A stretch of DNA of 64,000 nucleotides from a virus (lineage: Duplodnaviria > Caudoviricetes): the IMG/VR virus record IMGVR_UViG_3300024255_001563, positions 96,001 through 160,000 of that record, one strand, 5' to 3'. The position numbers and the translations under genes are program-made. The notes beneath the pieces were generated by a model that was not told the DNA's origin, made no database searches, and saw only the letters and a program-made list of their open reading frames with translations. Of this stretch, positions 1 to 64,000 are shown piece after piece. Numbering within the stretch: position 1 is the first letter of the stretch; every line of letters starts with the position of its first letter.

Positions 1-7547: not shown

Positions 7548-8554
7548 AGTTCGTTGTAAATGTCCATTAGCGTCTTCTTATTGAAGTTGTCTGAGTCGAT
7601 TGCAGCAATTTCACCAGCAACAATTTGATCGACACTTTCAAATTGTTGGATATCTAGTTGTGTACTAATTTCCTCTAGTGATTTCTGAGGAATTAAACTA
7701 ATTTCACGACACTTGTACTGATTAATGAATGTTTCTTTGATGAAACTAGCTTCTTCATAACTAATAGGCAAGTCTAAGTTAACACGTAGATACATATTAG
7801 GTTTGATAAATGAATCTGCTTCATCAATTAACTGACTTAGCTTAACAGTTCGATACTTAGGACAATCGGCCCAGTCAATATAAACTGGCGCCTTGTCGTT
7901 TTCTCTATCAAGAATCATCATACCACGTGCATCATCCCACGCATCAGCATAATTGTGCGGAAATGCATTACCTAAGTAATGTACTACACCTTGTTGCTGA
8001 CGTTTGTGGAAGTGTCCACTAAAAACATAAGACTGATTAGCAAAGTCTTCTGCTCTAAGCTCTCCGTGGTCGGGCATTTGCACCATAGCGTTCATATAGA
8101 AGCTAGGCAGTTCAAAATGCCCAAATACATACTTACTTTTTAGCTTGCGTAGCTTTTTCCACTCGTCGCCTACAAGCCAAGGTACAATAGTTACGTCTTC
8201 AATTGTAGTAATTTCGTCTACAAACGTAATACCTGGGATGTGTTTTGCAAATGCTGTACTGTTAACGTCACGTTTGTCTTTATAATACAAGTCGTGGTTA
8301 CCATCAAAGAAGAAAAACTGCTCAAATGCAGCACCTAGCTTTTCCATACTACGGATTGTTGCATCCATAGTAGTAAGATTAAGGCTATTTCTGTTATGAT
8401 GCCAGTCTCCGCAGAAAATACCAGTCTCGCAACCGGCAGCTTTTGCTTGTTCTATGTACCAATCAATAAAGTCTTCACAGTCTTGATTGTGTACTTTACT
8501 ATTGCCTTTTAGACCAAAGTGGATGTCAGTAAAGACTGCTGCTTTCTTAAACAA
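7544..8554 (-). CDS. gp47: Recombination endonuclease nuclease subunit, Mre11/SbcD-like
   Basis: Metallophosphoesterase motifs TDIHFG, GDWHH, DGNHD, GHFE and SGHFH. Coupled to gp46; TTG start. Confidence 0.95.
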   Translation of the reverse strand: MFKKAAVFTDIHFGLKGNSKVHNQDCEDFIDWYIEQAKAAGCETGIFCGDWHHNRNSLNLTTMDATIRSMEKLGAAFEQFFFFDGNHDLYYKDKRDVNSTAFAKHIPGITFVDEITTIEDVTIVPWLVGDEWKKLRKLKSKYVFGHFELPSFYMNAMVQMPDHGELRAEDFANQSYVFSGHFHKRQQQGVVHYLGNAFPHNYADAWDDARGMMILDRENDKAPVYIDWADCPKYRTVKLSQLIDEADSFIKPNMYLRVNLDLPISYEEASFIKETFINQYKCREISLIPQKSLEEISTQLDIQQFESVDQIVAGEIAAIDSDNFNKKTLMDIYNEL

Positions 8555-8581
8555 ATTTAGATTCCTCTATTATACCGTATC

Positions 8582-8610
8582 ATTATAGCAAGATTATTAA
8601 CAGGTGTCAA
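8582..8610 (-). promoter_or_regulatory. Perfect sigma70-type promoter for the gp47-gp46 operon
   Basis: TTGACA (8610-8605), 17-nt spacer, TATAAT (8587-8582). Confidence 0.85.
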
Positions 8611-8614
8611 CCAT

Positions 8615-9439
8615 TTATTTTTTTCGTTCAGCGTCTCTTTTAACAGAAGCTTCCCATTCGCCGGCATGCTGGCGTGTGTATGAAGGATTTAAGTCATTCA
8701 TTTCTAAAATATCGTCTCTAATGTTCTGATTACGCTTTTCTAAGTTGATAACACGTACAAAACTGTTAGTAACTGCTGCTGTATAATATGCAAATGGATT
8801 ATTTGACTTTGATTCGTCAAACTGCAAACCAATTTGCGAAAGTTGCAGTATTGCTTGCCCTTTCATCTCGTCATTGTAAGTGTATCCACGTACATTGCCT
8901 CTTGTAGCATAACGATCAACAAGCTTCATCCACATTCGAGCAAGTTCATTGGTTGCTCGAGCATGTTTTAAACTAAAATTACCATTTTCCATGCCACCTT
9001 CCCAATGACTTTTACCAACTAAAACTAATTCGCCTTCATCATTAAATTTATAATGGTTAAAAGGAGGAAAATTTAGTTTTACTTTAGTGTCTGCTATAGT
9101 CTTTGGAGTTTTTTTACGTCCAGGCTCTTCCGGAATATGATCAAAAGTCATAATTCGAAAGATTAATTCTTCTTTTGTAATAGTTTTGTAATCAACTTCA
9201 CATTCAGCTTGCTTTACTTTTTCGCCTGCTTGTTTACGACGAGCATATTCTGCATCGCCTAACCTTTTTGCTTTATTTCGTTTAGCTTCTGCAACAGTTC
9301 TGATATTAACTTTTTCAATATCAGGCAAAATAATGTCATACTGATTGTATTCTGGCTCTACAAAACTACAAAATTGTGATTTTGATATGTGTATCTGTTT
9401 TAACAAGTCTTTATTGTTAAGATAGTTTACTTTCCTCAT
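8615..9439 (-). CDS. gp55: Late-transcription sigma factor, T4 gp55-like
   Basis: YTYNDEMKGQAILQLSQIGLQFDESKSNNPFAYYTAAVTNSF...EKRNQ matches the gp55 core. Sits next to gp47/gp46 as in T4-like phages. Confidence 0.85.
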   Translation of the reverse strand: MRKVNYLNNKDLLKQIHISKSQFCSFVEPEYNQYDIILPDIEKVNIRTVAEAKRNKAKRLGDAEYARRKQAGEKVKQAECEVDYKTITKEELIFRIMTFDHIPEEPGRKKTPKTIADTKVKLNFPPFNHYKFNDEGELVLVGKSHWEGGMENGNFSLKHARATNELARMWMKLVDRYATRGNVRGYTYNDEMKGQAILQLSQIGLQFDESKSNNPFAYYTAAVTNSFVRVINLEKRNQNIRDDILEMNDLNPSYTRQHAGEWEASVKRDAERKK

Positions 9440-9463
9440 AGGTTCTCCTAAAATGTTAATACT

Positions 9464-9492
9464 ATTATAATATACTTACTTAATTATGTCAA
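9464..9492 (-). promoter_or_regulatory. Perfect sigma70-type promoter for the late sigma gene
   Basis: TTGACA (9492-9487), 17-nt spacer, TATAAT (9469-9464). Confidence 0.85.
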
Positions 9493-9499
9493 CTAAATA
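9492..9499 (+). promoter_or_regulatory. Late promoter variant (ACTAAATA) for the baseplate operon
   Basis: TAAATA core upstream of the GGAG RBS and ATG 9518. Confidence 0.55.
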
Positions 9500-9517
9500 A
9501 TAGTATAGGAGAATAGC

Positions 9518-10291
9518 ATGGCAAACAATCCCTCGTCGAGTAGAGAAAATTTAACAGGAAGCGAAGTACCACTTGGAGCTGCAAGTGTATCATCTAGCGA
9601 TGTTGTTACAGATCCTGGCGCTAGGCGCAGAGGCAATTTACCTCCAGGAGCAGTTCCAACAAACGATTTAAATTTTGTTGAAGCTGATTGGGGATCAAAA
9701 ACTGACCTTGATTGGAGAGTTAAACTGTCGCTGCCTGCTAATTTTCAAAACAGTGATATATTACAACCTTTGCTTGAAACTAATGGGTTTATGTTTCCTT
9801 ATACTCCACAAATAACTATGGAACACACTGCTAACTATAATGCTCTTCATCCTACACATAGTAATTATTCATTTCCTGCTTATCAGAACAGTCAAGTGAA
9901 CTCGTTAACTATTGTTGGCGAATTTGTAGTAGAAAATGCAACAGATGCAAGATATTGGATTGCTGCAACTCATTATCTACGTAGTGTAACAAAGATGGCA
10001 TATGGAAGCACAAGTAATCAAGGTTCACCGCCTCCTGTTGTTAAATTAAATGGCTACGGTGATTATGTATTTAAAGATGTACCTGTAACTGTAACTTATT
10101 TTACAGTTGACTTGCCTAGTGATGTTGATTATATACAAACAGATGTAGGCGAAAGCGGAACTTGGGTGCCTGTAAGAAGTCAAATAAACGTTCAGGTACA
10201 GCCAACATACAGCAGAAAGGCGATAACTAAGTTTAGTCTAGATACTTTTATTAATGGTGGTTATATTTCAAACGGAAAAGGATTTATTTAA
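9518..10291 (+). CDS. Baseplate tail-tube initiator/cap-like protein (gp48/gp54-like, contractile injection system tube family)
   Basis: FMFPYTPQI...GSPPPVVKLNGYGDYVFKDVPVTVTYFTVDLP pattern; first gene of the baseplate operon. Confidence 0.6.
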   Translation: MANNPSSSRENLTGSEVPLGAASVSSSDVVTDPGARRRGNLPPGAVPTNDLNFVEADWGSKTDLDWRVKLSLPANFQNSDILQPLLETNGFMFPYTPQITMEHTANYNALHPTHSNYSFPAYQNSQVNSLTIVGEFVVENATDARYWIAATHYLRSVTKMAYGSTSNQGSPPPVVKLNGYGDYVFKDVPVTVTYFTVDLPSDVDYIQTDVGESGTWVPVRSQINVQVQPTYSRKAITKFSLDTFINGGYISNGKGFI

Positions 10292-10596
10292 TGGAAGTTA
10301 GATACGAAAATAATAGTCCTTGGTCTAATACAGAAATTCAAAATAACGATTATTTGGATGTATTAACAATACGTCCTGTGCCAGCAAGTCCGGACGACAT
10401 ATTGTATACTGTTCAGCCACAGTATGCATTTAGACCCGACTTGTTAGCTTATGATCTTTACGGTACAAAAAATTTATGGTGGGTATTTGCACAACGTAAT
10501 ATGGATTTAATTAAAGATCCAGTATATGATTTAAAACCCGGAGTTAGAATTTATTTGCCCAAAGGCGACGAATTGGCAAGGCAACTAGGAGTATAA
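10291..10596 (+). CDS. gp53: Baseplate wedge protein, gp53-like (LysM-like fold)
   Basis: RPDLLAYDLYG...LWWVFAQRN...DP...GVRIYLP. Confidence 0.8.
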   Translation: MEVRYENNSPWSNTEIQNNDYLDVLTIRPVPASPDDILYTVQPQYAFRPDLLAYDLYGTKNLWWVFAQRNMDLIKDPVYDLKPGVRIYLPKGDELARQLGV

Positions 10597-12954
10597 ATGG
10601 CATACGTACCAGAAAATTCTGGAAATATTGTAATTGGCGATCCTGGAGTGGGGTCAGTAGGGTCTAAACGAACTGCTACAGTCAACGATAGCAGTAATAA
10701 TGTTTCGCGAGCGATCAATTTTTTACAAAATCCTAGTTTAGCAGGCGCTGCTGCTTTATACGGCGAAGATGTCTTTCCGTTTAGAAACGAATTAAATCAA
10801 TTTGCTAGTTATGCACCCATTTTTACTCTTGGATGTTTGACAAACATGGAATTTAACTTTCCTTTAAGCTATAGAACTCTTGGTCCGTTGGTTAAAATTA
10901 TTCGTAGTGGCGGTGGTGGTGGACCAACTATTCCGTCTTTGTACGACTTAGATGGCAAGCGTGAATTTTTTATTGAAGATGTGTCAATAAAAAATACAGT
11001 AGCACCAGTTAACAGTGTTAGACATAGCAATGCTACTAATATTAATTTTAAAGTTATAGAACCTTACTCAATGGGGCAGTTTTATCATAATTTAAGAAGT
11101 GCAGCATTAGTAACAGGACATTCTAACTATCTAGACGCTCCGTTTTTAATAAGTGTAGCATTTATTGGGTATGATGACGAAGGTAATGTTAAATCACCTT
11201 TCTTCAGTCAACGACATTTTCCAATACAAATTGTTGAAGCAGACATGTCAGTTTCTGAATCAGGAGCAGTTTATGATATTAAAGCAGTTCCTTATACTGA
11301 ACGAGCAGTAACTAATAGAACGCAACGTCTTAAAACTGATGTTCAAATTACAGGCAGGACTGTTGCTGAAATGTTACAAGTAGGTCCAAATAGTCTTACT
11401 ACACAAATAAACAAGGTAGGCGAAGAACAACGCGAAGCAGGCAACGATACAAGCGATCGATACATAATTCAATTTCCAAATACTGGAATTTTAGGCGGAG
11501 CAGTTAGCGGAGCTGTTAATGCAGTAAGCGGAGCTTTAACTTCGCAGTTGGGAGCAATTGGATCTTCACTTAATGGATGGTATCAGGGATTAGTTGGTAA
11601 CACAGGAGAGAATGCTTCAATTGCAACGCCTAATGTTATAGGCGAAACAACATCTATAATATCCTTAGGGTCGCTATTTGGTGACAAATTAAAAGCAGAA
11701 GCTGAGTTTGATATAAACGAAATTGGAAGATCATCAATCGTTAGACAAGGAACTTCTGAAAACGCTGGTCAAACAACTCAGCAGATTCCTTCTCTAGCTG
11801 AAAATCAAGCTAGTCCGGGGACTATTGATAGAACTAGGATAGCCTGGGACGAAAATACAGCAGTAATGTCTTTAAAAGTAAATGATAGAATAGAAGACAT
11901 TATTGAAGAAGTGATAATATCATCAGAATATGGCCGAAGTTTTAGTAGGGCAAATGCAGACATGGCCGGACGTATTAAATGGTTTAGGATAGAAACACAA
12001 ACATATAATACTGGAAGTTTATTAGGCGGTATATTTAATGGAACAAACCCTAAAGTTTATGTTTATAGAGTTAGAGTGTTTCGATATGACGGTTCAACAG
12101 TTGCAGCCCCTGGAATTAGTAGTTTTTCTAAAAGTCTTATAAAACAACTTATGACAGCTAAAGCATACAGCTACATTTATACAGGTGCTAACGACGATAT
12201 TATAGACTTAGATTTAAAATTTAATCATACATTTTACACAGGTGTTAATGCATCTCGAAACCAAAAAACCTTAATTCAGCAGTTAGGCGGAGCGTTAGGG
12301 TTTGGACCTAAAGGTAGAGATCCGGTAACAGTAGCCGGTCGAGGAACAGTACCTTCTCAAGCAACAAGTCAGCTTAGAGACGATGCAACTGATACTGAAA
12401 TAGGTAATGGACCTAGCGGTAGAACAGGTTCTGACGATGCCGAAACAGGAACTGCTAGATATTTTAATCAACTGGTTATAAATTCAGCAGAAGACCTAGT
12501 AAAAGTTGATCTAACAATACACGGCGATCCGTATTTTATAATGGATATTGGTATTGGTAATTATCTAGGATTAGTATCGTCTCCTTTGTTGCCTGTAACA
12601 CTTGACGGAAGTTGTAATCCGATGGACGGCGAAGTCTATGTTATTTTAAATTTTAGAACTCCGATAGATTACGATCCTAGCGGATATGTAGAATATCCAT
12701 TAGGCGGCTTTTTGCCGTTGTCAATGTTTAGTGGGCTGTATTCTGTAATACTAGTTGAAAGTACTTTTGAAAAAGGTAAATTTGTACAAAAATTAACACT
12801 TACTCGAAAACGCAATCAAGACCTGTCTATAGAAGCACTTGCAGGAAAAGTAATTTCCTTCTTAACAGGCGGTAACGGAACAGTGCAAAGTACTAATGGC
12901 TCACCGACTCAACAAGTCGGTGATAATACTGGACCAGATGAGGATCTTACATAA
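10597..12954 (+). CDS. Baseplate hub protein, gp27-like
   Basis: 785 aa between the gp53-like and gp5-like genes. C-terminal LTIHGDPYF and FSGLYSVILVESTFEKGKFVQKLTL are typical of hub/VgrG-N domains. Confidence 0.65.
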   Translation: MAYVPENSGNIVIGDPGVGSVGSKRTATVNDSSNNVSRAINFLQNPSLAGAAALYGEDVFPFRNELNQFASYAPIFTLGCLTNMEFNFPLSYRTLGPLVKIIRSGGGGGPTIPSLYDLDGKREFFIEDVSIKNTVAPVNSVRHSNATNINFKVIEPYSMGQFYHNLRSAALVTGHSNYLDAPFLISVAFIGYDDEGNVKSPFFSQRHFPIQIVEADMSVSESGAVYDIKAVPYTERAVTNRTQRLKTDVQITGRTVAEMLQVGPNSLTTQINKVGEEQREAGNDTSDRYIIQFPNTGILGGAVSGAVNAVSGALTSQLGAIGSSLNGWYQGLVGNTGENASIATPNVIGETTSIISLGSLFGDKLKAEAEFDINEIGRSSIVRQGTSENAGQTTQQIPSLAENQASPGTIDRTRIAWDENTAVMSLKVNDRIEDIIEEVIISSEYGRSFSRANADMAGRIKWFRIETQTYNTGSLLGGIFNGTNPKVYVYRVRVFRYDGSTVAAPGISSFSKSLIKQLMTAKAYSYIYTGANDDIIDLDLKFNHTFYTGVNASRNQKTLIQQLGGALGFGPKGRDPVTVAGRGTVPSQATSQLRDDATDTEIGNGPSGRTGSDDAETGTARYFNQLVINSAEDLVKVDLTIHGDPYFIMDIGIGNYLGLVSSPLLPVTLDGSCNPMDGEVYVILNFRTPIDYDPSGYVEYPLGGFLPLSMFSGLYSVILVESTFEKGKFVQKLTLTRKRNQDLSIEALAGKVISFLTGGNGTVQSTNGSPTQQVGDNTGPDEDLT

Positions 12955-12957
12955 ATT

Positions 12958-14709
12958 ATGGCACTTGAAAGAAGAGATAATAGCGACAGAGCGTCAAATA
13001 ACACAGGTGTATTTTTAGGTAAAGTAGTAAGTCACCTTGATACAACTTACATGGGCGGCGTACAAGTAGAAATATTAAAAAACAACGAAAGTGGTAGCAT
13101 TACAGGACAAACTGTAAACTGTAAGTATGCTAGTCCGTTTTACGGACAAAGTCCGTATTCTGGGTTAGGAAGAGGTACTGATTATGCAAGTACGCAGAAA
13201 AGTTACGGGTTTTGGGCTGTACCGCCTGATATAGGAACACAAGTAATTGTAGTAATGCCAGAAGGTAACTATTCTAGTGCTTATTGGATAGGATGTGTAC
13301 CTGATACAGGTATGAATTTTATGACTCCGGGCAATGCAGGAACAACATTTAATAATGCTGATCAGTCAGCTGCATTACCAGTTGGTGAATTCAACAAATT
13401 AACAACACAACTCAATGGTAGCGATCCAACAAAGGCAACTAAGCCGGCAATAGATAGTGACCGCTTTACACGTTACAACGAGACTGGATTAATAAAAGAT
13501 CATATTAGAGGATCTAATACTTCTAGTGCTAGGCGAGAAGTTCCAAGTAAAGTATTTGGCATAAGTACTCCGGGACCTGAAGACATACAGGGCCCTAAGC
13601 ATCAATACGGTCCTACACCTGCTACTTCGATACAACGACCATATAACAGATTAGGCGGCTCTAGTTTTGTAATGGACGACGGCGACATGACACTGTTTAG
13701 AAAAAAGCCAGCAGCTGATGGTCCGCTAGAATATGCCAATGCCGAAAAAGGTGATCAAAGTGGTGACCCAACATTGCCAGCAAATGATCTGATTAGATTA
13801 CAAACTAGAACTGGTCATCAAATTTTAATGCACAACACGGAAGATTTAATTTATATTTCTCATGGCAGCGGAAACAGTTGGATAGAAATGACTGCTAATG
13901 GCAAAATTGAAATATATTCTAAAGATAGCATAAGTGTTAATACCGAAAATGATATAAATTTTAATGCAGGAAGAGACATAAATTTTGCTGCTAAAGAAGA
14001 CATTAATTTTGTTGCAGATAAAAATATCAAAATGCATTCATTGGAAACTACAACGCATCATGCGTTAAATTATAAAATGCATGTAGAAGAAAATTCAGAC
14101 ATTAGAATTGACAAAGAGTCATTTACCTATGTTGAACAAGACAAACATTTAGTTGTCAAAGGCAACAAATTAGTATTTGTAGAAGGCAGTGCAGAAACCG
14201 AAGTAAGTTCAGATGTAAAAATGACCCAACGGAACTTTGATATTAAGACTCAACAAGATATTAATTTTTCAGCAGACGCAGGATCTATTAGTCTTACTGC
14301 ACAGCAGAATATTGCAGGAACTGCAACTGCAACTGTAGGTTTTGAAGGGCAAAATGTAGGACTATCTGGTAGGTCAACTGCTGCAATAAGTGCGGGCTTT
14401 ATAGGGTTAAATGGTACAGTACATGCACCTGACCCTGTACCAGGAAATACAACAGTCTCGATGCCCGCCGTCGAAGGAGCAAGAGCGGTAGTAACTTCCG
14501 CTGACGAAGCAGCCGAGTTTGAAGGTGAAGAATTTGCATGTTACCCAAAACGCATTCCGCAGCACGAACCTTGGAAAGAACACGAAAATTTAGACCCAGG
14601 ATCTTATGTTCCAGATGAAACTCGGTCTACAGAAAATGAAAGACCAGAACCGGATGATTCTCCGTTTGAATTTCCGCCACAGGATGATACATTTGCAAAG
14701 GGGCAATAA
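12958..14709 (+). CDS. gp5: Central spike protein, gp5/VgrG-like
   Basis: N-terminal OB-fold (GFWAVPPDIGTQVIV...YWIGCV), LQTRTGHQILMHN...SWIEMTANGKIEIYS, then beta-helix repeats (DINFNAGRDINFAAKEDINFVADKNI). Confidence 0.85.
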   Translation: MALERRDNSDRASNNTGVFLGKVVSHLDTTYMGGVQVEILKNNESGSITGQTVNCKYASPFYGQSPYSGLGRGTDYASTQKSYGFWAVPPDIGTQVIVVMPEGNYSSAYWIGCVPDTGMNFMTPGNAGTTFNNADQSAALPVGEFNKLTTQLNGSDPTKATKPAIDSDRFTRYNETGLIKDHIRGSNTSSARREVPSKVFGISTPGPEDIQGPKHQYGPTPATSIQRPYNRLGGSSFVMDDGDMTLFRKKPAADGPLEYANAEKGDQSGDPTLPANDLIRLQTRTGHQILMHNTEDLIYISHGSGNSWIEMTANGKIEIYSKDSISVNTENDINFNAGRDINFAAKEDINFVADKNIKMHSLETTTHHALNYKMHVEENSDIRIDKESFTYVEQDKHLVVKGNKLVFVEGSAETEVSSDVKMTQRNFDIKTQQDINFSADAGSISLTAQQNIAGTATATVGFEGQNVGLSGRSTAAISAGFIGLNGTVHAPDPVPGNTTVSMPAVEGARAVVTSADEAAEFEGEEFACYPKRIPQHEPWKEHENLDPGSYVPDETRSTENERPEPDDSPFEFPPQDDTFAKGQ

Positions 14710-15162
14710 ATGAGTACAATAGAAAAAAAGTTATATAAACAAGTTAGCGTAAAGAGTAATACTAATAAAGATTTAGAGTATGTAAAGGCACCTACATACA
14801 AAGGATTTAGTACTATTAGCACTTATGGCGACAGTAATGTTTTGTATGATATTTCCCTTATTAAACAGGATATTATTAATCACTTCCACATACGAAAGGG
14901 TGAAAAGTTATCAGATCCAAGTTTTGGCACCATTATTTGGGATATATTGTTTGAACCTCTAACTGATCAGATAAAAAATAAAATAATACAAGATGTTTCG
15001 GAGATTGTTAATTATGATCAGCGTGTAAGTGTAAACCAGATTATTGTTGATAGTTACGAAAACGGTATTTCTATATCTTGCGAACTAGTGTATCTACCTT
15101 ATTCTATAGTTGAAAAATTACAGTTACAATTCGACGAAGATGCCGGATTTTTTACAGCATAA
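14710..15162 (+). CDS. gp25: Baseplate wedge / sheath initiator, gp25-like
   Basis: LIKQDIINHFHIRKGEKLSDPSFGTIIWDILFEP. Confidence 0.9.
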   Translation: MSTIEKKLYKQVSVKSNTNKDLEYVKAPTYKGFSTISTYGDSNVLYDISLIKQDIINHFHIRKGEKLSDPSFGTIIWDILFEPLTDQIKNKIIQDVSEIVNYDQRVSVNQIIVDSYENGISISCELVYLPYSIVEKLQLQFDEDAGFFTA

Positions 15163-15186
15163 TTATATACGCAGTTATCTTAAATT

Positions 15187-15194
15187 GCTAAATA
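15187..15194 (+). promoter_or_regulatory. Late promoter variant (GCTAAATA) inside a hairpin upstream of gp6
   Basis: TAAATA core 24 nt before ATG 15218, flanked by the inverted repeat TTATCTTA/TAAGATAA. Confidence 0.55.
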
Positions 15195-15217
15195 TTACAA
15201 TAAGATAAGGAATACAA

Positions 15218-18200
15218 ATGTCCTCAAGCGATAGACAAAATAGATTACTACTTTCTGAAGACTGGAAACGTGTTTACCAAAGTTTTAGAAATGCAGATTT
15301 TAAAAGCTACGATTTTGATAATCTTCGTAGAACAATGGTTCAGTATTTACGGGAAAATTATCCTGAAGATTTTAACGATTATACAGAAAGTTCCGAATAC
15401 CTTGCACTTATTGACCTTATCGCCTACCTAGGACAAAATATTGCATTCCGTATAGATCTTAATGCAAGAGAAAACTATTTAGAACTTGCAGAACGTAGAG
15501 AAAGTGTACTGCGTCTAGCACGTTTGTTGTCTTACAATCCTAAGCGTAATCAAGCAGCAAACGGTCTTTTAAAATTACAAAGCGTTAGAACATCTGAAGA
15601 AGTTTATGATAGTAATAATATAAATTTACAAGGACAAACTATTGTTTGGAATGACCCGTCTAATTCAGAGTGGTATGAACAGTTTATTAAAATTTTAAAT
15701 TTATCACTTCCTGTAAACAATACTTTTGGGCGCTCTAATAAAAACGAAATTATTAATGGTATAACTACTGAGCAGTACCGATTTAACAGTGTAAATAACG
15801 ATGTCCCGATATTTTCTTTTAATAAAGTAATTGATGGAAGAAGTTTGCAGTTCGAAATAACATCAACAGATATAAGTGCTGATGCTGTTTTAGAAGAAGC
15901 ACCGTTTCCAGGAAATAAATTTGCATTTATTTTTAAGGATGATGGCAAAGGAATTACAAGTCCAAATACAGGATTTTTCTCGCACTTTAGACAAGGCACA
16001 TTAGACCAGGGAGTATTTACTGTAAACAGTCCTAGTACTAATCAGGCAATATCAGTTGAAGCGTTAGATATTAATGACTCTGATGTATGGCTTTATGGTT
16101 TAGATAGTTTAGGCAATGAAAGTGAACTTTGGACTAAAGTTGAAGCATTGCAAGGCAACAATATTATTTACAATAGTTTGTCTAAAAAAGAAAGAAATAT
16201 TTACAGTGTTCTTACTCGTGTAGATGACAGAATAAGTTTAATGTTTAGTGATGGTATTTTTGGAAACTTACCAAAGGGTTCATTTAGAGTATATTACAGA
16301 ACAAGCCAAAATGACAGAACAATTGTAACTCCCAGAGATCTTAGCAATGTTTCTATTAGTATCTCGTATATCTCAAGAAGTGGAAAAACAGAAACATTAA
16401 GATTAATATACAATCTTCAGTATACTGTTGATAACAGTGCAGAAAGCGAATCTACAGACAGTATACGATTCAATGCACCGTCAACATATTATACACAAAA
16501 TAGAATGGTAACGGGTGAAGACTATCAACTTGCTCCACTAGGAATTAGTCAAAATATTGTAAAATCAAAATCAGTAAACAGAACATCAAGTGGCATTAGT
16601 CGATATTTTGATTTAATTGATGCTACTGGAAAATACAGTAAAACTACACTATATGGCAACGACGGAGTCTTGTATAAAGAATATAGTGATTTGTTAGTAA
16701 ATTTTGCATTTCAAACTAAGACAGACGTTGAGGGAGTTATATTAAATTCTATTTTACCAGTATTGTCTAATAAAAAAGTTAGGAATTATTACTTTGACAA
16801 GTTTCCAAGAATTTTAACAGGAGACTTAGAAATTACTTGGAATCAAGAAACAACTGAAACTAATTTAAGTACAGGATATTTTAAAAATAAAGAAGGTGCT
16901 GCACTAAAATTAGGTAGCTTTACATCTTCAATCCTTTCACTACTAAAACAAGGCACACTTATTAAATTTATTGCACCAACAGGCTCGCACTTTAATAAAG
17001 ATTTAGACATTGTTTCGGGTAATCCTTCAATTATAGGAGATACAACATATAAATGGGTTAAATTAATTTCAGTTAACGGAACAGGATTTGAAATTAGAGA
17101 TGATAATACCGGTGCTGTTTACTTAAATGACGAAATTCCAACAGGTGCAATTTTATCAGAAATTAAACCGGCATTGCCAAATAACTTAATTGCAAGCGTA
17201 AAACAACAAGTTATTGATCAGATCTTTGCCTACAAAACGTTTGGTCTACGATTTGATCAAACAGCTAGTGAATGGAGAATTGTTACAGAAAACAACCTAT
17301 CCATTGGCTCAGAGTTTTCGACTGGTAAATCAGGAGACACTACAAATCAACAACTTGATGCTAGTTGGATCTTACTTTTTGAAACAGATGGAGAACGTTA
17401 TAGTGTGACCTATAGAGGCATGCGTTACGTTTTTGAAAGCGACAAGGAAATTAAATTTTATTATGATCCGACAGAAAAAATTTATGATAGTAATTCAGGT
17501 AAAATTATTAAAGATCTAATATCAGTTTTAAGTGTAAACTATCAGCCGGACAGTACGAGTGCGTTTACTAAAGATTATAACTGGGAAATTGTTGACATAT
17601 ACCGTGATGTTGAAGGGTATGTTGATAGCAAAAAAATTGAAATAAGTTTTTTTGATGCAGACGAAGACGGAATTGTTGATGACGCAGACTTGTTTGAAGA
17701 AATTGCTTCACCATCAGTAAACACATTAAACAAATATGTTATTTTTAAAAGAATAAAATCTACTGACGGCGTTGAAGATTTCAATTATCTTGACAATGCT
17801 AATAAAGAAGTTATTATTTTAAGTTCTAAATCAGAAGTACGTCCATTTAGTGAATATAGTAACGGCCAAGTATTTTATTATATAGATAATGACATTTTTG
17901 AAGTATTAGATCAGTCGATTTTAAAATTAAATATTAGTGCAGATTACAAAGCTAGACTAGGTAGAACTGATCTTAAATTTAGATATGTTCATTCTGCAAG
18001 TGCAAATGAAAGAATTGATCCTAGCGCAAGTAATATCATTGATATGTATTTGCTAGAAAGAAATTATGATACATCTTATAGAAATTGGCTATTGAATAAA
18101 TCAACAACAAAGCCATTGCCGCCGAGTAGCGATCAGATGCATATTTCTTATGCACCAAGTTTAAACCAAATTAAGTCACTTACAGACGAAATTATATATC

Positions 18201-18709
18201 ATCCAGTTAAGTACAAAGTACTATTTGGATCAAATGCGGAAGAAGATTTGCAAGCTACATTTAAAGTTGTAAAAAATAAAGACAAAGTTTTAAACAACAA
18301 CGACATAAAGACAAGAGTAATTACAGCAATTAATCAATTTTTTGCATTAGAAAATTGGGATTTTGGCGAAACATTTTATTTCTCAGAACTTGCAAATTAT
18401 GTAATGTACAAATTATCGCCTGACTTATCAACATTTATAATAGTTCCAAATCAAGGCGATCAAGGTTTTGGAAGTCTATTTGAAATAAAATCAGAAAGCA
18501 ATGAAATTTTTATTAGCGGAGCGTCCGTGGATAATATTGAAATAATTGATGCGGTTACTGCGTCAAAGCTTAAAGCAGATAGTAATATAGTAACAGAAGT
18601 GTCGTCGGCAAATGTAGGAATTCAAAGTTCTGCGTTGGACGAAACAGCTACAAAAGTTAGTCCAACACAAAATGTAATTACTAATATTAATAGAGGAAAT
18701 ACTTACTAA
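15218..18709 (+). CDS. gp6: Baseplate wedge subunit, gp6-like (extended)
   Basis: DFKSYDFDNLRRTMVQYL...DYTESSEYLALIDLIAY...NARENYLELAERRESVLRLARLLSYNPKR; FSDGIFGNLP; QNRMVTGEDY. Confidence 0.9.
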   Translation: MSSSDRQNRLLLSEDWKRVYQSFRNADFKSYDFDNLRRTMVQYLRENYPEDFNDYTESSEYLALIDLIAYLGQNIAFRIDLNARENYLELAERRESVLRLARLLSYNPKRNQAANGLLKLQSVRTSEEVYDSNNINLQGQTIVWNDPSNSEWYEQFIKILNLSLPVNNTFGRSNKNEIINGITTEQYRFNSVNNDVPIFSFNKVIDGRSLQFEITSTDISADAVLEEAPFPGNKFAFIFKDDGKGITSPNTGFFSHFRQGTLDQGVFTVNSPSTNQAISVEALDINDSDVWLYGLDSLGNESELWTKVEALQGNNIIYNSLSKKERNIYSVLTRVDDRISLMFSDGIFGNLPKGSFRVYYRTSQNDRTIVTPRDLSNVSISISYISRSGKTETLRLIYNLQYTVDNSAESESTDSIRFNAPSTYYTQNRMVTGEDYQLAPLGISQNIVKSKSVNRTSSGISRYFDLIDATGKYSKTTLYGNDGVLYKEYSDLLVNFAFQTKTDVEGVILNSILPVLSNKKVRNYYFDKFPRILTGDLEITWNQETTETNLSTGYFKNKEGAALKLGSFTSSILSLLKQGTLIKFIAPTGSHFNKDLDIVSGNPSIIGDTTYKWVKLISVNGTGFEIRDDNTGAVYLNDEIPTGAILSEIKPALPNNLIASVKQQVIDQIFAYKTFGLRFDQTASEWRIVTENNLSIGSEFSTGKSGDTTNQQLDASWILLFETDGERYSVTYRGMRYVFESDKEIKFYYDPTEKIYDSNSGKIIKDLISVLSVNYQPDSTSAFTKDYNWEIVDIYRDVEGYVDSKKIEISFFDADEDGIVDDADLFEEIASPSVNTLNKYVIFKRIKSTDGVEDFNYLDNANKEVIILSSKSEVRPFSEYSNGQVFYYIDNDIFEVLDQSILKLNISADYKARLGRTDLKFRYVHSASANERIDPSASNIIDMYLLERNYDTSYRNWLLNKSTTKPLPPSSDQMHISYAPSLNQIKSLTDEIIYHPVKYKVLFGSNAEEDLQATFKVVKNKDKVLNNNDIKTRVITAINQFFALENWDFGETFYFSELANYVMYKLSPDLSTFIIVPNQGDQGFGSLFEIKSESNEIFISGASVDNIEIIDAVTASKLKADSNIVTEVSSANVGIQSSALDETATKVSPTQNVITNINRGNTY

Positions 18710-21700
18710 TGGCTCATAACGATAATCAAAAAGAATTTCCAATTCCGGACGGTAACTCGAATAAAAGAGAAACTGCTAGACATTTACCTAAGTACTTTAG
18801 AACAGAAAAAAATCAAAAGTTTTTACAATCTACATTAGATCAATTATTACAGCCAGGAACTGCTGAAAAAACTAATTCTTTTGTTGGAAGAAAAACAGCT
18901 AAATCTTTTTCTCTTAATGATACTTATTTAGACGAAGTATCAGACGATAGAGCTAATTATCAATTAGAGCCTGTAAGCGTTATTAAAGATCAGAATAATA
19001 ATGTAACGTATTATCAAGAATACAGAGATTATATTAATCAGATTGCAAACTTTGGTGGCGTTAATAATAATCATAGTAGAAATACTAAACAAGAATTTTA
19101 TACAATTGATCCACATATTGACTGGGATAAGTTTACTAATTTTAGAAATTACTATTGGCTTCCGAATGGTCCTCAAGCAGTAGATATTCCTGGCGAACAA
19201 AAAGAAATTGCAAGTACTTACACTGTAGAATTACAGTCGGCATTGGGCGATTATTCCTACGTATTCAGTCCAGACGGGTTAACTAACAATCCAACATTAA
19301 AATTATACAGAGGTGTAAAGTATAGGTTTGAAATTACAACTCCCGGAGTTCCATTAACTTTTAGAACAAAACGAACATTAGACGATGAATTTTTATTAGA
19401 TGAAGGAATAACGGCGCAAGAAGTTGAAAGCGGCGTTATAGAATTAACATTAGGAACAGAATCCCCGGATGAATTGTTTTATGTAGCTAGTAATGATATT
19501 AATATTGGCGGCCTGATTAGAGTTGCAAACCAAGAAGATGCCTCGTTTATCGATGTTACTAGCGAAATACTAAACAAAAAAGCATATACTACTAGAGACG
19601 GCTGGGCGCTAACTAACGGATTAAAGATTAAATTTGCTGGCGAAACCATCCCTTCGACATATGCAGAAGGCGAATGGTACGTAGAAGGTATAGGCGATAA
19701 AATTAACCTAGTTTCAAGTACAGACGTTGACGTATCTTTTCCGGTCGGAATTGATTTAACTGTTCCGTTTGATGATATTGATGGTGAAGGTTTTGACGGA
19801 TTGCCGTTCTCTCAAGCTATTGGATATCCTAAAGATAAAGACTATATTCTTATTAACCGTGCTAGTGTTGATGGTAATTTTTGGGCAAGATACAATAGAT
19901 GGTTCCATAAAGATGTTATCGACTTATCTTCTCGAGTCAACGGAGTTTCGGTTAACTTAGATCAAACACAGCGAGCTAGCCGTCCTATTATTGAATTTGA
20001 TGCAGGCTTAAAATTATATAACTTTGGTACAAAAAATAAATCTAGTGTCGATCTTATAGATAATTTTACATCAGACGTTTTTAGTACTATTGAAGGCGGC
20101 CTTGGATATAATGTTGACGGAATACAACTATCTCAAGGCATGCGAGTATTATTTTTAAATGATCCTGATCCTCTTGTAAAAGGTAGAGTCTTTGAAGTAA
20201 CCTTTATTAATTTTAAAGGTTCTGGCGAAACAGGACAAATTAGTTTAGTAGAGACTGATGATAGTATTCCTCAGTCTGGAGAAAATGTATTAGTAATAAG
20301 AGGCAACGAAAACGGCGGCAAAATATGGTATTTTGATGGAGAAATCTGGAATATTGCACAAGAAAAAACTTCAGTAAACCAACCTCCGATATTTGATGTT
20401 TTTGATAAAGACGACGAAAGCTTTTCAAATACAGAAAAATATATTGCAAGCTCATTTAGAGGAACTAAGATTTTTGGGTATAAAGAAAATCAATTAACAA
20501 CAGATTCTGAATTGGGATTTGGTATTTCTTATAGGAGTATCAGTAACGTAGGTGATATTGTTTTTGATTTTAATTATAACACAGATGCGTTTAATTATCA
20601 AGATAATGATCAAATTACTACTATTCCGATCAACAAAGGCTTTTTAAGAAAGTATTATAACAATAATACATTTGAATCTGTAGGTATTTACACTAAAGCT
20701 CATAGGATGAGTGAACAAAAAGTTATTCTACAGTATGTTAACGACAGAACAAGATTAACATATCCTATTAATTGTTATAACCAAAGTTCTTATTTAGATG
20801 ACTTAACAGTAGCAGTTTATGTTAACAATATAAGACAGAAAGAAAATGTTGACTTTGTATTAGAAAATAATGCAGATAAATTTAAACATGTAAAGTTTAA
20901 TAATACTGTTCCAGTTGATTCGACAATTATTATTAAATGTGCTTCGTCTAAACCTAAAAATAAAAACGGCTATTACGAAATTGCTTCTAATTTAGAAAAA
21001 AACCCGTTGAATGACGACATTGAATCATTAACGTTAGGTGAAATCAGTGAACATGTTGCAACAATAGTTGACAGTTTAATAGATGAAATTGGTGATGAGT
21101 TTACTAGTACAAACTTTAGAGATATTAGTAATTCGTCTAAGTACGGCAAAAAGTTTTTAAAACATAGTTCGCCGCTAAACTTATCAATGTATAGTTTATT
21201 AGATAAAGACTCTAATCTTATAAAATCTATTAGATATGCTAAAAAAGAATATTCCAAATTTAAAAGAGAATTTTTAGAAATTGCAGAAGGATTAGAATTT
21301 AATGGATCTAATAAACAACATGTTGATGAAATTATTAAGGAATTAACAAAAAGTAAAACATCTTCAATGCCATTTTATTTTAGCGATATGATTCCTTATG
21401 GCACAGCAATTAAGACTAGGATCATAGTAGAAGACCCTGATGCTAGATTCTTTGCCTTAAATAGACAATTTACTTTAGATACATTAAGCACACAAGCAGT
21501 AACAGTTTACTTAAATAATACCCAGCTTTTACACGAAAAAGACTATATCTTTAATAGTCAAGGTTTTATCGAAATTACTGCAACAAAGAGCTTTCAAGAC
21601 ATAATCGAAATAAACGAGTACGATACAACTAATGGATCGTTTATACCTCCAACTCCGACAAAATTAGGATTATATCCGTTACATCAACCTGAACAGTTTG

Positions 21701-24700
21701 TTGACAATTCTTACAGCACTCCGGTAACGTTAATTAAAGGACACGATGGAAGCATTGTAAGAGCGTTTAATGACTATAGAGATGAGCTGATTCTAGAATT
21801 AGAAAAGAGAATTTTTAATAATATTAAAGTTAAATATGATCAGACACTGTTTAACATACATAATTACTTACCGGGACTAAATCGTAATACAGGGTTTAGT
21901 AGACAAGAAGTTTACACTCCGATGATTAGTGACTTTTTACAATGGATGACACTTGTTGACACAGATTATACTATAAACAGTTATTACGATAGGCAAAATA
22001 GTTTCACATTTAATTATTCTAAATTATCAGATAAAAACGGCGACATGTTACCGGGTTGGTGGAAAGGTGCATTTAGACATTACTTTGACACTATTACACC
22101 TCACTTAACTCCTTGGACAATGCTAGGTTATACTATAAAACCTACATGGTGGGAAGACCAATATGGCCCGGCACCTTACACTAAAAATAATTATCTTTTA
22201 TGGGAAGATTTAGAAAAGGGCATTATTAGAGAGCCAGGAAAAGGTTTTGTAATCAATCCGCTTTATGCTCGTCCTGGATTAACAACGTTTATACCTGTTG
22301 ACAAAAATGGCAATTTGTTAGGACCTTCAGATTGTAACATTCCTAAGAAGTTTAACACAGTTAATCTTAACGATGGATTTGTATTTGGAGATTCGGCTCC
22401 TGTTGAAGAAGCTTGGAGAAATAGTTCTGAGTTTCCATTTGCATTATTAACTAGCTTGGCAATAAATAATGCACCGTTATTACTAGCTACTGGATACGAT
22501 AGATCTAGACAAGTTCGAAATCAGTTAGGGCATATAGTTTATTCTGAAACAGATACTTACATAAAATTACAAGATATTGTTACTTTCAGTGATGCACAAG
22601 ACTCTCAGTTAATACAAACTTCAGGTGTTGTAAATTATGTGCAAGGATATATGGCTTCTACACTATCAGATAATTTTTATAATTATCAAACAGCATTAAC
22701 GTCGATTCAAAATAATCTAGCATTTAAAGTAGGCGGCTTTACTGATAAAAGTAAGTTTAAATTAATACTTGATAGTAGAACTCCGTTAAACGACGGTAAT
22801 GTATTCATTCCTGAAGAAAACTATCAAATTTTCTTAAGAACTAGCTCTCCATTAAAGACAATTAACTACAGTGGTGTTATTATCGAATTAAGTGCCCAGG
22901 GATTTGTAATTAGAGGTTACGATAGAGAAATACCTGCATTTACTTACTATCCTTCGTACCAGTCATCTAACGATATAAGCACAAATGTTGGCGGAGTTTC
23001 AGAATCGTTTGTGAGATGGGAAGCAAATAGAACGTATTCAAAAGATACTATAGTTGAAGGTGCAGCAGGAGTTTACTACAGGGCTACGTCTACCTTTACT
23101 TCAGTTAATCAAATTGACACTAAGAACTTAGTAAAACTTCCTAAACTACCGGTAACAGGCGGAATTGATGCAATATTTAAAAGCAAGTTTAATAAATCAC
23201 AAACACTAAGTTTGCAATATGGAAGTACACTACGTACTGTACAAGAAGTAATTGATTTTTTATTGGGATATGAAGCTTGGTTAAAAGATCAAGGATTTAG
23301 ATTTGAGTATTTTGACGGCAATGAGCAGATCATTTCAGACTGGAAAGCATCTGCTAAAGAATTTATGTTTTGGGTTACACATAAATGGGGCGAAGGCGCA
23401 TTAATCTCGCTCAGTCCGGCAGCAGATCAAGTGTATTTTGAAACAGAATATTCGATAGTTGATAGCGTAACTGATAATTTTTATGGATATAGCTTACTTA
23501 AAGCAGACGGTAAATCATTAACACAAGACCTTATTAAAATTAATCGTATAGAAGATAACGTTTTTAAACTAGAGCCTGCTAGTGCAACAGATGGAATTTA
23601 TGCTATTAAGCTTCCTGTTGTACAAAAAGAGCATGTTGTATTAATTGACAATTTATCAGTATTTAATGATATTGTTTATCAGCCAGAAACAGGATACAGG
23701 CAAGACAGAATTAAAATATTTGGATACCGCACAGGCGACTGGAACGGTAGTTTAAATATTCCTGGATTTATATATTCGGAAGTTAACATAAGTGACTGGG
23801 AGCCTTGGAAAGATTACAAAGTAGGCGATATAGTAAAATACAAAGAATTTTATTATACTGCTGATAAACAAGTACCTGGAGAAGAATTCTTTAATTTCTA
23901 TAGTTGGAAACGTCTAGACGATGTTCCATCTAGCAAACTACAGCCAAATTTTGATTATAAAGCTACACAGTTTACAGATTTTTATGATCTAGACACTGAC
24001 AATTTTGATGTCGAGCAGCAACAGCTTGCACAACATTTAATTGGTTATCAAAAGCGCCAGTATTTAGAAAATATTGTTAATGACGAAGTTAGTGCGTATA
24101 AATTTTATCAAGGAATGATTAAAGAAAAAGGGTCTAAAAATAGTCTTGATAAATTATTTGATGTACTAAGCGAGACAGATTCTGATAGCCTTGATTTTTA
24201 TGAAGAGTGGGCAATTAAACAAGGTCAATACGGATCAGCCGAAGGCTTTGATGAAGTTGAATTTAAATTAGACGAGCAAAAGTTTAGGTTAAACCCGCAA
24301 CCGATAAAATTAACAAATTTAGATAATCTAGAGGGATTAACATACGGAATTAAAGACTACGAAGTATTTAAAAAACCTAGCAATTATTCTACAGATTTAT
24401 TTCCGACACTAGATACTTATAGCCAGTTTACACGTAGTCCCGGATTTGTTAATCTTGACGATACAAAATATATACTATCTAATTATGATGACTTACTAAC
24501 ATTAAACATAGATACAACATTAAAAGGCGAGTATGTTTGGGTAGGATCTAGTTTAAATTCTTGGAATGTTTATCAATATGATAAAATAGATACAACTTTA
24601 ATTGGGGTTCAAACACTTCCTGAAAAAGTAACTGATACAACATCAGCTTATGAATTAAAATTAACTTTAAATAATTCTCCTAGTGTCGACGTTGGAGAAA

Positions 24701-27700
24701 TTATCGGAGTATATGATGTAATTACAGAGACAGTAAGTGCCAACTCTGTAACTACAATTCAGGAACAAAACAGTTTTAGTGGTTTCTTTAAAGTTACTAA
24801 AAAGGTATTAAACATTATATATGTTGAATCAGATGATCAATATCCTGAGGTAATTGACTGTATTGGAATTATTACTAAGTTTGACTCTGTTAAAGTAGCA
24901 AATTATAAAGAAGCAAATGAGTTTGCACAGTCGGGCATAATCAAAGACTCGTTGATTTGGGTTGAAAACAATAATCAAAATTGGAAAGTTCTTAAAAACA
25001 CTCAGCCATACAACTTACTGCAAAAAATAGAAGGCGATACTTCTGAAATTAATGACGACTTTTCTAGATCTATTGCAGTTAATGATAGAAACAGTATAAT
25101 CTCAATCGCATCACCAAACGCAGGCAATGACGGCAAAATATCAATATACAATAGAGGCGGAAATAATCAAGACTATCAGTTTTCGCAATTTATTGAACCA
25201 AATATAGAAGTTGCAAACTTTGGAAAGCAATTTGGGTTAGGACAAGGCTTTTCGTTAGACGGAAAATATTTACTAGTAGGTGCACCAAGTGCAGCAAATG
25301 TAAAATCAAGATTTAAGGGTCCTTGGGACGAAAATACAGATTATCAAAATGGTGATATTGTAAAATATGAAGGCCTATTATGGGAAATAATAGTAGACAT
25401 TCAGGGTGCTGCTTCAGCACAAGAATTTGGAAGTTTTGGATCGATTATTGAAATTTTGCAAAAAAATAATATTTTTGCAGCAGAAGCATCATTTAAAAAC
25501 ATTGTTACTGGTAATTATCCGTTTAGTGACGTTGAAACTGATCATGTTTTAATTAGAGCACCTAGAGATCAATATAATGCAACAGGTACAGGAGATACTG
25601 TATTTTTTGATTGGTATTTACAAACTACTGCAAATCAGGATCAAGATGTTTTAGAAGACAGACAGCCGTTTGACGGAGCTATTCCGCAAATAAATGAAAC
25701 ATTCTTAGAATCAGGATTAACAATTCAGAAAAAGGTCGACGTTGTTCTTTATATTGACGTCATATCAGCAATTCCAGAAATTGGCGATCAAGTTGAAGCA
25801 GAAAATGTATTTGGGTATGTTAATTATGTGTTTGTAGATGCAGGTGCAGCAACAATTTATATTGAAAGAACATCGGGGCAGTGGAGTACTACTGATAATA
25901 TTTTCTTAGAAAGTGGTGAGTTTGTTGGACAATATGTTAAACAACTGCCCGACGAACAAATTGATGTAACAGCAGATTTAGGCGGTTACTGGTATTTTGA
26001 TTTAGGAACAACTATTACAGTAGGTGACACAAGAACTGACGAAGGAAGATCATTAGCAGTTTATAATATAGTTCCTCAAGGAAGTGTAGATCTAGAGGCA
26101 GCTGGCGGCAACATCTACGATTTAAATAACAGTGTAACTAATATTGGCGAAAATTCTATTAACAGTTATATTAGAACGTTAACATATCAAGGTACACCAG
26201 GCCCTGGAGGAAGTTTAAATATTATTCCTAGTGATCTGTTTATAGTTAGAGCACCAAAAGATTTAACAGATAAGTTAGTTGTAGGTGACGAAGTAGGATT
26301 AGAAATTTTAAGATTTCCAAAATACAGTGATGATAGCTATGTAGATATAACTCCTACAGGACTCTCATATACAGACACTAACAAGAAACATACATTGTAT
26401 GATTTATGGACTGGTTACATTGATTTTGACCTAGACGAGTTAACGCCTCCGGATCAAGGCGGACAGCCTTACGAACCAAGAGTTGGCCAATTTGTTCGAG
26501 AAAGAACTCCTAATCCAGGCGGAACAGCTAGAGTAGTATTTTTCCAAAAGTTTAACAACAGCCGTGGCAGAGTATATGTTACTGATGTACAAGGAGACTG
26601 GGGAATCGGTAACGACGGCAGATATCTTGAAATGATTGGCACCGAATCTGATACGTTTACGAGTCAAACATTAGGCGACATTAGAGCAACTGCGTTAGGT
26701 AGTGAAGATTTAAATATTGGTAGTCTTTGTGTATTTCAGTTAGATGCTGAAATTGAAGATGTTCCGCCAGCAAGTACTATCATAGGAGCAGAATATCTAA
26801 TATACAAAGATTTTGAAATTTTAGGATTACCGCTTCTTCCTAATTTTCCAAGTTCAGATAATTTTGATTATAAGCAAGTTTTTAATATTAAAACTGATCC
26901 TAATGGTAGCGGTAACGGGCTATCTAACTTTGGTTATTTTGCAGTATACGAAAAAGAAAATGTTTCGTCATTTAATGTTGTAAATTCATTTATTGTTCCA
27001 GACGAACTTGATAATTTAAGAATTGGTTCTACAATTAAAATTGCAAAACGTAACGATCTATATAAAGCATTTATTGGATGTGCAGGCAACGGAACGACTA
27101 ACAACCCTGGAAGAATTTACTTTGTAAATAACGGTACAGACGATGAAGGTATAGTTTATAATTGGGAACTTGCGAAAGACAAGCGTTATAAAGGAGAATT
27201 TAATTCTAATAAAAACTTTTTTGTAAATGATTATGTTTATTATGAAGGTTATTTTTACGAAGCGTTAACTAACATTGCTGGTGACGGATCTACATTTATT
27301 CCAACTGAATGGCAATTAATCAATAGTGATCAAATTAGAAGTATTGATTACTTAGGATATGTGCCAAATGATACAAACATATTACCTGAAGATTTTAATT
27401 ATAAAGGATTCTTTACTAAACGCTCTAACTACATTGTTGACGAAATTATACAATACCAAAACGGAAATTTTTACAAAGCACTAAGAAATATTCCTTTAAA
27501 TTATAACGGATTTATTGATAATAATGGTGTAATAGAAGTTCCGTCAGCAGATTGGGAGTTAATAAACTTTACTCTTGGAGGCGATCAAGACTTAAGACTT
27601 GACTCTACAAACTTAGTTAAATTTGCAGAAAAGTTTGATGTAAGCGATAACGCAGAAGTGTTAGTTGTAACTGCTGAATTTAATAACGGTATAAGAAAAG

Positions 27701-30700
27701 TTGTTATTTATAGAAATGTAAATGATAATTACCAAAAAACACAGGAACTTGTATCTCCATTAGTTAACGATCTTAACATAGAGTTTGGCAAGTCTTTGAG
27801 CATTAGCCAAGATGGAAATTTAATTGCAATAGGCGCCCCTGGCGCAGATGACTCTACATTAGGCGATAACATTGGCGCAGTTTATATATACGAACAAAAA
27901 GACGGAACCTTTGAGCTATCTCAGACACTAACAAGCGCAACGCCTGCAGAAGGTGAAGCATTTGGAAGTACTATTGATTTTGATGGTAGAACATTATACG
28001 TTAGTGCGTATAACGCATCGAGCGATGATGATACTACATTTGACAATACGTCAACAACGTTTGATAATTTATTTACAGCATTTAAAAATAAAATTAAAAT
28101 TAACGGTGCGGTTTATGTTTATGACAGGATTGATAATTCGTTAATATTTGGACAAGCAATTGATTATCACACTTACTTAGATCGAGACAGTGTAGCAGAA
28201 ATTGACAGATTTGGTAGAAATATTCTTGCTAAAAATAATCACATTTATGTTGCAGTTCCTGAGTATACTAACTCTAGCGGAAATACTGGAATTTTATTAG
28301 ATTACAGACGTCCAGGCACTGAAAAATTATGGAGTATCCATAGAGAAAACCAACCAACTGTTGATTTAGAAAAAATTAAAAGTATTTTCTTATATGATTC
28401 TAAGAAAAATGAACTTGTACAGTATCTAGATTATATTGATCCTGCACAAGGCAAAATTGCAGGTCCTGCAGATCAAGAAATTAGATATAAAACAACTGTA
28501 GATCCTGCTGTTTACACACTAGGAACTAGCAATTTAGTAGTAGACGAAACATTATCATGGGGTCCTGAACAAAAAGGCAGAGTATGGTGGGATTTATCTA
28601 ATGCAAAATTTTATGATGTATATCAAGGCAACTTAATATATAAAGCAAATAACTTTAATACACTGTATCCTGGAGCATCAATAGATGTTTACGAATGGGT
28701 AGAAAGTAAATACACTCCTGAAGATTGGGACAAACTTTCTATCACTTCCCGAGGTGCAGCTGAAAACATCACAGGAACTACAAAATACGGAAGTGTATCA
28801 TATAGTTCACGACGAGTATATGATCCTGTTGTAGGAAGTTTTACAACTTATTTTTATTATTGGGTTAAGAATAAAACAACAGTTCCTGACATATTAGGAA
28901 GAAAACTATCAGTTAACGCTGTATCTAAGTTAATTGAAGATCCTAAGGGAGAACAATATAAATTTATTTCTTTTGCTGATTCGTCTTCGTTTGTGTTACA
29001 CAACTGTGGGAAGCTATTAAAAGATAGTGACATTGTTCTTAATATACAATACTGGACTACTGGAAACAAGTATTCTAATATTCATAACCAATATCAAATT
29101 GTAACCGAAGGCCTGTCAACTAGTGTGCCTAACGATACTATTATTAATAAAGTTTTTGACAGTTTAGTTGGATACGATTCTCAAGGCAGAAATGTTCCTG
29201 ATGCTACATTGTCAGTAAGAGAAAAATATGGGATACTTAACAAACCAAGACAGTCAATGTTTGTTAATAGATCAGAAGCATTAAAGCAGGTTATCGAACG
29301 TGTTAATTTAATATTCAAAGAAAATTTAATCATAGACGAAAAAGACACTTCGTTATTATTTGATAATGATCCTGCTCCAAAAATTACATCAGGTAGATAC
29401 GACACTGTTATTGACAATCATGTAGATTTACAATTTGTTAGTTCGGCAAGAGCACAAACAGCAGAGTTAACTCCAATAGTTGAAAATGGTAGAATTGTTC
29501 GTGTAGATATTGCAAATCCTGGAAGAAGCTACAAAGTTGTTCCTACATACGAAATAACAGGACAAGGCGCAGACGCTAAACTTGCAATATCGTTAAACGC
29601 ATTGGGACAAATAGATAATGTTGCAGTTTTAAATCAAGGATATAACTATAACGAAAATACAGTGATATCTGTTAGACCAATCGCTGTATTAGTTAATTCA
29701 GACGAAACTGCAAACAGTCAGTGGGCGCTTTATCATAGAATTAGTAACGAATGGATAAGAGTTGCATCTCAAGCATATGACGTTAAGTCTTATTGGGATT
29801 ACATTGATTGGTATGCCACAGATTATGATCAGTTTACTCAAGTAAATCATCTAATTGACTTTACATATAATTTGCAAGGCTTAGACGCAAATAATGGCGA
29901 TATCGTTAAGGTATTAAATGCTGGCGGCGAGGGCTGGATCTTATTAGAAAAAATTGACGAGCAAGATACTATTGACTATACTGTAAATTATAAAACAGTT
30001 GGAAAACAAAATGGTACAATTAAATTAAAAGAAACATTGTATAGTTTTGATAATAGCTTAATTGGATTTGACAATCAAACGTTTGATACACAATTCTTTG
30101 ATAAACAGCCTATTGCAGAAGTACGTATAATTTTAAAAGCACTAAAGGATAATATTTTTGTTGCAGACTTGGCAGACGAATTTAACAACCTATTCTTTGT
30201 TTGTTTGAGATATGTATTTACAGAACAAGGCTATGTTGATTGGGCGTTTAAAACTAGCTTCATAAAGGCACAACATAATGTTGGAGACCTACAACAAAAA
30301 GTAACGTTTAAAAATGACAATTTAACAAGTTTTGAGAATTATATTAACGAAGTAAAACCATATAAGTCTAAGATTAGAGAATACGTGTCAACTTATTCTA
30401 AACTAGAAAACACTTCAAATATAATTTCTGACTTTGATAGTCCGCCGCGATTTAATAGTACTACAGGAGCAATTACAGCAACAGATGTTAAAGTTGTTAA
30501 CGGGGTACTGTTTAATACAGGACAAACAGCAGTAATTGATCAATCTTGGTTAGCTAATTTAACATATGAAGTAATTGAAATCAATATAAGTGATTCGGGA
30601 GAAGGATATGTATTTCCTCCATTAATTGAAATTGAAGGAGACGCAACGGCTAAAGTATCACTAGGGCCAAATGGAATATTGTCTAAAGTAATAATTACTA

Positions 30701-33700
30701 ACTCCGGAAGTGGTTATATTTCAAAGCCTAATATTGTAATTAACGGGGCACTAAAAGAAGGCGGCAGACCAGCAAAGTTAGATGCAGTAATTGGAAATTC
30801 TCCTGTACGTAGCATGCATACTGTTGTTAAATTTGACAGAATATCGGGACAGTTTTTTATTACACAACTAAATGAAACTGAATCCTTTGTTGCAACAGGA
30901 TCAAAAACAGTGTTTGATTTAAAATGGCCTATGGACATGAGAACTAATACTGTTGAAGTTACGGTCGATGGCGAGCTGGTTCTTGGTAGTAATTACTCGT
31001 ACAACAATCTTATTAATAGAAAAGATGGGTACGATAAATTTTATGGAAGAATTGAATTTATTGATCCTCCAGCTAACGAAGTAGTAGTTGAAGTAAACTA
31101 TAAAAAATCTATCAATATGTTAGATGCTCAGGATAGAATCAATTTGTTCTATAACCCAACAGACGGGCAAATTGGTAAAGATATCAGTCAATTAATGGAC
31201 GGTGTTGATTACGGCGGCGTCGAAGTTAAGAGTTTTGAATTTGGTGCACCTCCAGGATGGGATACCGGAGACTGGTATACGGATAACTGGGATGTCTTTG
31301 ATGAAAATTACGACGACGAAAGTTTTGAAACAGACGGATCAACTTTAGTATTTGATTTAGCTAAACCTTTAGAAAGTGGCGTTACTTATAACGTTTACAT
31401 TAATGGTACTAGAGTCGACGATAGCAACTGGGACGGAACATCATCGGTAGAATCTAATCCCTACGCATTTATGGCGCCGCTTATCGGTGATGGGGTTACT
31501 GATACATTAGTATTTGATAATGAAATTAGATTCCGCCAAGTTGTAGACGAACTAGATAATGGTAGCGGCAATGATAATCCTCCAGGAAATATTATTACTA
31601 TTCGCAGAGCAACGTCAGATGGAAGCCAAGAAGTTAGCGGGTCGTCTTATGACACTGCACTAACAGGAGGCGACTTAGCTTATACTACCGCAACAGGCAT
31701 ATCGGCAGAAGATATTAATATTGACGGTGACGGATTTGTAACTCCGACTACTTCAAAAGGTCCAGAAGAAGTTGTCCCAGGACAGATAATGGATACTCTT
31801 GATATTACTGTTTACGAACGTCCAAACAGCGGTACTGGTGTTATAGAAGTTGACAACTTTAAAGGTGATGGACAAACACAAGAATTTAATTTAACACAAA
31901 CACCAATCTCTTTACAAAGTGTAATAGTTAAGAAGAATTATATAATTGTTAATCCAGCTGAGTATAGAGTTGATATTCCAAATAGCAAAGTAGTATTTTA
32001 TACTGAACCTGCTAATGGAGATAATATTTCGATTATATCTTCGAGCTTAGGAGGTACGAACTTAGTTGACTACGGCGAAACATATACAGATGCTAGTACA
32101 TACATATATGAAACTACTATTTCATATAGCAGCGAAAATACTGCATACGTAACAGTAAACGGCGTAGAATTGCCCTTTGAACTTATTGATGATAATGGCA
32201 AAACAGCAATTAAATTTAGTGAATCTCTACCAGCTAACAGACTAATACAATATGGTGTTTTTGATTCAAATATTGAAACTTTTAGCAAAATATCAATAGA
32301 TGAAATTACAGCAGATGGTTCTTCTATTAGTTACGAATTATCAAGAGCGCCGTTTGAACAACAACCTACGTCCTATTACACTGTTGTTACAGTAAACAAT
32401 GAGCGTGTTCTAAATGCAGGATATAGCGAAAGATTTATTGTAGAAGAAAGTGTACTACAGTACAAAATGAAAGTATGGCAAATACCTGTAGGATCAGTTG
32501 AAGGAACAGAACTTAAAGTGTTCTTAAACGATAGAGAACTAACATTCTTGCAAGAATGGACATACGAAGGCGCAGGCAGCTTTAATGCTAGGATTAGTCC
32601 AGATGCGCAGCCTGGAAGTACTATTATATTAAATCGCGGCGTTGCAAATGCCGGAGATGAACTAAAAGTGTTTATACTTTCGACAGGAGAATATAGATTT
32701 GGGTATTTTGATACAGATAACGATTTTGTTGACACAAGCGGAAAACAAACAGCAGCAATACTTACTCCAGTAATCGAAGATGGCGTAATAACAGAAGTTA
32801 CTATCGTTGATAGCGGACGCGGCTATAATGCTTCTTCAGGAATTTCTGCTAAATCTGATACTGGTACAGGAGCAGAACTTGAAATTACTGTAGATGAATT
32901 AGGATCAATACAAAGTGTTATTGTTAATAACGGTGGCAGAGATTACAATAGCTCTACAACAATTATTACAGAACTAGTTCCGGTACCTGCTATAATATAC
33001 TTTGATGAAACTTTCGAATCAGGAGATATTATTAAGGTTTATCAATTTACTAATCATGACGGTTTAGGTATTGAACGTGAAAAATACAATGTAGTAGAAC
33101 GTACTCAAATGACAGTTGGTACTCCTGGCTATTACGATTCTCGTTTACTTAAAAATAATTTGATTGACTTGCGTAAACAAGCAGTGAGTGTAGACTATGT
33201 ATGGATTAATGTTAATGGCAAGTGGCTAATACCGACTGCTGATTATATTTTGTTAGAAGACAAAAAACGTATTCGATTTGTTACAACACTAAATGATTAC
33301 GACATTGTAGATATCATACACTTTGCTGCACCATCTGTAAGTAATAGAATTGGCTGGAGACAGTTTAAAGATATGTTAAACAGAACTACTTATTTACGCT
33401 TGTCAAGCGAGGATGAATTTACAATAACAAGTCCTCTACATTGGTACGACAGGACTATTGAAGTAAGCGAAGGCTATGAAAATTTACCTCAGCCAACTGC
33501 TAACAGTAAGTATCCAGGCGTAATTTTCATCGACGGAGAACGAATTGAATATTTCCGCAGAGAAGACAATATTTTAAAACAGCTTCGTAGAGGAACAATG
33601 GGAACTGGAGTTAAAGACATTTATATTGCTGGTACAACAATGTATAATCAGGGAATCGATAGTGTTATTCCTTATAAAGATGAAGAGGATCGGTTTAGTG

Positions 33701-34509
33701 TTACTTCTGGAAAATACACAGATATGACTACCTATTATCCGGACACTGAATCTGAAATTGTTGTTGATACTATTACATATGACTTTAACAATAATACAGT
33801 GTTTCCGGTAAGAGTTGCAGACGTATACGAACAAATTGCAACAGTTACTGGTAGCGGTTTTAGATCAGGTGTACAGGTGTTTATGCAGGATGCAGAAGGA
33901 ATTTCGAGAGAGCTAGAAAAGGTATCAAGTACAGATACTGAAATTCAATTCCATACAGAGACAATGCCTGTAGGAGCATATGATTTAGTAATTTATAACC
34001 CAAGAGAAGAAGCACCGGCTGTTAGAGCTGCCGAAAGTTTAGTATTACCTAAGTTTTTGCCATATGTGCAAATACTAGTAGATTTTAATCCTGAAGCATT
34101 TACTGACGTTGTAACTAATCCGACAGAAACTGGAGACTGGTACAAGGCACCGTTTGATGAAGGCGGGATACCAACAGAATACTGGCAAGCACTAAACATT
34201 GAAGTATTTTCAAATGGACGTAGACTGCGTAAAAATCCTGTTACAGTGTATGATGTAAACAGTGGGCAGTTTAGCCCGGACGGCGATATACAGCTCGAAG
34301 CTGAATTTGCAGTTAATAAAAACGAAGGAGCATATGTGCGTCTAACTACGCCACCGGCACCTGAAACTACACTAACTATAGTTAGAAAGCTTGGCGAAGA
34401 ATGGAGAGAGATTGAAACAACTAGTCCTCTAACGTTTAAACCACTAGGAAATTCCAACACGGAAGTAGCAACTTTCTTGCGTGGGAAGACAATTAATTTA
34501 CCGCGATAA
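18709..34509 (+). CDS. Giant virion structural protein (5266 aa), probably a baseplate wedge/fibre scaffold in the gp7-like position
   Basis: Directly follows gp6. The N-terminal RHLPKYFRTEKNQKFLQSTLDQL is baseplate-like. Contains CBM5/12-like modules, FG-GAP-like blades and repeated V-x-I-x-N/D-x-G-x-GY beta units. Confidence 0.8.
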   Translation: MAHNDNQKEFPIPDGNSNKRETARHLPKYFRTEKNQKFLQSTLDQLLQPGTAEKTNSFVGRKTAKSFSLNDTYLDEVSDDRANYQLEPVSVIKDQNNNVTYYQEYRDYINQIANFGGVNNNHSRNTKQEFYTIDPHIDWDKFTNFRNYYWLPNGPQAVDIPGEQKEIASTYTVELQSALGDYSYVFSPDGLTNNPTLKLYRGVKYRFEITTPGVPLTFRTKRTLDDEFLLDEGITAQEVESGVIELTLGTESPDELFYVASNDINIGGLIRVANQEDASFIDVTSEILNKKAYTTRDGWALTNGLKIKFAGETIPSTYAEGEWYVEGIGDKINLVSSTDVDVSFPVGIDLTVPFDDIDGEGFDGLPFSQAIGYPKDKDYILINRASVDGNFWARYNRWFHKDVIDLSSRVNGVSVNLDQTQRASRPIIEFDAGLKLYNFGTKNKSSVDLIDNFTSDVFSTIEGGLGYNVDGIQLSQGMRVLFLNDPDPLVKGRVFEVTFINFKGSGETGQISLVETDDSIPQSGENVLVIRGNENGGKIWYFDGEIWNIAQEKTSVNQPPIFDVFDKDDESFSNTEKYIASSFRGTKIFGYKENQLTTDSELGFGISYRSISNVGDIVFDFNYNTDAFNYQDNDQITTIPINKGFLRKYYNNNTFESVGIYTKAHRMSEQKVILQYVNDRTRLTYPINCYNQSSYLDDLTVAVYVNNIRQKENVDFVLENNADKFKHVKFNNTVPVDSTIIIKCASSKPKNKNGYYEIASNLEKNPLNDDIESLTLGEISEHVATIVDSLIDEIGDEFTSTNFRDISNSSKYGKKFLKHSSPLNLSMYSLLDKDSNLIKSIRYAKKEYSKFKREFLEIAEGLEFNGSNKQHVDEIIKELTKSKTSSMPFYFSDMIPYGTAIKTRIIVEDPDARFFALNRQFTLDTLSTQAVTVYLNNTQLLHEKDYIFNSQGFIEITATKSFQDIIEINEYDTTNGSFIPPTPTKLGLYPLHQPEQFVDNSYSTPVTLIKGHDGSIVRAFNDYRDELILELEKRIFNNIKVKYDQTLFNIHNYLPGLNRNTGFSRQEVYTPMISDFLQWMTLVDTDYTINSYYDRQNSFTFNYSKLSDKNGDMLPGWWKGAFRHYFDTITPHLTPWTMLGYTIKPTWWEDQYGPAPYTKNNYLLWEDLEKGIIREPGKGFVINPLYARPGLTTFIPVDKNGNLLGPSDCNIPKKFNTVNLNDGFVFGDSAPVEEAWRNSSEFPFALLTSLAINNAPLLLATGYDRSRQVRNQLGHIVYSETDTYIKLQDIVTFSDAQDSQLIQTSGVVNYVQGYMASTLSDNFYNYQTALTSIQNNLAFKVGGFTDKSKFKLILDSRTPLNDGNVFIPEENYQIFLRTSSPLKTINYSGVIIELSAQGFVIRGYDREIPAFTYYPSYQSSNDISTNVGGVSESFVRWEANRTYSKDTIVEGAAGVYYRATSTFTSVNQIDTKNLVKLPKLPVTGGIDAIFKSKFNKSQTLSLQYGSTLRTVQEVIDFLLGYEAWLKDQGFRFEYFDGNEQIISDWKASAKEFMFWVTHKWGEGALISLSPAADQVYFETEYSIVDSVTDNFYGYSLLKADGKSLTQDLIKINRIEDNVFKLEPASATDGIYAIKLPVVQKEHVVLIDNLSVFNDIVYQPETGYRQDRIKIFGYRTGDWNGSLNIPGFIYSEVNISDWEPWKDYKVGDIVKYKEFYYTADKQVPGEEFFNFYSWKRLDDVPSSKLQPNFDYKATQFTDFYDLDTDNFDVEQQQLAQHLIGYQKRQYLENIVNDEVSAYKFYQGMIKEKGSKNSLDKLFDVLSETDSDSLDFYEEWAIKQGQYGSAEGFDEVEFKLDEQKFRLNPQPIKLTNLDNLEGLTYGIKDYEVFKKPSNYSTDLFPTLDTYSQFTRSPGFVNLDDTKYILSNYDDLLTLNIDTTLKGEYVWVGSSLNSWNVYQYDKIDTTLIGVQTLPEKVTDTTSAYELKLTLNNSPSVDVGEIIGVYDVITETVSANSVTTIQEQNSFSGFFKVTKKVLNIIYVESDDQYPEVIDCIGIITKFDSVKVANYKEANEFAQSGIIKDSLIWVENNNQNWKVLKNTQPYNLLQKIEGDTSEINDDFSRSIAVNDRNSIISIASPNAGNDGKISIYNRGGNNQDYQFSQFIEPNIEVANFGKQFGLGQGFSLDGKYLLVGAPSAANVKSRFKGPWDENTDYQNGDIVKYEGLLWEIIVDIQGAASAQEFGSFGSIIEILQKNNIFAAEASFKNIVTGNYPFSDVETDHVLIRAPRDQYNATGTGDTVFFDWYLQTTANQDQDVLEDRQPFDGAIPQINETFLESGLTIQKKVDVVLYIDVISAIPEIGDQVEAENVFGYVNYVFVDAGAATIYIERTSGQWSTTDNIFLESGEFVGQYVKQLPDEQIDVTADLGGYWYFDLGTTITVGDTRTDEGRSLAVYNIVPQGSVDLEAAGGNIYDLNNSVTNIGENSINSYIRTLTYQGTPGPGGSLNIIPSDLFIVRAPKDLTDKLVVGDEVGLEILRFPKYSDDSYVDITPTGLSYTDTNKKHTLYDLWTGYIDFDLDELTPPDQGGQPYEPRVGQFVRERTPNPGGTARVVFFQKFNNSRGRVYVTDVQGDWGIGNDGRYLEMIGTESDTFTSQTLGDIRATALGSEDLNIGSLCVFQLDAEIEDVPPASTIIGAEYLIYKDFEILGLPLLPNFPSSDNFDYKQVFNIKTDPNGSGNGLSNFGYFAVYEKENVSSFNVVNSFIVPDELDNLRIGSTIKIAKRNDLYKAFIGCAGNGTTNNPGRIYFVNNGTDDEGIVYNWELAKDKRYKGEFNSNKNFFVNDYVYYEGYFYEALTNIAGDGSTFIPTEWQLINSDQIRSIDYLGYVPNDTNILPEDFNYKGFFTKRSNYIVDEIIQYQNGNFYKALRNIPLNYNGFIDNNGVIEVPSADWELINFTLGGDQDLRLDSTNLVKFAEKFDVSDNAEVLVVTAEFNNGIRKVVIYRNVNDNYQKTQELVSPLVNDLNIEFGKSLSISQDGNLIAIGAPGADDSTLGDNIGAVYIYEQKDGTFELSQTLTSATPAEGEAFGSTIDFDGRTLYVSAYNASSDDDTTFDNTSTTFDNLFTAFKNKIKINGAVYVYDRIDNSLIFGQAIDYHTYLDRDSVAEIDRFGRNILAKNNHIYVAVPEYTNSSGNTGILLDYRRPGTEKLWSIHRENQPTVDLEKIKSIFLYDSKKNELVQYLDYIDPAQGKIAGPADQEIRYKTTVDPAVYTLGTSNLVVDETLSWGPEQKGRVWWDLSNAKFYDVYQGNLIYKANNFNTLYPGASIDVYEWVESKYTPEDWDKLSITSRGAAENITGTTKYGSVSYSSRRVYDPVVGSFTTYFYYWVKNKTTVPDILGRKLSVNAVSKLIEDPKGEQYKFISFADSSSFVLHNCGKLLKDSDIVLNIQYWTTGNKYSNIHNQYQIVTEGLSTSVPNDTIINKVFDSLVGYDSQGRNVPDATLSVREKYGILNKPRQSMFVNRSEALKQVIERVNLIFKENLIIDEKDTSLLFDNDPAPKITSGRYDTVIDNHVDLQFVSSARAQTAELTPIVENGRIVRVDIANPGRSYKVVPTYEITGQGADAKLAISLNALGQIDNVAVLNQGYNYNENTVISVRPIAVLVNSDETANSQWALYHRISNEWIRVASQAYDVKSYWDYIDWYATDYDQFTQVNHLIDFTYNLQGLDANNGDIVKVLNAGGEGWILLEKIDEQDTIDYTVNYKTVGKQNGTIKLKETLYSFDNSLIGFDNQTFDTQFFDKQPIAEVRIILKALKDNIFVADLADEFNNLFFVCLRYVFTEQGYVDWAFKTSFIKAQHNVGDLQQKVTFKNDNLTSFENYINEVKPYKSKIREYVSTYSKLENTSNIISDFDSPPRFNSTTGAITATDVKVVNGVLFNTGQTAVIDQSWLANLTYEVIEINISDSGEGYVFPPLIEIEGDATAKVSLGPNGILSKVIITNSGSGYISKPNIVINGALKEGGRPAKLDAVIGNSPVRSMHTVVKFDRISGQFFITQLNETESFVATGSKTVFDLKWPMDMRTNTVEVTVDGELVLGSNYSYNNLINRKDGYDKFYGRIEFIDPPANEVVVEVNYKKSINMLDAQDRINLFYNPTDGQIGKDISQLMDGVDYGGVEVKSFEFGAPPGWDTGDWYTDNWDVFDENYDDESFETDGSTLVFDLAKPLESGVTYNVYINGTRVDDSNWDGTSSVESNPYAFMAPLIGDGVTDTLVFDNEIRFRQVVDELDNGSGNDNPPGNIITIRRATSDGSQEVSGSSYDTALTGGDLAYTTATGISAEDINIDGDGFVTPTTSKGPEEVVPGQIMDTLDITVYERPNSGTGVIEVDNFKGDGQTQEFNLTQTPISLQSVIVKKNYIIVNPAEYRVDIPNSKVVFYTEPANGDNISIISSSLGGTNLVDYGETYTDASTYIYETTISYSSENTAYVTVNGVELPFELIDDNGKTAIKFSESLPANRLIQYGVFDSNIETFSKISIDEITADGSSISYELSRAPFEQQPTSYYTVVTVNNERVLNAGYSERFIVEESVLQYKMKVWQIPVGSVEGTELKVFLNDRELTFLQEWTYEGAGSFNARISPDAQPGSTIILNRGVANAGDELKVFILSTGEYRFGYFDTDNDFVDTSGKQTAAILTPVIEDGVITEVTIVDSGRGYNASSGISAKSDTGTGAELEITVDELGSIQSVIVNNGGRDYNSSTTIITELVPVPAIIYFDETFESGDIIKVYQFTNHDGLGIEREKYNVVERTQMTVGTPGYYDSRLLKNNLIDLRKQAVSVDYVWINVNGKWLIPTADYILLEDKKRIRFVTTLNDYDIVDIIHFAAPSVSNRIGWRQFKDMLNRTTYLRLSSEDEFTITSPLHWYDRTIEVSEGYENLPQPTANSKYPGVIFIDGERIEYFRREDNILKQLRRGTMGTGVKDIYIAGTTMYNQGIDSVIPYKDEEDRFSVTSGKYTDMTTYYPDTESEIVVDTITYDFNNNTVFPVRVADVYEQIATVTGSGFRSGVQVFMQDAEGISRELEKVSSTDTEIQFHTETMPVGAYDLVIYNPREEAPAVRAAESLVLPKFLPYVQILVDFNPEAFTDVVTNPTETGDWYKAPFDEGGIPTEYWQALNIEVFSNGRRLRKNPVTVYDVNSGQFSPDGDIQLEAEFAVNKNEGAYVRLTTPPAPETTLTIVRKLGEEWREIETTSPLTFKPLGNSNTEVATFLRGKTINLPR

Positions 34510-34512
34510 ATA
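34505..34512 (+). promoter_or_regulatory. Late promoter GATAAATA overlapping the stop of the giant gene
   Basis: TAAATA core 19 nt before ATG 34531. Confidence 0.6.
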
Positions 34513-34530
34513 CTATGACAGGAAACTTAC

Positions 34531-35145
34531 ATGGCAGATAATTTTAAAGACACACAAGGAATAATGTTGCAAGGACACATTAAGATTCACGACCCGGAAA
34601 GCGGTGAAGTTCTTATTAACAAACGTAACGCTATTCATTATGAAAATATGAGTATTGCTCTTGCTGAGAGTTTAAGTAACTCAGGCGAAGGCTGGATTAA
34701 CGAGATGAGTTTTGGTAATGGAGGTACGTCAGTAGATCCAACAGGCGTCATTACATACTTAACTCCAAATAGCTCCGGAGTAAATGCAAGTTTATATAAT
34801 CAAACATTTACAAAAGTTGTAGATGACAGGAGTGTAAACAACATTGACCCTGCACGTAACAAAACAGAAATACGTCATGTTAGCGGTACTAACTACACTG
34901 ACATACTTGTTACTTGTTTGTTAGATTACGGTGAACCAGACGGGCAAGACGCATTTGATACAGCATCAAACGCAGATAATTTATATGTATTTGACGAATT
35001 AGGACTTAAAAGTTATTCTGCAGACGGTACTAGCAGACTATTAACGCATGTTATTTTTCATCCAGTTCAAAAGTCTTTAAATAGGCTTATACAAATTGAC
35101 TATACTGTAAGAATACAGAGTTTAACTGGTTTTAACGAGGGGTAA
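34531..35145 (+). CDS. Conserved baseplate/fibre-attachment structural protein
   Basis: GHIKI...NAIHYENMSIALA...FGNGGT...YVFDELGL...LLTHVIFHPVQKSLNRLIQIDYTVRI. Beta-rich, and located between the giant protein and the fibres. Confidence 0.6.
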   Translation: MADNFKDTQGIMLQGHIKIHDPESGEVLINKRNAIHYENMSIALAESLSNSGEGWINEMSFGNGGTSVDPTGVITYLTPNSSGVNASLYNQTFTKVVDDRSVNNIDPARNKTEIRHVSGTNYTDILVTCLLDYGEPDGQDAFDTASNADNLYVFDELGLKSYSADGTSRLLTHVIFHPVQKSLNRLIQIDYTVRIQSLTGFNEG

Positions 35146-35148
35146 TAG

Positions 35149-37242
35149 ATGTCATATACAATTAGTTACACTGACCTAGCAAAAGAAGGCACAATTACAG
35201 TACAAGATGGTACTATTAACGATCAAACTACGTTAAAACTACCCGGAAGAAACACAACTTCTTATGGTGCTGTTATTGCAGAAAACTTTCTGCATCTATT
35301 AGAAAACTTTGCTGCTACAATAGAACCTGCAAATCCTATAGAAGGACAAATATGGTATAATAATTCAGTTGACGAAGAGCAACTGTTTATGTATAACGGA
35401 ACAAATTGGGTTCCGGCTAGCGGAATTACAAAGTCAATTGGTACACCTGCTTTTGCACAAACAGGTGATCTTTGGGTAGATACAGATAATCAGCAGTTAT
35501 ATCTATTTACAGGCGGCGGCTGGATTTTAGTTGGTCCACAATTTAGTGAAGGTTTGTCGACTGGTGCTAGAGCAGATCAAATTGTAGGACAAGACAATGA
35601 ACTGTACAATGTATTAAGGATCGAAGTAGGCGGAGTAGTAGTAGGTATAATTTCAGGATCTGATAATCCGTTTTTACCAAAAGCAACTGTTGCAGGGTTT
35701 CCAGTAATTAATCCTGGATTTAACGTAATTAGTAGAGATACTGATGCAGACGGACTTAGCAATTTTAAATTCTTTGGAACTACAGAAAAGGCAGAGAGCT
35801 TAATTGTAAATAATCAAGTTATTCCTGCAGGAAATTTTCTTAGAGGCGACACGTTAAGCATAACAGATTCTCCAATTAATGTTCAAAATAACTCAGGTAT
35901 CAACTATGGAGTTAACGGAGAACTAACAATCGGTGTTGAAGGGCAAGCAGGTATTATTCAACATAATATTGGCGGATCAAATATTGACATGCGTGTTAGG
36001 AATAACAATCAAACACGAACAGTAGTACGAGTAGATTCAAATCTACGTGTTGGTGTAAATACAGAAGCCCCAGAAGAAGCATTAGATGTAGTAGGTAATG
36101 TACAGTCTAGTGGTAATTTATATGTTAACGCAACTACACAAAGTACTACAATTAATAATGGTGCGTTAATTGTTAGAGGCGGCACAGCCGTTAAGTTAAA
36201 TCTTAATGTAGGCGGCGAAACAGAGTTAAGTAATTTGCTTACTACCCGAGAAATTGTACCCGATGACAATAGTATCCGAGATATAGGCACCTCACAGAAT
36301 CAATATAAACACATTTATGCAAACAGACTGTTTGGCGACATTACTGGTACAGTAACAGGTAAAGTAAATGGTCCGTCTACGGAAACAGATAAATTAACCT
36401 CGCGTACTACATTTATTATGGAAGGCGATGTATCAACAGTTGTTCCTGTTGAGTTTGACGGCAGTTATCAAGATCCTAATTTTAACAATGGTCAAAACGT
36501 TGACGGAGAGCCGCTGGCGGTGGGAGAACAGCCGTTACAGAAAAAGTTTCGAACTGAAATATCAAACCAGTTTATTTCGGGCAAAACACAAGAATTTGAT
36601 GTTGCTAGCAACGATTTGCTACTATTTGACGATCAAGAAGGCGACAGTCCGGGACTAAAACATGTTACTAAAAGTGATTTATTAAAAACAATACCAAGAA
36701 ACCCTCCAGGGATAATTCTTCCTTACGGTGGAAATGTAGCTCCTACAGGATGGCTGTTATGCGATGGTAGAGAGATTAACAAAGACGAATGGCAAGCGTT
36801 GTTTTCAGCAATTGGTTATAATTTTAAATCTGAATCTCAAGTACAAAACAATTATTTTGCAATACCTGATTTACGAGGAAGAATGCCATTAGGTGCAGAC
36901 AATATGGGTGGCACAAGTTCAAACACTGTGCAAGCTAATTCTGCAGATGTTGTAGGCGCCAGAGACGGCGCAGAAAGCAAAACTCTTAACATAGCGCAAA
37001 TTCCTGATCACCAACACGATATGCAAGACGGAAGTAATAACCAATACTATGCATATCAAGATCGTCGAGACACAACAGTTGACGGAGTAGCAGAAGAAAC
37101 TTCTGGTGTAGGCGATGGTAATGCACAGCGTATACCTAATTCAGGCGGCATACAAGATAGAAGAGGAGCAGATACTGCGCCACTTAATATTATGCCACCG
37201 ACAGTGACAATAAATTATATTATTTACGGCGGAAGAGAATAA
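35149..37242 (+). CDS. Tail fibre 1 with C-terminal tail-collar domain (gp12-like)
   Basis: Shares the N-terminal ENF..LLENFA...GQIWY anchor. C-terminal PPGIILPYGGNVAPTGWLLCDG...FAIPDLRGRMPLG is the collar motif, followed by an HxH motif (HQH). Confidence 0.85.
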   Translation: MSYTISYTDLAKEGTITVQDGTINDQTTLKLPGRNTTSYGAVIAENFLHLLENFAATIEPANPIEGQIWYNNSVDEEQLFMYNGTNWVPASGITKSIGTPAFAQTGDLWVDTDNQQLYLFTGGGWILVGPQFSEGLSTGARADQIVGQDNELYNVLRIEVGGVVVGIISGSDNPFLPKATVAGFPVINPGFNVISRDTDADGLSNFKFFGTTEKAESLIVNNQVIPAGNFLRGDTLSITDSPINVQNNSGINYGVNGELTIGVEGQAGIIQHNIGGSNIDMRVRNNNQTRTVVRVDSNLRVGVNTEAPEEALDVVGNVQSSGNLYVNATTQSTTINNGALIVRGGTAVKLNLNVGGETELSNLLTTREIVPDDNSIRDIGTSQNQYKHIYANRLFGDITGTVTGKVNGPSTETDKLTSRTTFIMEGDVSTVVPVEFDGSYQDPNFNNGQNVDGEPLAVGEQPLQKKFRTEISNQFISGKTQEFDVASNDLLLFDDQEGDSPGLKHVTKSDLLKTIPRNPPGIILPYGGNVAPTGWLLCDGREINKDEWQALFSAIGYNFKSESQVQNNYFAIPDLRGRMPLGADNMGGTSSNTVQANSADVVGARDGAESKTLNIAQIPDHQHDMQDGSNNQYYAYQDRRDTTVDGVAEETSGVGDGNAQRIPNSGGIQDRRGADTAPLNIMPPTVTINYIIYGGRE

Positions 37243-39203
37243 TGAGTTATAAAATTAACAAAACAAATGGAGAATTGTTAGTAGATCTAGTAGATGGACA
37301 AATTGACACTACGTCAACTGATATAACTCTTATAGGACGTAATTATAAAGGGTTTGGCGAATTAGTTAATGAAAATTTTGTCAAAGTCATGGAAAACTTT
37401 GCCAAGTCAAGTGCTCCAGGAGCTCCTCTTGTAGGACAATTATGGTATGATACTGCTGAAGAAAGATTAAAGGTATATACAGGAGAAACATTTAAGACAG
37501 CATCTGGAGCATTAGTCAGTCAGACACAGCCTAATCTTGTAACAGGTGACATTTGGATTGATAGTTTCAATAATAAACTTTACTTTTACGACGGCGAAGA
37601 TATTGTATTAGTTGGCCCGCAGTACAGTGCGCAACAGGGCAAAACAATTGTAGAAGCTGCAACTATTATTGACGAAACAGGCCAAGACCAAACAGTTTTA
37701 TATATGTACATAGGTGGATTGTTAACAGGAATATATTCTAGAACAGAATTTAGACCGTCGCTTAACATTACTGGATTCCCAATAGATATTGATGATACAA
37801 ATATTCCTAAAAGACAATTGATTAAAACAGGATTTAATCCTGTTAGTGCTGATTTTGTATGGCAGGGTACTGCAAAGAGTACACAGTCATTGATTAGTGC
37901 TGGCGGCGAAGCATTTACAGATGCTAACTTTATGAAAACTGACAGTGACACTAGCACAAGTGGATCTCTTGCAGTTAAAGACGAGCGTGGACTAACCGTT
38001 GGTAAAAACGATAATGTTTATGCTGCATTACGTGTAGACACTGGCGATATTACTACGCTCGAGTCACAGCAAGGTAATAAAGATTTTGTTATTCGAACAA
38101 AACGTGGTAGTAACTATGATAATGTATTTTATGTTAAATCTGCGGTAAAGCGTGTAGGTATTCTTACAAATACTCCAGCATTTGGATTTGACGTTAATAC
38201 CGATGCTAGAATAAGTGGAGAGCTAACAGTTGACGGAAACTTAACTGTAAAGGGTGATAGTACTTTTCTTCAAACAGAAACATTACAAGTTGAAGACAAA
38301 AACATTGAATTATCAATAGACGCTGCGGGACTTCCAGCAGGCAACGACACTGTTGCAGATTTAGGTGGTGTTACTTTAAAATCAACCGACGGCGATAAAA
38401 CAATATATTGGTCAAACACTACTCAAAACTGGACTGTTGATCAAAACTTTGATTTAGAAACAGGTTTAGCTTATAAAATTAACAACATAACAAAACTATC
38501 TGATGACAGATTACATAATTCTGTTTTATATGCAGACGGATTAATACGTGTTGGTACATTACAATACTTAAATGTAGATCAATTTAACTTTTTAAATTCT
38601 ACAATGACTACAACAAGTCCTCTAAGCATAGTATCTAATGGTACTATTACAGTTAACAACAAATTAATTACGGGTGTATCAACGCCAATAAGTCCACGGG
38701 TAGCTGCAAGAGATACTCTTACAGAAACTACAGACAGTGCAGTAGTTACTAAGCAGTATGTAGATGCAGAAATAAAAGCAGAGCCATTAGTTACATCTCT
38801 AGATGTAACAGGTTATGCAGATCCTGAATCAAACTTTGCTGCCAACGGACCGTACAATAACGTTAAAGCAATATTAGAACAACTTTATAGTGCTGCTGAT
38901 AAGGAAGAAGGTACCTTTGCTAAGGTTTATTGTACAAACTATGTTAATACTACAGTTACAAACATTGACGTTGATCAATTAGTTGATGATCCGGATAATC
39001 CGGGCGGTCCTCAAATTAGTGCTGTTCGTAAATCTTATATTGCTGTAGACAAGGATGGAAATCTAAGTGACGAATCAGTAGTACAAGATATTGAGTTCTT
39101 ACCAGTATCTGCTACAGCAGGATTTATTCCGGATAGGGCAATAATGGAATTTGAAGTACAAACAAATGCATGGACGTGGCTCCGTACCAACGTACTTCCG
39201 TGA
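37242..39203 (+). CDS. Tail fibre 2 (paralog)
   Basis: Same N-terminal anchor (GRNYKGFGELVNENFVKVMENFA...GQLWYD); fibre-like LTVDGNLTVKG and VEDKNIEL. Confidence 0.75.
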   Translation: MSYKINKTNGELLVDLVDGQIDTTSTDITLIGRNYKGFGELVNENFVKVMENFAKSSAPGAPLVGQLWYDTAEERLKVYTGETFKTASGALVSQTQPNLVTGDIWIDSFNNKLYFYDGEDIVLVGPQYSAQQGKTIVEAATIIDETGQDQTVLYMYIGGLLTGIYSRTEFRPSLNITGFPIDIDDTNIPKRQLIKTGFNPVSADFVWQGTAKSTQSLISAGGEAFTDANFMKTDSDTSTSGSLAVKDERGLTVGKNDNVYAALRVDTGDITTLESQQGNKDFVIRTKRGSNYDNVFYVKSAVKRVGILTNTPAFGFDVNTDARISGELTVDGNLTVKGDSTFLQTETLQVEDKNIELSIDAAGLPAGNDTVADLGGVTLKSTDGDKTIYWSNTTQNWTVDQNFDLETGLAYKINNITKLSDDRLHNSVLYADGLIRVGTLQYLNVDQFNFLNSTMTTTSPLSIVSNGTITVNNKLITGVSTPISPRVAARDTLTETTDSAVVTKQYVDAEIKAEPLVTSLDVTGYADPESNFAANGPYNNVKAILEQLYSAADKEEGTFAKVYCTNYVNTTVTNIDVDQLVDDPDNPGGPQISAVRKSYIAVDKDGNLSDESVVQDIEFLPVSATAGFIPDRAIMEFEVQTNAWTWLRTNVLP

Positions 39204-39207
39204 AACA

Positions 39208-39215
39208 GATAAATA
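39208..39215 (+). promoter_or_regulatory. Late promoter GATAAATA
   Basis: TAAATA core 25 nt before ATG 39240. Confidence 0.6.
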
Positions 39216-39239
39216 CAATGTCGCAATAGGGGTTTATAA

Positions 39240-40787
39240 ATGGCATATACAATTGATACATACAGTAATAGTCGATCTTGGAAGATTGAAGATGGTACTA
39301 TTGACCAAACTACAGATTTAAAACTTGTAGGTAAAAACTATGCAGGTTATGGTGAAATACAAAACGAAAATTTTGTATTTTTGCTAGAGAACTTTGCAGG
39401 ACAAGTTGAGCCTCCGAGAAAAGTAGCAGGCCAAATTTGGTTTGACTCGAGTAATTCAAAATTAAAATTTTATGACGGGCTAAAATGGCGCACAACAGGT
39501 GGCGCAGAAGTTAGTTCTACAGTTCCAACAGGATTAAAACAAGGTGATTTTTGGTGGGATACAGGAAATGAACAACTTTATACATTTAATGGCGGCGACT
39601 TTGTACTTATCGGACCCCAAAGTGCAGGCTCAGGCCAAACACAGATTGTAAGCCGTTCACTTCGCGATACACTAGGAAATAGTAAAAATGTTATTACCGC
39701 AGTTGTAAACGACGAAACAGTATTAACATTTAGTTCACAAGACTTTACAATTGATACTAGCGATGTAGATAGTGATATTCCTGGATTTGACAGAATACGT
39801 CCAGGTCTAACCCTTAAAAATACTATTAATAGCGCAGGCGGCGTTACTAGTGGAGCATTTAGACTTCATGGTACTGCATCAAATGCAGAAAAATTAGGCG
39901 GCATTTCATCAGATAATTACGTACAGTCTAATAATGCATCGTTTACAGGACTTGCACAATTTGGAACATCTGGCATACAAATAGGCGAAACTGCAAACTT
40001 TACTTTGTCAGTAGAAGGTGATAACCAAGGTGTAATTTCAAACGATAACGGCAATCAGATTATAATCCGTGCCAAAGACTTGTTTGGTAATGTATTAAAC
40101 CCTGCAAGAATATTTTATAATGCACTAACTCCAGGATTTGTTCCAGGAACTACTACAGTTGCAGCTACAAGTTTAGGTACAGAAGAATACAGATGGCCTG
40201 ATGTATATGCTAGAACAATAAAAGGCTTAAGCCAAGTAACTAGCGGCTTACTAAAACCTGGCGCAACTTATAAAACTCCAATTGATGATCCAGTCAATGG
40301 TGGAACAATGGCAAACGGAGATGCACTATTACCTTCAGAACAAACTGCTGCTAATACTATTCCTGTAAGAGACGAAAACGGAGACATATTTGCTAATAAA
40401 TTCCAAGGTATTGCTACTGAAGCTTGGTATGCTGATCTTGCAGAAAAGTATTCAACTCCGCATGAACTTTCCCCAGGAACAGTTGTAAGTGTTTGTGTAC
40501 ACGAAGATCACGAAGTTGACGCTGCAACAAGAGGAAATATTGCAATAGGAGTAGTTTCAACAGAACCTGCTCTTAAAATGAACGCTGGAGCAGAAGGACA
40601 ATACATTGCACTTAAAGGGCGTGTGCCTGTTCGTATAGTTGGTGCAGTTGTTAAAGGCGCTGCTGTTTATGTCGATGACAATGGTTATGCTAGCACTAAT
40701 ATTAATGGCGGATCACTAGTTGGTGTTGCATTAGAAACTAATGAATCTGTAGAAGAAAAATTAGTCGAGTGCGTACTTAAAGTATAA
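39240..40787 (+). CDS. Tail fibre 3 (paralog) with a putative C-terminal intramolecular chaperone / autocleavage domain
   Basis: Same anchor (GKNYAGYGEIQNENFVFLLENFA...GQIWFD). C-terminal ADLAEKY...PGTVV...IGVVST.PA..MN...IALKGRVPV. Confidence 0.75.
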   Translation: MAYTIDTYSNSRSWKIEDGTIDQTTDLKLVGKNYAGYGEIQNENFVFLLENFAGQVEPPRKVAGQIWFDSSNSKLKFYDGLKWRTTGGAEVSSTVPTGLKQGDFWWDTGNEQLYTFNGGDFVLIGPQSAGSGQTQIVSRSLRDTLGNSKNVITAVVNDETVLTFSSQDFTIDTSDVDSDIPGFDRIRPGLTLKNTINSAGGVTSGAFRLHGTASNAEKLGGISSDNYVQSNNASFTGLAQFGTSGIQIGETANFTLSVEGDNQGVISNDNGNQIIIRAKDLFGNVLNPARIFYNALTPGFVPGTTTVAATSLGTEEYRWPDVYARTIKGLSQVTSGLLKPGATYKTPIDDPVNGGTMANGDALLPSEQTAANTIPVRDENGDIFANKFQGIATEAWYADLAEKYSTPHELSPGTVVSVCVHEDHEVDAATRGNIAIGVVSTEPALKMNAGAEGQYIALKGRVPVRIVGAVVKGAAVYVDDNGYASTNINGGSLVGVALETNESVEEKLVECVLKV

Positions 40788-40790
40788 ATA
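40783..40790 (+). promoter_or_regulatory. Late promoter TATAAATA overlapping a stop codon
   Basis: Perfect consensus 27 nt before ATG 40817. Confidence 0.7.
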
Positions 40791-40816
40791 AAACTAGTAT
40801 ATAATAGGAAATGTAA

Positions 40817-41737
40817 ATGGCAGTTGAATTCGAAACAAGGATAACCGCAGCAAACTTTAACACTCTACAAAATAGAGTTGAAAGACTTTTGGGCGGAGGC
40901 AGCGGTCAGTCAGGATATGGGCAGGTTCCTAACAGTTCTCCAGTTCCTCCTCAAAGTGTTGTATACGCCAGCGACTTAAACAAACTATTACTTGATATTA
41001 ATAGAATATCAATACACCAGACTGGTAGCATAACTGATCTAAGTCCAGTTACACAGAGTTCAAAAATTAGAGCAGATGAAGAAACAGTAGGAGACCGTGA
41101 CGGCTGGAAGCAATATATTGCAAAAATAGCCGAACTTGAAACAGATCCATTAGTTGTAGACGGAACACAAGTTAGTATTGAAACTATTGCTACAGATTCA
41201 AGATTTTCTCCGTGGCAAGGACAACTTTCGCACAGTTTTACATTAACATTTACTGATACTGATCATAGACGTGCATTTTTTAATAGTGGCGGACAAATTT
41301 ATATTAGTGCGCAAATTGAATCACCATCTACGCCAAAATCAAATGACTGGAAAACTATGTTAACAAACATGGGCGTTATTCAATTTAAAGCAAATACTAC
41401 ATCCAAAACTGGATTAGGCGGAACGTTGTTTCCGAACGATGACGGGCCAGTTGGAAACTTTCAATTAACAGCAGGCTTAGTAACATTATTTGAAAGAACT
41501 GGACAATTAGACTCTTATTCAGAAAATAGATATTACATCTTTGGTAAAGAAGTAAGCCAAAGCGCAATCCAATTTACAATTCAATTCCAAGATCAAGATC
41601 AAGGTGATCCAACTATTGACGAAGAAATTGCTGGAACTGTAGTAAGTAGAATACAAGCATTACGTCCATCGGGCGAGTATGTTAGTGTTCCGTTGCCAAG
41701 TTATTCCGTACAGTCCAGTCTAGAATTAGGAGACTAA
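40817..41737 (+). CDS. Virion structural protein (paralog A)
   Basis: GQSGYGQ...RRAFFNSGGQI...DWKTML; under late promoter control. Confidence 0.6.
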   Translation: MAVEFETRITAANFNTLQNRVERLLGGGSGQSGYGQVPNSSPVPPQSVVYASDLNKLLLDINRISIHQTGSITDLSPVTQSSKIRADEETVGDRDGWKQYIAKIAELETDPLVVDGTQVSIETIATDSRFSPWQGQLSHSFTLTFTDTDHRRAFFNSGGQIYISAQIESPSTPKSNDWKTMLTNMGVIQFKANTTSKTGLGGTLFPNDDGPVGNFQLTAGLVTLFERTGQLDSYSENRYYIFGKEVSQSAIQFTIQFQDQDQGDPTIDEEIAGTVVSRIQALRPSGEYVSVPLPSYSVQSSLELGD

Positions 41738-41740
41738 TAC

Positions 41741-42769
41741 ATGGTAGCTACGGGTAATACAGTCCAGGCTAGCCATTATACAGGTGCTCTTGGACGAGTA
41801 CTAACAGTTCTCGGCGATGGTAGTGGACAAAACGGCTATGGACAAATTGTTCCTAGTTATGAATCATATCGAAATGTAAGTACAAACGACGAACTTATCG
41901 ATCATGATCACACTTCTAAATTAGCAGTTGATATTAATACTTGTGCTAGCCATCAAGGAATTTCCGGAGTTTCATCTTCATTTAATTCTGCAGGCAAAAT
42001 CATAGGTGCAAATGCTTCAGGTAATTCTCCAACTAGTCTAACTGACACATCTAGAGGGTTTAATGACTTATTAGCAGGAATAACAAACATTGAAGCTTCT
42101 GCTGATAGTTCAGTTGGATTTACTATTGACGATGTAAGAACTCTTACTTCTAGTACTAGATTTACTGCCTGGGGAGGCGACGGAGATCCTGATGATAACA
42201 TTTGGAGTGAACTAGATGTTATTTTTGAAGGCGGATATGCAACAACAAATACTTCCGGAAGAACCACAGCAACTGCGGCCGATCATCGTAGACATTTTTT
42301 TAACGCCGGTGGCGATGTTAGGATAACTTTTTTTGGTAATTCTAATACTACAAAGGATATTGACTGGAATTCTATGCTTAGTAATGTTACCGTTGTATTT
42401 GGTAAAAACAATACAACAGCAAACTCAGGATTAGCTCGTGACGGGTCAACAGATGTAAATGGTGGCGGCATTGACAGTGCTTTTGGAAATTACCAGTTAA
42501 CAACATCTTATAATATTATCTTTAGAAAATTTGGATCAGGTGCATATTCGACTAACTATGTACAAGTTCGAGCAAAGCGTGTAGGCACCAATGTTATACG
42601 TTTTAGAGTTGACTTTAACGACTTTGCAGAAGGCAATCCAAATTTTGACGAACGTGTGCTTGTTAGCGGCGGATCAATGGGCGCAGGCCTGCACTTAAAA
42701 CGTCCAACTGGTGTAGTAACAGTTCCAACTCCGTCAGACGCCGTCGCGACTGAATTCCAAGATACATAA
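41741..42769 (+). CDS. Virion structural protein (paralog B)
   Basis: GQNGYGQ...RRHFFNAGGDV...DWNSML; a clear paralog of the preceding gene. Confidence 0.6.
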   Translation: MVATGNTVQASHYTGALGRVLTVLGDGSGQNGYGQIVPSYESYRNVSTNDELIDHDHTSKLAVDINTCASHQGISGVSSSFNSAGKIIGANASGNSPTSLTDTSRGFNDLLAGITNIEASADSSVGFTIDDVRTLTSSTRFTAWGGDGDPDDNIWSELDVIFEGGYATTNTSGRTTATAADHRRHFFNAGGDVRITFFGNSNTTKDIDWNSMLSNVTVVFGKNNTTANSGLARDGSTDVNGGGIDSAFGNYQLTTSYNIIFRKFGSGAYSTNYVQVRAKRVGTNVIRFRVDFNDFAEGNPNFDERVLVSGGSMGAGLHLKRPTGVVTVPTPSDAVATEFQDT

Positions 42770-42776
42770 TCAACTC

Positions 42777-42805
42777 TTGACATAATTATTAACTGAGTAT
42801 ATAAT
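42777..42805 (+). promoter_or_regulatory. Perfect sigma70-type promoter heading the enzyme island
   Basis: TTGACA (42777-42782), 17-nt spacer, TATAAT (42800-42805); GGAG RBS before ATG 42830. Confidence 0.85.
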
Positions 42806-42829
42806 TAATAGTATACTTGGAGATTTCGT

Positions 42830-43177
42830 ATGGATGAAAGATTAGCAAAAGCATTAGAGTTTTCGAATTACATGACAACTCTAAATAATCAAAAACGCAT
42901 TATAAGAGAACAATTTTTAGAAGATTGTGTTCATTATATTAATGGTGGTAAATTTGCAGTTAACAGAGAATTGATTACATTTTGTCAAACACTTGTAAAT
43001 AATCAACAACCTACTGCGGTACTCATTGATGATAACGAAACGCCTATTGAAGTAACAGATTTGAAAAAGTTTCTAGACGACATTCTTGATATTTATTTTA
43101 CTACAACTAATCAGTATTTAGACAAATACAACGAGATAAAAACAAATAGGACAATTGAAGGTTTAATTAACATATGA
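42830..43177 (+). CDS. Hypothetical helical protein
   Basis: 115-aa ORF with a good RBS; first gene behind the sigma70 promoter. Confidence 0.75.
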   Translation: MDERLAKALEFSNYMTTLNNQKRIIREQFLEDCVHYINGGKFAVNRELITFCQTLVNNQQPTAVLIDDNETPIEVTDLKKFLDDILDIYFTTTNQYLDKYNEIKTNRTIEGLINI

Positions 43178-44028
43178 GTCGCGGCGTACTTTTATTTGCG
43201 CAAAACAATCATACTATTGACTATATTAAACAAGCACTATTTTGCGCAAAGAAAATTAAAAAACATTTAGGACTATCAGTAACTATTGCTACAGATACGC
43301 CTAAGTACCTTTATGAAAAATATCCATACTATTCTAAATATATTGATAATGTAATAAATTTAGATTGGGAAGAATGTTCGCAAAAGCGTGTCTATCAAGA
43401 CGGTACTATGAGTAACAGAAACTTAGAGTGGAGAAATCACAATAGAACAACAGTGTATGACATTACGCCATACGACGAAACTATTGTAATGGACACTGAC
43501 TTTATAATAGGCAATAATCAGTTGTTGCATACATTTGACACTGCTGAAGATTTTTTAATTGTTAAAGATATTACAGATGTTAACCCGGAAAGAAATACTT
43601 CATTTAATAAAATTAGTGATAGAAGTATTGACATGTACTGGGCAACATTATTTTATTTTAAAAAAACAGAACAAACAGAATTATTTTTTAATTTAGTTAC
43701 ACACATTAAAGAAAATTGGTTGTATTATAGATTAGTATATCAGATACCTGATAAGATGTACAGAAACGATTTTAGTTTTAGTATTGCTATACACCTTATG
43801 AATGGAAATCAAAAAACAAACTGGCCAAAACAGCCGCCAGGCAATCTTTGGTTTACTACTGATATGGATGTCTTAATAAAAATGGAAGACGAAGATTATG
43901 TGTTTCTATTAGACAAAAAAGACTGGAAAGGACATTATATTGCTGCATCTGTAAAGGATGCTAGTATACATATTATGAACAAGTTTAGTCTTGATAGAGC
44001 AATTAGTGAGGTGTTAAAAAATGAGTAA
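43174..44028 (+). CDS. GT-A fold glycosyltransferase-like protein
   Basis: GVLLFAQNN...TIATD...TPYDETIVMDTD (DxD motif)...YRNDFSFSIAIH...IHIMNK. Confidence 0.65.
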   Translation: MSRGVLLFAQNNHTIDYIKQALFCAKKIKKHLGLSVTIATDTPKYLYEKYPYYSKYIDNVINLDWEECSQKRVYQDGTMSNRNLEWRNHNRTTVYDITPYDETIVMDTDFIIGNNQLLHTFDTAEDFLIVKDITDVNPERNTSFNKISDRSIDMYWATLFYFKKTEQTELFFNLVTHIKENWLYYRLVYQIPDKMYRNDFSFSIAIHLMNGNQKTNWPKQPPGNLWFTTDMDVLIKMEDEDYVFLLDKKDWKGHYIAASVKDASIHIMNKFSLDRAISEVLKNE

Positions 44029-44860
44029 AGGATTTTGTTTACTTGCACAAAACAATAGCACAACAGATTATGTTCGCCAGGCATATGCTCTCGCCTTAAG
44101 TTTACACAAGTACAATCGTAATCAAAAAATTAGTCTTATTACAAATGACACAATTCCAAAAGAATGGCAAAAAGTGTTTGATCAGATTATTCCGATTCCG
44201 TGGACAGATAGTGCAGAAACTAGTAACTGGAAAATAGAAAATCGTTGGAAAGTTTATCATGCTAGTCCGTACGAGCAAACGATTGTATTGGAAGCAGACA
44301 TGCTTATACTAAGTGACATAACGCACTGGTGGAAAGAGCTAGATAAGTATGAATTGTTTTTTACTAGCAATGTACAAACGTATAGACAAGAAACAGTAAC
44401 TTCTCGGTATTATAGAAAAACATTTGATGCTAATAACCTTCCTAATCTATATAGCGCATTACATTATTTTAAAAAAGGCAATACTGCAAAAGAATTCTAT
44501 ACACTACTAGAGATTATAGTTAATAACTGGGAATTATTTTACAGTAAATATGCAAAAGAGCGTTATCAAAAATGGTGCAGTATCGATTTGTGTGCAGCAA
44601 TTGCTAGTAAAATTTTAGGCAATGAAAAACAAATAACAAATGCAGATAGTTATATAACGTTTACCCACATGAAGACGCATACACAAGCTTGGCAATATGT
44701 TCCTGAACAATGGACTAATGTAATAGGAAAGTACTATCGAAATGATGGAAGTTTAGTGTTAGGTAATTTTGCACAAACCGGAATACTTCATTACGTAGAA
44801 GACAATTTTTTAACAGATAAAATAATAGAGAAATTAAAAGATGCAAAAGTATTATCTTAA
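44021..44860 (+). CDS. GT-A fold glycosyltransferase-like protein (paralog)
   Basis: GFCLLAQNN...SLITND...SPYEQTIVLEAD (ExD variant)...TFTHMK...LHYVE. Confidence 0.65.
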   Translation: MSKGFCLLAQNNSTTDYVRQAYALALSLHKYNRNQKISLITNDTIPKEWQKVFDQIIPIPWTDSAETSNWKIENRWKVYHASPYEQTIVLEADMLILSDITHWWKELDKYELFFTSNVQTYRQETVTSRYYRKTFDANNLPNLYSALHYFKKGNTAKEFYTLLEIIVNNWELFYSKYAKERYQKWCSIDLCAAIASKILGNEKQITNADSYITFTHMKTHTQAWQYVPEQWTNVIGKYYRNDGSLVLGNFAQTGILHYVEDNFLTDKIIEKLKDAKVLS

Positions 44861-45407
44861 CTTTAGAGAAGACGGTACAATTTTAAAAGTTGGCAATGTA
44901 CTTGACGAGTCTTCCTTATACATAGAAATAGAAAAATATTTAGTACAAGATTTTGCAAATTGTAAAAAAGAGTTTAAAGACTATCTTGTAGTCCCAAGCG
45001 ATTCTGCAGATGCAAACTATGTAATGAAATTTAGGCATACATCATTAGAAGACTTTGATGTTGACAGAAGTATTTTACAATTGTCTAAAACTCTTATTAG
45101 CGAAAGACTAAACTTTATTATTCTACAAGACCCTAGAAACGGAGTATGGAAAGCAAAATTAACAGACGATTTAAAATCTTTGTTAACAAGCACATCATAT
45201 TATAAAGATAAATCGCATACACTATTTGTCACAGACGAAGATGATCCTAATGTATTACTTGACACACTAGTTGTTGAGTTTTCTGAATTGCTTTATAAAG
45301 ACGAGTGCATAATAAAAAATACTAATAAAGAGGTTGCTCAGAGGACTGATGTGAGTGTATACTGTGGTAAGGTCTTTGAAAATTATAGTCATATTATGGA
45401 GAACTAA
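44841..45407 (+). CDS. Hypothetical protein
   Basis: 188-aa ORF overlapping its neighbours; no motif recognised. Confidence 0.65.
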   Translation: MQKYYLNFREDGTILKVGNVLDESSLYIEIEKYLVQDFANCKKEFKDYLVVPSDSADANYVMKFRHTSLEDFDVDRSILQLSKTLISERLNFIILQDPRNGVWKAKLTDDLKSLLTSTSYYKDKSHTLFVTDEDDPNVLLDTLVVEFSELLYKDECIIKNTNKEVAQRTDVSVYCGKVFENYSHIMEN

Positions 45408-46306
45408 TGCCTAATAAAATTAAAATAATTGATCAAGATATTATCTTTCTTAGTTACGACGAGCCTAACGCAGAAAAAAATTATGCAGACTTGTGTAGTA
45501 AAGTACCGTGGGCAAAACGTGTGCATGGTGTACACGGCAGTGATGCAGCTCACAAAGCTTGTGCAGATTTAAGTGAAACAGAATACTTTGTTACTGTAGA
45601 TGCAGATAATATTGTTGATCCAGAGTTTTTAAATCAAGTAGTTGATTACGAATCGTTAGGGCTGTCAGCAGACCATGTGTTTAGTTGGTGCGGTAAGTTA
45701 CATGTTAACGGACTAATGTACGGCAACGGCGGATTAAAAATGTGGACACGTAAGTTTGTACACAATATGAAGACACATGAACATTCAGAAGACGGCGACG
45801 AACGCGGCAAAGTAGAATTTTGCTTTGACGACAAGTACTATCAGTTCAACGAAAACTTTAGTGTATCCTACACAAACGAAACACCTTGGCAAGCCTGGCG
45901 AGCTGGATTTAGAGAAGGTGTTAAGATGAGTTTGGATCAAGGTGCTAAAGTAGAAGACTTGCGTAAAGTATGGTGGCAAAACTATGATAGGCTTTTAATA
46001 TGGAGTCAAGTAGGTGCTGATGTTAAAAATGGTATATGGAGTATACTAGGCGCACGACAAGGTTGTTATCTAACAAACTGTACACCATGGGACTATGCTA
46101 ACGTGCGTGACTTTGAATGGCTAAACAACTTTTGGGAAACAGAAGTAAAAGATGTTGATCCAAAAGAAGAAGCAGAACGTTTAGGTTTAGAAATACTTAA
46201 AGGTACCGGAGTTGATATTTCTACTAAACCTTTAGACGCAGAACAAAGCAAATTTTTTAAACAAGTCTATCAAAATAGTGCAAGGATACTAAGAAGAGCA
46301 AAATGA
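45407..46306 (+). CDS. GT-A-like nucleotide-sugar transferase
   Basis: IIFLSYDEPNAE...RVHGVHGSDAAHKACA...YFVTVDADN (DxD)...YGNGGLKMW...AWRAGFREGVK. Confidence 0.65.
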   Translation: MPNKIKIIDQDIIFLSYDEPNAEKNYADLCSKVPWAKRVHGVHGSDAAHKACADLSETEYFVTVDADNIVDPEFLNQVVDYESLGLSADHVFSWCGKLHVNGLMYGNGGLKMWTRKFVHNMKTHEHSEDGDERGKVEFCFDDKYYQFNENFSVSYTNETPWQAWRAGFREGVKMSLDQGAKVEDLRKVWWQNYDRLLIWSQVGADVKNGIWSILGARQGCYLTNCTPWDYANVRDFEWLNNFWETEVKDVDPKEEAERLGLEILKGTGVDISTKPLDAEQSKFFKQVYQNSARILRRAK

Positions 46307-46800
46307 ATTTAAATGTAAAAAAATTTAAAGCGTCAATTGACAACTTTTTTGGCTGGGTAAAGAAAACAGAACTAGTAGAGCTAGATGATATTGATGTAAC
46401 AGAAGATCCAGTACGTCCAGAGCTTGATGTAGAATGGCGTACTAGTTATGGACGTAAGATATACGGACTAAAGCACGAAAATGAAATTGAAGGTATTATC
46501 TGCATTGCATATACTAATGATGTACCTAAAAGTGTAAAAGAGTTAGACTTAATGAGTCAAAATGCTCATTTTAAAAATGATGTTAATACGGCAGTTGCTT
46601 ATACAGTATGGAGTCGTAAGCGTGGCGCTGGTAAAGAGATAATACACAAAATAGGCGACTTAATGAAGTCTCGTGATGATATTGAAACACTAGTAACCCT
46701 ATCACCGTTAACGCCAATGGCAACACACTTTCACATACGTAATGGTGCAAAACAAATTGCTATTAGCAATACAACACAGAATTTTAAATATACATTATGA
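46303..46800 (+). CDS. GNAT-fold protein resembling the malonyl-CoA decarboxylase catalytic domain
   Basis: IICIAYTNDVP...TAVAYTVWS..RGAGKEII...TLVTLSP parallels MCD A(I/V)FYSIS...G..LI...F.TLSP (from memory). Confidence 0.45.
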   Translation: MNLNVKKFKASIDNFFGWVKKTELVELDDIDVTEDPVRPELDVEWRTSYGRKIYGLKHENEIEGIICIAYTNDVPKSVKELDLMSQNAHFKNDVNTAVAYTVWSRKRGAGKEIIHKIGDLMKSRDDIETLVTLSPLTPMATHFHIRNGAKQIAISNTTQNFKYTL

Positions 46801-48179
46801 GTAATGAACAGCGTATACAAGTACTAGAAGAAAAACGTGAAAAGATAAACAATGTAAGTTGTTCATTCTGTACGGCTAAATGGTTACAAACTACGCTACT
46901 ATTACAAAACGGTTACAATCACAGTTGTCATCATCCTGCTCCACATAAGATTCCGTTGCACGAAATTGAAGCAAATCCAGCGGCACTACACAACAGTAAG
47001 TTTAAAAAAGAACAACGTGCTAAGATGCTTAAAGGTGAGCGTCCTAAGGAGTGCGGATACTGTTGGAAAATTGAAGACTTAGATAAAAACTATTTTAGTG
47101 ATAGACATTATAAAACAAGTGACTCTTGGGCCTGGGATAGATTTGAAGATATTGCTAAAAGCAATCCACAAGACGATGTGTACCCAAGTTACTTAGAAGT
47201 ATCATTTAGTAATGCTTGTAACTTTGCTTGTGCATACTGTTCACCTGAGATTAGTAGCAAGTGGATGGAAGACGTAAAGCAACACGGAGAATATCCAACC
47301 AAGCACGGTTCGCATAATCTAGACTATTTAAAAGAGTCTGGTAAGATGCCAATACCTAATAGAGAACATAATCCTTATGTAGAAGCATTTTGGAAATGGT
47401 TTCCTGATGCATTACCGCATTTAAAAGTGTTGCGTATCACAGGCGGCGAGCCTACTATGTCAAAAGATACCTGGAAGCTTCTAGATTATCTAATAGAAAA
47501 TCCACGCAAAGGTTTAGACATTTCCATTAATACAAACGGATGTGTAGAAGATAAACTAATTGACAAACTAATTTTAAAAGTTAACAAACTTGCAAAAGTA
47601 GGAGTTAAAGTTGACATATACACTAGTCTTGAAAGCACAGGCCGCCAGGCGGAATATGCTAGAGACGGATTAGTATACTATGATTGGGTTAAAAACATAG
47701 AGCGTTTGCTTTCTGAAACAAAAAGCACAGTTGCAATTATGACAACAATTAACATTCTTAGCTTGCCTACATTCGTCGACTTTATTATGACGGTAATGGA
47801 TTTGCGTAAACTTTATAATACTAGTTTTGAGTGTAATAGAGTGCCGTTGAGTATTAATATTATGCATTGGCCTCCGCATCTTCAATGTACTTTGCTCGAT
47901 AAAGAACAACGTGTAAAGACTGCTAACACTATTGAAACACTTTGCAAAAGTTGGTTAAAATATTATACTAAAGAAAAGTATGCTAGAATATATTTAGAAG
48001 AGTTTGATCAAATACAAAGATTTTGTGATTATTTAAGAACCTCAGAACCAACAGTGGAACACAGAGAAGACTTTGTAAGATACATACAAGCGTACGACAA
48101 AAGAAGAAATAAAGATTTTGCAGAAATATTTCCACAGTATACACATTTATTAGAGGAATGGAATGCCAAAGAAGACTGA
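46797..48179 (+). CDS. Radical SAM protein 1 (N-terminal Cys cluster, twitch-like)
   Basis: CNFACAYC (CX3CX2C), ITGGEPT; N-terminal CTAKW..SCHHP..ECGYC. Confidence 0.9.
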   Translation: MSNEQRIQVLEEKREKINNVSCSFCTAKWLQTTLLLQNGYNHSCHHPAPHKIPLHEIEANPAALHNSKFKKEQRAKMLKGERPKECGYCWKIEDLDKNYFSDRHYKTSDSWAWDRFEDIAKSNPQDDVYPSYLEVSFSNACNFACAYCSPEISSKWMEDVKQHGEYPTKHGSHNLDYLKESGKMPIPNREHNPYVEAFWKWFPDALPHLKVLRITGGEPTMSKDTWKLLDYLIENPRKGLDISINTNGCVEDKLIDKLILKVNKLAKVGVKVDIYTSLESTGRQAEYARDGLVYYDWVKNIERLLSETKSTVAIMTTINILSLPTFVDFIMTVMDLRKLYNTSFECNRVPLSINIMHWPPHLQCTLLDKEQRVKTANTIETLCKSWLKYYTKEKYARIYLEEFDQIQRFCDYLRTSEPTVEHREDFVRYIQAYDKRRNKDFAEIFPQYTHLLEEWNAKED

Positions 48180-49611
48180 TGAAACGTTACAACAGTATCG
48201 TGATAGAGTATTAGACAATAAAAGTAAGAGTTTCTGCGGAGCCAAGTGGTTTAACGCTACTACCTGGCTTGGTAGTGGTACAACTGCTAGTTGTCATCAC
48301 CCGCCTGCACATAAAATTCCATTAGTAGAAGTAGAAGCAGACTACACTGCTATTCATAATACCAAGCATAAAAAAGAAATGCGCCGCCAAATGCAGACAG
48401 GTGAACGCCCAGCTGAGTGCGAGTATTGTTGGAAAATGGAAGATATGAAAAAGGATGCTGTCAGTGACAGAACCTTTAAAAGCATTATCTATTCTGATGA
48501 AGAGTTACAACGTGCATATGATATGGATCATCATGAGAATGTTAATCTAAAAACATTTGAGATTGCTTTTGATAGAACGTGTAACTTAGCATGTAGTTAT
48601 TGCAATGCAAGTTTCTCAACTACGTGGGCTAAAGATATTAAAAAGAATGGCGAGTACACAAACTTAGTAAGTGATGGCGCTGGTGCATTTAGACAAGACG
48701 GCAGTTGGACACAACCTTACAAAGATGATGACGATAATCCTTACATTCAAGCGTTTTGGAAATGGTGGGATAATGGTTTAGCAGACAGTTTAGAGGAACT
48801 GCGTATCACTGGCGGCGAACCTTTAATGAGCGGAAACACTTGGAAGTTGTTTGATTGGTTTAATAAGCAAGATTCAGATATGCGTTTTGCAATTAATAGC
48901 AATCTAATTGCTAAAGATGCTATTATAGACAAGCTAATTGAGAAAACACAAGGTATGAATCACTTTGAGTTGTATACTAGTTGTGAAGCAGTAGGTGCTC
49001 AAGCAGATTATATTCGTGACGGACTAGATTATGACGAATGGACTAAAAATATTAAACGTATACTAACAGAAGCAAATACTAAAGGCGTACACATTATGAT
49101 GACTATTAACAGTCTTTGCTTGTTTAGTATTACAGAATTCTTAGATGATGTTTACAAACTAAAAGAGCTCACACAAAGTAGAACGCCAACTGTAAGTTTA
49201 AACTTATTACGCTTTCCGAGTTTTCAATCACCGCTGGCATTGCCTAATCATATTAAGGATCATTGCCATAATAAATTGTCAACATGGTATGAAGCTAACA
49301 AAGACAAGCCGGGCTGGAGTGAGTTTGAAAAAGCAAGTATTGAACGTTTAATAGATTACTTGGTAACTGTAGATGCTCCGCATAGACGTACAAGTAACCC
49401 TACTACACTATGGCGTGATTTTAAAACATTCTATGCACAGTATGATGTACGTAGAAACAAAAGCCTAAGTGTATTTCCTAAAATACTAACAGACTGGGTC
49501 GATAGTATTCCAGATACTGATGCAAGCATTATGGAACTTGCAGAAAAAGAAGGTTGGATATTAAAACCTGATAATAAAAACATAGAAATACCTTTGGCAA
49601 CGTATGACTGA
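48163..49611 (+). CDS. Radical SAM protein 2 (N-terminal Cys cluster)
   Basis: CNLACSYC, ITGGEPL; N-terminal FCGAKW..SCHHP..ECEYC. Confidence 0.9.
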   Translation: MPKKTDETLQQYRDRVLDNKSKSFCGAKWFNATTWLGSGTTASCHHPPAHKIPLVEVEADYTAIHNTKHKKEMRRQMQTGERPAECEYCWKMEDMKKDAVSDRTFKSIIYSDEELQRAYDMDHHENVNLKTFEIAFDRTCNLACSYCNASFSTTWAKDIKKNGEYTNLVSDGAGAFRQDGSWTQPYKDDDDNPYIQAFWKWWDNGLADSLEELRITGGEPLMSGNTWKLFDWFNKQDSDMRFAINSNLIAKDAIIDKLIEKTQGMNHFELYTSCEAVGAQADYIRDGLDYDEWTKNIKRILTEANTKGVHIMMTINSLCLFSITEFLDDVYKLKELTQSRTPTVSLNLLRFPSFQSPLALPNHIKDHCHNKLSTWYEANKDKPGWSEFEKASIERLIDYLVTVDAPHRRTSNPTTLWRDFKTFYAQYDVRRNKSLSVFPKILTDWVDSIPDTDASIMELAEKEGWILKPDNKNIEIPLATYD

Positions 49612-50914
49612 TAAAATTGGACCTTACTTTTGCACAGCACCCTGGACACATACTTACGTTAGCCCGCAAGGCGAGCGTAGGTTGTGTTGTGCTAGTAGAG
49701 AAGATGCAAGTTTTCAAAAGCAGTATATAGATGCAGGTGATAAAGACAACACTGAATTTGATCCAATAACACTCGAAGAACATTGGAACAGCGATTATAT
49801 GAAAGATATTCGTAAGCGTATGTTAGCCGGAGAAAAACTAAGCCAGTGCGATGTGTGTAATAATCAAGTATTAAATTTACATACATACAAAAACTATTTT
49901 ACTAATACACTATTTCCGCACAAAGTCGAAGACATAATAGCTAGTACAAAAGAAGACGGCTACACAACTATGCAACCAATTAGTTTTGATTATCGTATAA
50001 GCAATCTTTGTAATTTTAAATGTCGCATGTGCGGTGAACAACTTAGTTCAAGTTGGGAAACTGAAAAGATTAAACATAATGTAGTTAACTACAAACGTGA
50101 AAAATGGATGCAACCAGACACACGAAAGAAGATTGCTACATTTCAAAAAGAAGTTCTCGAAACAGAACTACAAACAGCAGTTGACAAAGGCATTGTAGAG
50201 GAGTTATACTGGGTAGGCGGCGAGCCACTTATGTATGATATACATTGGCGTATTATGCAACAGCTAGTAGACGAAGAAAAAAGCCAAGACGTAGTTGTAC
50301 GTTATAATACAAACTTGAGCAGAACACACTACAAGAATTATAAACTGTACGACATGCTAGATAACTTCAAACGTGTTAACCTTTGTGCTAGTATAGACGG
50401 GGTAGGCGAAGTCGGCGAATACATTAGAACAGGACTCAAATGGGACGAGTGGCTACAAAACTTCAAAGATGGCATGTTTCTTATCAATAAGTATGGAGAC
50501 GATGCATTAGTATTTGATGTTACACTAACAACTCCGGGATTGTTTGATTTGAAACGTATGTTTGATGTAGTTACAGAATTAGATGTTAAGAGTTACTTTA
50601 AAATTACATTTGCATTTGACCCTAGTGTTCTAATGAGTCCTATGTGTTTGCCAAGAGAAGTATTAGATGAGCAAATACACAAACTACTAGACTACATTAA
50701 GCCTAGAGTTACACACAAAACTCGTGTGTACCAAGAAACATTAGAAAACATGCTTGAACGCAAAACGTTTGAAGAAGAATACACTGACTATAAAGATGGT
50801 TGGAGACGAGGTAAAAAGAATATAATGTTTATAGAAAGCATCAGAACGCAAGACGTTACATTTAGAGACACTCTTAGTGACGCAGGTAAAGAATGGTGGG
50901 ATAGCATTGAGTAA
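49604..50914 (+). CDS. Radical SAM protein 3 (N-terminal twitch-like)
   Basis: CNFKCRMC, WVGGEPL; FCTAPW..LCC..QCDVC. Confidence 0.9.
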   Translation: MTDKIGPYFCTAPWTHTYVSPQGERRLCCASREDASFQKQYIDAGDKDNTEFDPITLEEHWNSDYMKDIRKRMLAGEKLSQCDVCNNQVLNLHTYKNYFTNTLFPHKVEDIIASTKEDGYTTMQPISFDYRISNLCNFKCRMCGEQLSSSWETEKIKHNVVNYKREKWMQPDTRKKIATFQKEVLETELQTAVDKGIVEELYWVGGEPLMYDIHWRIMQQLVDEEKSQDVVVRYNTNLSRTHYKNYKLYDMLDNFKRVNLCASIDGVGEVGEYIRTGLKWDEWLQNFKDGMFLINKYGDDALVFDVTLTTPGLFDLKRMFDVVTELDVKSYFKITFAFDPSVLMSPMCLPREVLDEQIHKLLDYIKPRVTHKTRVYQETLENMLERKTFEEEYTDYKDGWRRGKKNIMFIESIRTQDVTFRDTLSDAGKEWWDSIE

Positions 50915-52094
50915 TACATTTTGCCCTTTACCGTGGACACACTTAGCAACACATCCGCACGGTAGTGTTACACTTTGCTGTGAAAGCGATATGACGAATC
51001 GTGCAAGCGAATCTCAAAATTTACCACGTGAATTTATCACACTGCACAACTCAGAGTATGATTTTAAAAAAATAATGAACTCAGACTTGTTTAAACAAGT
51101 GCGCAAAGACATGCTAGAAGGTAAACAGCCAGCACCTTGTACAAAGTGTTACAAACTAGAAACACTAGGCAATCAAAGCAAACGTACCCGAGACACAGAG
51201 TTGCTGGACTTTAGCATAGAAGATGCACAGCGTATTACACAAACAGACGGCACACTAGATGAAGTTAACTTTGAGTTTATTGAACTGCGACTAGGCAATA
51301 TTTGCAACCTAGCATGTCGCAGTTGCAATCCACAGAGCAGTTCAAAATGGAAGAGCGACTGGGAAAAACTAAATGAGCGTAAATTTGATATGCCACAAAG
51401 CATGTTTGATTGGCCCTTAGATGAACGCTTTTGGGTAAGTCTAGCAGAACATTGTAATAACACACGCAAAGTATACATTAACGGCGGCGAACCTCTGCTA
51501 GTAGACAAGCACATGCGCTTCTTAGAGTTTTTGATTACCAAAGATTTGGCTAAGAATATTACACTAGTATACAGTACCAACAGTACAATCATAAACGACA
51601 AGTACGTTAACTTGTGGAACAAGTTTAAGCAGGTTGAGTTTATGGTGAGTATTGATTGTTTAGAAGACCGCAATAATTATTTGCGTCATCCTGCTAAGTG
51701 GAATAATATAATAGAAGCATTTGATTGGTTACATAGCTTAGGACATAAAAGTTATGTGTTACAAACAGTAAGTGTAATGAACATATACTATATCAAAGAG
51801 TTTTGGGAGTTCTTTAGAAGCAAGGGTGTTAATGTATCACATAATATGGTACATCATCCTAACTATTACAGTGCAGCAAATGCGCCTCAACATGCCAAAC
51901 AAGCAGTATTAGACAAGATTGTCGGCATGCCGTTCTATGGTAGTATAAATAATTTTTTAAGTCAAGAATCAAACACACTAGCATTTGAACAGTTCTTCAA
52001 AGAGAACGAAAGACTAGATGCTATACGTAAACAGAGTTACGCAGAGACGTTTAAAGAGTGGCACAACATAATAAAGGCAAACAATGACAGATAA
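50877..52094 (+). CDS. Radical SAM protein 4 (N-terminal twitch-like); true start probably TTG 50907
   Basis: CNLACRSC, INGGEPL; FCPLPW..LCC..PCTKC. Confidence 0.9.
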   Translation: MTQVKNGGIALSNTFCPLPWTHLATHPHGSVTLCCESDMTNRASESQNLPREFITLHNSEYDFKKIMNSDLFKQVRKDMLEGKQPAPCTKCYKLETLGNQSKRTRDTELLDFSIEDAQRITQTDGTLDEVNFEFIELRLGNICNLACRSCNPQSSSKWKSDWEKLNERKFDMPQSMFDWPLDERFWVSLAEHCNNTRKVYINGGEPLLVDKHMRFLEFLITKDLAKNITLVYSTNSTIINDKYVNLWNKFKQVEFMVSIDCLEDRNNYLRHPAKWNNIIEAFDWLHSLGHKSYVLQTVSVMNIYYIKEFWEFFRSKGVNVSHNMVHHPNYYSAANAPQHAKQAVLDKIVGMPFYGSINNFLSQESNTLAFEQFFKENERLDAIRKQSYAETFKEWHNIIKANNDR

Positions 52095-53274
52095 ATTATG
52101 CGCTGCACCGTGGGTGCATCTACACACATTTCCGAGTGGGCAAGTTTATCCTTGTTGCCTTACACCTATGGAATTTCCTGTAGGAAATCTAAATAACCAA
52201 TCCTTAGAAGAAGTTTGGAATAACGAAAAAATACGTAATATTCGTAAACAAATGATTGCAGGTATAGAGCCAGAAAGCTGTAAACGATGCTTCGAACAAG
52301 AAAAACACGGCAAAGATAGCTTTAGAGAGCATATGAATCAAACGTTTCCAAATTATGAAAATCTAATACAAACCACCGCTGCTGACGGTTCGTTAGATAA
52401 TATGGATCTTCGTTATTGGGATTTTAGATTTTCAAACATTTGTAATATGAAATGCAGAAGCTGCGGACCTCAACTTAGCACCGGTTGGTATGAAGATACT
52501 AAAAAGATATGGGGCAGTCTTCCTAACGATATACCTGATAAAATTAAGCAATTTGATTTATGGGACCAAATTCTTCCGTTTTTTGATACTGTAGAAGAGA
52601 TTTATTTTGCAGGCGGCGAGCCTCTTATAATGGAAGAACATTATAGAATTTTAAAAAAGTTAGAAGAAATAGATAGGTATGACGTTCGTCTAAAGTATAA
52701 TACAAATTTTAGTCAGATGAAATACAAAAAGCTAGACGCTTTAGAAACATGGGCTAAGTTTAAAGATGTCGAAGTAGGTGCTAGTTTTGATGGCTACGGC
52801 AAACAAGCAGAATATATCCGAAAAGGAACTGATTGGGATCAAATCTATCAAAATAGGTTAAAACAAAAAGAAATAGCGCCTAATGTTAACTTTTTTGTAA
52901 ACTTTACATTAAGCGTAATGAATAGTTTGCATATTATTGATTTCCATCATTATGCAGTAGAGTCTAAATTAATAGATACCTACGATAATTTACATATTAA
53001 CTTTGTACATTCGCCTGAACATATGAGCTTACAAGCATTGCCGCCAAAGCTAAAAGAAACAGTAAAAGCAGCCTATAAAAAGCATATAAGTTTTTTAAAA
53101 GAAAATTTGCAGAATCGCTCCGCTGCTCAGTTTGAAAGTTCTATTAGTTTTATGGAATCAGAAGACAAATATATCTTAAATTCTAAATTTAAAGATTATA
53201 TGAAAACATTAGATGACATACGCAATGAGTCGTTTATAGACACGTTCCCGGAATTAAAAGAAATGCTTGAATGA
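52084..53274 (+). CDS. Radical SAM protein 5 (N-terminal twitch-like)
   Basis: CNMKCRSC, FAGGEPL; LCAAPW..PCC..SCKRC. Confidence 0.9.
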   Translation: MTDKLCAAPWVHLHTFPSGQVYPCCLTPMEFPVGNLNNQSLEEVWNNEKIRNIRKQMIAGIEPESCKRCFEQEKHGKDSFREHMNQTFPNYENLIQTTAADGSLDNMDLRYWDFRFSNICNMKCRSCGPQLSTGWYEDTKKIWGSLPNDIPDKIKQFDLWDQILPFFDTVEEIYFAGGEPLIMEEHYRILKKLEEIDRYDVRLKYNTNFSQMKYKKLDALETWAKFKDVEVGASFDGYGKQAEYIRKGTDWDQIYQNRLKQKEIAPNVNFFVNFTLSVMNSLHIIDFHHYAVESKLIDTYDNLHINFVHSPEHMSLQALPPKLKETVKAAYKKHISFLKENLQNRSAAQFESSISFMESEDKYILNSKFKDYMKTLDDIRNESFIDTFPELKEMLE

Positions 53275-54581
53275 TAAATTTATATTACGATAATATAATT
53301 GACGGCGTTCCGGCACCTAACGGTACATTTAATTTTGAAATATCTAAAGACGCTCGGAGAATTCCATACGTTAAAGATTATAGAGCAGAGATGCCTATAG
53401 CAAAGTTTAATACGTTTTATTTTGTAATGAAAGCAAATAAAACAGTAGTAAACCTTGTGTCAGGCAAGCCTAAAAATATTAAAAATTTATATTATCCTAT
53501 TGAATTAAATTATTCTTATTACGGCTGGAATAGAAACTTAACAGCACTAATATCCCCTAGAGCTAAAAGTTTAATAAAAAAGGGAAGGTTAAAATTATTA
53601 ATTTTAGCTCCGAGGCTAGCCGGTAATTCTTTTATTATTGAACAGTTAAAGCAAAGAGTTGACGAAATAGTAGAATTACTTGGTATTAAAAAAAGCCAAA
53701 TATACATTGTGCTAGGAGAATTAAATAATGTATATAGGACGTTGTTAGACACTAAAAACGTTTTTGGTATAGATTGGTGGCAAATATATATGCAATTAGT
53801 TTATAAAGTTCGAAGTGGATTGTCGTCATTATCGTGGATATGTGAAGATCCATTTTTAAAGATATCAAAAGATTTGACTATTGACCACGAAAATTGGAAC
53901 CCTAAAAAAGTTTACAATACTTCGTTTACAAATTATTTTCAGACAGATGTAACTGTATTTCTTGAGTTGGCTCATAATAACTTACTTGATGACGGGTATG
54001 TTAAGTTAAATTCAAGTAACTATAATTTATCTAAAACAATATCGCCTATGCTAGTTAATCCTAGATCTTCGCAACTTGAAAAAGAATCTAAACAAGGATT
54101 ATTAAAACATATAGACAATTATTCGCAAGAAGTTAACAATACGTTAATGAATTACAATATCGAAGAATACCAAGATACAGTATTATCTATATTGTGTGAT
54201 GACATTGAGATTGATGTTAATACTCAGTATAAACAAGAGGTAGCATCATTTACGTTAGGACCTAACGTATGGAAACACATATATATCGGACACCCTGCGG
54301 CTATTATAGGATGTTCGTCGGTCCATAATTACCTTAATAATCAAGGATATTTTAGTTGCAATGCATTAATTAATCAACATTATGATACAATGTACGATCC
54401 TACAAACCGTGCAGAGCATATTAGAAAAAATATTGAATATCTAAAAAGTCTTAGTAGTGAAGATATAAGCGAATTAATAGCAGAAGCAATACCGTTTTTA
54501 AAAAAGAATCGTGAAATATTTTTAACAAGACGCATGCAGCCTAAATTTTTATCACTTTTTGTTGACATGAATAACAATTGA
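53271..54581 (+). CDS. Hypothetical protein, possibly a degenerate glycosyltransferase-like protein
   Basis: 436-aa ORF. The C-terminal VWKHIYIGHPAAIIG...YLNNQGY...YDTMYDP loosely resembles a phage GT-like C-terminal motif (from memory). Confidence 0.5.
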   Translation: MINLYYDNIIDGVPAPNGTFNFEISKDARRIPYVKDYRAEMPIAKFNTFYFVMKANKTVVNLVSGKPKNIKNLYYPIELNYSYYGWNRNLTALISPRAKSLIKKGRLKLLILAPRLAGNSFIIEQLKQRVDEIVELLGIKKSQIYIVLGELNNVYRTLLDTKNVFGIDWWQIYMQLVYKVRSGLSSLSWICEDPFLKISKDLTIDHENWNPKKVYNTSFTNYFQTDVTVFLELAHNNLLDDGYVKLNSSNYNLSKTISPMLVNPRSSQLEKESKQGLLKHIDNYSQEVNNTLMNYNIEEYQDTVLSILCDDIEIDVNTQYKQEVASFTLGPNVWKHIYIGHPAAIIGCSSVHNYLNNQGYFSCNALINQHYDTMYDPTNRAEHIRKNIEYLKSLSSEDISELIAEAIPFLKKNREIFLTRRMQPKFLSLFVDMNNN

Positions 54582-54590
54582 GTTTATAAT
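54562..54590 (+). promoter_or_regulatory. Perfect sigma70-type internal promoter
   Basis: TTGACA (54562-54567), 17-nt spacer, TATAAT (54585-54590), 7 nt before ATG 54598. Confidence 0.8.
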
Positions 54591-54597
54591 ATACATA

Positions 54598-56532
54598 ATG
54601 TATGATATCATTTTTATTAATAATAATTCTAAATATGCACAGGTCTCTTGGAATAAGTTAAAACAACAGTATCCAAGAGCAAAGTCTGCTGATAGTTTTG
54701 AGCAAGCTCAAAAAATAGTGTTTACAAAAATGTTTTGGGTTGTTTGGCCCGATATCGATATTGCAGATGATTTTAAATTTGATTATCGTGCAGACGAATA
54801 TAGTCAAGAATATGTTCATACATTTTTAAATAGAGATACTTATGACGGTGTAATACTTGTACCCAAACGTGCTGAAATATCAGAACGTGAATTGCGCCAT
54901 AGATTCTTTATAAACAAAAAAGAAGTAGATATTGTAGCAAGTACACCTAAGCCGTTTGACTTGTATTACATTGACACTTGGGAAGACTACGAATATGCAC
55001 TTGAAAATAGTTCAACAGAAATGTTTTGGGCAGTATCGCATAACTTAAAATATAGTCTATCATACATAAACAACTTTTATTTTAGTCACCATAACAGTTA
55101 CGACAGGAAAGAAAATCATGCATTTGTACATGAGGTTGATGGAAGGAAATTATACAATGGCGTATTCTTATGTTCGCAAAACAAACCTCTCAACAAAAAA
55201 CAAATAGACTACAGATTCTTAGTAAACGCTAAACAGTGGGACGATGTAGTAAGTGGTCCTAGGCAGTATGAGATATATGCAGTAACTAACTATAATGATT
55301 ATCTAGATATAATAGATCATTGTCCTACAGAGATGTTTTGGATGATACCTTCTCATGTTCAAGTACGTGATGATTTTAACTTTGAAATGTACTTTAGTCA
55401 TGAAAGTGAATACGATAGAAAAATAAATCATGTATTTAAGAACGGCGAATACTACGATGGTATTATTCTATGTAGTAAACATGCACCTATTAGCGAGCGA
55501 GAATTTAAGTATAAATTTATTACTAATAAAAAAGAACATGACGTAATTGCAAGCGATGCATTAGAATATGATAAAATTGTAGTCAACACATATGAAGAAT
55601 TTTGTGAATTAGGACAAAAAGTTAGCACAGACTTCTTTTATGTAATACCTAATGACGTAGACGTAGACTGGGACTTTAACTATCATATACCTTACTACGA
55701 ACGTGAAAACATACACGTATTTAAAAACGGCAAGTACCACGACGGTGTGTTTCTAATACACAAAGATAAGTCACTTGCACAACGTGAGTTTGATTATAGG
55801 TTCTTTGTAAATAAAAAAGAAATTGATATAACTGTTAGTACGCCTAAACCATATGACATTGTGTTTATTAGTTATAATGAACCTAACGCAGATGATAACT
55901 ATCGTTTGCTTACAGACCGTTTTCCTAGAGCAAAACGAGTACACGGTGTAAAAGGCATTCATCAAGCACACATTGAAGCAGCAAAGCTATGTACAACAAA
56001 TATGTTTTTTGTTGTAGACGGGGATGCACAAGTATTAGAAGATTTTGTGTTTGAACATCAAGTTCCTAAATGGCAAAGAGATCAAGTGTTTGTTTGGCGC
56101 AGTCGTAATCCTATTAATGATTTAGAATATGGTTACGGAGGAATTAAACTGTTTCCGGTAAGAGAAACACTTAACATGGACGTTACTAAAACTGACATGA
56201 CTACAAGCATTAGTCCTAAATTTAATGCTATGGAAAGTGTAAGTAACATCACAACATTTAACACAGACGCCTTTTCAACATGGAAAAGTGCTTTTAGAGA
56301 ATGCTGTAAATTAGCAAGTAAAACAATCCGTGGACAAGTAGATAATGAAACAGAAGAAAGACTTAAACAATGGTGCGAAGTAGGGCACGATGCACTATAC
56401 GGAAAATATGCTATACATGGTGCATGTAGCGGCCGTAATTGGGGTAATGACAATAAGCATTATCCGGATAAACTAAATTTAATTAACGACTTTGATTGGT
56501 TATATGAAGAATTTTCAAAACATACCTTTTGA
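54598..56532 (+). CDS. Multi-repeat GT-A-like protein (four degenerate repeats plus one full domain)
   Basis: Repeated MFW(V/A/M)...H(T/A/V)F...Y(D/N)G...(Y/H)RFF.NKKE units. The C-terminal domain YDIVFISYNEPNA...RVHGVKGIHQAH...FFVVDGDA...YGYGGIKLF...WKSAFRECCK is paralogous to 45407..46306. Confidence 0.7.
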   Translation: MYDIIFINNNSKYAQVSWNKLKQQYPRAKSADSFEQAQKIVFTKMFWVVWPDIDIADDFKFDYRADEYSQEYVHTFLNRDTYDGVILVPKRAEISERELRHRFFINKKEVDIVASTPKPFDLYYIDTWEDYEYALENSSTEMFWAVSHNLKYSLSYINNFYFSHHNSYDRKENHAFVHEVDGRKLYNGVFLCSQNKPLNKKQIDYRFLVNAKQWDDVVSGPRQYEIYAVTNYNDYLDIIDHCPTEMFWMIPSHVQVRDDFNFEMYFSHESEYDRKINHVFKNGEYYDGIILCSKHAPISEREFKYKFITNKKEHDVIASDALEYDKIVVNTYEEFCELGQKVSTDFFYVIPNDVDVDWDFNYHIPYYERENIHVFKNGKYHDGVFLIHKDKSLAQREFDYRFFVNKKEIDITVSTPKPYDIVFISYNEPNADDNYRLLTDRFPRAKRVHGVKGIHQAHIEAAKLCTTNMFFVVDGDAQVLEDFVFEHQVPKWQRDQVFVWRSRNPINDLEYGYGGIKLFPVRETLNMDVTKTDMTTSISPKFNAMESVSNITTFNTDAFSTWKSAFRECCKLASKTIRGQVDNETEERLKQWCEVGHDALYGKYAIHGACSGRNWGNDNKHYPDKLNLINDFDWLYEEFSKHTF

Positions 56533-57502
56533 CAACATAACAAAGTTTGGACAAAAAACCTTGTTAGACACTAACTTGTTTACAGTGTCTTGGATCCTTG
56601 CGAGATTTTGTAATTACAATTGTAGCTACTGCTGGCCTTATGCAAGAAGTAGTACACCCGACCATCAAACATTAGAAACATACAAAACTGCATTAACTGA
56701 AATAAAGCGACAGGCAAGAGATAACGGATTTACAGACTTCCATTTTAGTTTTAGTGGAGGCGAGCCTACGGCATATAAATACTTTGGGGAGCTCATAGAG
56801 CATTATTGCAGTGATGCAACACCCGAATACCAAAGTATCCACATGACAACAAATCTTAGCCCGGGAAGCAAATGGTGGAACAAGTGGTTAGAAACTACAA
56901 GCACTCTGCAACGTAGAAGTATAACAGCGAGCTATCACGCAGAGTTTGCTAATGAACAAGAATTTGGAGACAAATGTCTTCAACTTATGAAAGAAGGTGT
57001 TTATGTTACAATCAATCAAGTTATGGTTCCGGAAATGTTCGAAGAGCTTTACGGACGCTTGGAGCGATTTGCCGCCAGAGGTATTAATGTCACTCTCAAA
57101 CCCCAGTCCGATCCTACCGCCAGTAGTGTGGTACATGGTTACACAACCAATGAAATCGAAACCATGCAAAAAGGGTTCCCACAAAAAATCCCAGATGAAT
57201 TTAAAAGAATAATTCCTTTACTGCAAGTTGAATTAGAAGACAGCACTGGAAAAACGTACTACATAGATCAAGCAGAACGCTTTAATGCATTTGGATTTAA
57301 TAAGTTTAAAGGATGGGAATGTAATGCAGGCTATCAAGGATGCGTTATACGTAGTAATGAAGTTAAACGCAGCTACAGTTGCCACGATGAACCCTTAGGC
57401 ACGTTAGACGGCGGATTTGAGCTGTTTAAAGCACCACGTAAGTGCGTTACTCCTAGCTGTGTAAGCAGTGCAGATAGTAAACTACCAAAGAGAAAAATAT
57501 GA
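56492..57502 (+). CDS. Radical SAM protein 6 (C-terminal twitch/SPASM); true start probably ATG 56504
   Basis: CNYNCSYC, FSGGEPT; C-terminal WECNAG...SYSC...CVTPSCVS. Confidence 0.9.
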   Translation: MIGYMKNFQNIPFDNITKFGQKTLLDTNLFTVSWILARFCNYNCSYCWPYARSSTPDHQTLETYKTALTEIKRQARDNGFTDFHFSFSGGEPTAYKYFGELIEHYCSDATPEYQSIHMTTNLSPGSKWWNKWLETTSTLQRRSITASYHAEFANEQEFGDKCLQLMKEGVYVTINQVMVPEMFEELYGRLERFAARGINVTLKPQSDPTASSVVHGYTTNEIETMQKGFPQKIPDEFKRIIPLLQVELEDSTGKTYYIDQAERFNAFGFNKFKGWECNAGYQGCVIRSNEVKRSYSCHDEPLGTLDGGFELFKAPRKCVTPSCVSSADSKLPKRKI

Positions 57503-58104
57503 AAATAGATATACAAGATGTATTATTCTGGATGGATGCAATTCGCAACAGCGATGACAAATACCGTACACTTGAAAGCTTCTGGAAAGGACAAGTCAAC
57601 AGCAAGATATGGCTTGCTGACGCACTGCGTGTAAACTACGTTGACGATGATGCTCGTATTGTAATATACGGCGGCTGGAATGGTGTGCTTTCTAGTATCT
57701 TATTTAATAGCAGTTTAAGCATTGAGCATATTACAAGTGTTGACATTGATGAAGATTGCCAAGAAACTGCATACACAGTTAATAAAAACTATGAAATAGC
57801 AGGAAGATTTGATGCAGTAACCGCAGACATGTGTACTTACACAGAACCTGCTGACATTGTTATTAACACAAGCTGCGAACACATTACGCAAGAACAATAC
57901 GAACAGTGGTTAGACATTCAACCAGACGATGCGCTATTTGTAATACAAAGCAATAACTACTTTGAGTTAGACGAGCACATTCGTTGTGCAACTGATCAAG
58001 ATGACTTTATGCGCATGAGTAAAATCAAACCATACTGGAGAGGCGAATTTAAAACCCCTAAGTATACTCGTTATATGATTATAGGTAAAAAGAAGAATGT
58101 ATAA
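57499..58104 (+). CDS. Class I SAM-dependent methyltransferase-like protein
   Basis: IVIYGGWNG (motif I variant), SVDID, ADM, IVINTSCEH. Confidence 0.7.
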   Translation: MKIDIQDVLFWMDAIRNSDDKYRTLESFWKGQVNSKIWLADALRVNYVDDDARIVIYGGWNGVLSSILFNSSLSIEHITSVDIDEDCQETAYTVNKNYEIAGRFDAVTADMCTYTEPADIVINTSCEHITQEQYEQWLDIQPDDALFVIQSNNYFELDEHIRCATDQDDFMRMSKIKPYWRGEFKTPKYTRYMIIGKKKNV

Positions 58105-58915
58105 TAGAATAGTAGCATATGGGTGTAGTATTACTTCAGGATTTGAACTTGCAGATTACGAACTAATGCCATCTTTAAATTTTGTTGAAATAAATAAAAT
58201 AAAAGCAAAGGGAGTCGAATTCTGGAGAGACAAAATTGAAAGCAAATACTCTCTTGAATATATTGACAGTAGAGAACATAATCACGCCTGGCCGCAGCAT
58301 TTAGCAAACAAACTTAATGTTGACGTAGTTAATAGAGCTTATCCAGGAAGTAATAGTGAGTCGTCTATATATTTTTTAGAGGAAGATATTAGTAGAGGTT
58401 TTATAAAACCTACTGATCTTATAATTGTTGCTCATACAGAAAGTTCGAGATGGTTCTATCTTGACAAAGAATGCAAAAAACATCATTGTTGTCCAGGCGG
58501 CCTACCAAAAGAGTGGAATTCACAGCTATCGCACAGATTAAGATGGCCGTCGAAATCGTTTCATAAAGATTATGTTTTACATGTATCTAACGATTTTAAC
58601 GATATGTTTCGATGGTTTAAAGATATAAAGTATCTAGAAATGCTATCAAAAAAACATAATATTTTACAAGTTTTTGCATTCACCCCGTTTTTAACTCAGT
58701 TACACAATAACATTAACAAGTTTAAAGAATACAATTTATTAAATGCATATAACTCAGTTAAAGAATTTAATTCTATATTAGATAACTACTTTTCTTTTAA
58801 TGATTTAGTTAATTGGGATGATTCTAGTCAATTGCATACATACACGCATCCTAAAGAAGAATATCATATAGAGTACGCAAATTATATATACAAAAAAATA
58901 AAAGACAGGCAGTAG
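58097..58915 (+). CDS. SGNH/GDSL hydrolase-like protein (acyl-transferase/esterase)
   Basis: IVAYGCSITSG (block I), AWPQHLA, VVNRAYPGS (block II), C-terminal THP...H..YA (block V). Confidence 0.65.
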   Translation: MYNRIVAYGCSITSGFELADYELMPSLNFVEINKIKAKGVEFWRDKIESKYSLEYIDSREHNHAWPQHLANKLNVDVVNRAYPGSNSESSIYFLEEDISRGFIKPTDLIIVAHTESSRWFYLDKECKKHHCCPGGLPKEWNSQLSHRLRWPSKSFHKDYVLHVSNDFNDMFRWFKDIKYLEMLSKKHNILQVFAFTPFLTQLHNNINKFKEYNLLNAYNSVKEFNSILDNYFSFNDLVNWDDSSQLHTYTHPKEEYHIEYANYIYKKIKDRQ

Positions 58916-60004
58916 ATGTTTAACTTTGAAAATTTAGAAAAGGCACAAGTCGAAATAACCAATCGTTGCCAAGCTAGCTGTCCAATGTGCTTAAGGAATA
59001 TTCACGGCGGTATAGAAAATCCTAATCTAACTAGTCATGATTGGACATTAGAAGATTTTAAAGAAATATTTACACCAAAAATTTTACAACAATTAAAGCG
59101 TATAGACTTTTGCGGAGATTTTGGAGAACCTACAGTTAATAATGATTTAATTAGCATGTGTGCTTATATTAAACAGCAAAATCCTGAACTAGAAACTGCT
59201 ATTTTTACTAACGGTAGCACAAGAACACTAGGCTGGTGGAAACGCCTAGCACAGGCGCTTACAGTGCGTCACAAGGTAGAATTTGCACTAGATGGACTTA
59301 GTGATACGCATAGTTTATATAGAGTCGGAACAGACTATGATAAGATTACTAAAAATGCACAAGCATTTGCAAAAGCCGGTGGATATGCAGTATGGATGTT
59401 TATAAGATTTAAACATAACCAAGAACAAGTAAAAGACGCAGAAATTATATCTAGAAAGTTTGGGTTTTCAGAGTTTCATGTTAAAAACAGCAAACGATTT
59501 GGAGATACCTTTCCAGTATTAGATAAACAAGGCAATGTAACACATTATTTAGATCAGCCAGATGTTACACCTATCAAGTTCTTTGATAAAAATGATTTGT
59601 TATCTTACAAATCTTGGCCTGAAGCAGAAAAAGTTAATTGTATGGTGTTACACGATAAAGAAATTTATATAGATGCTAACTTTACAGTATTACCGTGCTG
59701 TCTGCTTGGTAGTTTTTTATATGCAAACTATGATGAAGTTTTATATAAAAAGTATGATGTATATAAGCATTCATCTATTGTAGATGTAGGAAAAATTGCA
59801 CAAAAGGAAACTTATAGAATTGTAGAAGAACTTGGCGGATTACAAGCATTAGATGCAAAAAAAGGTTTAGAAAATATTGTTAATGATCCTAAATGGCAAA
59901 CTATTTGGCAAAGAGAATGGAGTAACAAAACATCTCCTGCATGTATTGTATTATGCGGAAAAAATACTCCATTAACACGGGTCGAAGATCAGGTAGAGCG
60001 ATAA
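58916..60004 (+). CDS. Radical SAM protein 7 (C-terminal twitch)
   Basis: CQASCPMC, FCGDFGEP; C-terminal VNC...LPCC...ACIVLC. Confidence 0.9.
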   Translation: MFNFENLEKAQVEITNRCQASCPMCLRNIHGGIENPNLTSHDWTLEDFKEIFTPKILQQLKRIDFCGDFGEPTVNNDLISMCAYIKQQNPELETAIFTNGSTRTLGWWKRLAQALTVRHKVEFALDGLSDTHSLYRVGTDYDKITKNAQAFAKAGGYAVWMFIRFKHNQEQVKDAEIISRKFGFSEFHVKNSKRFGDTFPVLDKQGNVTHYLDQPDVTPIKFFDKNDLLSYKSWPEAEKVNCMVLHDKEIYIDANFTVLPCCLLGSFLYANYDEVLYKKYDVYKHSSIVDVGKIAQKETYRIVEELGGLQALDAKKGLENIVNDPKWQTIWQREWSNKTSPACIVLCGKNTPLTRVEDQVER

Positions 60005-60013
60005 GTAGATATA

Positions 60014-61096
60014 ATGATAAACTTTAATCAACTTAAACAAATCCATTTAGAAATTACAAATAACTGTCAAGCAAGTTGTCCTATGTGTACTAGAAATATT
60101 CACGGAGGACTTAAAAATCCTAATATTAATAAACGTGGATGGACACTTGATGACTATAAAAAAATTATATCTCCAGAAGTTATAGAGCAAATTGAAAATG
60201 TTTACTTTTGTGGAAACTATGGCGATCCATTATTGAACGACCAATTGCTCGAAATGGTCGAGTATACTACTTCTATTAAAAAAGATATCAAAATTACTAT
60301 ACATACTAATGGTAGTTTAAGAAGCAAAGAATGGTGGACAAACTTAGCAAAAGTTATGCCTAATAGTCATAGAGTAGTTTTTGCTATAGATGGATTAGAA
60401 GATACACAAACAATTTATAGAATTGGTACTAGTTACGAAAAAATAATCGAAAATGCAAAAGCATTTATAGATGCCGGCGGCATTGCAGAATGGGCTTATA
60501 TAAGATTTAAACATAACGAACATCAAGTAGAAGAAGCAAGACATCGAGCAATTGATATAGGGTTTGAATACTTTACAATGAAAGATAGTTCGCGGTGGTT
60601 AATGGAACCTAAATTTAAAGTCTTGGATAAACAAGGTAATATTGATTATTATTTAGAACCAAGTCAACATTCAACTATTAAAATTGTTGATACCGATATT
60701 ATTGGAAATTATAAAAGTATTTTAGAAAAAACAGAAATTAATTGTTATGCAAAACATGTAAAAGAAGTTTACATAGATTCTTATGGGCATGTATTTCCGT
60801 GTTGTTGGCTTGCAATGATTCCGTATCATCCTAAAGATTTGGAACACGAATTACATGAAATTCGAGAAGCAATTTATGCAGAATATTTTGACTTAGTTAA
60901 ATCACTAGGTGGTATAGACGCATTAGACGTAAAGAAAAAACCGTTGAAGGATATTATTAATTCAGACGAATATCAAAATGTTTGGAATAGTTATTGGACG
61001 GATAAAAAATTAATTACTTGCGGCAGAGCTTGCGGAATACAACCTGAATTGTTTTCTACGCCGCAGGACCAATTTACAAGTAGGGAAGAGCTATGA
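60014..61096 (+). CDS. Radical SAM protein 8 (tandem paralog of 7)
   Basis: CQASCPMC, FCGNYGDP; INC...FPCC...TCGRAC. Confidence 0.9.
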   Translation: MINFNQLKQIHLEITNNCQASCPMCTRNIHGGLKNPNINKRGWTLDDYKKIISPEVIEQIENVYFCGNYGDPLLNDQLLEMVEYTTSIKKDIKITIHTNGSLRSKEWWTNLAKVMPNSHRVVFAIDGLEDTQTIYRIGTSYEKIIENAKAFIDAGGIAEWAYIRFKHNEHQVEEARHRAIDIGFEYFTMKDSSRWLMEPKFKVLDKQGNIDYYLEPSQHSTIKIVDTDIIGNYKSILEKTEINCYAKHVKEVYIDSYGHVFPCCWLAMIPYHPKDLEHELHEIREAIYAEYFDLVKSLGGIDALDVKKKPLKDIINSDEYQNVWNSYWTDKKLITCGRACGIQPELFSTPQDQFTSREEL

Positions 61097-62505
61097 AAGA
61101 TTTATATTGGCTACAAGACGAAAATAGTCGAATGGGAAAAGGACAGCGAGATGTTTTTGAAAAAACAGGATCTTATACATTTTGCGCACTTCCTTGGATA
61201 CATATAGCAACAAGACCTAACGGTGATGCTAGACTTTGCTGTGTAACAAATGCATCAGGTGCTCATACAGGAGATCACGAAGTTGGTCTTGTTAAAATGG
61301 AAAATGGTGAGCCTGCAAACTTTGGTAAAGATTCATTAAAAGAAGCATTTAATAATGACTACATGTGTAGTGTAAGAAAAACAATGATAGAAGGTAAAAT
61401 ACCTGCTAGTTGTACAAAGTGCTTTGAAGAAGAATCAAACGGAGTTGTAAGTAAACGTCTCTGGGAATTACATGAATGGAACAACGATGGGTTGGATTTT
61501 GCACAGCTAATAAAAGATACAAGCGAAGATGGAAAGATTCCGCACGAAATACAATATTTTGATTTAAGATTAGGTCATACTTGTAACTTGAAGTGTGTAA
61601 TGTGTAGTCCGCACGATAGCAGTCGATGGATGGAAGACTACGAAAAGATTATAGCAACCTCAAACAGTCAAACAGTTATACGACAAATAAGTTGGGATAA
61701 AACAAAGTTTAATAATAAATGGTACGAAAAGCCAGAACTTTGGGAAGAAATTTTTGAACAAATACCACATATTAAACAGTTGTATTTTGCTGGCGGTGAG
61801 CCTTTAATGATTAAAGAACATAGAAAATTTTTATTAGAAATAATTAAAAGAGGATATGCTAAAAATATATGTTTACGATATAACTCTAATGGTGTCTTTG
61901 TAAATCAAGATATGATCGATATTTGGACAGAATTTAAACAAGTTAGATTTGCATTTAGTTTAGATGCAGTCGACGAACGTAACTATTATATTAGATACCC
62001 TACTAAGTGGAAAGATGTAGAGCGTAGTTTAGAGTTAATGGATAATACTCCGGATCATATACATTGTCATATTGCCTGTGCAGTACAGGCATTAAATGTA
62101 AAACATATTGTTCACTTTGCAAAATGGAAACTTACTAAAGGCTATAAGAAAATTAATAAGTTTAAAACAGATATCTATGAAGCAGGTGGCGGAATAATTA
62201 ATCTACATTTACTGTACATTCCTACATTTTTAAGTGCAAGGATATTACCTGAAAAAGACAAACAAGAAATACGTGAACAGTTTGCAGAGTTTAAACAGTG
62301 GCTTTGGGACAATTATACACAAGATGATAACTTTTGGCACGAAAATCCTTATGGTTGGAAACGTTGGGAAGGTATATTAAGATTTATCGACGCAGAAGAT
62401 CATTCACACTTATTACCTGACTTTAAAGATTATGTTAATAACCTTGATAAAATTAGAGGCTTAAATGCAAAAGAAGTATTTCCAGAATTGAAACATTTGC
62501 TATGA
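61093..62505 (+). CDS. Radical SAM protein 9 (N-terminal twitch-like)
   Basis: CNLKCVMC, FAGGEPL; FCALPW..LCC..SCTKC. Confidence 0.9.
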   Translation: MKDLYWLQDENSRMGKGQRDVFEKTGSYTFCALPWIHIATRPNGDARLCCVTNASGAHTGDHEVGLVKMENGEPANFGKDSLKEAFNNDYMCSVRKTMIEGKIPASCTKCFEEESNGVVSKRLWELHEWNNDGLDFAQLIKDTSEDGKIPHEIQYFDLRLGHTCNLKCVMCSPHDSSRWMEDYEKIIATSNSQTVIRQISWDKTKFNNKWYEKPELWEEIFEQIPHIKQLYFAGGEPLMIKEHRKFLLEIIKRGYAKNICLRYNSNGVFVNQDMIDIWTEFKQVRFAFSLDAVDERNYYIRYPTKWKDVERSLELMDNTPDHIHCHIACAVQALNVKHIVHFAKWKLTKGYKKINKFKTDIYEAGGGIINLHLLYIPTFLSARILPEKDKQEIREQFAEFKQWLWDNYTQDDNFWHENPYGWKRWEGILRFIDAEDHSHLLPDFKDYVNNLDKIRGLNAKEVFPELKHLL

Positions 62506-63539
62506 CAACCCCTATTAAGATAAAATCTACTAGAGAAGACTCTTATCTAGATATTAGATGGATGCCTAATAACGTTTGTAATTTTAAATGCAGATACTGT
62601 TTTCCAGGTAGTAATGACGGGGACTATCCTAGCCCTAAAGATATAAATCTTATTATAAAAAACTTCAAACATTTGTTAACTGTTTATAAAGAGCAGTTAG
62701 GAAAAACAAAAACACATATTGAAATTATGGGGGGAGAGCCTACACTTTGGAGAGATCTTGATATATTCGTACAAGAAATTAAAAAAGATCACAATGTTTA
62801 TATTAGTCTTATAACTAATGGGTCACGAACATTGCGGTGGTGGAAAGAAAAAGGACACCTCGTAGACAATATTCATTTGACACATCATGTTGCTCAGGCA
62901 AACTTAGATCACACAATTGGTGTAGCAGATGCTATGTATGATTTAGGAAAGAAAATTACTGTAAAAGTTTTGATGGATCCTACTTGTTGGGACGATTGTG
63001 TAGATGCTGTAGAATATTTAAAAAGGAACAGCAAACACAAATGGTTTGTTACAGTAGCAGAAGTAATAGAAACGGAATCAACTACGTTAAACGACATTAG
63101 AATAATAACCACTGATGATTTAAAGTATACTCCGGAACAGAAAAAGTATATGAAATGGGGTATAAAACAATTACCTAATTTTAAATGGTTTTGGAATAAC
63201 AGAAATCTTATAGCAAACGGTGAAATTAGATATACTGAAAGTGTTGCTACACTAGAAAACAATAAAAAGGTAAGAGCAGAGTCCGGAACTTACATTAATA
63301 AAAATTGGAACAATTTTAAAGGATGGAGTTGCAACATTGGCGTAGATAGTATCTTTATTAATTGGGACGGAACACTTAAAGGATCTTGTGGAGAGTTTCT
63401 TTACGGTTTGAATTATTACTACAACATACTTGACAACGACTTCGAACAAAAATTTGATACGGAAATAAAGCCAACTATATGTTCAAAGTTTAATTGTATT
63501 TGTGCTCCTGAAACACATCTAACTAAGAAGAAACTTTAG
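62502..63539 (+). CDS. Radical SAM protein 10 (C-terminal twitch/SPASM)
   Basis: CNFKCRYC, MGGEPT; WSCNIG...GSC...CSKFNCIC. Confidence 0.9.
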   Translation: MTTPIKIKSTREDSYLDIRWMPNNVCNFKCRYCFPGSNDGDYPSPKDINLIIKNFKHLLTVYKEQLGKTKTHIEIMGGEPTLWRDLDIFVQEIKKDHNVYISLITNGSRTLRWWKEKGHLVDNIHLTHHVAQANLDHTIGVADAMYDLGKKITVKVLMDPTCWDDCVDAVEYLKRNSKHKWFVTVAEVIETESTTLNDIRIITTDDLKYTPEQKKYMKWGIKQLPNFKWFWNNRNLIANGEIRYTESVATLENNKKVRAESGTYINKNWNNFKGWSCNIGVDSIFINWDGTLKGSCGEFLYGLNYYYNILDNDFEQKFDTEIKPTICSKFNCICAPETHLTKKKL

Positions 63540-63999
63540 TTAACGGAATATCAGCAGCACAAGTACACCACTTACGTGTACAAGTAATTGGTTCTAAAGG
63601 TTGTTTAAACGTACCATTATAAATATTTCCTAGACTACCGCCTACTCTACAAGTAGCACGATGAACCTCGCCGTCCCAATTGATCATCAGACTTTCTAAA
63701 CCTGCATTACAAGTCCAGCCCTCGAATTGATTTAGTTTATGTTTAATAATATCATTAGCATGTATCATATCTTTTCCGTCTATGACGCAGTTTGCCTTCA
63801 CAGTTGCAGTTTTACTAAGTATCCATTCTAAGTCTTGTCCGTTATACCTCATATCGTCAAACCATTCTCGATCGTCAGCATCAGTCCATCGTATTCGTCT
63901 ACACACATACGGAATACGATGACTTTCAAGCAATGATGCTACATCGCGTACTTGATTCATATATTCATGATGACACATTAAGTTAACTTGAAATAGCGT
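63523..63999 (-). CDS. Radical SAM protein 11, C-terminal twitch/SPASM part; runs off the right edge
   Basis: GWTCNAG.ESL.I.WDG.V.RATC...GN...CTRKWCTC matches the C-termini of proteins 6 and 10. The frame stays open upstream of ATG 63978 (TLFQVNL) to the edge. Confidence 0.75.
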   Translation of the reverse strand, partial: TLFQVNLMCHHEYMNQVRDVASLLESHRIPYVCRRIRWTDADDREWFDDMRYNGQDLEWILSKTATVKANCVIDGKDMIHANDIIKHKLNQFEGWTCNAGLESLMINWDGEVHRATCRVGGSLGNIYNGTFKQPLEPITCTRKWCTCAADIPLTKVSS

Positions 64000-64000
64000 A

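Follow-up and report, generated by a model that had tools for sequence, protein, structure and literature searches.

Organization of the Island and Its Promoters

The stretch of DNA analysed here (the window) comprises 64,000 nucleotides of a 200,843-bp record from an uncultured marine jumbo (giant) myophage, and it carries an enzyme island right behind the tail-fibre genes, in a fibre-adjacent hypervariable region. Genes are named by their start position in the window and lie on the plus strand unless marked (-). Three tail-fibre PHROG matches upstream (35149, 37242, and 39240) agree with the first-pass annotation, which placed fibre genes directly before the island; an Mtd_N protein is encoded downstream. 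The island itself, described earlier as about 21 kb long, is real, but that extent is too short, as about 16 kb more lie beyond the window end. All 13 PF04055 matches of the record fall inside 46797-73116 (window-extended coordinates).

The 20 plus-strand genes are served by just two promoters and form two tightly coupled operons. As claimed previously, overlap is the rule: of the 19 junctions on the plus strand, 17 are overlaps of 1-41 nt and two are gaps (9 and 16 nt); genes 58097 and 58916 abut. A perfect sigma70-type promoter, TTGACA-N17-TATAAT, heads the first operon (42777..42805), and a second perfect site (54562..54590) lies 7 nt ahead of the ATG of 54598; perfect sites of this kind had been noted earlier and number five in the window against 0.18 expected. 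The sites are conserved in relatives: for 62% of the 42830 homologues in related loci, the 120 nt upstream contain a promoter match of 11/12 or better, and there is a perfect site ahead of 9 homologues of 54598 and a 10/12 site ahead of 30 more. In contrast, the fibre genes are preceded by late TAAATA boxes, which favours the early reading of the island promoters.

Genes encoding radical SAM (rSAM), GNAT-like, methyltransferase-like, and SGNH-like proteins are inserted within and behind a core of GT-A-like glycosyltransferase (GT) genes. In a hydropathy scan, none of the window genes had a clear membrane span, and the flag of 1.6 was barely reached by two rSAM genes, in stretches read as barrel strands. 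The pathway would therefore have neither its own exporter nor its own lipid-carrier transferase. Neither a UDP-sugar dehydrogenase nor a sugar nucleotidyltransferase was found across the 200,843-bp record.

Glycosyltransferase-Like Core Genes

The first core gene, 42830 (42830..43177), encodes a 115-aa protein for which profile searches gave no family match above threshold; its homologues occupy the first position after the fibre genes in all 43 related viral loci where they occur. It is followed by a GT8/glycogenin-like GT-A candidate (43174..44028), without a Pfam match, and by its GT8-like paralogue (44021..44860; 27% identity, E 8e-14). Their shared family profile A2 matches PDB glycogenin (E 3.4e-5), with D107 nearly invariant and D109 invariant, and dN/dS of 44021 against locus L007, the closest relative, is 0.085. 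The 188-aa product of 44841 (44841..45407) is conserved in position, its slot being filled in related loci by an ORF of 180-205 aa; it weakly matches a PHROG of unknown function, and an Atlas structural search gave no useful match.

Gene 45407 (45407..46306; dN/dS 0.062) encodes a GT2-like GT-A domain protein, whose Pfam GT2 match is sub-threshold, as are all Pfam GT matches in the island. It is paralogous to the C-terminal domain of 54598 (31% identity to residues 420-635, E 5e-25). The latter gene, the core anchor (54598..56532), has 110 viral relatives and encodes a 644-aa protein with four degenerate repeats of about 100 aa, then a GT2-like GT-A domain with DGD. Its AF2 model (pLDDT 87) matched K4CP, GtrB, and SunS with a Foldseek probability of 1.0, and residues 420-641 matched AFDB GT2 clusters. 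The glycogenin profile match and this confident model support four GT-A-like genes in the core, two GT8/glycogenin-like and two GT2-like, where three or four had been proposed.

Radical SAM Genes

Consistent with the earlier count, the window contains ten complete rSAM ORFs within 46797-63539, starting at 46797, 48163, 49604, 50877, 52084, 56492, 58916, 60014, 61093, and 62502 and carrying one CX3CX2C motif each, together with one partial gene. The whole genome fragment holds 13 intact rSAM genes, and the motif is kept in 13/13. All ten complete ORFs matched PF04055 of Pfam; 48163 (23.2 bits) and 52084 (27.5 bits) fell below its gathering score, yet both still reach 305-410 bits on NCBIfam NF033640 (N_Twi_rSAM, N-terminal twitch domain). 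Seven of the 13 belong to this family, which is named but has no characterised member and was overlooked in the first-pass annotation; their scores are 305-410 bits (cut-off 170), and four N-terminal Cys and GGEP are retained in every one. The six remaining genes divide among three other subfamilies.

The N_Twi_rSAM genes of the first operon begin with 46797 (46797..48179; 329.8 bits against the cut-off of 170, CX3CX2C at residue 141), which forms a separate orthologue clade with a dN/dS of 0.060, and 48163 (48163..49611; 305.4 bits, residue 140), 37.5% identical to it. In 49604 (49604..50914; 323.3 bits, residue 136), the SPASM/twitch match is located N-terminal of the rSAM core, and 50877 (50877..52094; 341.9 bits, residue 143) is annotated with a GTG start, although the real start may be later. 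Gene 52084 (52084..53274; 410.5 bits) has over 6000 relatives (E <= 1e-10) and keeps C6, C25, C66, C69, C120/C124/C127, and GGEP invariant. The N_Twi twitch domain matches that of BtrN (E 1e-5), and the AF2 model of 52084 (pLDDT 86) has as its top structural match the sugar-acid enzyme BlsE (Z 11.3), with SkfB, anSME, SuiB, and MoaA all within about 1.5 Z. These fold matches do not discriminate, and the majority of SPASM/twitch enzymes of known function are peptide modifiers.

In the second operon, 61093 (61093..62505; 390.5 bits, CX3CX2C at residue 164) is an N_Twi_rSAM gene with the largest orthologue clade, 65 sequences of which 52 are bacterial. Two genes represent subfamily B and are 41% identical: 58916 (58916..60004; PF04055, CX3CX2C at residue 18, with C242, C261, C262, C343, and C347), which has C-terminal twitch/SPASM-like Cys, and 60014 (60014..61096; PF04055 45.1 bits), with a C-terminal SPASM-type domain (PF13186, residues 250-332) and top NCBIfam matches far under their cut-offs. 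Subfamily C includes 56492 (56492..57502; PF04055 45.6 bits, CX3CX2C at residue 40), with C-terminal Cys and weakly STM4011- or viperin-like, its NCBIfam matches all being far under cut-offs, and 62502 (62502..63539; 49 bits, residue 26), which is related to 56492 and 63523(-). Of the last, only the C-terminal part lies in the window (63523..64000, minus strand); the full gene runs on to 64479 (318 aa; L001:1523-2479(-); PF04055 39.4 bits), and its CX3CX2C, at residue 41, falls just past the window edge.

The rSAM paralogues of the island are just 20-41% identical to one another. When compared with the closest relative, rSAM and GT genes have dN/dS values of 0.05-0.13, and each N_Twi paralogue of the window falls into one separate clade with phage and bacterial orthologues. 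All seven N-twitch paralogues represent ancient, separate groups of orthologues that evolve under purifying selection. The first-pass annotation had considered that the enzymes might be unrelated housekeeping singletons; by family membership they are not, and NF033640 scored above cut-off in none of the 14 control genomes.

Other Genes of the Island

The GNAT/malonyl-CoA decarboxylase-like protein proposed earlier is encoded by 46303 (46303..46800), a candidate acyltransferase of malonyl-CoA decarboxylase C-terminal/GNAT-like type whose match to PF05292 (E 2.5e-5, 24.5 bits) is barely over the cut-off of 23.2. Gene 53271 (53271..54581) encodes a 436-aa protein of a virus-only family without a match in Pfam, NCBIfam, or PHROG. 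A sugar-handling domain is possible: among its structural neighbours in the Atlas are viral proteins with a fused Epimerase/GDP_Man_Dehyd or MTS methyltransferase domain, and GT10 is a weak Atlas lead only. The methyltransferase and SGNH protein of the first-pass annotation are called from sub-threshold profile matches and motifs seen by eye. The former, a weak class I SAM-methyltransferase-like call (57499..58104; Spermine_synth E 0.0085, below cut-off), shows Rossmann-type motifs and has homologues after 54598 in 38 loci. The latter is an equally weak SGNH/GDSL-like esterase candidate (58097..58915; Lipase_GDSL_2 E 0.09) with GCS instead of GDS at its N-terminus; bacterial rSAM arrays also have GDSL neighbours.

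Beyond the window, the island goes on with another three rSAM genes, a PLP aminotransferase-like gene (g66371(-), with K230 and D202 invariant and also found in bacterial arrays), a PP-loop ATPase with a QueC-like SGGADS motif and C-terminal Cys, and several Fe/2OG-type oxygenases of Asp/Asn beta-hydroxylase-like, TauD-like, and HxD...H types. The Asp/Asn hydroxylase-type and TauD-type oxygenases would also be compatible with protein or small-molecule hydroxylation.

Comparison with Related Phage and Bacterial Loci

In related viral loci (80 compared), 42830 to 45407 plus 54598 form a fixed core behind the fibre genes. At the 20 loci whose flanks are complete, 0 to 11 rSAM genes are located no more than 10 kb from this core. 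In many phages, the GT core is accompanied by the rSAM cassettes; cultured carriers of the arrays are Vibrio phage K566/K567 and Ralstonia phage RsoM2USA. Locus L007 lacks 52084 and has a different gene set after 57499. Genes resembling 46797, 48163, 52084, and 49604 make up a sub-cassette whose gene order is conserved in distant phage-like contigs. On one phage-sized contig, such an rSAM array occurs along with a carbamoyltransferase and a pair of UDP-sugar dehydrogenase genes.

The rSAM subfamilies of the island also occur as arrays in chromosomes of Bdellovibrionota, beside GT2, UDP-sugar dehydrogenase, and AsnB-like genes. Arrays of 2-10 genes were present at 41 of 69 bacterial loci, and one Bdellovibrionales array of eight adjoins Asn_synthase, GT2, UDPG_MGDP_dh, and PMT_2. 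The commonest neighbour family was GT2 in 13 bacterial loci. These neighbourhood data from bacteria derive from a small number of loci selected by the analyst. The PLP aminotransferase-like gene travels with the rSAM arrays in both phages and bacterial chromosomes.

Proposed Function of the Island

The island probably, though far from certainly, encodes a modular candidate pathway that combines glycan building with radical tailoring and yields a sugar-containing product. A joint sugar-centred pathway had been suggested earlier, and it gains from the co-travel of GT and rSAM genes, the polysaccharide-type bacterial neighbourhoods, and the lack of an RRE or precursor; the part that did not gain is the action of the rSAM enzymes on sugar. 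Under this proposal, host RNA polymerase would transcribe both operons early after infection, and the GTs would assemble sugars from host nucleotide-sugar pools onto a cytoplasmic acceptor. Each rSAM enzyme may take hydrogen from a particular sugar C-H, resulting in oxidation, epimerisation, deoxygenation, or decarboxylation, a chemistry likened to that of BtrN, DesII, AprD4, and BlsE. The aminotransferase-like enzyme would turn keto sugars into amino sugars, modelled on BtrN/BtrS logic, carboxylate amidation would fall to the PP-loop enzyme, and methyl-, acyl-, and esterase-type enzymes and oxygenases could add or trim decorations. The acceptor might be the fibres of the virion or a glycan of the host envelope, or the product might be free.

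Protein hypermodification is a rather unlikely alternative, in which rSAM enzymes and oxygenases would epimerise, cross-link, or hydroxylate a phage protein, for example the neighbouring fibres or the 5266-aa giant protein, and the GTs would then glycosylate it. The fibre-type genes on both flanks fit such a role, as do the downstream oxygenases, the peptide-modifying enzymes among near structural matches (SkfB, anSME, SuiB, and CteB), and the peptide S-glycosyltransferases SunS and ThuS among the fold matches of 54598. However, a PqqD/RRE domain is absent from the island proteins and the rest of the 200,843-bp record, no RiPP precursor gene was found and the gene packing of the island leaves no space for one, and the fibre proteins carry 0-2 Cys, without Cys-repeat modules. 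The late boxes of the fibre genes also differ in timing from the early island promoters, and in bacteria the rSAM subfamilies of the island form their arrays in polysaccharide-type surroundings without fibre genes.

A soluble, aminoglycoside-like pseudo-oligosaccharide, made as a free secondary metabolite instead of a surface glycan or virion decoration, appears improbable. Aminoglycoside pathways combine a twitch rSAM enzyme (BtrN, NeoN, AprD4), a PLP aminotransferase, GTs, GNAT, methyltransferase, Fe/2OG oxygenases, and carbamoyltransferase, a set that the island enzymes resemble, the carbamoyltransferase being found in related loci. The window enzymes look soluble, and an exporter is not required; similar cyanophage genes have been labelled 'antibiotic synthesis genes' (PMC12801897). 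Nevertheless, a 2-deoxy-scyllo-inosose synthase (DHQS-like) gene was not found in the 200,843-bp record, genes for resistance or export were not recognised, this reading would leave unexplained why the island always lies behind the fibre genes, and the GT-C type PMT_2 among the bacterial neighbours points to polymer or protein glycosylation.

Little probability is also given to a hypervariable collection of independent auxiliary genes that merely share a location. The difference in gene content even from L007, the variable rSAM number, and the low identity of the paralogues would fit this, but the overlapping junctions with two promoters for 20 genes, the recurrence of the same subfamilies and the aminotransferase-like gene as arrays in phages and bacteria, and the conserved order of the sub-cassette argue against it. 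Very unlikely is a glycosylated or otherwise modified base made on the phage DNA by the GTs and rSAM enzymes: early promoters suit DNA-modifying enzymes, as in T-even phages, thymidine hypermodification in some phages involves rSAM enzymes, and the PP-loop protein has its QueC-like motif, but no nucleotide-metabolism, kinase, or DNA-binding domains were recognised in the island, the bacterial arrays sit in polysaccharide contexts, and some phages have two 65676-like genes in each array, a misfit with a QueC role.

For the glycan-building and radical-tailoring pathway, rSAM cassettes swapped from phage to phage would make for a more varied product. Such cassettes have been mentioned in passing for marine T4-like phages (PMC7029224, PMC5332604), in literature that the first-pass annotation had missed.

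Radical SAM Genes of the Island

Each of the ten complete radical SAM (rSAM) genes of the window, and each of three beyond it, encodes exactly one CX3CX2C motif, that of the SAM-cleaving [4Fe-4S] cluster. Eight of the ten score 34–54 bits on PF04055 (gathering threshold 29.5 bits); the exceptions are 48163 (genes are named by their start coordinate and lie on the plus strand unless stated) with 23.2 bits and 52084 with 27.5 bits, which score 305 and 410 bits on NF033640. The ten complete genes counted in the first-pass annotation are thus confirmed, and the partial eleventh that it listed proved to be the C-terminal half, inside the window end, of a 318-aa minus-strand gene (63523 onward) identified as an ORF with a PF04055 match. 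The whole record has 13 PF04055 matches, three of them beyond the window, on the minus strand just downstream.

Four subfamilies are found among the 13 rSAM genes. The seven members of subfamily A are 46797, 48163, 49604, 50877, 52084, 61093, and L001:2421-3686 (minus strand; L001 denotes the stretch of the same record past the window end). They match NF033640 (N_Twi_rSAM) end-to-end (model positions 1–398) with 305.4–410.5 bits against a cut-off of 170, while the other six rSAM genes reach only 18–51 bits and are non-members. In subfamily B, a pair with 41% identity (58916 and 60014), and in subfamily C, with the three genes 56492, 62502, and minus-strand 63523, the CX3CX2C motif stands at the start and groups of cysteines at the C-terminus; subfamily D consists of L001:10070-11116 (minus strand), with an HMPTM-type zinc ribbon and weak similarity to Tes/TrsS. 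None of the rSAM genes reached the cut-off of a functionally named NCBIfam model; because NF033640 was above cut-off in none of 14 control genomes, the island enzymes are not housekeeping enzymes. Identity between the paralogues is only 20–41%, and in a FastTree phylogeny of 237 relatives every window paralogue fell in its own clade with phage and bacterial orthologues (4–65 sequences, support 61–99). The dN/dS values against L007, the closest related viral locus, were 0.05–0.13, which are rough values as dS is near saturation. Judged from these comparisons, the rSAM genes are old, distinct, and maintained.

Domain Architecture of the N_Twi Enzymes and Their Nearest Known Systems

In subfamily A, the SPASM-type Pfam match lies N-terminal of the rSAM core, so that the domain order is inverted, with the cysteine-rich twitch first. 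The end-to-end match and this inverted order are shared with NF033640, a family named without an assigned substrate or reaction, of which seven old paralogues are here mixed with three other rSAM subfamilies. An alignment of 13 sequences (seven from the island and six metagenomic) showed C6, C25, C66, and C69 to be invariant, followed by C120/C124/C127 and GGEP. The cysteine set of a SPASM domain with its two auxiliary clusters (7–8 Cys, CX9-15GX4C ... CX2CX5CX3C ... C) is absent from this alignment, which has only four invariant auxiliary cysteines, and the Pfam SPASM matches cover a half-domain only. The N-domain of the N_Twi profile matched the twitch domain of BtrN (chain residues 184–262) with an E-value of 1e-5. 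The N-terminus of subfamily A is, consequently, a predicted twitch domain with one auxiliary cluster and no full SPASM domain.

BtrN/BtrS (butirosin) and DesI/DesII (desosamine) are known systems that combine an rSAM enzyme with a PLP aminotransferase to act on sugars or cyclitols. The island resembles them in its BtrN twitch match, in the PLP aminotransferase-like gene that accompanies the arrays, and in the presence of DesII and AprD4 among the structural matches. However, its twitch domain is N-terminal instead of C-terminal, identity is only 8–18%, and neither a DHQS-like nor a 4,6-dehydratase partner turned up. The shared logic would be one of analogy. The top structural match of the AF2 model of 52084 was BlsE (cytosylglucuronate decarboxylase, PDB 7VOB), an rSAM enzyme acting on a sugar acid (Z 11.3, rmsd 3.3 Å, 203 residues aligned, 16% identity), effectively tied with anSME, SkfB, MoaA, and SuiB (Z 9.7–10.8); on the NCBIfam model rSAM_BlsE, whose cut-off is 400 bits, it scored about 18. 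The fold searches with 52084 do not reveal the substrate; they returned the general rSAM fold, with sugar-, nucleotide-, and peptide-acting enzymes tied. Relatives that act on sugars cannot be told from those that act on peptides by such searches. The best PDB sequence match of the N_Twi profile, the RiPP-pathway rSAM enzyme 8VPO, matches the core only, and a phmmer search of 46797 against the PDB gave no match. Some homologues of 52084 (P0025, P0046, P0049, and others, all N_Twi_rSAM) carry an N-terminal extension of 140–250 aa with a conserved MSYIxF start, some with long hydrophobic stretches; in these fused proteins (538–639 aa), no recognizable domain and no island relative was found for the extension.

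Glycosyltransferase-like and Other Genes of the Window

The protein encoded by 54598 has four degenerate repeats, each about 100 aa long, ahead of a C-terminal domain with a DGD motif made up of the invariant D474 and D476 and the nearly invariant G475. Its AF2 model (pLDDT 87) matched K4CP, GtrB, SunS, and PcManGT in Foldseek with probability 1.0, as well as AFDB GT2 clusters over residues 420–641, and is therefore described as a predicted GT2-like GT-A fold with a DxD motif. A profile of the 54598 family run against PDB sequences returned mitochondrial TFAM only, and these were discarded as chance matches. Gene 45407 encodes a paralogue of the C-terminal domain (E 5e-25). Genes 43174 and 44021 are paralogues of each other, and their family profile, in which D107 is nearly invariant and D109 invariant, matches glycogenin (GT8) with an E-value of 3.4e-5 over residues 16–114 only; Pfam gave no match for either. 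Of the GT-A-like genes listed in the first-pass annotation, 54598 and its paralogue 45407 are thus upheld by the fold, and 43174/44021 are GT8-like candidates from the glycogenin match. The Pfam GT2 model (PF00535) stays below its gathering score of 23.3 bits for both 54598 (16.7 bits) and 45407 (15.3 bits).

Among the remaining genes, the protein described as GNAT/MCD-like is recovered in 46303, whose match to the GNAT-fold C-terminal domain of malonyl-CoA decarboxylase lies just above the cut-off, and the assignments of 57499 as a class I methyltransferase and of 58097 as an SGNH protein hold weakly. Gene 53271 represents a virus-only family, and its Atlas structural neighbors include viral proteins fused to GDP-mannose-dehydratase/epimerase or methyltransferase domains. 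For 42830, 43174, 44021, 44841, 53271, and most of the downstream genes, no usable match came from Pfam (E up to 5), NCBIfam, or PHROGs.

Glycosylation systems encoded by viruses include GtrABC of temperate phages, which modifies the O-antigen, and the virion glycan machineries of chloroviruses and mimivirus. The island resembles such systems in that GtrB and Mimivirus R699 are among the fold matches of 54598 and in that GT-A genes adjoin structural genes. However, the island showed neither a flippase of the GtrA type nor a membrane transferase of the GtrC type, and to our knowledge no radical SAM enzymes occur in the GtrABC, chlorovirus, or mimivirus systems.

Continuation of the Island beyond the Window

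Beyond the window end, L001 encodes a PP-loop ATPase with an SGGADS motif and a putative PLP aminotransferase-like protein (L001:4371-5348, minus strand). The latter has no Pfam match; its Atlas neighbor clusters are named aminotransferase class I/II or V (0.91–0.98), and an S-x-[ST]-K-G-L motif (K230) and D202 are invariant in six sequences. Fold-type I PLP enzymes hold their cofactor through a Schiff-base lysine and have an aspartate paired with the pyridine nitrogen. Four tandem paralogues of 169–192 aa (L001:7115-9262, minus strand) have in common an invariant HxD...H...R signature of the kind typically seen in Fe/2OG dioxygenases, and the C-terminus of the product of L001:5921-7120 is related to them. 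In addition to these proteins, there are a cupin-like ORF and, before the end of the island, Asp/Asn beta-hydroxylase-like and TauD-like oxygenases. The island is closed by a fiber-type protein of 468 aa with an N-terminal Mtd_N (major tropism determinant) domain (L001:18290-19696, minus strand). The sole clearly membrane-spanning protein of the region (L001:15595-16461, plus strand; maximum hydropathy 2.84 over 19 residues) lies far downstream and could be assigned to no family.

Several gene types were searched for in the 200 kb of the record, which is about 57% complete, and not found there: Fe-S assembly proteins (PF01521, PF01592), flavodoxin, 2Fe-2S ferredoxin, UDP-sugar dehydrogenase, sugar nucleotidyltransferase, and a cyclitol-forming enzyme (2-deoxy-scyllo-inosose synthase, DHQS-like; PF01761).

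Genomic Setting, Gene Packing, and Promoters

The source record (IMG/VR) is linear, with 200,843 bp and a CheckV completeness of about 57%, and the window covers its bases 96001-160000. T4-type genes lie upstream of the island, including those of SbcCD-like nuclease subunits and of the baseplate hub and wedge, the wedge protein showing 33–36% identity to jumbo myophages Phosso, SCTP-2, Atu_ph07, fHe-Yen9-04, and PA5oct. Between the baseplate wedge gene and the fiber genes, there is a single plus-strand ORF of 5266 aa (18709-34509), which may be a counterpart of the giant VrlC-type protein marking the pelagimyophage host recognition cluster (PMC7029224). No isolate DNA match to the island was obtained when 9.7 kb of it were compared by megablast with 50,697 phage records. 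The stretch was found nearly unchanged across many seawater metagenome runs, and its carrier is, for this reason, an uncultured marine jumbo phage.

The gene arrangement agrees with its earlier description, in which almost all genes overlapped behind perfect sigma70 promoters, directly after fiber genes. Three ORFs matching tail-fiber PHROGs (35149-40787) precede the island, and 20 plus-strand ORFs occupy 42830-63539, with overlaps of 1–41 nt at 17 of the 19 junctions and a widest gap of 16 nt. Perfect TTGACA-N17-TATAAT sites occupy the only two intergenic positions of relevance, one 25 nt ahead of 42830 and the other 7 nt ahead of 54598. The window has five perfect-consensus sites against 0.18 expected, the remaining three being upstream of early-type minus-strand genes; all promoter-like sites together (88 versus 84.6 expected) are not above chance, and the enrichment is confined to the perfect-consensus class. 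In related phages, a promoter match of at least 11/12 was found upstream of 62% of the 42830 homologues. The perfect consensus suggests that the main sigma factor of the host reads canonical −35 and −10 boxes, and such TTGACA/TATAAT sites (42777, 54562, and three more) argue against a Bacteroidota host.

Structural and fiber genes are preceded by TAAATA boxes, mostly about 15–30 nt before the ATG (upstream of 9518, 15218, 34531, 39240, and 40817). The box resembles a late promoter of the T4 type, in contrast to the sigma70 consensus found ahead of the island and of the minus-strand early genes 769, 8582, and 9464. From the TAAATA boxes at the fiber genes and the perfect sigma70 sites at the island, the two appear to belong to different temporal classes.

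Island-matching contigs were also found in three seawater RNA libraries, where DNA carry-over is possible and the contigs carry no strand, timing, or level. In one of these, X22, 38 of 46 pieces were at least 99% alike and 27 of 30 bins were covered, again with possible DNA carry-over. One RNA-library contig and DNA contigs of another seawater run join across 58100-60047, a stretch with the SGNH-like gene and rSAM gene 58916. Because the sides of such joints, which skip this and other stretches, are short (mostly below 30 letters), they hint only weakly at cassette indels within the population.

Related Phages and Cellular Relatives

Relatives of 54598 were found on 110 viral contigs, in which the order of fiber genes, 42830, 43174, 44021, an ORF of about 195 aa, 45407, and 54598 is constant; rSAM genes interrupt this order between 45407 and 54598 and also follow 54598. 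Neighborhood comparison across phages, as the first-pass annotation had proposed, thus gave a constant core order behind the fiber genes and a variable rSAM content, with no rSAM gene in three of the 20 full-flank loci and 4–11 in others. The closest relative, L007, is without 52084 and has a different gene set after 57499. Several contigs binned into bacterial MAGs clearly belong to the same kind of phage and keep the order of a sub-cassette of 46797-, 48163-, 52084-, and 49604-like genes. RsoM2USA is the one isolate with a relative of the C-terminal domain of 54598, and the annotations surrounding the isolate arrays are all "hypothetical".

A comparable region is the host recognition cluster of pelagimyophages and cyanomyophages, which is hypervariable, lies around the tail-fiber genes, has GT8 as its commonest glycosyltransferase, and contains rSAM "gene cassettes" that differ between close relatives (Zaragoza-Solas et al. 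2020, PMC7029224). In addition, 12 rSAM genes have been noted in a marine viral genome of the T4-like type (Nishimura et al. 2017, PMC5332604). The island is likewise a fiber-adjacent hypervariable block with glycosyltransferases and rSAM cassettes, its core being fixed and its rSAM content ranging from 0 to 11; however, its backbone has its closest counterparts among jumbo myophages (Atu_ph07, SCTP-2, Phosso, PA5oct), a different lineage. The cassette type is already mentioned in two papers, which mention the rSAM genes only and assign no family, order, or function, and the core enzyme family is uncharacterized.

Public metagenome data contain more than 6000 relatives of the N_Twi core family (E ≤ 1e-10), and the family is found repeatedly in giant phages of marine, estuarine, and freshwater origin as well as in predatory Bdellovibrionota. 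A pattern search with one genome per species yielded 294 relatives, and, with phage-like contigs set aside, 41 of 69 loci have 2–10 island-like rSAM genes within 10 kb, many on megabase-scale Bdellovibrionota contigs with subfamilies A, B, and C mixed. An aminotransferase-like gene is also present in five of the cellular array loci. On a 1.89-Mb Bdellovibrionales chromosome, eight tandem rSAM genes adjoin Asn_synthase, GT2, UDPG_MGDP_dh, and PMT_2, and a 160-kb contig with a similar array encodes a carbamoyltransferase and has two genes for UDP-sugar dehydrogenases. Of the families among 131 neighbors in 13 bacterial loci, GT2 is the most frequent; Asp_Arg_Hydrox and GDSL are also recurrent. 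Tandem arrays of 4–10 rSAM genes of the same subfamilies occur in L150/L168, L123, L144, L151, and L154, which are Bdellovibrionota chromosomes and a Parcubacteria-labeled contig; in L150, several neighboring copies start with near-identical N-termini, which suggests recent local duplication.

Probable Role of the Island

Several observations point to a sugar-containing substrate: glycosyltransferases, sugar dehydrogenases, and amidotransferases recur nearby in phages and cells, and a BtrN-like twitch domain and an accompanying PLP enzyme occur with no RRE or precursor gene. With moderate confidence, we favor a pathway for building and tailoring a glycan, the sugar chemistry of which would follow by analogy with BtrN/BtrS, DesI/DesII, AprD4, and BlsE. 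As its target, virion glycosylation would suit the soluble enzymes and the position among fiber genes, and remodeling of the host envelope would suit the early promoters and the LPS-type neighbors seen elsewhere (PagP, in Vibrio phage K566).

Hypermodification of a protein is rather unlikely. RiPP rSAM/SPASM maturases (SkfB, SuiB, CteB, and anSME-type) share the rSAM core and auxiliary Fe-S domains with the island enzymes and are among the top fold matches, but the island lacks an RRE/PqqD domain and a precursor gene, and the N_Twi enzymes have only four conserved auxiliary cysteines. PqqD (PF05402) was found neither in the 200 kb of the record (about 57% complete) nor in Pfam/NCBIfam scans of the island proteins. 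No precursor peptide gene was seen in the plus-strand block, which is coding wall-to-wall with gaps of at most 16 nt, and a 572-nt downstream gap is occupied by a conserved oxygenase-like ORF. A free aminoglycoside-like product is improbable, with no DHQS-like gene in the same 200 kb of this partial record to supply such a pathway. The chance that the genes form no joint pathway is similarly low, as the tight coupling and the conservation of every orthologue group argue for a joint pathway and not a heap of unrelated genes. DNA modification, put forward at first pass beside the virion and the host surface, carries very little probability.

Within the glycan pathway, a more specific and tentative possibility is combinatorial "radical glycan editing", in which each N-twitch orthologue group would perform a different C-H functionalization on a sugar of a phage-made glycan, and exchange of cassettes between marine jumbo phages and Bdellovibrionota would diversify the glycan in a manner likened to O-antigen loci. 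If so, this would be the first function for NF033640 and a virus glycan chemistry without a characterized counterpart. Enzymes of this type editing sugars would represent a new reaction class in radical SAM enzymology, would let phages build chemically exotic glycans on their fibers or on the host surface, with a bearing on host range and superinfection exclusion, and would explain why ocean phages bear the cost of so many iron-sulfur proteins. The question is directly testable, since cultured carriers of small arrays exist (Vibrio phages K566 and K567 and Ralstonia phage RsoM2USA). In phage K566 (L167, 161548-165950), three consecutive genes are annotated as rSAM, and a PagP-like lipid A acyltransferase gene lies about 5 kb downstream.
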